Below are positions 1-39,911 of a stretch of DNA of 39,911 nt, piece after piece (the first letter of the stretch is position 1; the number at the start of each line of letters is the position of its first letter). The translations under genes and the position numbers were made by a program. The DNA comes from an uncultured Muribaculaceae bacterium (lineage in GTDB: Bacteria; Bacillota_I; Bacilli_A; RF39; UBA660). The DNA lies in assembly GCA_964457135.1 (NCBI GenBank), contig CAYWED010000003.1, forward strand, positions 1-39,911, read 5' to 3'. Below the pieces are notes generated by a model, which saw only the letters and a list, made by a program, of their open reading frames with translations, ran no database searches and was not told where the DNA came from.

Positions 1-188
1 GTAGGAGAAATAGAGATGTAAAAGCAGCAGAGGAAAAGGGGCGAGAAGAAGGACGCAAAGAAGGTCGAAAAGAAGAAAAAATAGAAATAGCCAAGGAAAT
101 GATTCTAAAAGATATGACTAATGAACTTATAAGAGACATAACAAAACTATCAACAGAAGAAATAAAAATGATAAGAGAATCAATATAA
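1..188 (+). CDS. 3' end of Rpn-family (PD-(D/E)XK nuclease/transposase_31) protein, truncated by window edge
   Basis: Frame 3 reads ...EEKGREEGRKEGRKEEKIEIAKEMILKDMTNELIRDITKLSTEEIKMIRESI* (TAA 186-188), the typical EG-repeat plus IAKxM...I..IT.LS.EEI tail of Rpn proteins. Confidence 0.75.
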   Translation, partial: RRNRDVKAAEEKGREEGRKEGRKEEKIEIAKEMILKDMTNELIRDITKLSTEEIKMIRESI

Positions 189-486
189 AATTAAAATAAG
201 TAATATGTATCAAACATTAATAGAAGATAACATTGAATTAGTAAGTGAAGAAAGATATCTATAAGTATTTGAGTTAAAAACGAAATTAACTATGAGAAAA
301 TTAATGAACTAATCGAAATTGGATGGAATAGTACCCATCTTTTTAATTTGAATAAGGGAGTTTGTTTTGCAAAAAAAAATTAAATATGATAATATAAATT
401 AAGAATGTAAAAGGGTAAAAGATATACATACACTTTACAGTTTGGTAAATGCTATAGTATAATGATTAAAGTAGGAGTGATAATTT

Positions 487-2388
487 ATGGCATATGATGA
501 GAAATCGATTAAAATCCTAGAAGGACTTGAAGCAGTTAGAAAAAGACCTGGTATGTACATAGGTTCAACTGACAAAAGAGGTCTTCATCATTTAGTATGG
601 GAAATTGTAGACAATGCAGTTGACGAAGCAATTAATGGATATGGCAACCACATAAAAGTAACACTAACGGGTAATGGCAGTGTAAGAGTTGAAGACCACG
701 GACGTGGAGTACCAGTTGGAATGCATGAAAGTGGTATATCTACTCCAGAAGTAATATATACAGTTTTACACGCTGGTGGAAAGTTTGAGGAAGGTGGCTA
801 CAAAGTAAGTGGAGGTCTTCACGGTGTAGGTGCTAGTGTAGTAAATGCTCTATCTAAAAAAATGAAAGTTACAATCTCTAAAGATGGTGGAATATATGAA
901 ATAACTTTTAAAGATGGTGGAAAAGTAGATGAGCCTCTTCATAAAATAGGAACAACTAAATCTACTGGAACCACAGTTGAATTTTGGCCTGATGATACTA
1001 TCTTTGAAACAGTAAAATTTAGTTATAGCACAGTAGAAGAAAGACTCCAAGAAAGTGCATTTCTAATAAGTAATTTAACAATAGATGTAATAGATGAACT
1101 CACAGAAAAATCAAATACTTTTCATTACGAAAATGGACTAGTATCATTTGTAGAATACATAAATGAAAATAAAACACCACTTCATAAAGTAGTAGACATT
1201 AATGGTGAAAAAAATGGAATAGAAGTGAAAATCGCTATGTGTTACACTGATTCATACAACGAATCAATAATATCATTTGTAAATAACGTAAAAACAATAG
1301 ACGGTGGAACTCATGAAGCAGGATTTAAAACAGCCATAACTAAAGTATTTAATGAATACGTAAAGAATAACAATCTCTTAAAAGGTAAAAACACTGTTCT
1401 AGAAGGAAGTGATACAAGAGAAGGCTTAACAGCAGTAATAAGTGTTAATATTCCAGAAGCACTACTACAATTTGAAGGACAAACAAAAGGAAAACTAGGT
1501 ACACCCCAAGCAAGAAGTGTAGTAGAAAGTATCGTTTATGAAAAATTATCATACTTCCTAGAAGAAAATAAAACAGTAGCCAGTATGATTTTAGAAAAAG
1601 CCCTTAAAAGTAAAGTTGCAAGAGAAGCAGCAAGAAAAGCACGTGAAGAAGCAAGAAATGGAAAAACAAAAACAGGAAAAGATAAAATCTTAAATGGAAA
1701 ACTTACAAAAGCAGCAGGAAAAAATCCCGAAAAAAATGAATTATTCTTAGTAGAAGGAGACTCTGCTGGAGGAAGTGCTAAAACAGGAAGAAATAGAGAG
1801 ACACAAGCAATATTACCTCTTCGTGGTAAAGTCTTAAACTGTGAAAAAGCAAGTTCAAATGATATAAACGGAAATGAGGAATTAAATCTAATAATACAAA
1901 CAATAGGTGCAGGCATTGGCTCTTCTTGTAATCCTGACGAATCAAATTACGGAAAAATAATAATAATGACCGATGCCGATGACGATGGAGCACACATTCA
2001 AATACTTTTACTTACATTCTTCTATAGATTTATGCGTCCACTTATAGAAGCAGGAAAAATATTTGTGGCAAATCCACCATTATATTCAATTGAATATGCA
2101 AAAGTAAAAGAATACATACAAACTGATGAAGAACTTGCTGAAAAGAAAAAAACAATTAAAGGAAACTATAAAGTAAATAGATTTAAAGGTCTAGGTGAAA
2201 TGGACGCTGAAGAATTATATGAAACAACCATGGACCCTGCAAAAAGAAGTTTAATAAAAGTTACAATAGAAGATGCAATGTTAGCAGAAAAACGTGTAAG
2301 TGTATTAATGGGAGACAAAGTAGACCCAAGAAAAGAATGGATTGAAGAAAACGTTGACTTTACACTTGAGGATGACTTTAGGAGGTAG
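487..2388 (+). CDS. parE: DNA topoisomerase IV subunit B
   Basis: GLEAVRKRPGMYIGST, GGLHGVGASVVNALS, EGDSAGG, PLRGK, TDADDDG, RFKGLGEM; ends LMGDKVDPRKEWIE as in Firmicutes ParE; upstream of parC. Confidence 0.95.
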   Translation: MAYDEKSIKILEGLEAVRKRPGMYIGSTDKRGLHHLVWEIVDNAVDEAINGYGNHIKVTLTGNGSVRVEDHGRGVPVGMHESGISTPEVIYTVLHAGGKFEEGGYKVSGGLHGVGASVVNALSKKMKVTISKDGGIYEITFKDGGKVDEPLHKIGTTKSTGTTVEFWPDDTIFETVKFSYSTVEERLQESAFLISNLTIDVIDELTEKSNTFHYENGLVSFVEYINENKTPLHKVVDINGEKNGIEVKIAMCYTDSYNESIISFVNNVKTIDGGTHEAGFKTAITKVFNEYVKNNNLLKGKNTVLEGSDTREGLTAVISVNIPEALLQFEGQTKGKLGTPQARSVVESIVYEKLSYFLEENKTVASMILEKALKSKVAREAARKAREEARNGKTKTGKDKILNGKLTKAAGKNPEKNELFLVEGDSAGGSAKTGRNRETQAILPLRGKVLNCEKASSNDINGNEELNLIIQTIGAGIGSSCNPDESNYGKIIIMTDADDDGAHIQILLLTFFYRFMRPLIEAGKIFVANPPLYSIEYAKVKEYIQTDEELAEKKKTIKGNYKVNRFKGLGEMDAEELYETTMDPAKRSLIKVTIEDAMLAEKRVSVLMGDKVDPRKEWIEENVDFTLEDDFRR

Positions 2389-2390
2389 TA

Positions 2391-2942
2391 ATGAAAGTTT
2401 TAATTGGAACAAAAAATCCAGGAAAAATACAAGGTGCTAAAGAAGCCTTTCTAAAATATTATGATAACATTGATATAGAGGGACTCCCAGTAGCGTCTAA
2501 TGTAAGTGAAGAACCTGTAAACAATGAAATTTATGAAGGGGCAAGAAATCGCGTAGATAATTTAATAAAGTATGCTAAAGAAAATAATATAGACACAGAA
2601 TTTTTTCTAGGTATAGAATCAGGAATTACCAATTTACTTGGCCGTTGGGTTATTATAAATGTTGCAGTTATTAAAGATAAAAATGGATATGAGAGTTGGG
2701 GTACAAGTTCTGCATTTCCAGTACCTGATAAATATGTAAGTGAAATAATCAAAACAGATTTAGGAAAAGTTATGGATAACATCTTTAAACAACACGATTT
2801 AAGAAGTAATAAAGGCGGAATAAGTTTTTTAACTAATAATGTAATTAATCGAATTGATTTAACTAGGGAAGCATTTATAATGGCACTTACACAATTTACA
2901 AGTGAAATTTGGAATGACAAGAAATTATTAAAAGACAAATAG
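2391..2942 (+). CDS. yjjX: Inosine/xanthosine triphosphatase (YjjX/DUF84 family)
   Basis: MKVLIGTKNPGK, S.VSEEP, GARNR, GIESG, GGISFLT...I.R motifs; RBS AGGAGG overlaps the parE end. Confidence 0.85.
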   Translation: MKVLIGTKNPGKIQGAKEAFLKYYDNIDIEGLPVASNVSEEPVNNEIYEGARNRVDNLIKYAKENNIDTEFFLGIESGITNLLGRWVIINVAVIKDKNGYESWGTSSAFPVPDKYVSEIIKTDLGKVMDNIFKQHDLRSNKGGISFLTNNVINRIDLTREAFIMALTQFTSEIWNDKKLLKDK

Positions 2943-2948
2943 GAGGTA

Positions 2949-5564
2949 GTGATGAAGAAGAAAGAAGAAACAAGTATTGTAGAAAAAATATATGACTACA
3001 CCCTAGAAGAAATAATGGGGGACAGGTTTGCTAGGTATTCAAAAAGCATAATTCAAGACCGTGCTTTACCAGACGTGAGAGATGGTCTTAAACCAGTTCA
3101 AAGAAGAATACTATTTTCAATGTACGAAAGCCATAATACATACGATAAACCTTTTAGAAAAAGTGCAAAAGCAGTTGGAGACATCATGGGAAAATATCAC
3201 CCACATGGAGACTCAGCAATATATGATGCTTTAGTAAGACTTTCACAACCTTGGAAAATGAGGGAGCCCTTAGTTGAAATTCATGGAAACAACGGTTCAA
3301 TTGATGGAGATGGTCCAGCAGCAAGTCGTTACACTGAGGCTAGACTTTCACGTCTTTCTAATGTAATGCTAGAAGACATAAATAAAGATACTGTTATGAT
3401 GGCGTTAAACTATAGTGACGAAGACTTAGAGCCTACTGTCCTTCCAGCACATTTTCCAGCACTACTAGTAAATGGCTCAACTGGTATATCAGCCGGGTAC
3501 GCTACAAATATACCACCACACAATCTAGGCGAAATAATAGATGCAACAATAAAAAGAATAGACTCACCAAACTGTAGACTAGATACAATTTTAGAAATAG
3601 TAAAAGGACCAGACTTTCCTACAGGTGGAGTAGTAGAAGGCAAAGAAGGTTTAATAAACGCCTACACTACAGGTAAAGGAAAAGTAGTACTAAAAGCAAA
3701 TTATGAAATCATTGAAGACAAAGGTAAAAAGCAAATATTAATAAAAGAAATACCTTATGAAGTTTTAAAAGAAAGCCTTAAGAAAAAAATAGAGGACATT
3801 AAAAGTGATAAAAAAATAGATGGAATACTTGATGTAATAGACGAATCAGACCGTCTTAACATGGCTCGTCTAGTCATAGAACTAAAAAAAGATGCTGACG
3901 CACAACTTATAATAAACTATTTACTTAAAAACACAGAACTACAAATAAACTATAACTTTAACGTAGTAGCAATAGTAAATAAACGCCCTAAAACCTTAGG
4001 CATACTTGAAATACTAGATGCATTTATTGCCCACAAAAAAGAAGTAGTACTAAATAGAAGTAACTTTGACTTAACCCACGCACTTGCAAGAATTCACATA
4101 GTAGAAGGCTTCATAAAAGCTCTAGACATACTAGACGAAGTAATTAAAACAATAAGAGCATCAAAAAACAAACAAGACGCAATAGAAAACCTAGTTAAAG
4201 AATTCGCGTTTACTCCTGAACAAGCAACAGCAATAGTTTTAATGCAATTATATAAACTTACTAACACTGACGTAACTGACCTAGAAAATGAATTTGCTGA
4301 CCTTACTAAAAAAATAGAATACCTAAGGAAAGTTATAAGTGATGAAGAAGTATTAAAAGGTGTAATGAAAGACGAATTAAAGAATATCAAAAAAGAATTT
4401 GCAACTCCAAGAAGAACAATAATAAAAGATGAAATCACTGAAATAAAAATAGATGAACTAAGTATGATACCAAAAGAAGACTTTATAGTAAGTGTTTCCC
4501 GTAGTGGTTACATAAAGAAAATAAGTATTAAAAGTTATAACCAAAGCAAAGATAGTGAATTCGGACAAAAAACAGGAGATTACACAATAGGTCTTTATAA
4601 AATAAACAATATAGACACAATAATACTTATTACAAACTTAGGTAATTACTGCTATTTACCAGTTAGAGACTTAAGCGAAGTTAAATACAAAGAAATTGGT
4701 CGTCATGTAAGCTCTTATATCACATTAAGTGAAGGAGAACAAATAATAAGTTCATTTGGAATAAAATCATTTGACGAGAGAACCATAACACTATTTAGTA
4801 AAAATGGTATGGTAAAAAGAACAAAATTAAGTAATTTGCCAGTAACAAGATATAGTAAACCAATGGTAATATTCAAATTAAAAGATGATGATGAGTTAGT
4901 TTCTTCAAGTATAAACGATGGAGATGTATATATAATTACTAAAAATGGCTTTGCTTTAAAATTTGACAAAGAAGAAATTCCAGTAGTAGGACTTAAAACA
5001 AGTGGAGTAAAAGGAATTAAATTAATCAATGATGAGGTAGCTAACGGATTTATAACTAACAGTACTCATGAATATATCACAATATTTACTGATAAAAACA
5101 CAGCAAAAAGAATAAAACTAGAAGAAATAGAATTTAGTCGTCGTAGTCTAAAAGGAGAAAACATATTAAAAAGTCCTAAATCCAAAGTCTATGCTATAAC
5201 AGAGTCTTTCCCAGGAAGTTCTAAAACAAACTACGGAATAAATACTCCTGACACAAGAATAATAAAATCAAGCGACATTAATATAATGGAAAAATCAAGT
5301 GTAGGAAGTTTAATAGAAAAAGGAGAGGTAGAAGGTTTCTTTAAAGAAGCAAGACTTAAAGTAATAGATGAAGAAACAAATGCAAAAAATCCTGAAGACT
5401 TAAATGATAGTAATGACACAAAAGAAAATGAACAAATAAAACAGACCACTAAAGAAAAAACAACACTAGAAAAGAAAGAAGAACCTAAAAAAACTGAAGA
5501 GACAAAAGAGAGTGTTTATGAAACCTTAACTATGAGTGATTTCTTTGATGAATTTAAGATATAA
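2949..5564 (+). CDS. parC: DNA topoisomerase IV subunit A
   Basis: [39 protein letters not shown] (catalytic Tyr), C-terminal pinwheel repeats without a GyrA box, acidic tail. Confidence 0.95.
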
Positions 5565-5593
5565 CAAGGGTGTTAAAACCCTTGTTATATTTT
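5559..5593 (+). terminator. Intrinsic terminator after parC
   Basis: ATATAACAAGGGT...ACCCTTGTTATAT inverted repeat followed by T run. Confidence 0.8.
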
Positions 5594-5619
5594 CCTAAGT
5601 AATTTTTAGTAAATATGTG

Positions 5620-5649
5620 TTGACAATTATACTGTTACTATGTTATGAT
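5620..5649 (+). promoter_or_regulatory. SigA-type promoter of the type III TA operon
   Basis: TTGACA (5620-5625), 18 nt spacer, TG-n-TATGAT (5644-5649). Confidence 0.7.
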
Positions 5650-5655
5650 TAAATC

Positions 5656-5740
5656 ACATAAGGAATTATGTTAAAAAAAGTCGAGCGATTCCGGCTGTGA
5701 CAGGAATTCAAAAAAGCACTAGAGCTTGTCTCTAGTTTTA
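5656..5740 (+). ncRNA. Type III antitoxin RNA (ToxI/antiQ-like), single pseudoknot unit plus terminator
   Basis: Lies between promoter and toxin. A-rich sites AAAAAAAG (5673-5680) and AAAAAAG (5710-5716) flank a unit with AGTC/GGCT and GATTCC/GGAATT pairings (H-type pseudoknot). Hairpin ACTAGAG/CTCTAGT+TTT at 5718-5739. Confidence 0.65.
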
Positions 5741-5788
5741 TAATTTAATTTTTGAAATAAAATACAAGAAAAAAGAAAGGAGGCTTGA

Positions 5789-6305
5789 ATGAAAAAATAT
5801 TTTAAATTAGTAAGAATAGATGAGAATTACTGTGATTATTTAAGAAAGTTTGATAGCAAAGTTCCTTATAATATGAACAGTAAAAAGTTGAGACCATTTG
5901 TGGGTATTTTATTTACAGTAAATAATTGTGATTATTTTGCACCATTAAGTAGTCCTAAGCCTAAACACACAAATATGACAGATAAAATAGATTTTTTAAG
6001 GCTAGACAGTGGAAGATTAGGAGCAATTAACTATAACAATATGCTTCCAGTTCAAAAAGAAAATATTAAAGAAATTGACTTAAATGAAAAACCTTTAGAA
6101 GAAATGAAAAAAATATTACTATTTACTAAAATTACAAATATTTTGGTTAAATAGAAACTATGACTTAGTTGTAACAAGAGCCAAAGCATTATATTTTGAT
6201 TTTATAAATAACAACTTGCCAGAAAAAATATTATCGAGATGTTGTAATTTCAAATTACTAGAAGAAAAATGTATTTTATATAATAGTGACAACGTTAAAG
6301 TATAA
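5789..6305 (+). pseudogene. Type III toxin ToxN/AbiQ family endoribonuclease, +1 frameshift in A7 run at 6107-6113
   Basis: N-terminal YCDYLRKFDSKVPYN, RPFVGIL, YFAPLSSPK, LGAINYNNMLPV. The shifted frame continues YYYLLKLQIFWLN...RCCNFKLLEEKC to TAA 6303-6305. Confidence 0.85.
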
Positions 6306-6341
6306 TATAAATTTAATAGTGTAAAAGAAAGGAAGGTCCAA

Positions 6342-6680
6342 ATGAAACACTACATGAATTTAAATGACAAACCATTTAATAAAATGAAAAATGGAAGCAA
6401 AACAATTGAATTAAGATTAAATGATGAAAAAAGACAATTATTAAAAGTAAATGACTTTATAGAATTTACAAATAGAGAAACTTTAGAAAAAATATTAGTT
6501 GTTATAATAGACTTATTTAAATATCCAAATTTCAAAGAATTATATAAGCACTTTGATAAAGTGGAAATGGGATATGAAGAAGACGAAACTGCAGAGCCAG
6601 AAGATATGGAAAAATATTATGATGAAGAAGAACAAAAGAAATATGGCGTTTTAGGAATAAAAGTTAAGAGATTAAACTAA
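6342..6680 (+). CDS. ASCH domain protein
   Basis: M.L...PF..MKNGSKTIELRLNDEKR....V.D.IEF; YGVLGI C-terminus. Confidence 0.85.
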   Translation: MKHYMNLNDKPFNKMKNGSKTIELRLNDEKRQLLKVNDFIEFTNRETLEKILVVIIDLFKYPNFKELYKHFDKVEMGYEEDETAEPEDMEKYYDEEEQKKYGVLGIKVKRLN

Positions 6681-6753
6681 AGAATGTAAAATCTCTTTCT
6701 TTTTCTTTTCTAAAAACTTTGATATACTATAAACAAGAAAAGGATGAGTAAGA

Positions 6754-7572
6754 ATGAAACTATTTAGTATTATATTGACAGTATATAATAAAGAAAAAAC
6801 ATTAAAGAAATGCTTAAATAGTATTTTAAATAATAAATTTGATAACTATGAGCTAATAATAGTAAATGATGGTTCCAAAGACAATAGTTTAAAAATAATA
6901 GAAGATTATTCTAAAAAATACAATAATATAAAAATAATAAATATACCTCATAAAGGAATATCTTATATTAGAAAAAATATATCAAAAAAAATAAAAGGTA
7001 AATATATTATATTCGTAGATGCTGATGATAGTATAGAATTAGATTTACTAAATATACTAGAAAAAACTATAAATTTATACAATCCAGACATAATTAAATA
7101 TAACATAAATGAAATAAACTCTAAAAAAGATAAGAATCGTTATATGATAAAAAAATTTAAGATATATGCTACTGGAGTTGATGCACTAAAAGATTGGAAT
7201 AAATATAACTTAAGGTATAGCATGTTTAATATGTATGCAATAAAAAAAGATGTATATACAAAAACTATAAAGTATTTTATAGATTTAAAGTGTTATGAGG
7301 ATATTGCAAATGTACCAAAAATAATATATTTTTCCAAAAAAATCATAAATATACCATATATTGGATACAATTATTATAGAAACGATAATAGTATAACAAA
7401 AAAAGAAGCAAATAATATAAAGATGCATGAATTTAAAAAAGCCTGTAATAATATTATAAATTTTTTCAAGAAACAATTAACTGAAAATGATGAACTTTGC
7501 TTACAGATAAAAGATTATTATTTGTATCACTTGAATAGAAAAGAAAAAGAATTAAAACACTCATCATCATAA
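6754..7572 (+). CDS. Glycosyltransferase family 2
   Basis: FSIILTVYN, ELIIVNDGSKDNS, YIIFVDADD, ED motif. Confidence 0.9.
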   Translation: MKLFSIILTVYNKEKTLKKCLNSILNNKFDNYELIIVNDGSKDNSLKIIEDYSKKYNNIKIINIPHKGISYIRKNISKKIKGKYIIFVDADDSIELDLLNILEKTINLYNPDIIKYNINEINSKKDKNRYMIKKFKIYATGVDALKDWNKYNLRYSMFNMYAIKKDVYTKTIKYFIDLKCYEDIANVPKIIYFSKKIINIPYIGYNYYRNDNSITKKEANNIKMHEFKKACNNIINFFKKQLTENDELCLQIKDYYLYHLNRKEKELKHSSS

Positions 7573-7579
7573 AAAGCGC

Positions 7580-8509
7580 TTAATTAATTGTTACAACTGG
7601 TCTACTTAAATTAACACCAGTTTTCTTTTTGTATACTAAATAATGAGCATTATCAAATTGTTCTTCACTTATATTCATTAAAAAATCCTTAGGATTAATA
7701 TTATCTTCACTATCAAATATCCTCTCTACAGAGTCAAGTAGCATTTTATCAAATCCAATTGAAGAAAGATAGTCGGCATAATTAAGAATAGTACTCTTTG
7801 ATTGAACACTCATCTCCATCTGAGCTAAACTATTCAAAATCATAAACACATAACAAAAAATATCAGTATTTTTATCTGGAATAACTAAACCATTTTTTCT
7901 ATATTTAATTTTTTCGTCACACATTCTTTCAATTTCATTATTCAATTCTAAATATTTAGAATCTAAAGCACCATTTCCATCAATATAACAACTTATTGTA
8001 TCAACAACCCATAAGAATATCTTACCATTTATTACATCTACTAAAAAATTTCCTTCATGCACATCTCCCCCATACATATTATATGGAAAATCTTTAATAT
8101 CATCATATTTAGCTAAAATATCATCAACCATTTTGAGTAGTTTTAACTTTTTTTCATTTGGAAATTGAGAATATCTAAGTAAGTCCTGTAAGCAAAAGCA
8201 CTCACTCATAAGAGGCATAATGTATGCCACATTTTCTAAGCCTTCAACATGTGCATAAATTTCTGGAAGAACTAAATTAGGAATAGCAGTAAGTAGTACA
8301 TCTTTATAAGACATAATAGTATGGAAATTCTTACTGACTATGTAATCTTTTCTTGAAGTTCTATGAAACTTAAGTAATTTCTTTTTCCCATCAACAAATA
8401 TTATTTTTAAAATACTTTCCTGAGGCTCAACATCACTTACAGGTTCAAAATCTTCTAATTCATCAAACTCATTTTTAGTTAAATAAATTCCATATTTTTC
8501 TATTCTCAT
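7580..8509 (-). CDS. Protein kinase-like fold protein
   Basis: LLKF (beta3 Lys), YIMPLM hinge, GDVHEGNFLV catalytic loop, VVD metal-binding, later TDIF. Confidence 0.65.
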   Translation of the reverse strand: MRIEKYGIYLTKNEFDELEDFEPVSDVEPQESILKIIFVDGKKKLLKFHRTSRKDYIVSKNFHTIMSYKDVLLTAIPNLVLPEIYAHVEGLENVAYIMPLMSECFCLQDLLRYSQFPNEKKLKLLKMVDDILAKYDDIKDFPYNMYGGDVHEGNFLVDVINGKIFLWVVDTISCYIDGNGALDSKYLELNNEIERMCDEKIKYRKNGLVIPDKNTDIFCYVFMILNSLAQMEMSVQSKSTILNYADYLSSIGFDKMLLDSVERIFDSEDNINPKDFLMNISEEQFDNAHYLVYKKKTGVNLSRPVVTIN

Positions 8510-8634
8510 AAAATACTCCTTTTGGCTAATTATTATATCACGGAATAATTCAAAAACATATGTATATTAATTATTATAAAAACATAGTATAATAGTTAAA
8601 GAACCAAAAAAATATAGTAGTAAGGAAGTAAAAA

Positions 8635-11600
8635 ATGAATTTAAACGAAAACGAAATAAGAAAATTAGTAGGCGACTTAGCATATATTCGTGGAAAAAGT
8701 TATGATATTGATTCAATTGAATATGTAGATGTAACTAATATCGGTACAATGAAATACTATGAATTCAAAGTGAAATCTCAGTCATATTATGATAGTTATG
8801 AGGTTTACGTAATAGAAAGAAACGGAAAAATAACAGGTGGTACATGTGACTGTATGGCCTATGATGCATCTGGTACTTGTAAACACATAGCCGCTTGTAT
8901 GCAAAACTTTAACGATTTAGTTTTCTATAATACACCTGAAGAAAAAGGACTAAAAGTATCTAGAAATATATTAAAAGAATTTTATGATGAAAATAAGTCA
9001 AAAGAAATAAAACTTAAAAAACAATTAAATTTAGAAATAACACTAGAGTTTAGTAATTCATACTATTCAGCAGTAACTCCTAAAATGAAAATAGGTGAAG
9101 ACAAACTATATAATTTAAACAATAAGTTAAATGCATTTTTAGATATATATAAAGAAGAAAATGATGAATTATATTTTGGTAAAAACTTTACATATAATCC
9201 AGCCATCCATTTCTTTTCAAAAACAGACGAAAACTTTATAAACTATTTAATGACTGTAAAACAAAATAATCCATACTACAACATGAATAACTTTACTTTA
9301 ACATTAGACCAATCAATAAGTTTAATTAATAACTTAAAAGGAAAAGATTTCTATATAGGTAATACCTTAATAAGAAACATCAAAGAAGAGAATCCCATAA
9401 AAATGAAATTAAACAAAGATGGTGAATTATATAAACTCGAAATAATAGATAATGGTGCCTTAGTTTTAGATAAAGAATATAAATATGTAGTTTTAGATGA
9501 CACTCTATACATAATGCCTAAAAAACAAAGTAATATATTAAACCTAATGGCAAAATCTAAAATAAATGAACTAACATTCAAAGAAGAAGATTTAGAATCA
9601 TTCACACAAGGACTTCTTCCTATAGTAAAAAACAATGTGGAAGTGTCTCCATCTTTAGAAAATAAAATAACAATAGGTAAAAAACCAGATGTACAACTAT
9701 ATATAGATTTAAAAAATGATTTAATATTATGTACTATAAAACTAATATACAATAATGTAACAATAGACTATTTTGAAAAAACGCCAAATATATTAAGAGA
9801 CACAGAAACGGAAGAAGAGGTAGTATCTACTTTATTACAATATGGTTTTACAATAAATAATAATCAAATTTACATAGAAGACATGGACATAATCGGAGAA
9901 TTTCTAGAAACAAACATAACAGAGTTAGCAACAATTTATGAAGTTTTCACCTCAAACAAAATAAAAGAAACACGCATTCTAAAAGACAACAGTGTCCGTT
10001 CTACATTTTCTATTGGAACAGATAATATCTTAAAATATGAGTTTGATTTAGGTGATATTAGAAACGATGAAATTTCAAATATTTTAGATTCACTAAACTC
10101 TAAAAAGAAATATTACAAACTAAAAAATGGTAATATAATTAATCTTAATGAAAGTGAAGATTTAAAAGAATTAGATGATTTAATAACTGACATGGAATTA
10201 TCTAAAAAAGACATAAAAGAAGGTACAGGCATAATCCCTAAATACCGTGCAATATATTTAGATAGCATAAAAAAAGAAAAATATCACATAATTAAAACAA
10301 ATAACTTATTTGATGAGTTAATAAATAACTTTACCTCCTACAAAGATGCTAAAGTCGGATTAACTAAAAAAGACAAAGAAATACTAAGAGATTATCAAGT
10401 AACAGGTGTTAAATGGTTATATAATATATATAAATGCGGTTTTGGTGGAATACTTGCAGATGAAATGGGACTTGGAAAATCAATTCAGTTAATCTATTTT
10501 ATAAAAGAAATACTAAAAGAAAATAAAAACGCACGAATTCTAATCGTAGCACCTACCTCACTAATATATAACTGGCAAAATGAATTTGACAAGTTTGGTC
10601 CAGAACTTAACTACAAAGTATTTGCAGAAAATAAAAACTTGAGAAAACTTGAACTAGAAAATAATGAGTCAAATATTCTAATTACAACATATGGATTAGT
10701 TAGACAAGATAAAAAAATATATGAAAAAATGAATTTTGAACTTATAGCAATAGATGAAGCACAAAATATAAAGAACCCAAATGCTGAAATGACTAAAGTA
10801 GTAAAAAGCTTAAAAGCAAATACAAAAATAGCCTTAACTGGAACACCTCTTGAAAATTCAGTTATAGAATTATGGAGTATATTTGATTTTATCATGCCAG
10901 GATATTTAGCAAACAAGGAATCATTTGGAAGAAAATATAATATTCACGAAGTTGATGAAAAAAGTTTATCATCACTTAGTAACTTAAACAGTCAAATAAA
11001 ACCTTTTATTTTAAGAAGAAAGAAAAAAGACGTAGTAAAAGATTTGCCTGATAAAATCGAAAACAACATATATGTAAATTTAGACCCAGAACAAAAGAAA
11101 CTTTATATTGCAGAGTCAAATAAAACAAGAAAAGAATTAGATGAAATTATAGAGAATGAAGGTTTCAAAAAAGGAAGTTTCAAAATCTTACAACTCCTTA
11201 CTAAATTAAGGCAACTTTGCATAAGTCCAAACATAATATATGAAAACTATAAAGGCAAAAGTGCAAAAATAGAAGAATTAATAAATATCACAAAACAAAT
11301 GATTGAAAACGGACATAAAATATTACTGTTTACTAGTTTTAAAACAGCATTAGATTTAGTTAATAAAGAATTTACAAATCACAATATAAGTACATATGTA
11401 ATAGATGGAAGTGTATCTTCTAAAAAGAGAATGGAACTTGTAAATAATTTTAATAAAAATGATACCAATGTTTTCTTAATTACTTTAAAGTCGGGTGGTA
11501 CAGGACTTAACTTAACAAGTGCTGATATAGTAATACATTTAGACTTATGGTGGAACCCACAAGTAGAAAATCAAGCTACTGACCGTGCTCATAGAATAGG

Positions 11601-11799
11601 GCAAACTAAGTCTGTAGAAGTAGTAAAACTAATTTGTAAAGGTACAATTGAAGAAAGAATACTAGAACTACAAAATAAGAAAAAAATATTAAGTGACGCA
11701 CTTATTGAAGGAGAAGGAAGAGACCAAAATATCATATCTAAATTAAGCGAAGAAGACATTAAAAATTTATTTTCTCTTGATAATGAGGACGAAGAATAA
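8635..11799 (+). CDS. SNF2-family helicase with N-terminal SWIM zinc finger
   Basis: CDC...CKH SWIM motif; LADEMGLGKS, DEAQNIKN, LTGTPLEN, GLNLT, WWNP...QATDRAHRIGQ. Confidence 0.93.
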   Translation: MNLNENEIRKLVGDLAYIRGKSYDIDSIEYVDVTNIGTMKYYEFKVKSQSYYDSYEVYVIERNGKITGGTCDCMAYDASGTCKHIAACMQNFNDLVFYNTPEEKGLKVSRNILKEFYDENKSKEIKLKKQLNLEITLEFSNSYYSAVTPKMKIGEDKLYNLNNKLNAFLDIYKEENDELYFGKNFTYNPAIHFFSKTDENFINYLMTVKQNNPYYNMNNFTLTLDQSISLINNLKGKDFYIGNTLIRNIKEENPIKMKLNKDGELYKLEIIDNGALVLDKEYKYVVLDDTLYIMPKKQSNILNLMAKSKINELTFKEEDLESFTQGLLPIVKNNVEVSPSLENKITIGKKPDVQLYIDLKNDLILCTIKLIYNNVTIDYFEKTPNILRDTETEEEVVSTLLQYGFTINNNQIYIEDMDIIGEFLETNITELATIYEVFTSNKIKETRILKDNSVRSTFSIGTDNILKYEFDLGDIRNDEISNILDSLNSKKKYYKLKNGNIINLNESEDLKELDDLITDMELSKKDIKEGTGIIPKYRAIYLDSIKKEKYHIIKTNNLFDELINNFTSYKDAKVGLTKKDKEILRDYQVTGVKWLYNIYKCGFGGILADEMGLGKSIQLIYFIKEILKENKNARILIVAPTSLIYNWQNEFDKFGPELNYKVFAENKNLRKLELENNESNILITTYGLVRQDKKIYEKMNFELIAIDEAQNIKNPNAEMTKVVKSLKANTKIALTGTPLENSVIELWSIFDFIMPGYLANKESFGRKYNIHEVDEKSLSSLSNLNSQIKPFILRRKKKDVVKDLPDKIENNIYVNLDPEQKKLYIAESNKTRKELDEIIENEGFKKGSFKILQLLTKLRQLCISPNIIYENYKGKSAKIEELINITKQMIENGHKILLFTSFKTALDLVNKEFTNHNISTYVIDGSVSSKKRMELVNNFNKNDTNVFLITLKSGGTGLNLTSADIVIHLDLWWNPQVENQATDRAHRIGQTKSVEVVKLICKGTIEERILELQNKKKILSDALIEGEGRDQNIISKLSEEDIKNLFSLDNEDEE

Positions 11800-11889
11800 A
11801 AGAAAAGATTCTTACTACGAAAATTGTAAGAATTTTTTTCTATACTAAAATAAAGATATAGTTTATAATAATATCTCGGAGGAATTTTT

Positions 11890-12966
11890 ATGACGTATTT
11901 TGAAATTATAAAAAATATGCTACTATTTTTAAAAAAAGAAAAAGTAGATGAAAACTTAACTGAAACTTTTTTAGAAGGTCTTAATAATGAACAAATACAA
12001 AAAGAAATTGCTGAAAGATATAGATACATTATGTTTTATTATTTACATAGTAAATTACTTTTATCAAGTGATTATGAAGTTATATATCAATTCTTAGAAA
12101 AACAGTTAACAGTTGAAACGGAAAGCCTATTTAAAACTATGGGAAAAGTATATGAAGAAGTAGAAAAAAACTTTCAATCAAAGATAGATATTGTATCACT
12201 AGATGAAATAATAAGTGAAAATGGACAATTTGATGGTAGTTCAAAAATTATAGGCGATGCGCTAAGATGTGAGTACATAAGTGAAATAGCCGACGGCTTA
12301 AAAAATATAAGTTCTTATGATTTAGAAGTGATAATAACACCTTTAGAAAACGTCGTGCGTTTTGTTACTCCTTTCTTACATTATTTATTTTTTACAAACA
12401 AAGGCTACGAATATATACCTAAAAAATTTCAAATAAGTGATGAAATATTAAGAAAGAAATGCTTTGACTATCTTGAAAATGTAATATATGAATATTATTG
12501 TGATAGAGAAGTAGAAGTAAATTATGTTGGATTATTTTTGACTATCATAAAAAATATAGAAATTGTATTTTCATTAATAAAAGCAAACGAAATAGAAAAA
12601 TTAAAAAGGCTAATTGAGATAGATTATAATTTATTAAATGAAATACCACAAACAGAGTTTTATTATCATTCATTTACAAGTTTATTATTTAACACTGAAA
12701 AAGAAAATGAATTTAATATAGAAGAATATTTATCTGAAAATATGTCATTAAACTATTTAGATATATTTTTAGATAAGAATTCAATATTAAGTAATCTAAC
12801 TACAGAAGAAATAGGAATTGTATTATTAGGATACTTTAAAAGAAAAGATAAAACTAAGGCTTTAACAAATTTAGAGGCTAGACTTCCTTTAATAATGGAA
12901 ATAATAAAAAACACTGAAGATAGTAAAATGAAAAGAGTGAAAATTTATAAATCAGCGTGGCAATAA
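11890..12966 (+). CDS. Hypothetical protein (358 aa)
   Basis: Long ORF with RBS GGAGG at 11878-11882; no recognisable motif. Confidence 0.7.
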   Translation: MTYFEIIKNMLLFLKKEKVDENLTETFLEGLNNEQIQKEIAERYRYIMFYYLHSKLLLSSDYEVIYQFLEKQLTVETESLFKTMGKVYEEVEKNFQSKIDIVSLDEIISENGQFDGSSKIIGDALRCEYISEIADGLKNISSYDLEVIITPLENVVRFVTPFLHYLFFTNKGYEYIPKKFQISDEILRKKCFDYLENVIYEYYCDREVEVNYVGLFLTIIKNIEIVFSLIKANEIEKLKRLIEIDYNLLNEIPQTEFYYHSFTSLLFNTEKENEFNIEEYLSENMSLNYLDIFLDKNSILSNLTTEEIGIVLLGYFKRKDKTKALTNLEARLPLIMEIIKNTEDSKMKRVKIYKSAWQ

Positions 12967-13145
12967 TATAAACTTTTGTAGTCTAAAATAAAAAATCTTT
13001 AATGAACAAAATTAATAATTGAACATACGATATTAATTTTTATAACATGATTTGGATAAAGTTTTACTACATTTAACTAAATAATTTTTAAAATTGTACC
13101 TGCAAAATTGAATTTCCTTGTATCATATATTGCTACAAAGATATA

Positions 13146-13174
13146 TAGACAAACTAATTATAATATGCTATGTT
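13146..13174 (+). promoter_or_regulatory. Promoter of putative type I toxin mRNA
   Basis: TAGACA, 17 nt spacer, TG-n-TATGTT; predicted start ~13181 coincides with the start of the fold-back arm. Confidence 0.55.
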
Positions 13175-13270
13175 CTTATTAAGGGAACGATTTAGTACCT
13201 GGATGTCTACCCACACTTCAGTCTTAAACTACATGATGAAAATATAAACAAATGGAGGTGTAGGTTTAAC

Positions 13271-13381
13271 ATGAACATAAAGACTTTCATCTTAGTGTTG
13301 CTCCACTACGTTTGTGTTATTTTAGTACTCATTATTACCTGTGAAGTAGTAATGATATTTAAAAAAAATCGACATCACTGA
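13271..13381 (+). CDS. Putative type I toxin, 36-aa membrane peptide
   Basis: RBS GGAGGTG (13254-13260); MNIKTFILVLLHYVCVILVLIITCEVVMIFKKNRHH*, one hydrophobic helix plus basic tail; convergent antisense RNA; homologous module at 39646-39911. Confidence 0.7.
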   Translation: MNIKTFILVLLHYVCVILVLIITCEVVMIFKKNRHH

Positions 13382-13462
13382 AAGGTAATGTCTATCAAAC
13401 AACGGTAGGCATTCAGCAATGCTAAACGCTCCCTTTAATATTATATGGAATTTCTTCCATGC
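13361..13462 (-). ncRNA. Putative type I antitoxin sRNA (copy 1), ~100 nt
   Basis: Minus-strand promoter TTGAAA(13497-13492)-17-TACAAT(13474-13469); 5' hairpin ATGGAA/TTCCAT; terminator GACATTAC/GTGATGTC+T8 overlapping the toxin stop. Confidence 0.7.
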
Positions 13463-13648
13463 AAATACATTGTACCAAATAATCTATATATTTTCAAGAA
13501 ATTTTAAAATAATGCCAATTAAAATTATGATATCCGAAATGACATAAAATTTAAATTTGGATATCCGAAATTAAAATGTACCCATTACACACCTTATATA
13601 GTACAATATTTTTGTTCAGAAAATTTAGACTAAAGGAGGTATGTGTAT

Positions 13649-14140
13649 ATGGGTCGTAATTATTCTAACAAAAATTTATCTAATTTGGAACTAGGTAATA
13701 TTGAATTTTATTTAAATGAAGGAAAGGGTTATAGTGAAATTGGTAGACTACTAGATAAAGATGAAAGTACTATACGTAAGGAAGTAAAAAAGTATTCTTC
13801 TTACTTTGGTAGTCATAGAAAATGCTCGAACTGTCTTAACAAAGATAATTGTCACGAGAAATATTTATGTGAAAGAATAGTAGACAAAATAAGGTGTTCC
13901 CAATGTAAATATTGTACTCATACAGTCAAGATTTGTCCCAACTATAAGGTTAATATTGACTGTGAATTACTTAAGAAAAATCATCATGTTTGTAATGGGT
14001 GTGAATTATATCTTAAGTGTAGTAAAGTCAAAATTAAATATCATGCTCAAACTGCTATTAAGATGCATGATGCTGTTCAAAGAGTATCTAGGATTGATAT
14101 TAAACTTGATAAATTTCCAGATGAATTTAAAGATTATATA
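13649..14140 (+). mobile_element. Truncated IS30-family transposase (HTH plus Cys-rich region, no DDE domain)
   Basis: NLS..E...IE..LNEG.GYSEIGRLLDKDESTIRKEVKK HTH followed by multiple CxxC; RBS AAGGAGG; GATATCCGAAAT direct repeats upstream (13529, 13560). Confidence 0.7.
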
Positions 14141-14822
14141 TCAGAAGAAAAAACTAATTTTTTAGATAGAAAAGAATTTAGTGGCTCTTTATTAGAAATA
14201 TATGATAAAGTTTTAGATTATTTTAAGTTAAATTCTGCTACATATGGATTAATTAAAAAATAGTGTTAGGGAAGATATTGAAGAGTATCCTGAATTTATA
14301 CTTAGAGAGATTACATTAAATTCTATAATACATAGAGATTATTCAACTATGACTTCGAATATTGTAAATATATATAAAAATGAAGGAATTGAGTTTATAA
14401 ATTATGGTTCTTTATATGGAAATATAACAATAGAAGATGCTTTAGCAGGTTTATCGACTTCAAGGAATCCATATTTACAATCTATATTTATGAGATTAAA
14501 GAGAGTAGAGGCAATAGGCAGTGGTCTTAAGAGAGTTAATTCTTATTATGTAAGTAGAAATCTTTCTATGAATATTAATGTATTGCCTGCGTCTTTTGTA
14601 GTTAAACTTCCTAGAATAAATGAAGTTAATAATTCAAAAGTTTCTGATAATGAATTAATTATGGAACATATTAATGAATTTGGGACTATAACAAGAAGTG
14701 AAGCACAAGAAATTATTGGTAAATGGAAAACTACAACTGCTAGTATATTAAATGAAATGGTTAATAAAAATAGAATAAAAGTAATAGGAAATGGGCCTAG
14801 CATTAGATATATTAAAAGATAA
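14141..14822 (+). pseudogene. 3' part of Schlafen/AlbA_2-RecG-like (HATPase_c_4 plus wHTH) gene, fused to the IS30 fragment, frameshifted at A6 14255-14260
   Basis: FLDRKEFSGSLL, then after the shift REDIEEYPEFILREITLNSIIHRDY, SRNPYL, VEAIGSG, ITRSE...L..MV....I...GNGPSIRY. Confidence 0.75.
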
Positions 14823-14828
14823 TTAACA

Positions 14829-14916
14829 AAAGTTACCATAGTATATATTGGTAGCTTTTTTACACCAACAGTAAATTATATAGAATGTATCACTAGTAAA
14901 ATATTACTTATTGAAC
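14829..14916 (+). repeat. 88-bp repeat copy A (dif-like/terminator hairpin plus tail)
   Basis: 87/88 identical to the reverse complement of 34350-34437. Confidence 0.95.
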
Positions 14917-14920
14917 AATA

Positions 14921-15089
14921 ATATATAGTGTATGTGAAAATATAGATAAGAGTATGAAAGATTTAAAAAAAACGTGAATATAAATGTAAATATTGTAATA
15001 GTAAAATAGATAGAGACCAAAATGCAAGTATAAACATAATGATAGAAGAAATATTTTATTATATGAGAAACAAATTAATGTCAGTGTAA
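14921..15089 (+). pseudogene. tnpB: C-terminal remnant of IS200/IS605/IS607 TnpB
   Basis: IYSVCENIDKSMKDLKK, +1 shift in A8 at 14965-14972, then REYKCKYCNSKIDRDQNASINIM: zinc ribbon and RuvC-III DRDxNAxxNI motif. Confidence 0.85.
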
Positions 15090-15118
15090 AAGCTGATTAA
15101 AATAGATAAAAATAAAAT

Positions 15119-15222
15119 ATGTACCCTAGCGACTAGGAAATGTTAAGCCAGCGCTCGAAGGTAGGTAACGAGCTCTTAGAAGCAGGAAACCAAACTTGTA
15201 AGGTTTTGGAGTGAACCCGCAT
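15119..15222 (+). ncRNA. TnpB omegaRNA/reRNA scaffold (transposon right end)
   Basis: GC-richer island after tnpB with GTACC...GGAAA..TTAAGCC and GAAGCAGGAA; hairpins CCTAG/CTAGG, GCTCG/CGAGC, CCAAAC/GTTTTGG. Confidence 0.65.
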
Positions 15223-15483
15223 TAGCTTTAATTTACTTTTGTTCTATTGAATTAATAAACATTTATTAGGAAATTTATTAGGAAATATGCTAGGAATAAC
15301 TTTGAATATATAGTACAATGTTATTAGTAAAAATTGGAGGTATAAATGTTAGATGTAATTGAAGATAATATGATGCATTTTCTAAGCAATATAATGATTT
15401 AAATAATAACTAATCGCAAAAAGATTTAAATGAACTGTGAGTAGTATTTTGTGTATATGCAGATGATGTAAATTATTTGGAAG

Positions 15484-15514
15484 AAGTTACCATAGAATAT
15501 ATTGGTAGCTTTTT
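15484..15514 (+). repeat. Third, short copy of the dif-like/terminator hairpin
   Basis: AAGTTACCATAGAATATATTGGTAGCTTTTT, one mismatch to copy A. Confidence 0.9.
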
Positions 15515-15552
15515 CTTTTTGTCTTTGGTTAATATAATAGTGAGGTGTAGTT

Positions 15553-16527
15553 ATGAAAAAATTTATGGTGGCATTAGTCATGTGTATAATCACACCTATA
15601 AGTATGCTAGCCTATGCTGAGAATGTTATACCTGGAGGAGAAAATATAGGTATTCAAATTGAATCTAAAGGTCTAGTTGTAGTAGGTTTCTATAAAGTAG
15701 GTGGAAAGTATATAGGTAATGAAAATTTACAAGTGGGAGATACTATACTTGAAATCGAAGGAATACCAATAAGTACTATTAATGAGATGAGTCAAGTTAT
15801 TGATGAGAATATAACTAATAATGAGGTTAATATTAAAGTTATAAGGAATAATAAAGAACTTGATACAAAATTATCTTTAATTATGGAAGATAATATTTAT
15901 AAGACAGGTCTTTATGTTAAAGAGAAAGTTACTGGAATTGGTACTATAACTTATATAGACCCTATAAGTAAAATTTATGGTGCTTTAGGGCATGAAATTA
16001 TGATGAGTGAATCTCAAAATAGGGTTGAAGTAAAGAACGGTAGTATATTTACAAGTTATGTTAATGGAATAGACAGAAGTGCTAATGGTACTGTTGGTAG
16101 TAAAAATGCTACAATAACTTATAATGAAAAAATTGGTACTATTGTTAAAAATACTCCAACTGGTATATTTGGTACTTATGATGTTATTTTGCCTAGAAAA
16201 AAAACTCTTCCTGTAGCCAAATGGGATGATATTAAATTAGGTAGTGCTACAATTTACACAATAACTGAAGGTGAAAAGATAAGTGAATACGAAATAGAAA
16301 TAACAGCTTTAAATAAAAAAGTTATTGATACTAATAAATCTATTTCATTTAAGGTAACAGACAAAGATTTGTTAGAGACTAGTGGTGGTATTGTACAAGG
16401 CATGAGTGGAAGCCCAATAGTCCAAAATGGAAAGATAATAGGCGCTGTGACACATGTACTTGTTGATGATGTGACAAACGGATATGCTGTGTTTATAAGA
16501 ACCATGTTAGAAGAGGGAGAAAGATAA
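15553..16527 (+). CDS. spoIVB: SpoIVB serine peptidase (S55, PDZ)
   Basis: VIPGGENIGI, PDZ, GIGTITY..P....YGALGH, GGIVQGMSGSPIVQNGKIIGAVTHVLV. Confidence 0.95.
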   Translation: MKKFMVALVMCIITPISMLAYAENVIPGGENIGIQIESKGLVVVGFYKVGGKYIGNENLQVGDTILEIEGIPISTINEMSQVIDENITNNEVNIKVIRNNKELDTKLSLIMEDNIYKTGLYVKEKVTGIGTITYIDPISKIYGALGHEIMMSESQNRVEVKNGSIFTSYVNGIDRSANGTVGSKNATITYNEKIGTIVKNTPTGIFGTYDVILPRKKTLPVAKWDDIKLGSATIYTITEGEKISEYEIEITALNKKVIDTNKSISFKVTDKDLLETSGGIVQGMSGSPIVQNGKIIGAVTHVLVDDVTNGYAVFIRTMLEEGER

Positions 16528-16580
16528 TTCTTCTCTTTCTTTTTCTTTTGTGTTAGAATATGCTTAAAGGATGTGGTTTT

Positions 16581-18698
16581 GTGAAGAATAGAACTTTAAT
16601 AGAATTGATTAAAGATTTAAAAGGACTTGTAGATTTAAAAGATAAAGATGAAATTAAAATACTTTTATCTATTCCTAATAATGTAGTACATTTAATGTTG
16701 AATTTTAAAGATAATAATTTTAATAAAGAGATTTTATCAATTTATAGAAGTAGTAATGATTTTCTTAATGAAGATATATACGATTTTGTTTTGTCAAAGT
16801 TAAATAATACTAAAAATATGAATAAAGAAACATTAATAGCACTAATAGGGTTAATGAAAAATGAGAATTTTCAGAAATCTAGAGTATATAAAGCTGTAGT
16901 TAATTATGCTATAAAATTTAATGATGTAAGATTTATGTCTAATTTGAAATTGTTATTAGATGAACCTGTTTTGCTCAATTCACCTTATTATGATTTTGTA
17001 CTTAGCGAACTTATGAATATTAATGAACATAATTTTTATTATATTACTTTGAGAAAAATAATCTTAAATGAAAAATTAATTAATAGTGAAGTTTATACTG
17101 ATGTGATTTCTCTTTGTATGAATAAAGAAAATGAATATCTTATTGAATTACATAAAAGGATTGAAAATCCTTTGTTTAAAGAAATGATAAGACATCCATT
17201 ATTTAAAACGCTTACTACTAAATTAGATATTAGTGCATTTTATAAAGTAACAGTGATTAATGAACATAACTTAGCTTCTTCAAAGACTATGAAAAGTATA
17301 TATGCTGCTTTTAAAAGTTTTAGAGGAAAAGATACTATGGCAGGTTTTAGTTATTTAGTTTCTCCTGGACTTAATGGATTATTATCTAAAAATAAGCCAC
17401 AATATAAAGAAATAATTAATATATCTACAAGAATTAAAGATGATTATGTATTTGAATTATATAATAAAATAATTGATTATACTGATGTACTTGATAGCAA
17501 TTTATGGAAAAAAGTTTTGACTTGGGTAGCTAATGGTCAGAATGTTGAAAATATAGAATTATTTATAAATTTTCTAAAAAAGAATAATTCATTTTTTAAA
17601 AGTGTTGATAGTAGATTAATTGAAATTATTTTTGATAGTGTTGTTAGTCATGAAGACGTTGATTGGGTTGAACATTATTTAGAAGAAGTATCATCTTATG
17701 TTTATGATGGTGTTATTAATAGTGACTATAGGTATTTTAAGTTACTGCTTTCATATGTTAATAAGATTGAGGATTCGCGTATATTATATGAATATTTTGA
17801 TTTATTTTCATATGGTGAAGAACAAGGACTATATGGCAGAGTCATGAGAAATAGTTCATTTTTTAGAACTATGTTAGAAGATGCAGTTAGTATTAAATAC
17901 CCAAATAATTTTGGGGTTTATAAGAAAATTATAGAAAATGTAGATTTTCATGCTGAAGCTCAAGACGAGTTAGTTATTAGAATATCTAATATGTTTAAAA
18001 CACAGTCTTTACCTATTATGAATTCTTTCTTTAAAATTATTGATAGTAGTTTTGCTAAGGGAGAAAATTATTTTAGTATTGTGAATGCAGTTACAGAGGA
18101 AAACTTGGAGTATTTGCCATTATATAGTGATATTATTTCATATATTAGTTTTAATTTGATTTCTTTATCTAATTTAATTAATAATGTGAAAGAAATAGTT
18201 TTGCCATTATTTAAAATGACTAATAGAGAAAAATTAGAAAAAATAAAAAGATTTATTATTGATATAAGAAATAAGCAACATCATATTGATATTAAATCTT
18301 GTAAAAATAATCTTCCTGTTTTTAATGCTCAAAAGAGAGATGAGTTCTTAAATATGATTATAAATGAGAAAAATAAATATGCTTGTGAAATTTTTTATAG
18401 TTTAGATGTAAGTGGTTATAGCTTGAAATTTATTAATGAATTATGTGAAGTGTTACTAAGTGGCGTAGACAATAAAGATAGTTTAGGAAGTAGATTATCA
18501 ATGTTAGTTGATAGTGAAAAAATAAAGTTAGAATTTGAAAAGTTTAGTTTAGAATTTCTAAATAATTCTTCTAATATAGGAAATATAATTATTTCTAGAA
18601 AAGTAGAAGAAATATATTTAGAAGAATTAGGTAAACTTGAACCTCAAGAAGAAGCAACATATGAAGAATGTGTAAAAATTCTTGCTAGGATAAAGTAA
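16581..18698 (+). CDS. Hypothetical helical-repeat protein (paralog 1); likely GTG start at 16581
   Basis: N-terminus (M)KNRTLIELIK...DEIKILLSIPNN aligns with the next gene; AAAGGA upstream. Confidence 0.75.
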   Translation: MKNRTLIELIKDLKGLVDLKDKDEIKILLSIPNNVVHLMLNFKDNNFNKEILSIYRSSNDFLNEDIYDFVLSKLNNTKNMNKETLIALIGLMKNENFQKSRVYKAVVNYAIKFNDVRFMSNLKLLLDEPVLLNSPYYDFVLSELMNINEHNFYYITLRKIILNEKLINSEVYTDVISLCMNKENEYLIELHKRIENPLFKEMIRHPLFKTLTTKLDISAFYKVTVINEHNLASSKTMKSIYAAFKSFRGKDTMAGFSYLVSPGLNGLLSKNKPQYKEIINISTRIKDDYVFELYNKIIDYTDVLDSNLWKKVLTWVANGQNVENIELFINFLKKNNSFFKSVDSRLIEIIFDSVVSHEDVDWVEHYLEEVSSYVYDGVINSDYRYFKLLLSYVNKIEDSRILYEYFDLFSYGEEQGLYGRVMRNSSFFRTMLEDAVSIKYPNNFGVYKKIIENVDFHAEAQDELVIRISNMFKTQSLPIMNSFFKIIDSSFAKGENYFSIVNAVTEENLEYLPLYSDIISYISFNLISLSNLINNVKEIVLPLFKMTNREKLEKIKRFIIDIRNKQHHIDIKSCKNNLPVFNAQKRDEFLNMIINEKNKYACEIFYSLDVSGYSLKFINELCEVLLSGVDNKDSLGSRLSMLVDSEKIKLEFEKFSLEFLNNSSNIGNIIISRKVEEIYLEELGKLEPQEEATYEECVKILARIK

Positions 18699-18717
18699 AA
18701 ATTGGAGGTTTTAAAAT

Positions 18718-20694
18718 ATGAAAAATGGAATATTAATTGAATTAATAAAATTGAAACCTAGTATAATTGATTGGGAAAATCTAGATGAAGTCAACTTTCT
18801 TTTGTCTTTACCTAATAATTTATGTTCTAGAATAGTAAAAGATAGTGTAGATGAAAGAACTCAAATAATAAATTTACTTAAAAATAAAGAAGCATTTGGG
18901 CGTAAAGGAAATTATGAGTGTGTTTTAGATTGTATTAAAGCGGCAGGTAGTTATATTAACAATAAAAATATAATTGAAATATTAAAACTAGCTCAAGACA
19001 AAAATATTCAAGGAATGAAAAAAGACTTTTATAAATTAACTATTTCTATGTGTTGTTATGAAGATGTTAGAAATTTTAATTTTCTTAAGGATGTAGTAAC
19101 TCATGAATTATTTCCTAAGTATATAGATAAAAATAATACTTATAAAAGAAGCAGTTTATACTTGATGAGTTTACTAGCGTGTATGAATAGCGAACAAGCA
19201 ATTAGAATAATAACTAATCCTCATATAAAAAATATAAATGATTATAGCAGTTTAAATGTATTTATGGAATTATTAAATTATAAAACTATATATGAACTTC
19301 CAGAAGAAGATTTAGAAAAAATATTAGGGCTTTTTGATAAGAAATTAGAAATAGGTGAACATTCTCACTTAAATTCATTAGTGCATATATTAAATGATGA
19401 AAAATTTAAGAGTGATTTTAAATATAGAAGTGTTTTAAATCTTTTATCAAAAGTTTCTAAAAAAGAACAATTAAGTGCTTTTATGAATGCTACTGATTGG
19501 TTTGACTTTAGAAATTCTAAACATTACTACTTTATACTTTCACTTATAGTAAATACTCAATATGGATATGAGATTATTAATGATTTAATTAGATATTCTT
19601 ATGTTTTAAACTTAAAAGATTTTAGATGGTGTATGAGTCAAGTAGATTTTAGTAAACCTGTATTTGGTTTTTCTAAATATGCAAAATTAATTAGTTATAC
19701 AGGATTTAAATGTAAATATAATGGTGAAAAAAAGAGAAAAGAAGCAATAAAAGTTGTTTCTAAAAAACTAAATAGTGAAAAATATATTGATGAATTCATT
19801 TCATTTATTACAAATGAAAAAGTAATAGATAGTATTTATTATGAAGAATATATAAATACAGCATCTAAACTTGATTTTAGAAATATTTCTTTATATAGAT
19901 ATATAGTTGATAATATAGAAAAAGCTCATAATCATATTACACTTAGTGATGTTGAATTAATAAATAGTTTAGTATTAAAAGATATTAATAATGTGTTTAG
20001 TATAAGTTATATTTTTGATGTAGAGAAAATTACTCAAAGTGAGAGTTTTCAAAATATAATATTGACATTATTTAAAAAAACTTATCCAATTAGCAATTAT
20101 ATAGAAATTATAAATTCGCCTGTTTTAATAAATGAAGATAATTATATAGAATTAGTAAACAAAGTAATATCTATTAATGATGAAGAGTATATTAAATATA
20201 TAAGAGGACTTTCTAAAATGGAAAATCCATATAATAAATATATTTTATATGGTTTGAAAACTAAAAATGTAAATAAACTAAAAGCTTTATATGCTACTAT
20301 ATATATACATAGTAATTCTAATTCTTTAGATGATTTAGATTTTGTTGCTAATAATATTGTTAAGGATAGTCCAACACTAGCATATAAAGTGATGTATAGA
20401 TTATTTGAGTGTAATTGTTTAAAAGAAACAAAAGTTAATGCTATAATTATAGCTATACTTGCTAGAAATGTAACATCATTAAACAAATTTTGCTATTTAT
20501 TAGAAGAAACGGCTGGAGATGAGTATAAAGGGATTGTAGATAGAATCAAAATGGTTTTATTAAAAAAAGATTTGAACTATAATCAAGAACTTTCTTTAGT
20601 GCAAAATAAATATATTAGTTATTTAGAAAAGTGTAGAGCATTTGATGAAGTAGATACACAAAAATTTACAAGAATATTGAAAGTTAAGGCATAG
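18718..20694 (+). CDS. Hypothetical helical-repeat protein (paralog 2)
   Basis: RBS GGAGG; MKNGILIELIK...DEVNFLLSLPNN. Confidence 0.8.
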   Translation: MKNGILIELIKLKPSIIDWENLDEVNFLLSLPNNLCSRIVKDSVDERTQIINLLKNKEAFGRKGNYECVLDCIKAAGSYINNKNIIEILKLAQDKNIQGMKKDFYKLTISMCCYEDVRNFNFLKDVVTHELFPKYIDKNNTYKRSSLYLMSLLACMNSEQAIRIITNPHIKNINDYSSLNVFMELLNYKTIYELPEEDLEKILGLFDKKLEIGEHSHLNSLVHILNDEKFKSDFKYRSVLNLLSKVSKKEQLSAFMNATDWFDFRNSKHYYFILSLIVNTQYGYEIINDLIRYSYVLNLKDFRWCMSQVDFSKPVFGFSKYAKLISYTGFKCKYNGEKKRKEAIKVVSKKLNSEKYIDEFISFITNEKVIDSIYYEEYINTASKLDFRNISLYRYIVDNIEKAHNHITLSDVELINSLVLKDINNVFSISYIFDVEKITQSESFQNIILTLFKKTYPISNYIEIINSPVLINEDNYIELVNKVISINDEEYIKYIRGLSKMENPYNKYILYGLKTKNVNKLKALYATIYIHSNSNSLDDLDFVANNIVKDSPTLAYKVMYRLFECNCLKETKVNAIIIAILARNVTSLNKFCYLLEETAGDEYKGIVDRIKMVLLKKDLNYNQELSLVQNKYISYLEKCRAFDEVDTQKFTRILKVKA

Positions 20695-20774
20695 AAGCCT
20701 TTTTTCTTTACATAATTAGTTAATAAATCTAGAAATGACAAGTTATGTATTATATAATTAAATAGGTGGTAAGA

Positions 20775-22901
20775 ATGAATGAAGATATTATAAAAACATT
20801 AGAAAGTACTACAAATATAAGTGGAAATCAAATAAAAGCAACACTCAAATTGTTAGAAGAAGGATGTACTATTCCTTTTATTGCAAGGTATAGAAAAGAA
20901 GTAACTAACAATTTAAATGAAGAAGATATAAAGCTTATTAGTGATGAATATAAAAGAAACTTGAATTTATTTGAAAGAAAAGAAGCAATTATTAAACTAA
21001 TAGATGAAAAGGGACTTCTTACAGATGAATTAAAGAATGAAATAATGAATGCTAGTAAGATGACTGAGGTAGAAGATATTTATAGACCATTTAAAGAGAA
21101 AAAGAAAACAAAGGCTACTGAAGCAATTAAGATGGGACTTGAACCTCTTGCTAAGAAAATAATGAGTTTTCCAACTAGTGGTAATATAGAAAGTCTTGCT
21201 AGTGGATATAATATGGAAGTAGAAAAGGCAGTAGAGAATGCTGGTTATATTATAAGCGAATGGATAAGTGATAATGCTTATTATAGAAAATGGATTAGAG
21301 GATTTATATATAATACAGGTGTAATTAAGACTAAAGTTAAAAAAGATAATAAAGATGAAAATAAAACTTATGAGATGTATTATGATTTTAGTGAAAGTGT
21401 TAAGTATTTAAAACATTATAGATGTTTAGCAATTAATCGTGCTGAAAAAGAAAAAGTAATTACTGTAAGTATTGATTTTGAAGAAGAAAAAGTACAAGAA
21501 TATTTAGAAGGAAAGGTTATAAAGAATAAAGATTCTTTTGTTGTAGATATAGTAAAGAATGCAATTAAAGACGCTTTAAAGAGACTTATTATTCCTAGTA
21601 TTGAAAGAGAAATTAGAAGTGAAGTTACTGAAAGAAGTGAAGAAAAGGCAATAAAGACGTTTGGTAAAAATTTAGAGAATTTACTTTTAACTAGACCTAT
21701 AAAGGGACGAGTTGTTTTGGGCTTTGACCCAGCATTTAGAACTGGTTGTAAGCTTGCAGTAATTGATGAAAATGGAAATTTGTTAGATATTCAAGTAATA
21801 TATCCAAATGAACCTAAAAATGATGTAGTGGGCAGTACAAAAACTCTTAGAACTTTAATTGACAAATACAATATTAAACTTATTGCTATAGGTAATGGAA
21901 CTGCATCTAGAGAAAGTGAGGCTTTTGTGGCTGAAGCGATTAAAGGACTTGATGTTAAGTACATTATAGTGAGTGAAGCAGGGGCTAGTATATATTCAGC
22001 GAGTAAACTTGCAATTGAAGAGTTTCCAGATTTAACAGTAGAAAAAAGGAGCGCTATTAGTATAGGAAGAAGAGTACAAGACCCACTCTCAGAACTTGTT
22101 AAAATAGATGCTAAGAGTATTGGAGTTGGAGAATATCAGTATGATGTTAATCAAAAGAATTTAGGAGAAGAATTAGATTATTCAGTAATGAATATAGTTA
22201 ATAAAGTTGGAGTTAATATCAATACTGCATCTAGAAGTATTTTGAAGTATATAAGTGGTATGAATAAAAAAGCAATTGATGCTATTATGGACTATAAGAG
22301 TAAAGGTATTTTTAACAGTAGAGAGAGTTTACTTAGTGTTAAAGGAATTACAGATAAAATCTATGAACAAGCAATAGGATTTTTAAGAGTACCAAATAGT
22401 GAGAATCCACTTGATAATACTGGGGTACACCCTGAAAACTACAAGGACGCATATACTATTTTAGAGTATTTAGGACTTAATATTAAAGATATTAGAGAAG
22501 ATAATTTTAAAGAAAAATTGGAAAATGTTAGTGTAGATAAAATAAGTAGTGATACAGGAATAAATATATATGTAGTAGAGTCTATAATAAAAGAGTTAAA
22601 AAATCCCGGGCTTGACCCAAGAGACGAGTTAGAGATGCCAATACTTAAGAGTGACATATTAAAAATAGAAGATTTAAGTGTTGGTATGAGTTTAGAAGGT
22701 ACAGTTAGAAATGTTGCTTCGTTTGGAGCATTTGTAGATATTGGACTACATGATGATGCACTTATTCATATTTCTAAGATGAGTAAAAGTTTTGTTAAAG
22801 ATCCAGGCGAAATTGTAAGTGTTGGGGATATAATAAAATGCTATGTAGATAAAATAGATTTAGAGAAGAAAAAAGTTAATTTAAGTTTAATTAAAGGTTA
22901 A
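20775..22901 (+). CDS. tex: Tex family transcriptional accessory protein (S1 domain)
   Basis: EGCTIPFIARYRKE, LGFDPAFRTGCKLA, IGNGTASRE, SEAGASIYSAS, C-terminal S1 FGAFVDIG. Confidence 0.95.
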   Translation: MNEDIIKTLESTTNISGNQIKATLKLLEEGCTIPFIARYRKEVTNNLNEEDIKLISDEYKRNLNLFERKEAIIKLIDEKGLLTDELKNEIMNASKMTEVEDIYRPFKEKKKTKATEAIKMGLEPLAKKIMSFPTSGNIESLASGYNMEVEKAVENAGYIISEWISDNAYYRKWIRGFIYNTGVIKTKVKKDNKDENKTYEMYYDFSESVKYLKHYRCLAINRAEKEKVITVSIDFEEEKVQEYLEGKVIKNKDSFVVDIVKNAIKDALKRLIIPSIEREIRSEVTERSEEKAIKTFGKNLENLLLTRPIKGRVVLGFDPAFRTGCKLAVIDENGNLLDIQVIYPNEPKNDVVGSTKTLRTLIDKYNIKLIAIGNGTASRESEAFVAEAIKGLDVKYIIVSEAGASIYSASKLAIEEFPDLTVEKRSAISIGRRVQDPLSELVKIDAKSIGVGEYQYDVNQKNLGEELDYSVMNIVNKVGVNINTASRSILKYISGMNKKAIDAIMDYKSKGIFNSRESLLSVKGITDKIYEQAIGFLRVPNSENPLDNTGVHPENYKDAYTILEYLGLNIKDIREDNFKEKLENVSVDKISSDTGINIYVVESIIKELKNPGLDPRDELEMPILKSDILKIEDLSVGMSLEGTVRNVASFGAFVDIGLHDDALIHISKMSKSFVKDPGEIVSVGDIIKCYVDKIDLEKKKVNLSLIKG

Positions 22902-22911
22902 GGTGTATATA

Positions 22912-23622
22912 ATGAAAGATGAAAAAGTACCTAATCATGTTGGTATAATAATGGATGGAAATGGAAGATGGGCAACAAAACGTGGTCTTAAAAGAAGTGA
23001 AGGACATAAAGCAGGATACGAAACTATTAAGGAACTTTCAAAAGTAGTCTTTAAAAAAGGTGTAAAAGTTTTAAGTATATATGCTTTTTCTACCGAGAAT
23101 TTTAAGAGAGACGATGAAGAGGTTAATTATTTAATGAATTTATTTATAAAGGGATTTAAAGAACTTAAGAAAACTTATAATGAAGATAATATAAGATTAG
23201 TTTTTTCAGGAAGAAGAGAACCCTTAAGAAAAGATGTTTTGAAAGCAATGGATGAGATTACTGATTCGACTAAAAATAATACAGGTGGAATTCTTAATAT
23301 TTGTCTTAATTATGGTGGACAAGCTGAAATCGTTGATACTACTAAAAAGTTAACCCTAAAAGTTAGTAGTGGAGAAATTGGTGTAGATGATATAGATGAA
23401 GAGATGTTTAGAAAGAATTTATATCAAGATTTACCTCCAATAGATTTGCTTATAAGGACAAGTGGCGAGTATAGATTATCGGGTTTTATGCTTTATAATT
23501 CAGCATATGCAGAGTATTATTTTACAGATATATTATTTCCAGACTTTAATAAAGATGAATTTATGAAAGCAATAGATGATTATAAAAATAGGGATAGAAG
23601 ATTTGGAGGCGTAAAAAAATAG
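22912..23622 (+). CDS. uppS: Undecaprenyl/polyprenyl diphosphate synthase
   Basis: PNHVGIIMDGNGRWA, YAFSTENF, NYGG, DLLIRTSGE.RLS, RRFGG. Confidence 0.95.
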   Translation: MKDEKVPNHVGIIMDGNGRWATKRGLKRSEGHKAGYETIKELSKVVFKKGVKVLSIYAFSTENFKRDDEEVNYLMNLFIKGFKELKKTYNEDNIRLVFSGRREPLRKDVLKAMDEITDSTKNNTGGILNICLNYGGQAEIVDTTKKLTLKVSSGEIGVDDIDEEMFRKNLYQDLPPIDLLIRTSGEYRLSGFMLYNSAYAEYYFTDILFPDFNKDEFMKAIDDYKNRDRRFGGVKK

Positions 23623-23637
23623 TATAATTATATACTA

Positions 23638-23745
23638 TTAACGTAAAAGTCCTCCTAAGGCACTGCCTAAAAAACTTGCTAAAAGGACTACTAAAAATAA
23701 CCAAACTAGTACACGAAGTATTAGTTTTTTTGTTTTCTTTTTCAT
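23638..23745 (-). CDS. 35-aa small membrane protein (DUF4044/Prli42-like)
   Basis: RBS GAGGT; MKKKTKKLILRVLVWLFLVVLLASFLGSALGGLLR*, basic N-terminus plus one TM helix. Confidence 0.6.
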   Translation of the reverse strand: MKKKTKKLILRVLVWLFLVVLLASFLGSALGGLLR

Positions 23746-23810
23746 AATGATACCTCAAATATATTATATAATAGTTTTCATAATTTTTGAAGTAGATAAT
23801 ATACTTTAGT

Positions 23811-24398
23811 ATGAAAAAAATAATTGATAAAAGATTGATAACTATAACCTCAGCAATATTAGTATTAGGAATTATAGCAGGTTTACTTTTTTTAGCATTT
23901 ACAACTAGTTTAGATAAACTTATTATTAAGAAGGAAATTACTGATTTTTTTGAATTGCTTTCTAGTGGTAGTTCTTCTATAGGTGGGGTTTTTACCAGTT
24001 TTAAATATAATATGATTTATATAATATTAATTACTATATCTAGTATTATATATGTCTTTTTCCCACTTGTACTTTTTATAAATTTCTATAAGGGAATGTT
24101 AATTGGTTTTTTAATTTCAAGTGTAGTTATGACTTATAAGGTAAAAGGTGTAATGTATGCAATTTTGATTATTTTTCCACATCATATAATAATGCCTATA
24201 GTTTTAGTAATTTACTCAAGTGTTTGTTTAAAATTTACATATAAATTAATGAGAGGAACTTATAAAAAAGAAAGCATAAATTTAAATGCTTTTATAAAGA
24301 AATTGGGCGTATTATTTTTGATTGCTACAGGAGCTTCTTTAGTTTCTTCTATATTGGAAATATACTTGTGTCCGTTTTTATTAAAATTTTTCGTTTAG
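23811..24398 (+). CDS. spoIIM: Stage II sporulation protein M
   Basis: Multi-TM; KG.LIGF, I.PH, S.LE.Y..P C-terminal motif; SigE-like TCATAA...AATATACT upstream. Confidence 0.75.
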   Translation: MKKIIDKRLITITSAILVLGIIAGLLFLAFTTSLDKLIIKKEITDFFELLSSGSSSIGGVFTSFKYNMIYIILITISSIIYVFFPLVLFINFYKGMLIGFLISSVVMTYKVKGVMYAILIIFPHHIIMPIVLVIYSSVCLKFTYKLMRGTYKKESINLNAFIKKLGVLFLIATGASLVSSILEIYLCPFLLKFFV

Positions 24399-24415
24399 TT
24401 ATTATGCTAGTTTAT

Positions 24416-24444
24416 TTGACAAACTAGTTTTATTTTGGTACAAT
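24416..24444 (+). promoter_or_regulatory. SigA promoter upstream of mnmA (a second TAGACA/TATAAT promoter follows at ~24500-24529)
   Basis: TTGACA-17-TACAAT with TG extension. Confidence 0.6.
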
Positions 24445-24553
24445 ATTATGCACTTAAGGTAAGTTTTGTAGATTTGGATATGATTTTATTTTAAGAACTT
24501 AGACAAAATGCAATAAAATATTGTATAATTTTATTTAGTGAGGCGAACGTTAT

Positions 24554-25645
24554 ATGAAAGTAGTAGTAGTAATGAGTGGTGGAGTAGATAGTGCAGTTTC
24601 AGCATATTTATTATATAAAGATGGGTATGAAGTAATTGGATTATTTATGAAGAATTGGGATTCTAATATTAATGGAGATATAGAAGGTATTACTGATGGA
24701 GTGTGTCCTCAAGAACTTGATTATATTGATGCTAAGAAGGTATGTGATTATTTAGGTATTCCTTTATATAGAGTAGATTTTATTAAAGAATATTGGGATA
24801 ATGTTTTTTCATATTTTTTGAGTGAATTAAAAAAAGGAAGAACTCCTAACCCTGATATTATGTGTAATAAGTATATTAAGTTTGATGTTTTTAAAAAGGA
24901 AGTTAAAAAATTAGGAGCTGACCTTATTGCTACTGGGCATTATGCTAGAAAAGATGGTAATAAAATTTTAAGAGGTATAGATAATAATAAAGACCAAACT
25001 TATTTTTTAAGTCAAGTTAAAGCAAATGAATTTAGTGATGTACTTTTTCCTGTTGGACATTTAACTAAAGAAGAAGTACGAAAGATTGCAAGAGATGCAG
25101 GACTTCCTGTAGCAGATAAAAAGGATTCTACAGGAATATGTTTTATTGGAGAGAGGAATTATCAAAAGTTTATTCAAAATTATTTACAAGGAAAGCCTGG
25201 AAAAATTGTTAATATAGATACTATGGAAGAAATAGGTGAACATAATGGGCTTATCTATTACACAATTGGGCAGAGAAGAAATGTAGGGCTTTCAGGAGAT
25301 GTGAAGCGTCATTATGTATGTGGCAAAGATGTAGAAAAAAATATTTTATATGTAGCTTTTGGAGATGATAATAAGTATTTACTTTCTGATGAGGCAATTA
25401 TAGAAGATATGAATTATATAAGTGATGTGAAACCTACTTTTGCCACTTGTAAATTTAGATATCGTGGGGAAGACATACCTATAGATATTGAGTATATTGA
25501 TGGGAATACTATTAAAGTTAAATATGAGAGTGCTAAAGCAGTTACTCCAGGACAAGCGTGCGTTGTATATTTAGGCAGTGAAATGATAGGTGGAGGAATT
25601 ATAAAAGAAGTTAGAAAAAACGGGGAGAAACTTTGGTATTTATAA
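24554..25645 (+). CDS. mnmA: tRNA 2-thiouridylase
   Basis: MSGGVDS, TPNPDIMCN..IKF, IATGHYAR, KDQTYFL, DSTGICFIG, YTIGQR, AVTPGQ. Confidence 0.97.
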   Translation: MKVVVVMSGGVDSAVSAYLLYKDGYEVIGLFMKNWDSNINGDIEGITDGVCPQELDYIDAKKVCDYLGIPLYRVDFIKEYWDNVFSYFLSELKKGRTPNPDIMCNKYIKFDVFKKEVKKLGADLIATGHYARKDGNKILRGIDNNKDQTYFLSQVKANEFSDVLFPVGHLTKEEVRKIARDAGLPVADKKDSTGICFIGERNYQKFIQNYLQGKPGKIVNIDTMEEIGEHNGLIYYTIGQRRNVGLSGDVKRHYVCGKDVEKNILYVAFGDDNKYLLSDEAIIEDMNYISDVKPTFATCKFRYRGEDIPIDIEYIDGNTIKVKYESAKAVTPGQACVVYLGSEMIGGGIIKEVRKNGEKLWYL

Positions 25646-25667
25646 ATGATTATTGGGGGTATATATT

Positions 25668-26357
25668 ATGGAAGAATTAGAAAATAAAGAATTATGTAAA
25701 ACTTGTGGGAGATGTTGTAAAAAGTCAGGATGTGACTATTATGTTGAAGATTTTGAAAATTTTAAAATAAATTATTTAGAAAAGAAACTTAGAGAAGGTA
25801 ATATTTCTATAGTTGCTGCTCTACATTTTAGTATAGTTAATGGAAAAACTGTACGTAAGCCTTTTTTGTATTTAAGAGCAAGGAATAAGCATCGTGATGT
25901 TGTGGATTTACTATCTTTGAAAACTACTTGTGCTTCTTTGACTGAAACAGGGTGTTCTTATGATTTTGAACATAGACCTAGTGGAGGAAAGTATTTAGTT
26001 CCTAGAAAGAATGGGGAGTGTATTTCATGTGTTGATATGCAAGCAAAAATTTTAGAATATATGCCTTACCAAGATGTTCTAGCAAAATTGGTTAAGAGAT
26101 TTACTAATAAAACAGTTATGGAAAATTTAAGATTTGATGTTATTTCTTTATTTTATGATATTGCTAATAATAATTTTGAAGATGTAAGTAAAGAGGAAAT
26201 ACAAGAAGTTAAAGAGGGGCTCCTACCACTTATTAGTGCTTTTCCAGTAGAAGCAAGCATTGCTAAAAAGATAATAAGTGGTAATATAGGTAATGAGAAC
26301 GTATTAGCATATAAACCAAACACTAGGGGGAATAATAATGGAAGAATTAGAAAATAA
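25668..26357 (+). CDS. YkgJ-like cysteine-cluster (Zn/Fe-chelating) protein, paralog 1
   Basis: CKTCGRCC, CASLTETGCSYDFEHRP; RBS GGGGG; ATG at 25668. Confidence 0.7.
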   Translation: MEELENKELCKTCGRCCKKSGCDYYVEDFENFKINYLEKKLREGNISIVAALHFSIVNGKTVRKPFLYLRARNKHRDVVDLLSLKTTCASLTETGCSYDFEHRPSGGKYLVPRKNGECISCVDMQAKILEYMPYQDVLAKLVKRFTNKTVMENLRFDVISLFYDIANNNFEDVSKEEIQEVKEGLLPLISAFPVEASIAKKIISGNIGNENVLAYKPNTRGNNNGRIRK

Positions 26358-27021
26358 GGAATTATGTAAAAGTTGTGGTGGAAAATGTTGTAAGGCTGGA
26401 GGATGTCTTTGGTTTCCAAGTGATTTTAAAACTATTACATTAGATAGTATAGATGAATTACTAAAAGATGGTAGTTCTATGATTGTTGGCACTCCAAATG
26501 TAGTAGAAAATAGAGGAAAGTTTAGTATTGTTGGAGTATCTTTATCTTTAAGAGCAAGAAATGTTGGAAAAGGTCCAATTGATTTAATATCACTTCCAAC
26601 ACAGTGTGCGTCTTTAACTGAAGCAGGTTGTAAGTTTGATTTTGAGCATAGACCTAGTGGAGGAAAACATTATATACCTTATAAAGATGAGAATGGTGAG
26701 TTAAAATGCCACGAAGATTTTGAAGTTAGAGATATTGAAAAAGAATGGTATGTTCATAATAAAATATTATCTAGATTAGTTAAAAGATATACTGGTTTAT
26801 CTCCTATGGAAGAGTATCGTAAAGAAGTTATAGAGTACCTTTATACATGGCTTACTATGAGTGAAAAAGAAAGAATGAAACCTCTTATAGAAGATTATCA
26901 AGTGGTTACGGATATGCTAGTAGAATTATTCCCTGAAGAGGTGAATGAGTGTTATAAAAGATTGGATGACAGTTCAATTAGAAATTTAAAATATGTAAGA
27001 AAACACAATTTTTATATATGA
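26338..27021 (+). CDS. YkgJ-like cysteine-cluster protein, paralog 2
   Basis: CKSCGGKCC, CASLTEAGCKFDFEHRPSGGK; identical MEELENKELCK start. Confidence 0.7.
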   Translation: MEELENKELCKSCGGKCCKAGGCLWFPSDFKTITLDSIDELLKDGSSMIVGTPNVVENRGKFSIVGVSLSLRARNVGKGPIDLISLPTQCASLTEAGCKFDFEHRPSGGKHYIPYKDENGELKCHEDFEVRDIEKEWYVHNKILSRLVKRYTGLSPMEEYRKEVIEYLYTWLTMSEKERMKPLIEDYQVVTDMLVELFPEEVNECYKRLDDSSIRNLKYVRKHNFYI

Positions 27022-27068
27022 TAATATTTTTGTTTTAAATGTTTGTTTTAATTAAGTAGGTGATTTAA

Positions 27069-28082
27069 ATGGGAATAATTGATAATGTAATAGATACAGT
27101 TTCTGATGCATTAAGATTTAAAGATACAATTTTTTATAAGGAAAGCAATGATTTACAATATAAATATAATGCTTTGAAAAAGTTAAATGATGAGTATCCT
27201 AATAATGATAATTTAAAGGAAGAACTATATATTGTAAAAAAAGGATTGGATGGAGAAAATGAAATATCTTATCAATTAAAAAAAGCTCATATTGGTATGT
27301 ATATATTAAGAGATATTAAAGTTAAGTATGGAGATTTAACTGCACAAATTGACTATATTATTATTACGCCTGTTTATATATATTATGTGGAGTGTAAGAA
27401 CTTAGTTGGAAATATAACTGTCACAGATAAAGGTGATTTTATAAGAAAATTTGATATTAATGGTAAAAAAGTAAAAAAGGGAATGTATTCACCATTAAGA
27501 CAAGTGGAGGCACAAAGAGAAGTTATTAGAAAAATATGGGAAAGTAAAGCATCAAAAATTAAAAAGTTTTTTGCTTCAAAGCATTTTGAGTATTATCGAA
27601 GAGTTTTAGTAGTAGTTGCGAATCAAGATACTATTCTTAATACAAGTCGAGCTCCTAAAGAAATAAAATATAAAGTATTAAAATCAGATGCATTAATTCG
27701 GCAAATAGAATATGATATAAAACATAGAAGTGACGATGAATGTTTTAATTCGAAAAAAAATATGGAAGAGTTAGCACAAACATACATTAATATTTCAGTT
27801 AATGATAATACAGATTATTATGAATTTTATAAAAGTAAATTTTGTATTAATTCTAACATTACTAACAATAGTTTAAAAAATAGGTTAATAGAGTTAGGAA
27901 AGAATAGGTCCAATCAAATGAAAATTCCTGCATATTATGTTTTTACTAATGCAGAGCTTGATAAATTAATTGAAATTAGGCCTAAGACAATTGATGAACT
28001 TAGCAATATATTAAATTCTGTGAAAGTAAAAACTCATGGTGAACAAATAATTGCTGAAATAAATAAAAATGATCATAATTAA
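27069..28082 (+). CDS. NERD nuclease plus HRDC domain protein
   Basis: G.DGE, AQIDYIII, VECKN, SPLRQ; C-terminal IPAYYVFTNAEL..L...RPKT..EL HRDC. Confidence 0.85.
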   Translation: MGIIDNVIDTVSDALRFKDTIFYKESNDLQYKYNALKKLNDEYPNNDNLKEELYIVKKGLDGENEISYQLKKAHIGMYILRDIKVKYGDLTAQIDYIIITPVYIYYVECKNLVGNITVTDKGDFIRKFDINGKKVKKGMYSPLRQVEAQREVIRKIWESKASKIKKFFASKHFEYYRRVLVVVANQDTILNTSRAPKEIKYKVLKSDALIRQIEYDIKHRSDDECFNSKKNMEELAQTYINISVNDNTDYYEFYKSKFCINSNITNNSLKNRLIELGKNRSNQMKIPAYYVFTNAELDKLIEIRPKTIDELSNILNSVKVKTHGEQIIAEINKNDHN

Positions 28083-28295
28083 TATTAAAAACATCCTATA
28101 AATTCTAGTGGAAAATATATGAAGTAATTTTTTAATATATGTTTTCTTGTAATAAAAAAATGATAATAGGTATATTTTGATAGTATAATATTTGATATCA
28201 TTTTCCACTTTACATTAATTTACACTTGACTTGTCAATGTAAAGTGTTGTAAAATATTTTTGTAATATAAAGTAGGAGAGGGTAGAGAAAGAAAA

Positions 28296-29105
28296 ATGAA
28301 GAATTTAAATGACTTATTACAAGAATTAGGAATATCAAAAGTAAAGTTAGCAAAATATTTAGGAGTTTCTAGACAAATGATATATAACTATCTAGAATTA
28401 GAGAGTTTAAATAAATGGCCAAAGGAGAAGAAAATATTATTATTTAAGTTATTAGATATTGAAGATGGTAGTGACGAGGCAATTAGCAATATTAAAGTAA
28501 CTGCAGAATATTTAGAAAATATAGAAACAAGATTAAATCAAAATATTAAAAATAACGAAGGAGGAGATAATTATTTTGATTTAAAAAATCTTAATAAAGA
28601 TGAGCAAACATTAGTAAATGATTTAATTTATTTAATTAAAGAAAAATTTACCGAAGAAAAAAATAAAGATACATATTATGAATTTTTATATTTGTATCAT
28701 GTTCTCCAATCAGTAGATAATATTCCGGAAATTAAGTATATGTTTGCATATTTATCTAAGACTACAGGATTTACTAATCCAATGGAATTTAAGTTTGATG
28801 AAACACCACAATTTATTTTTGAAAGTATAGTATTTACTGCTATGAATTTATATAATAATGGTGGTGCACAAAAAAGCAAATTAATAGCATCTCATGAAAG
28901 ATTTGTTAAAGAGATAGAGAATAATAAAGAAGAAGTTTTAAGTAGGACACAACAGTTAACTACAGTTAAAATACAAGCATTAAGAGAATTAGGATATAAT
29001 GAGATAAATAGTGAAAATGCTCAAGAAGTATTTAATAAGATGGGAGAAATCCAATCAAGAAAAGTTGTTATGGGAGAACGAAAAGATACTGTTAATAAAC
29101 AATAG
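28296..29105 (+). CDS. HTH (Xre-like) domain protein
   Basis: LGISKVKLAKYLGVSRQMIYNYL; palindromic operator upstream. Confidence 0.8.
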   Translation: MKNLNDLLQELGISKVKLAKYLGVSRQMIYNYLELESLNKWPKEKKILLFKLLDIEDGSDEAISNIKVTAEYLENIETRLNQNIKNNEGGDNYFDLKNLNKDEQTLVNDLIYLIKEKFTEEKNKDTYYEFLYLYHVLQSVDNIPEIKYMFAYLSKTTGFTNPMEFKFDETPQFIFESIVFTAMNLYNNGGAQKSKLIASHERFVKEIENNKEEVLSRTQQLTTVKIQALRELGYNEINSENAQEVFNKMGEIQSRKVVMGERKDTVNKQ

Positions 29106-29112
29106 AATTAAC

Positions 29113-29147
29113 TCTTTTATAGATTTTATTTTCTATAAAAGTTTTTA
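29113..29147 (+). terminator. Intrinsic terminator
   Basis: TTTTATAGA/TCTATAAAA stem followed by T run. Confidence 0.6.
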
Positions 29148-29214
29148 TTTATTTATTTAAGAGAAGAGAAGAGAAGTAGAATGATTAGAAATATTTCGTA
29201 TATTAAAGAATAGA

Positions 29215-29242
29215 ACTTAACATAATATATATTATCAGAACT
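29215..29242 (-). other. dif chromosome-dimer resolution site (XerC/XerD)
   Basis: Minus strand AGTTCTGATAA-TATATA-TTATGTTAAGT has the 11-6-11 layout and resembles Firmicutes dif (B. subtilis ACTTCCTAGAA TATATA TTATGTAAACT); intergenic between convergent genes. Confidence 0.8.
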
Positions 29243-29348
29243 TGTAAGTTTTATAAAAATATAGATAAATCCTAATACTTATAAGGCTTTATAAGATATT
29301 TTAATATATGTTTATTTATATAAGACTACTCTATTATGTTAACTTATT

Positions 29349-30101
29349 TTAAAATAATAATAGATTAATTAATACTAATATTAAACCTAATATTAATCCA
29401 ATTATGGTTTGATATTTTTTATTGTATTTATTTACTTCTGGAAGCATTTCATCTATAGCTAGAGTAATCATTATCCCTGCTACAAATATTAAAACAATAC
29501 TTATAGTTATATCACTTATAAAGTTTTTTAGTAATATATAAGCCATAATTGCGCCTAGAGGCTCAGCTAAGCCTGATATAAATGAGTAGAGTAGCCCACT
29601 ACCCCTACTTCCAGTTGCATAGTAAATAGGGACGCTTATAGAAATTCCCTCTGGTATGTTGTGTAACATTATTGCTATTCCTAGACTAATTCCCATTGCT
29701 AAGTCATTATAGGCTGTCATAAATGTTGCAATACCTTCTGGAAAGTTGTGAACCATAAGTGCAATCATACTAAGTACCCCTACCCTATATAAATTGTTGT
29801 TTTTTCCGAGTAGGGTAAGCCTATTATTTAATTTTGTAACTATTATTCTACCTAACATGAATACTGCTAGCCCTAATATTAATGTCCATGCAAATCCATA
29901 TGACTTTACAAGCACTATACAACTTTCAGGAATAAGCTCGAATACTGATAAAGATAACATTACACTTAATGAGAAACTTAATGTAAATGCTAAGAATGAT
30001 TCTTTATTTTTAAATTTTAAGAATACTACTAATCCACCTATTAATGTACTAAGTCCTGCCATAGAAGATATTAAAAGTGGTATTAAAAAATTATTGTTCA
30101 T
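29349..30101 (-). CDS. zupT: ZIP family zinc transporter
   Basis: AGLSTLIG, HNFPEG, HNIPEG, SGLAEPLGA, AGIM. Confidence 0.92.
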   Translation of the reverse strand: MNNNFLIPLLISSMAGLSTLIGGLVVFLKFKNKESFLAFTLSFSLSVMLSLSVFELIPESCIVLVKSYGFAWTLILGLAVFMLGRIIVTKLNNRLTLLGKNNNLYRVGVLSMIALMVHNFPEGIATFMTAYNDLAMGISLGIAIMLHNIPEGISISVPIYYATGSRGSGLLYSFISGLAEPLGAIMAYILLKNFISDITISIVLIFVAGIMITLAIDEMLPEVNKYNKKYQTIIGLILGLILVLINLLLF

Positions 30102-30264
30102 ATAATCACTAATTAATAGTATGTTTTTTGTAGTAAATAAATTCGTAAGACTACTCTACTCCTATTTGTTATATATTACCTGTTAATTTTTTCCACTAAA
30201 AAATATAAAAGTAGTGAATTATTAAAAACATAAGAACCATAATAATAACAGGTGGTGATTAAAA

Positions 30265-30402
30265 ATGGCTAATGCAAGAAATAATAGCAGAAATAGTGCT
30301 AAAAATTCAAGCAGAAATAGTAATACATCAAGAAATAATGCAAGAAAAAATTCTAGAAATAGTGCTAAAAACAATTCTAGAAATTCAGCAAGAAATAAAT
30401 AG
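30265..30402 (+). CDS. 45-aa basic low-complexity repeat peptide, candidate spore small basic protein
   Basis: RBS AGGTGG; MANARNNSRNSAKNSSRNSNTSRNNARKNSRNSAKNNSRNSARNK*; synonymous codon variation across repeats; SigG-like GAATT-17-CATAATA upstream; terminator downstream. Confidence 0.75.
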   Translation: MANARNNSRNSAKNSSRNSNTSRNNARKNSRNSAKNNSRNSARNK

Positions 30403-30413
30403 TAATTATAAGG

Positions 30414-30446
30414 AAAGAGAGACGGCTTTGATTGTCTCTCTTTTAT
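30414..30446. terminator. Bidirectional terminator between the repeat peptide gene and deoB
   Basis: AAAGAGAGAC...GTCTCTCTTT inverted repeat. Confidence 0.75.
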
Positions 30447-31600
30447 TTTAATATATCCATATAACTTTTACCAATATTAAGTTTATTTTCAATACCAAAG
30501 TTATCTATGATAGTAGCGCCTATATCAGCAAATGTGTGTCTTATAGGTAATTTTCCATAATATTTAAACATTCTTGAATAGAATATTACTGGTACATTTT
30601 CTCTAGTGTGGTCAGTTCCCTTAAATGTTGGGTCGTTTCCGTGGTCTGCTGTAAATATTACTAAGTCGTCATCTCTTAATTTATTAATGAATATTGGTAA
30701 ATAATGGTCTAGTTCTTCTAGACATTTTAAATATCCATCTTTATTTCTTCTGTGTCCATATTGTGAGTCAAAATCATTTAAATTAAGGAAACATAGACCA
30801 TTAAAATCACCTCTAGCAAAGTCTATTAGTTTCATAAGACCATCTATATTATTAGTTGTTTTAATTCCAGTTGTTATACTTTTATCAGCAAATATATCTT
30901 TTATTTTTCCTAGGGCTATTACATCTAAGCCTTGGTTATAAATTAAGTCCATAAAGTTTAAAGGTGGAATTTTAGCATAATCGTGTCTTCTAGGAGTTCT
31001 TGTGAATTCTCCTGGTTTTCCTGTAAATGGACGGGCTATTACTCTACCTATGTTATAGTCTTCATTAAAAACTAATTTACTTATTTTTTCACATATATTG
31101 TATAATTCTTCTACTGGAATAATACTTTCATGAGCGGCAACTTGTAAAACTGAATCAGCACTTGTATATATAATTAATGCACCTGTTTTCATATGCATTT
31201 CTCCAAGCTCTTTTATTATTTCTGTACCTGATGCAACACAGTTTCCTATTACTTCCCTACCAGTAATTCTTTGTATTTCACTAATTAATATGATTGGGAA
31301 TCCTTCTGGATATGTTTTAAATGGTTTATCTAAAATTACTCCCATCATTTCATAGTGTCCATTTAATGTGTCTTTTGCTTTGTTAGCTGGCTCGATTATC
31401 CCATGATAACCAAGTGAAAATTTTTCATCTTTTCCTGCTATATCTAAAAGTCCTAGTTTTTTAAATACAGGCAAATGATATAGCTCGTGGTCTAGTACGT
31501 GTCCTAAAGTTGAAGCCCCAGCATCTCCATAAATTTCTGCATCTTTTGCTTCCCCTGCTCCTACGCTATCCATTACTATTAAAAATACTCTTTTAAACAT
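30443..31600 (-). CDS. deoB: Phosphopentomutase
   Basis: RVFLIVMDSVG, KDT..GH.E, YTSADSVLQVAAHE, RVIARPF, DFDSQYGHRR, TADHGNDPT..GTDHTRE. Confidence 0.97.
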   Translation of the reverse strand: MFKRVFLIVMDSVGAGEAKDAEIYGDAGASTLGHVLDHELYHLPVFKKLGLLDIAGKDEKFSLGYHGIIEPANKAKDTLNGHYEMMGVILDKPFKTYPEGFPIILISEIQRITGREVIGNCVASGTEIIKELGEMHMKTGALIIYTSADSVLQVAAHESIIPVEELYNICEKISKLVFNEDYNIGRVIARPFTGKPGEFTRTPRRHDYAKIPPLNFMDLIYNQGLDVIALGKIKDIFADKSITTGIKTTNNIDGLMKLIDFARGDFNGLCFLNLNDFDSQYGHRRNKDGYLKCLEELDHYLPIFINKLRDDDLVIFTADHGNDPTFKGTDHTRENVPVIFYSRMFKYYGKLPIRHTFADIGATIIDNFGIENKLNIGKSYMDILK

Positions 31601-31611
31601 AATATCACCTC

Positions 31612-32631
31612 TTAAAAAATTCCTGCTTCAGATAAACTTGATAAAAAGTCATCTATTTCTTCTAGTTTTGGACTTACTATAATTTTTATTTTTATTTTAT
31701 CTTCTAATTCTTGTAATAATGCTTTAGTTTCTTCATCACGGACATATATCTTTTTAGGTAGTCCTGTGTTTAAAATACGATTTACTAATAAATTCATAGA
31801 TTCAGATATATATTCTAATTCATTTTTGTATTTGTTTTTATCTATAAGTTCAGGTGGGCTCACAAAAGATAAGTTTTTAGTAACTAAATATCTTACTCTA
31901 GGATAGTAGTATCTACCATCACTTTCTTTATTTTCTATTATTCTAATTGGAATATAGTTTAAAAAGTCATACTCTAATTCTATATTTTTTTTAGGTAGTT
32001 GTTTTAATTTTTTTTCTAAATCTTTTGGTAATTCGATTGTACCTAATTCTTTTTCTGGTATCATTAATTTGTTAATTTCATTTATATATTTGTGACTTTC
32101 TTTATCATAAAATCTAGCTAATGTTTCTCCTAACATAAATTTTGGATTTACATTATTCTCTATTATTTCTTTATATAACATATAAAATTCATTTAATGTT
32201 TTTATAAGAATTCTCACTTGTTCTATATTAATTTTGCATGGCTCATATCCTTTTTCAAAGCTTTCAAAGGAAATCCAAGTACCTCTAAATTTAAGACCTA
32301 ATTCTTTAATTATTTTTCTATTTTCTGGAAGAGTATCTTCTCTACTTATAAAATCACATATTAAACAATCTTGATAATTAAGTACTGCATGAAATGGATA
32401 TTCATTATTCGCTAATTCTAAATACTTATGAATTTGTTTACCTTTATATACTGAGACAGCTTTGTGCAAACCATGTAGTCCCATTGTACAACAATAATAT
32501 ATTTCTTTAGTATCTACATCCAAATATGTTAAAATGTCTTGGTCAGATAGATACTTCCAAGGCTCTAGTTCTTGTATTTTTTTTGCAATTTCATATAATT
32601 CTAACCATAATTTTTTATCTTTTTCTTTCAT
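31612..32631 (-). CDS. Conserved hypothetical protein
   Basis: 339-aa ORF with W.ELY..A......PW and CC.MG motifs, in operon with xerD/deoB. Confidence 0.7.
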   Translation of the reverse strand: MKEKDKKLWLELYEIAKKIQELEPWKYLSDQDILTYLDVDTKEIYYCCTMGLHGLHKAVSVYKGKQIHKYLELANNEYPFHAVLNYQDCLICDFISREDTLPENRKIIKELGLKFRGTWISFESFEKGYEPCKINIEQVRILIKTLNEFYMLYKEIIENNVNPKFMLGETLARFYDKESHKYINEINKLMIPEKELGTIELPKDLEKKLKQLPKKNIELEYDFLNYIPIRIIENKESDGRYYYPRVRYLVTKNLSFVSPPELIDKNKYKNELEYISESMNLLVNRILNTGLPKKIYVRDEETKALLQELEDKIKIKIIVSPKLEEIDDFLSSLSEAGIF

Positions 32632-32634
32632 TAA

Positions 32635-33114
32635 TTATCCCTCTATTTCTAAATTATTTTCTTTACACCACTCTAATGCGATTTTTTTTAATTCTTTATC
32701 GTAAAATTTATAGTATTCATCTTCTATACCTAAATCATATAATTTATTTTTAAATAATCTATACATTCCTTTTCTATTTAAACAATTATATAGCTCTTGT
32801 TTATGATGTTCATTTTTTAATGCATCAATAAATGAGAACATAATGTCTTTATCTCTTATTTCATAATTATTTGGTAATCTTATATAATTTTCTTCTTCAT
32901 TATATAATAAATTATATACTTCTTTTAGATGTTCTTTATACCAATCAGGTTCACGATTAATAATATCTTCAAAATTTTCACTTTCTGCGTACATTATATC
33001 ATCATCACTAACATTTAATATTTCTCCACTTTTAGTATTATAATATGAAGTCATGTAATTAAATCTCATTTGTAATTCATCTATAATTTTTTCAATATTA
33101 ACTTTATTTTTCAT
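32635..33114 (-). CDS. UPF0158 family protein
   Basis: YYN..SGEI, YIRLP, IM..FI, KG.YR.FK..L, W C-terminus; ATG at 33114 right after the xerD stop. Confidence 0.75.
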   Translation of the reverse strand: MKNKVNIEKIIDELQMRFNYMTSYYNTKSGEILNVSDDDIMYAESENFEDIINREPDWYKEHLKEVYNLLYNEEENYIRLPNNYEIRDKDIMFSFIDALKNEHHKQELYNCLNRKGMYRLFKNKLYDLGIEDEYYKFYDKELKKIALEWCKENNLEIEG

Positions 33115-33115
33115 T

Positions 33116-33991
33116 TTACTCCTTTTTAGCTCTTGGATGAAAGGCATCATAATTTTCTCTTAATATGTCATTAACTACATGAGTATATATATTAGTAGTC
33201 GATATATTTTCATGGCCTAACATTTCTTGTATGCTTCTTAAGTCTGCTCCACCTTCTAATAGATGTGTTGCAAAACTGTGTCTTAATACATGAGGTGTTA
33301 ATTCTTTTTTTATACCTGTTTTTATTTTTATATTTTCAAGTATAAAGTTAAATCCATGTCTTGTTATTGGTTTACCATGATTATTTAGGAATAGTTCATT
33401 GTAATTTTGTTTTTTTAGTAAGTCATTTCTATAATTTTCTATATATATTTTTAAATAATAAGAAGCAGTTTCACCTATTGGGACTATTCTATCTTTTTTT
33501 CCTTTTCCTTTGACTCTTATTATAGCATTGTATAAGTCAACATTAGAGTATTCTAGACTTACTAATTCACTTACTCTAAGGCCAGTTGCATACATCACTT
33601 CAAGCATTGCTTTATTTCTATAATCAAATGGTGTTGTTAGAGGAAAATTAAGTAACTTTTCTACTTCTTCAATACTTAAGTATTTAGGTAAGCTCTTTTC
33701 AGTTTTCATAGCAGTTACGTTTTCTAGAGGATTTATTTCGATTAGTCCTTCTTCTAACATGAATTTATAAAATCCTTTTAAGGAAGAGATGTGTCTATTG
33801 ATGCTTTTAGGATTTAGAGATTCTCTTAAAGATATGATATATTTTACTATGTCTGACTCTTTAACACTTAATAAATCTTTAGATATAAAATTTTTAAAGT
33901 GAGTTAAATCTTGTGTGTAACTGTCTATGCTTGCATCGCCTAGTTTTTTTTCTGTTTTTAAAAATATATAATATTTGTCTAAATAATTCAT
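33116..33991 (-). CDS. xerD: Site-specific tyrosine recombinase XerD
   Basis: YATGLRVSEL, GKGKKDRIVP, TPHVLRHSFATHLLEGGADLRSIQEMLGH, TT.IYTHV, HPRA; upstream of deoB as in Bacillus ripX-drm. Confidence 0.9.
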   Translation of the reverse strand: MNYLDKYYIFLKTEKKLGDASIDSYTQDLTHFKNFISKDLLSVKESDIVKYIISLRESLNPKSINRHISSLKGFYKFMLEEGLIEINPLENVTAMKTEKSLPKYLSIEEVEKLLNFPLTTPFDYRNKAMLEVMYATGLRVSELVSLEYSNVDLYNAIIRVKGKGKKDRIVPIGETASYYLKIYIENYRNDLLKKQNYNELFLNNHGKPITRHGFNFILENIKIKTGIKKELTPHVLRHSFATHLLEGGADLRSIQEMLGHENISTTNIYTHVVNDILRENYDAFHPRAKKE

Positions 33992-34066
33992 CTATCCTCA
34001 CGAGTATAATTATCTCACAAAATAAAGGTTTCTACAATTAGTTAAGTGATTTTTGTTTGTTATCTT

Positions 34067-34227
34067 ACTTCTAAAAGTAATGGGCACTTTTAAAAATAAG
34101 TTTCCATTACTTTTAGAAAAGTTAAAAAAATTGAAAAAATCGATGAATCAAATTATCATCGATTTTTCTTTCCATTACTTTTAGACTATATTTACTAAGT
34201 TTTCTAGTGTCCATTACTTTTAGAAGT
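34067..34227. mobile_element. MITE/IS-end remnant, 161 bp
   Basis: Terminal inverted repeats ACTTCTAAAAGTAATGG(G/A)CACT (21/22 match); TCCATTACTTTTAGA at 34103, 34171 and 34210; truncates the adjacent ORF. Confidence 0.75.
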
Positions 34228-34285
34228 CACCATATATATTTTCAGTATATTCTAACTTAAATTCTATATTCTCGTTTTCTATCAT
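34220..34285 (-). pseudogene. 5' fragment of Schlafen/AlbA_2 gene
   Basis: RBS GAGGTGAGG; MIENENIEFKLEYTENIY (E.E..EFK AlbA_2 start) running into the MITE. Confidence 0.7.
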
Positions 34286-34349
34286 TTGCCTCACCTCTAT
34301 TAAATATTATACTACAATAATTTTATTTTTGTTAAATTATCGTTCAATC

Positions 34350-34437
34350 GTTCAATAAGTAATATTTTACTAGTAATACATTCTATATAATTTACTGTTG
34401 GTGTAAAAAAGCTACCAATATATACTATGGTAACTTT
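34350..34437 (-). repeat. 88-bp repeat copy B
   Basis: Reverse complement of 14829-14916 with one mismatch. Confidence 0.95.
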
Positions 34438-34459
34438 AACTAAATATTATAAATTCTTT

Positions 34460-34552
34460 TTAAGCAAATACCTGTACCCAATAATATTTATTATTAAACT
34501 TAATAACACCTACTCCAAGTTTAGTGTAAGAAGAACCTACCATATTCTTTCT
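34460..34552 (-). pseudogene. C-terminal remnant of CAP/SCP domain protein
   Basis: RKNMVGSSYTKLGVGVIKFNNKYYWVQVFA* matches the CAP (H)RxNh...Y..hGVG...YWxQxF signature. Confidence 0.7.
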
Positions 34553-34553
34553 A

Positions 34554-34781
34554 TTAATTAGCTGCATCTTCTGTCTTAAAGTCTTCTAATTTCCCGTTTT
34601 CGGTTACTATCTTATTTACTGTCTCAGTAGCATTTGCTAACTTTTCTTCACAAAACTTTACTAATTTCATTGCTTCTGTATATTTGTTAACCATCTCATC
34701 TAGTGGTACCTCTCCACCTTCTAAATCTCTTATTATATCTTCTAATTTTAATAAAGATGTCTCAAATGTTTCTTCTTTCAT
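34554..34781 (-). CDS. xseB: Exodeoxyribonuclease VII small subunit
   Basis: FE..L.KLE.I...LE.GEVPLDE...Y....L...C...L; downstream of xseA. Confidence 0.93.
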   Translation of the reverse strand: MKEETFETSLLKLEDIIRDLEGGEVPLDEMVNKYTEAMKLVKFCEEKLANATETVNKIVTENGKLEDFKTEDAAN

Positions 34782-34782
34782 C

Positions 34783-36045
34783 TTATTTTACCTCCTCAAT
34801 TTTACTTATTAATTCCCCGTCTCTTAATCTTGTAACTAATTTATCATTCACTTTTATATCCTTAGCGCTTTTAACTATTTTACCATCAATTAATGTAATA
34901 CTATATCCTTTCTTCAAAACATTCTCAGGATTAAGTAAATCTAATTTAATTTTAATACTCTCTAATTTATTTTTTCTTTTATCTAAGTCATGCCTAATAT
35001 TAATTTCCAACTTATCTTTTAAATTTCCAAGTTTAGGTTTTTCTCTTTCTACTCTAACCTTCATACTACTTATTAATTTTTCAATTATATTATCAAGTCT
35101 TTGTTCTTCAGCATGATATAAATTAAGTGGATTTTTTAAAACATAATTATTCTTGCATTTCTTAACTATCTCTTCATAATTTGATATCTTTTTAGTTATA
35201 ACACTTACTATTCTAGACTTATAATCACTTAAATACCTTATGATTTCTAACTTACTAGGGACTACTAACTCAGCTGCTCCTGTTGGTGTAGGGGCTCTTA
35301 AATCTGCTACAAAATCACTTATAGTAAAGTCGATTTCATGACCTACTGCACTAACAATAGGTTTAGGACAGTTGTATATTGCACGAGCAACGACTTCTTC
35401 ATTAAATGCCCATAAGTCTTCAATAGACCCGCCACCTCTTCCAATAATAATAACGTCCACATCACTTTTACCAGCAAGCTCTAGCATTCTTACTAAATTT
35501 TCTTTAGCCCCACTACCTTGTACTAAACTAGGAAACAAAGTAATTTCTGTTAATGGAAATCTTCTATTTATAGTACTTATTATGTCTTTAACAGCTGCTC
35601 CAGTAGGCGCGGTTATTACGCCGACTTTTTTAGGTATTCTAGGCAATTTCTTTTTATGGACTTCATCAAATAAGCCTTCGTTAGATAACTTTTTCTTTAA
35701 CTCTTCAAATAAAATATACAAGTTACCAATACCATCTTCTCTCATACTTTCAACTGTTACTTGATAACTTCCACCATTTACATAAACAGAAATTCGTCCC
35801 TTAACTTCAACATTCATACCGTCTTTTGGTGTAAAAGCAAGTCCTGCACTTTTATAATTAAACATAACAGCATTAATCTTACTATTTTCATCCTTTAAAC
35901 TAAAATATAAGTGTCCTCTAGTATGAAACTTTAAATTACTAATCTCTCCCTTAATACAAACATATGATAAAAATGTATCTCTATCTATTACACTCTTAAT
36001 ATATGTATTAACATCACTTACACTTAAATATATTTCTTCTCTCAT
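34783..36045 (-). CDS. xseA: Exodeoxyribonuclease VII large subunit
   Basis: GEISN, GHLYFSLKD, RGGGSIEDLWAFNEE, SAVGHEIDFT, RAPTPTGAAE. Confidence 0.97.
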   Translation of the reverse strand: MREEIYLSVSDVNTYIKSVIDRDTFLSYVCIKGEISNLKFHTRGHLYFSLKDENSKINAVMFNYKSAGLAFTPKDGMNVEVKGRISVYVNGGSYQVTVESMREDGIGNLYILFEELKKKLSNEGLFDEVHKKKLPRIPKKVGVITAPTGAAVKDIISTINRRFPLTEITLFPSLVQGSGAKENLVRMLELAGKSDVDVIIIGRGGGSIEDLWAFNEEVVARAIYNCPKPIVSAVGHEIDFTISDFVADLRAPTPTGAAELVVPSKLEIIRYLSDYKSRIVSVITKKISNYEEIVKKCKNNYVLKNPLNLYHAEEQRLDNIIEKLISSMKVRVEREKPKLGNLKDKLEINIRHDLDKRKNKLESIKIKLDLLNPENVLKKGYSITLIDGKIVKSAKDIKVNDKLVTRLRDGELISKIEEVK

Positions 36046-36464
36046 TCACTAACCTCATTATTAAGAATTTCATCTAAAACAGCATTAAGCATCTTAGCAA
36101 CTTTCTCATCACTAAACTTTTTAGCAAGTTCTACTCCTTCATTTATACTAACTATCTTAGGAGTATCTGTGTACATTAACTCGTATGTACTCATTCTATA
36201 TATTGCAGCATCTACTGTTCCCAAACGGCTTACTGTCCAATCTTTCATATATTTATTGATTAAAGCGTCTATTTCATTTTCTTTTTCTATTACACCCATT
36301 ACAATTTTTCTAACAAAAGAATTCCCTGATTTATCACTTTCTCTTATTACCTTTTCTATATCATAATCTATATTATCTTTTCTATATAAATTAACTTGAT
36401 ATAAAATAGTCATAATCTTTTCTCTTAATTCGCTCCTAGTTACTTTCATATACTCCTCACTCAT
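36042..36464 (-). CDS. nusB: Transcription antitermination factor NusB
   Basis: R...RE.....LYQ, W...RL..VD.AI.R, P..VSINE.VELAKKFS, NAVLD. Confidence 0.93.
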   Translation of the reverse strand: MSEEYMKVTRSELREKIMTILYQVNLYRKDNIDYDIEKVIRESDKSGNSFVRKIVMGVIEKENEIDALINKYMKDWTVSRLGTVDAAIYRMSTYELMYTDTPKIVSINEGVELAKKFSDEKVAKMLNAVLDEILNNEVSE

Positions 36465-36591
36465 TTCTTAATTAATTATAACAAACACCAAACAAAAATA
36501 CCACTCTTTAATGGTATTTATTTCTTTAAAATGAGTCTTAATTCTAAAGTTTGAATATAATCTTCACTTATTTTAATTTTCATAATACCCC

Positions 36592-37599
36592 TCAAATATT
36601 TTCTAAATCTTCAAGCACTTGTTCAAAAGTCTTTGCTTCAATTAATTTTATATCATACTTTTCTTTTTCTTTTATTTCAAGAGCCTCTTGATAATTATCA
36701 GTTGGCACTATAAAAACATCTGCTTTCTTTTTAACAGCCCCTGCTAACTTATATTTTACTCCTCCAATTTCTCCTACAGTCCCATCTAAATTAATTGTCC
36801 CTGTACCAGCTATTGTAAGACCTTTAGTTATATCACTTGGAACTATACTATTATATATTTGTAATGTACTCATAAGCCCTCCACTAGCTCCACTTTCATT
36901 ACCTTTATAATTAAATTCAATATTCTTTTCAGTCTTAACTTTAATAACATTAGTTAAATAAAGCCCTATTATTTTTCTACCATCGCTTTCATATATAATT
37001 CCTTTTTTTTCTTGCTTTTTACCATTTCTCTCTATAGTAAAAGTTACACTGTCTCCTACATTTTTAACATCTAATATATTAGATAAATCTTCAGTTTTAG
37101 TAATGTCAGTATCTTCTACTTTTCTAATAACATCTCCAACTTTTAAATTAGTTTTAGCCTCGTCAAATACATAATAAACAGTCAAATCATTTTGAACTAT
37201 TTCAAATGGAAGATTAGCCTTATTAAAAGCAACTGCTATTGCATTTTCATTAACACTTTCTAAATCAATTTTACCTCTAGCAAGTATTTCTTCATAATCT
37301 TCATTTTCTATTCTTTGTTCATCTAAACTAACTAAATCCCAAGAAGGAAATATATAACTAAGTAATATAAATGGAATAGTACCTTTTTTAGCACTTACAT
37401 ATGTCAAATTAAATGAACCCTTACTTTCATAAGCCCCATCTATTTCAATTCTTTTATCTAAATTGCTAAGTCCCCCAGGAGTATATATTTCATAATCTAA
37501 ACTCACAGTAAATAAAGCTAAAATAACAGCATATACTAACAAAAACTTATAATTTTCTTTTATAAATTTCTTAATTTTCTCATATAATTTACTAGTCAT
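36592..37599 (-). CDS. ylbL: PDZ/Lon-like (S16) protease YlbL
   Basis: N-terminal TM, PGG, GSF.LT.V, PDZ, GASGGLM, IAGTGTI..DG.VG.IGGV..K. Confidence 0.88.
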   Translation of the reverse strand: MTSKLYEKIKKFIKENYKFLLVYAVILALFTVSLDYEIYTPGGLSNLDKRIEIDGAYESKGSFNLTYVSAKKGTIPFILLSYIFPSWDLVSLDEQRIENEDYEEILARGKIDLESVNENAIAVAFNKANLPFEIVQNDLTVYYVFDEAKTNLKVGDVIRKVEDTDITKTEDLSNILDVKNVGDSVTFTIERNGKKQEKKGIIYESDGRKIIGLYLTNVIKVKTEKNIEFNYKGNESGASGGLMSTLQIYNSIVPSDITKGLTIAGTGTINLDGTVGEIGGVKYKLAGAVKKKADVFIVPTDNYQEALEIKEKEKYDIKLIEAKTFEQVLEDLENI

Positions 37600-37646
37600 C
37601 TAATGTACCTCACTAATAACTATTATAACATAAGGAACGTGTTTTT

Positions 37647-38543
37647 ATGATTAAAAATATATACAAATTAATTCTTTTTTTATTTTTCACTTTAATTCTA
37701 TACACATTTATTACTACTCCCAATATCGTCATATCATCAGTTAACTACAGTGTCAAAGTTTTTTTAGAAAACATCGTCCCTAGTTTATTTCCATTTTTTA
37801 TATTAGCAGACTTTCTTATTAATTATAATTATGTATATTACTTAAATAAATTATTTAAATTTAAATATAGTTATCTAATACTTTTATCCCTATTTTCAGG
37901 TCTACCTAGTAATGCTAAATATATTAATGAATTACTAAATAATAATAAAATTTCTACTAAAGATGCCGAAATTATGTTATCTGTTACTTTCTTTCCTAAT
38001 CCTATGTTTGTTATAGGTAGTATAGGCTCTCTTATGCTAGGTAATACAAAATTAGGAATTATTATTCTAATAAATATTTATATTACTAATTTAATCATGT
38101 ATTTATTCTATTATAAAAAATTAAATGTTACAGATTCTTCTATTACATCACATAAAGAAAACTTCTCATCTCTCCTAAAAAAATCCATCATTAATAATGC
38201 AAAAACACTTTTAGTGATTCTAGGCACTATTGTCATTTTTACAACACTTTCAAATATTTTATTTAACTTCTTTAATCTTCCAGATACAATAGAAGCAATC
38301 ATAACAGGAACATTTGAAATGACTAGTGGAATTAAAAAAATGAGTTTACTAACAACTAGTACAAACTCAAAGTTAATTTTAATTTCACTCACATTAATCT
38401 TTTCAGGAATTTCTGTACTTTGTCAAGCATTTAGTATATTAAGTGAACACAAATTAAATATTAAATTTATTTTAAAAAATAAGCTTATATTACTAATGAT
38501 TAACTTTATCATCAACTATCTCTATATTATATTCTGGATTTGA
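37647..38543 (+). CDS. ylbJ: Sporulation integral membrane protein YlbJ-like
   Basis: IVPSLFPFFIL, SGLPSNA, NPMFVIG, EMTSG, FSG.S...Q; divergent from ylbL as in Bacillus. Confidence 0.8.
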   Translation: MIKNIYKLILFLFFTLILYTFITTPNIVISSVNYSVKVFLENIVPSLFPFFILADFLINYNYVYYLNKLFKFKYSYLILLSLFSGLPSNAKYINELLNNNKISTKDAEIMLSVTFFPNPMFVIGSIGSLMLGNTKLGIIILINIYITNLIMYLFYYKKLNVTDSSITSHKENFSSLLKKSIINNAKTLLVILGTIVIFTTLSNILFNFFNLPDTIEAIITGTFEMTSGIKKMSLLTTSTNSKLILISLTLIFSGISVLCQAFSILSEHKLNIKFILKNKLILLMINFIINYLYIIFWI

Positions 38544-38954
38544 TGATACACTAATCTTAATCACTGTTACTAAATCATTTTCAATCTTACTTAAACTATA
38601 AGTATATCCTTCCGGCAAACGTCTTGTTAAATCTACTTTTCCATCAGTTTCATTCTTATAAGTTACTATTCTCCCTTCACCACTAATCTCTATAGTTTTA
38701 GTTTTATCATTTCCTAAAACCAATGTACATTTAGAACTAGTACATATAGAAGAACTAATTCCTTCACTTTTTTTAATATCTTCATTTAAACTCCTAGCAA
38801 TAATAGTTTTATTTAAAAGTAAATCAGTAGTCATACTAATACTATCCTCATTTCTTCTTATATCACTAATAAACCTTAGCATAAAAACCATTACTAAAGA
38901 CAAAAGAGCTACACTAATTGTTACTTCTACTAAAGTAAAACCTTTCTTATTCAT
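38493..38954 (-). CDS. Type IV/ComG-like pilin
   Basis: Class III signal MNKKG|FTLVE plus hydrophobic helix. Confidence 0.85.
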   Translation of the reverse strand: MNKKGFTLVEVTISVALLSLVMVFMLRFISDIRRNEDSISMTTDLLLNKTIIARSLNEDIKKSEGISSSICTSSKCTLVLGNDKTKTIEISGEGRIVTYKNETDGKVDLTRRLPEGYTYSLSKIENDLVTVIKISVSSNPEYNIEIVDDKVNH

Positions 38955-38963
38955 TTGTCCCTC

Positions 38964-39416
38964 CTATATATCTAAAGATGCATAATAGTTTTTATCTTTA
39001 TATTTATAATTAACTATTATATATCTTCTATTATTATTTTTATTAATAGTTTTTAAATATTCTCTCATAGTATTAGGAATTGTATTAGTATTAGATAACA
39101 AATAATTTAAAGACCCTAAATTAATATAAATACTCTCTACTTTCAAAGAATCTAATAAAGTAGTGCAACTATCACCCATATAAGTTGAACAATTAGACTT
39201 ATTTATTTCTACAAAAGAACTTCCACTTATCTTACTCACATCAACATAATTTCTTATTATATCAGTCTTATATAAATCACTTATATTATCATAATACTTT
39301 CTATTTTCTATATCTGAAGAAATTTTAATATACATTCTAAACATACTAACAACACTTACAAGTAAAACTGTAAGAACAATTAAAGTCTCTAAAAAAACAA
39401 ATCCATTCTTCTTCAT
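38964..39416 (-). CDS. Type IV/ComG-like pilin
   Basis: MKKNG|FVFLE plus hydrophobic helix. Confidence 0.85.
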   Translation of the reverse strand: MKKNGFVFLETLIVLTVLLVSVVSMFRMYIKISSDIENRKYYDNISDLYKTDIIRNYVDVSKISGSSFVEINKSNCSTYMGDSCTTLLDSLKVESIYINLGSLNYLLSNTNTIPNTMREYLKTINKNNNRRYIIVNYKYKDKNYYASLDI

Positions 39417-39577
39417 TACTTATACTCCCTATTTAACTCAGTTTTAACTTGTTCTATTTCATTATTAACTAAACTATTTCTATATGCATATGCACTAAGT
39501 AAAGATACCATTAAAAGTAGAAAAACTATTATAAATGAATAAATCACAGTCATTGAAATAAAACCATCTTTTTTCAT
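39416..39577 (-). CDS. 53-aa minor pilin-like protein (ComGG-like, lacks Glu5)
   Basis: RBS AGGTGAG; MKKDG|FISMTVIYSFIIVFLLLMVSLLSAYAYRNSLVNNEIEQVKTELNREYK*; TAATG overlap with the next pilin. Confidence 0.7.
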   Translation of the reverse strand: MKKDGFISMTVIYSFIIVFLLLMVSLLSAYAYRNSLVNNEIEQVKTELNREYK

Positions 39578-39680
39578 ATACTCACCTACTATAAAAAGTA
39601 TATCACAAAATACATCTTATTTGTACATTTATTCCTTCAAAACTATTGAATTTAACTTACTAATTTGGTACAATGTATTC

Positions 39681-39787
39681 ACATGGAGATAATCCATATA
39701 ATATTAAAGGGAGCATTTAGCATTGCTGAATGCCTACCTAATTATGAAATTAGATAGACATCACTCGTCAGTGGTGTCAATTTTTTT
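39681..39787 (+). ncRNA. Putative type I antitoxin sRNA (copy 2)
   Basis: TTGAAT(39646)-17-TACAAT(39669); core nearly identical to copy 1; terminator GACATCAC/GTGGTGTC+T7. Confidence 0.7.
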
Positions 39788-39850
39788 AAGCATCATCAAT
39801 ACTTGCAAAATATCAATGAGTACCAAAATAGCCACAATGTGTCCAACCAC
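39761..39850 (-). pseudogene. Diverged or degenerate homolog of the 13271 toxin peptide
   Basis: VVGHIVAILVLIDILQVLMMLKKIDTTDE* aligns with HYVCVILVLIITCEVVMIFKKNRHH; no upstream in-frame ATG or clear RBS. Confidence 0.5.
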
Positions 39851-39911
39851 GAAACGCCCATCTTTGACACTTTTTAAATATTTTACCCTTCAATCCTAGA
39901 TTTTATCTAGT

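Follow-up and report, generated by a model that had tools for sequence, protein, structure and literature searches.

Three copies of the probable nusB-xseA-xseB terminator among decayed accessory genes in the xseB-spoIVB interval of an uncultured Firmicutes genome

Genes and repeats of the xseB-spoIVB interval

The window, the whole 39,911-nt stretch of DNA analysed here, lies on a metagenome-assembled contig of a small genome (90 contigs, 1.18 Mb, 26% G+C). It contains the nusB-xseA-xseB operon and spoIVB, each accompanied by hairpin-forming repeats and remnants of accessory genes, as listed below.

36464 down to 34554, minus strand: nusB-xseA-xseB operon (xseA and nusB identified by Pfam), with xseB as its last gene
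34554..34781, minus strand: xseB (PF02609, E 6e-18), 78% identical to its orthologue in G001, the closest relative
34463..34585, minus strand: CAP-domain remnant (PF00188, 21.9 bits, E 3.3e-4, profile positions 86-117 of 117)
34406..34436, minus strand: terminator copy T_C, a hairpin and T-tract on the xseB-sense strand (RNA fold -10.6 kcal/mol)
34347..34437, minus strand: 91-nt repeat, copy C, consisting of T_C, 60 nt and the first TGAACGAT box of the AlbA upstream region
34220..34346, minus strand: 5' part of an AlbA_2-type gene, with the second TGAACGAT box, a promoter-like TTAACA-18-TATAAT, a ribosome-binding site and the first 21 codons
34069..34225, no strand: four 20-mer units (TTCTAAAAGTAATGGAAACT-like), the right breakpoint of the apparent inversion
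13516..14149, plus strand: 5' part of an IS30-like (HTH_38) transposase element (PF13936), the left breakpoint
14150..14822, plus strand: middle and C-terminal part of the AlbA_2-type gene (PF13749, E 5.4e-10), with a frameshift near 14255
14830..14860, plus strand: terminator copy T_A, from the motif search (RNA fold -12.0 kcal/mol, z -3.24)
14829..14919, plus strand: 91-nt repeat, copy A, consisting of T_A, 60 nt and a TGAACAAT box, with a promoter-like TTTACA-16-TAGAAT inside
14920..15245, plus strand: 5'-truncated TnpB (IS605-family) remnant, the last ~55 codons and a 3' non-coding (omega-RNA/right-end) stretch (PF07282, 28.5 bits)
15246..15483, plus strand: 238-nt segment with an 18-codon ORF (15347-15403)
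15484..15514, plus strand: terminator copy T_B (RNA fold -17.0 kcal/mol, z -4.28), its right context being the ancestral spoIVB leader
15553..16527, plus strand: spoIVB (PF05580, E 4e-68)

An earlier note on this DNA described three copies of a 28-nt motif, and these were borne out: the motif occurs at 14831-14858 (minus) and 34408-34435 (plus), and with one mismatch at 15485-15512 (minus). No further copy with up to three mismatches is found in the 1.18 Mb of this genome, and in 100 dinucleotide shuffles the mean number of matches was 0, with none of the 100 reaching three. Two of the copies belong to a longer inverted repeat (14829-14919 and 34437-34347), which is real, with its extent and identity revised from 87 of 88 positions to 89 of 91; the mismatches are at 14891 and 14917, and the two repeats have an exact run of 62 nt in common. 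T_B shares only 31 nt (15484-15514) with the other copies, and its loop and downstream leader are nearest to those of G001. The left edge of identity is one and the same nucleotide in all three copies, the foot of the hairpin (AAGTTACC), and the sequences upstream of it are unrelated.

A distinct accessory gene or remnant precedes each copy, as had been suggested, with profile matches to CAP (PF00188), AlbA_2-type (PF13749) and TnpB (PF07282) proteins. The DNA between the repeats is accessory, as also proposed, since G001 lacks these segments and its xseB, hairpin and spoIVB are contiguous. The CAP remnant retains the C-terminal ~30 residues and abuts the xseB stop codon. The AlbA_2-type gene starts at an ATG at 34285 (translation MIENENIEFK...) behind a promoter-like sequence that matches at 11 of 12 positions (34335-34306), and its N-terminal part is cut off by the 20-mer cluster; its C-terminal part is 67-68% identical to that of homologues of 430-437 aa, and TGAACGAT repeats are also present upstream of full-length homologues in two other genomes (G103 and G021). 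At 71-77% identity the TnpB remnant matches two TnpB elements of G001 in their 3' ends, and one of these elements encodes an intact 384-aa TnpB. The homology begins exactly at 14920, and no Rfam family matched.

We rejected the hairpin as an IS200/IS605 end. It does not have the position of a subterminal palindrome, T_A being separated from the TnpB homology by 60 nt and T_B by 239 nt; it is already present in relatives without a TnpB element, and the only Y1-transposase element of the genome ends in GC-rich hairpins unlike the terminator.

The interval is rearranged relative to the synteny of G001, supporting the earlier proposal that an inversion split the array. The breakpoints fall at 14149/14150, at the IS30-like fragment, and at ~34225, in the 20-mer cluster, both within the AlbA_2-type gene. 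The IS30-like fragment is 99% identical over 551 nt to positions 15658-16205 of contig C2, where the ORF is intact (443 aa). Contigs C11, C52, C62, C88 and C28 have copies of the 20-mer at or close to their ends, and the cluster is probably the end of a multicopy element. With the inversion undone, the coordinates and the synteny with G001 place all three copies in direct orientation between xseB and spoIVB, in agreement with the earlier reconstruction.

The hairpin as the probable terminator of nusB-xseA-xseB

In the xseB-sense RNA the motif forms a stem of 10-14 pairs, one of them a U.G wobble, which closes a 10-nt loop and is followed by a U-tract. The hairpins form only on the sense strand, with folding energies from -10.6 to -17 kcal/mol, and are followed by 5-8 T; at T_C, the plus strand folds without a hairpin. 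The U.G wobble makes the pairing strand-specific, and thus a property of the RNA. A stable sense-strand stem-loop with a U-tract behind a gene is the form of a Rho-independent terminator, and the hairpins are predicted to terminate transcription in vivo. The motif is absent from a simple terminator consensus scan because that scan accepts loops of 3-8 nt only, and the 10-nt loop exceeds its limit.

The hairpin is found at the orthologous position in relatives. In G001 it lies directly between the xseB stop codon and spoIVB, in a 75-nt spacer, and a pattern of the stems and T-tract has exactly one match in seven of ten relatives of the genus, each just upstream of spoIVB; among the 11 genus genomes, three matches are present only in the genome studied here. 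We examined 38 loci for the two genes, nine of them without xseB, and in 24 of the 29 with both, xseB and spoIVB are codirectional neighbours (in opposite orientation in five). When 12 hairpins are aligned, 94.7% of cells are paired, and the pairing is kept despite sequence change: one stem pair changes from G-C to A-U in four of the 12, and the U.G is retained in ten. This covariation is modest evidence, as it probably reflects one single event. The distance from stem to stem is 9, 10, 11 or 12 nt among the orthologues; a freely varying loop or core length had been named beforehand as an outcome that would speak against a Xer site, and it is what we observe. The occurrence of a single hairpin in each of these seven relatives, always between xseB and spoIVB, with the stems kept and the loop varying, identifies it as the native intrinsic terminator of nusB-xseA-xseB. 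The caveat of the earlier note, that the motif might be a mere terminator, was correct, as seen from the fold, the T-tract and the orthologous hairpin behind xseB.

In a further genome, G010, a startless gene remnant of ~225 nt lies between xseB and the hairpin. There may also be a collapsed second hairpin right behind the xseB stop codon, a motif with a frequency of ~6e-4 per 45 nt that was chosen post hoc and whose gapped alignment is not significant.

Searches for the 28-mer in other contexts, a check proposed together with the dif-like interpretation, found none in 60 relatives, genome_contigs or metagenome_contigs. With up to three mismatches allowed, one of the 60 relatives matched, at the orthologous site; genome_contigs yielded the G001 contig and one unrelated match only, and metagenome_contigs had no matches. 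A looser hairpin pattern gave 19 matches, none of them beside xseB or spoIVB.

Origin of the three copies

The explanation that we favor, with a probability of roughly 0.7, is that the 28-mer is the core of the native Rho-independent terminator of nusB-xseA-xseB, triplicated around decayed inserts in an array that was then split by an inversion. The ancestral state would be a single, vertically inherited hairpin between xseB and spoIVB, where the terminator would insulate the downstream sporulation gene. Foreign DNA may have entered the ~75-nt spacer, bringing a CAP-domain gene, an AlbA_2-type regulator gene together with a promoter of its own, a TnpB insertion element and a further unassigned piece, such that the terminator would in the end be present three times, once behind each insert. 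The inserts would have decayed after entry, and a later inversion across dif would have parted xseB and one copy from the other two. We infer that the copies arose by ordinary recombination and not by a dedicated site-specific system, the candidate routes being unequal crossing-over, tandem duplication followed by deletion, and Campbell-type homologous integration at the terminator. The direct repeats within the array are unequal in length (31 and 91 nt), in keeping with ad hoc duplication.

Alternatively, the insertions may have been targeted to the hairpin by some other mechanism, with the terminator as an entry point of which every insertion makes another copy, forming an integron-like array without an integrase of its own. 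The candidates are a trans-acting site-specific recombinase, staggered cuts at the base of an extruded hairpin, and Campbell-type integration of terminator-bearing circles; taken jointly, we consider them unlikely. The shared left edge of the three copies is not obviously a product of random duplication, and T_B keeps its ancestral right flank, as site recombination would leave it. G010 is perhaps a second, independent case. On contig C9 of the same genome, a RelB-type module has on either side a 56-nt direct repeat, which can be extended to ~110 nt and includes a terminator hairpin. The genome also encodes seven tyrosine recombinases, including a trio on contig C39 flanked by 86-nt inverted repeats. 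Against such targeting, more than one clear copy is present in only one of the 11 genus genomes, and the repeats differ in length, the 91-nt unit extending into the AlbA promoter in the manner of a segmental duplication. The right edge of copy A is a truncation junction inside tnpB, which indicates a deletion rather than a recombination site. Such hairpins are missing from the flanks of two full-length AlbA homologues elsewhere, and no repeats flank the accessory genes that lie at 16560-20694, from spoIVB to Tex. Nor does the hairpin resemble the termini of the IS200 copy or of the IS30-like element in this genome. That the terminator is a genuine entry point, duplicated at the hairpin foot with each insertion, and that the G010 hairpin and the RelB module are further products of the same process, is quite unlikely.

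The inversion, or part of the array, could also be a mis-join at repeats in the assembly, for which the 91-nt inverted repeat, the IS30-like fragment and the 20-mer cluster are candidates. Both breakpoints and the 91-nt repeat are repeated sequence, the 62-nt exact run could mislead an assembler, and flipping 14920-34346 restores an xseB-to-spoIVB order as in G001 and leaves the switch in GC skew clean. Nonetheless, the probable source run contains 97% of the sampled words of 13000-17000, the breakpoints in the AlbA_2-type gene are away from the 91-nt repeat, and the opposite orientation of xseB and spoIVB in five of 29 loci indicates that such rearrangement is common in nature. The triplication itself is not a collapse or mis-join, because all three copies have different unique flanks on both sides. 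We regard an assembly artefact as very unlikely.

The earlier note had read the 28-mer as a secondary dif-like site at which host XerC and XerD integrate or excise cassettes. Two further features of the window bear on this.

29215..29242, plus strand: the true chromosomal dif, present once in every one of the 11 genus genomes (0-2 mismatches), and unique in its own genome
33116..33991, minus strand: xerD (TIGR02225, 337.8 bits against a cut-off of 329.6), a housekeeping gene

A dif site occurs once per chromosome, near a shift in GC skew, and is conserved in relatives (excerpt of PMC3025954); the site at 29215 has all of these properties, the skew changing sign at 29-30 kb, coinciding with dif. 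The dif-like layout of the 28-mer was reproduced in part: it can be written as 11-6-11 with the TATATA centre of dif, and by hand count it matches dif at 8/11, 6/6 and 5/11 positions, or 19/28. However, the 8/11 arm is the ACTTAACATAA half, and the TTATCAGAACT half, corresponding to the usually better-conserved XerD half, is the 5/11 arm. The total is genome background, as it is equalled or exceeded at 169 other positions on both strands of the 1.18 Mb (131 at 19, 34 at 20, three at 21 and one at 22). A Xer-mobilised array would be in keeping with the position of xerD, ~400 nt from T_C, with the XerC-like second recombinase encoded on contig C12 of the same genome, with the different remnant ahead of each copy, and with the location of both G001 differences and the single T_B difference within the central six bases. 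Yet the pairing of the motif dyad occupies the outer 8 nt of each arm, with the inner 3 nt in the loop, whereas pdif sites resemble the host dif and have palindromic, conserved inner parts and a well-conserved XerD arm (excerpt of PMC6449649). The spacing in the orthologous hairpins shifts by -1 to +2 nt, rather than keeping 11-bp arms about a fixed 6-bp centre, and the U.G pairing is strand-specific. Instead of bounding modules in several contexts or replicons, the site is confined to the xseB-spoIVB locus among the loci and genomes searched. XerD, the only tyrosine recombinase in the window, is a housekeeping enzyme, and the real dif, the kind of site at which IMEXs integrate, lies 5-14 kb away with no duplicate beside it. 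The reading as a dif-like, Xer-mobilised array is thus not upheld, and we regard it as extremely improbable.

Significance and relation to known systems

If it were true, the Xer reading would make this the first Xer-driven array of cassettes on the chromosome of a Gram-positive bacterium; the evidence speaks against it, and the ~170 positions equally like dif in a 26% G+C genome are a caution against over-reading AT-rich palindromes as dif-like. On the terminator reading, the locus would illustrate cleanly, in a natural genome, the copying of an operon terminator behind each insert in a core-gene spacer. It would also show an inversion across the terminus with both ends in the debris of mobile elements, and it provides a dif site with good support for a Firmicutes genus that is uncultured and has small genomes. 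Should the identical left edges reflect a mechanism, terminators could be under-appreciated targets of insertion.

The hairpins resemble intrinsic terminators in having a sense-strand stem-loop and U-tract behind a last gene, with a kept position, a compensatory stem change and a free loop, and differ from them in that three near-identical copies are present at one locus and in a loop longer than simple scanners accept. Horizontal-transfer hotspots hold accessory DNA between conserved core genes, and here too the remains of accessory genes and mobile elements all lie in a single spacer, whose two flanking core genes are neighbours in relatives; the difference is that a native terminator is duplicated around the inserts. 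In the attC arrays of integrons, similar imperfect palindromes stand behind the individual genes and share one orientation. The present array is laid out in a similar way, but its 31-nt element is the host's own terminator, and no integron integrase was found next to the array, XerD reaching 135.2 bits on the integron-integrase model TIGR02249, for which the cut-off is 265.

The dif modules of Acinetobacter likewise have short, partly palindromic sites, writable as 11-6-11, that bracket accessory genes; in the excerpt of PMC6449649, the first module described was flanked by conserved inverted repeats and was found in a different context in another plasmid. The present repeats are instead direct once un-inverted and belong to one chromosomal locus in one genome, with a dif match at background and symmetry in the outer part. 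IMEXs such as the CTX and TLC phages have no integrase of their own and use host XerCD (excerpt of PMC5357621), on which an array such as this would likewise have to rely, but they integrate at dif itself, and the dif at 29215 is intact, single and 5-14 kb from the repeats.

Gene order in the window and the three copies of the repeat

The repeated 28-mer is probably the native terminator of xseB, which has been triplicated at a hotspot of now-decayed insertions and divided by an inversion that spans the replication terminus; we put the probability of this reading at about 0.7. The three copies (A, B and C, or T_A, T_B and T_C as terminators) are placed among the genes of the window as follows.

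487-5564: parE and parC, coding for topoisomerase IV (NCBIfam equivalogs above cut-off)
Left part of the window: also ToxN, an SNF2 helicase and genes with no assignment
13516-14149: 5' fragment of an IS30-like transposase gene
14150-14822: middle and C-terminal part of an AlbA_2-type gene (PF13749)
14831-14858, minus strand: 28-mer copy A (T_A), then a TnpB remnant
15485-15512, minus strand: copy B (T_B), with one change, then spoIVB
16560-20694: two large unassigned genes, then Tex
Right of Tex: uppS, spoIIM, mnmA, two paralogues (25653-27021), a NERD-HRDC gene and an HTH gene
29215-29242: dif, ACTTAACATAATATATATTATCAGAACT
Right of dif, minus strand: ZIP transporter, phosphopentomutase-like gene, two DUF genes and xerD (33116-33991)
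Right of xerD: 20-mer repeat cluster (34069-34225), then the promoter and initial 21 codons of the AlbA_2-type gene
34408-34435, plus strand: copy C (T_C)
Right of T_C: C-terminal remnant of a CAP-domain gene (PF00188, E 3.3e-4)
Right of the CAP remnant: xseB, xseA and nusB

The presence of parE and parC fits a position near the replication terminus; an assignment of these genes as gyrB/gyrA was rejected, and a DUF84 NTPase gene lies between them. The two large ORFs between spoIVB and Tex lie side by side, encode 712 and 658 aa, have no match in Pfam, NCBIfam or PADLOC and are absent from G001, the closest of the ten genus relatives. The paralogues are tandem ORFs of 234 and 227 aa with CxxC-rich N-termini and no Pfam family match. 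Over the stretches that align best (91 and 75 nt) their DNA identity is 77%, and G001 has one gene in their place. A dispersed repeat of ~170 nt (75-99% identity) occurs at 13318-13480 and, inverted, at 39663-39830, with at least 10 further copies in the same genome (contigs C12, C13, C16, C21, C33 with two, C42 and C52). It has no Rfam family match, and a MITE or a small RNA are candidates for its nature.

The repetition of the 28-mer described in the earlier note is borne out: 100 dinucleotide shuffles yielded no match at all with up to three mismatches, and the assembly (1.18 Mb, 90 contigs, the window being C3) contains no copies beyond these three. Copies A and C have 91 nt in common (14829-14919 and 34437-34347; 89/91 identical, with mismatches at 14891 and 14917), copy B shares 31 nt only (15484-15514), and this 31-nt unit is a hairpin followed by a T-tract. 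Folded as RNA, the T-tract strand has energies of -12.0 kcal/mol in A, -17.0 in B and -10.6 in C; a U.G wobble at one stem position keeps the complementary strand from forming the hairpin. A simple terminator scan does not report the hairpin, as its 10-nt loop exceeds the accepted range of 3-8 nt. T_B retains the ancestral spoIVB leader and has a loop one base off that of G001, and a derived loop base is common to T_A and T_C, which makes A and C the younger pair. Rfam has no family at gathering score across the whole window, and none at E<=1 in 13200-15700. Among 200 family genomes, the 60-nt stretch that follows copies A and C has weak AT-rich matches only (best E 5.6e-6, 74% over 69 nt). 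A candidate hairpin remnant just 3' of the xseB stop in the window was rejected, its local alignment score of 21 being equalled or beaten by 158 of 500 shuffles.

The xseB-spoIVB junction in relatives

The G001 contig is collinear with the window (150-aa gene, nusB, xseA, xseB, spoIVB and Tex, and further on HTH gene, dif and ZIP), and by comparison additional DNA separates xseB from spoIVB in the window. In G001, whose SpoIVB is 75% identical, AAAAGTTACCATAGAATTTATTGGTAGC and a T-tract come a few bases after the xseB stop, and 75 nt separate xseB from the spoIVB start. The pattern of stems and T-tract has exactly one genome-wide copy in seven of the ten genus relatives, each just 5' of spoIVB, and three copies only in the genome studied here (G000). 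Where the pattern is not matched, G009 has a mutated 3' stem, G006 has an inverted spoIVB and a different hairpin, and the G002 contig ends ~90 nt upstream of spoIVB, short of xseB.

The conserved stem halves are separated by 9 nt (G003), 10 nt (G000, G001, G005 and G010), 11 nt (G007) or 12 nt (G004 and G008), and this range of 9-12 nt among orthologues is the length variation that the earlier note itself named as refuting its reading and as expected of a plain terminator. With 12 hairpins aligned, pairing holds in 94.7% of cells, and 10 of the 12 retain the U.G wobble; one pair goes from G-C to A-U in four sequences, a covariation that is probably a single event and lends modest support. Together, the single copy, its position, the retained stems and the free loop are the behavior predicted of a vertically inherited intrinsic terminator. 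The 28-mer itself is matched with up to three mismatches in one of 60 relatives, as the G001 orthologue. With the 6-nt centre left free, the arms match the G001 contig and one unrelated sequence only in genome_contigs and nothing in metagenome_contigs, and the 19 stretches found with a looser stem pattern are all unrelated.

Across the family, 38 spoIVB loci were taken from 28 genera plus nine genus relatives, of which 29 hold both genes and nine have no xseB. The two genes are codirectional neighbours in 24 of the 29 and have their 3' ends facing in the other five (loci L011, L034, L037, L038 and L041), and the junction is therefore a recurrent point of rearrangement in this family.

Inserted remnants, inversion and origin of the triplication

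Flipping 14150-34225 rejoins the start of the AlbA_2-type gene with its distal part, with ~200 codons missing, and yields on one strand the order xseB - CAP remnant - T - AlbA - T - TnpB remnant - T - spoIVB, thus reproducing the un-inverted arrangement with all copies direct that the earlier note proposed. The inversion breakpoints are mobile-element debris. The IS30-like fragment at the left one has an intact counterpart on contig C2 (99% identity), and the cluster of TTCTAAAAGTAATGGAAACT-like 20-mers at 34069-34225, present in both orientations, recurs in related form at or close to the ends of five contigs (C11, C52, C62, C88 and C28); such clusters resemble the multi-site end of a multicopy transposon that failed to assemble. 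The inversion spans dif, and the GC skew is therefore clean in either arrangement.

Full-length homologues of the AlbA_2-type gene (430-437 aa, 67-68% identity) are present in three other genera. Direct TGAACGAT repeats lie upstream of these homologues and of the gene in the window, so the 91-nt repeat spans from the terminator to the first box of the AlbA regulatory region. Copy A of this repeat ends at 14919 and homology to the TnpB elements of G001, one of which has an intact 384-aa TnpB, occupies 14920-15245; the edge at 14919/14920 is a truncation junction inside tnpB. The remnant is the sole TnpB trace in the genome.

We consider it unlikely that another, hairpin-directed mechanism of insertion produced the three copies. 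It would account for the left edges, which in all three copies fall at one same base, the hairpin foot, with unrelated sequences upstream, but a dedicated site-specific system is hard to reconcile with repeats of unequal length (31 and 91 nt), with a repeat edge that is a deletion junction, and with a motif limited to one locus in one genome. Also in its favor, xseB and the hairpin of G010 are separated by a startless gene remnant of ~225 nt, and G010 may carry a collapsed hairpin right 3' of the xseB stop (post-hoc motif frequency ~6e-4 per 45 nt); the gapped alignment of the latter is not significant, its score being reached by 1823 and 1394 of 2000 shuffles. A RelB-type module on contig C9, between direct repeats containing a terminator hairpin, likewise speaks for such a process, whereas the flanks of two full-length AlbA homologues contain no such hairpins, the 16560-20694 pair has no flanking repeats, and the hairpin shows no likeness to the ends of the IS200 copy (C36) or the IS30-like element of this genome.

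The C9 module (21967-22793, locus L113) comprises a RelB-type antitoxin gene and a frameshifted partner, and its repeats (56 nt, 98% identical, extending to ~110 nt) cover the upstream gene's 3' end as well as the terminator-like hairpin; in a comparison for an orthologous empty site, the flanking gene is poorly conserved in the genus. Contig C39 has three tandem tyrosine-recombinase genes (6174-8585) between 86-nt inverted repeats of 91% identity (5398-8784, locus L114), which we take to resemble a recombinase-in-trio element. An XerC candidate is encoded on contig C12.

That the arrangement, as distinct from the triplication, is an artefact of assembly is improbable. The inverted 91-nt repeats share an exact run of 62 nt, so 14920-34346 may have been flipped in assembly or may really be invertible. 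Four sequencing runs from one study contain 97%, 37%, 26% and 14% of the sampled words.

The repeat compared with dif and other Xer sites

The dif sequence has exactly one copy in each of the 11 genus genomes (11/11, 0-2 mismatches), is unique in its own, and lies at the sign change of GC skew where gene orientation converges; single copy, skew shift and conservation are the features named in the passages on dif prediction in PMC3025954. The repeat matches dif in its best orientation at 8/11 + 6/6 + 5/11, or 19/28 by hand count. A scan of both strands of the genome with dif finds 131 positions at 19/28, 34 at 20, three at 21 and one at 22, and a likeness of this degree is therefore to be expected by chance in an AT-rich genome. 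With a match at background level, a stem distance that varies and a motif at one locus only, the Xer-mobilized array of dif-delimited cassettes put forward in the earlier note is very improbable.

The best dif-like site near dif is at 27366-27393 on the minus strand (21/28, 9/11 in the ACTTAACATAA arm, with an identical TATATA centre), 1.8 kb from dif and inside the NERD-HRDC gene, which G001 lacks; it matches dif better than the 28-mer does, and is still one of few such sites.

The weaker (5/11) arm of the repeat is the counterpart of the right half-site, which is preferred by the XerD homologue RipX in Bacillus subtilis according to the relevant passages of PMC5357621. In the Acinetobacter sites, as described in the corresponding part of PMC6449649, the XerD-binding region is the more conserved, and the inner parts of the arms are palindromic and highly conserved, whereas the repeat described here pairs through the outer eight bases of each arm.
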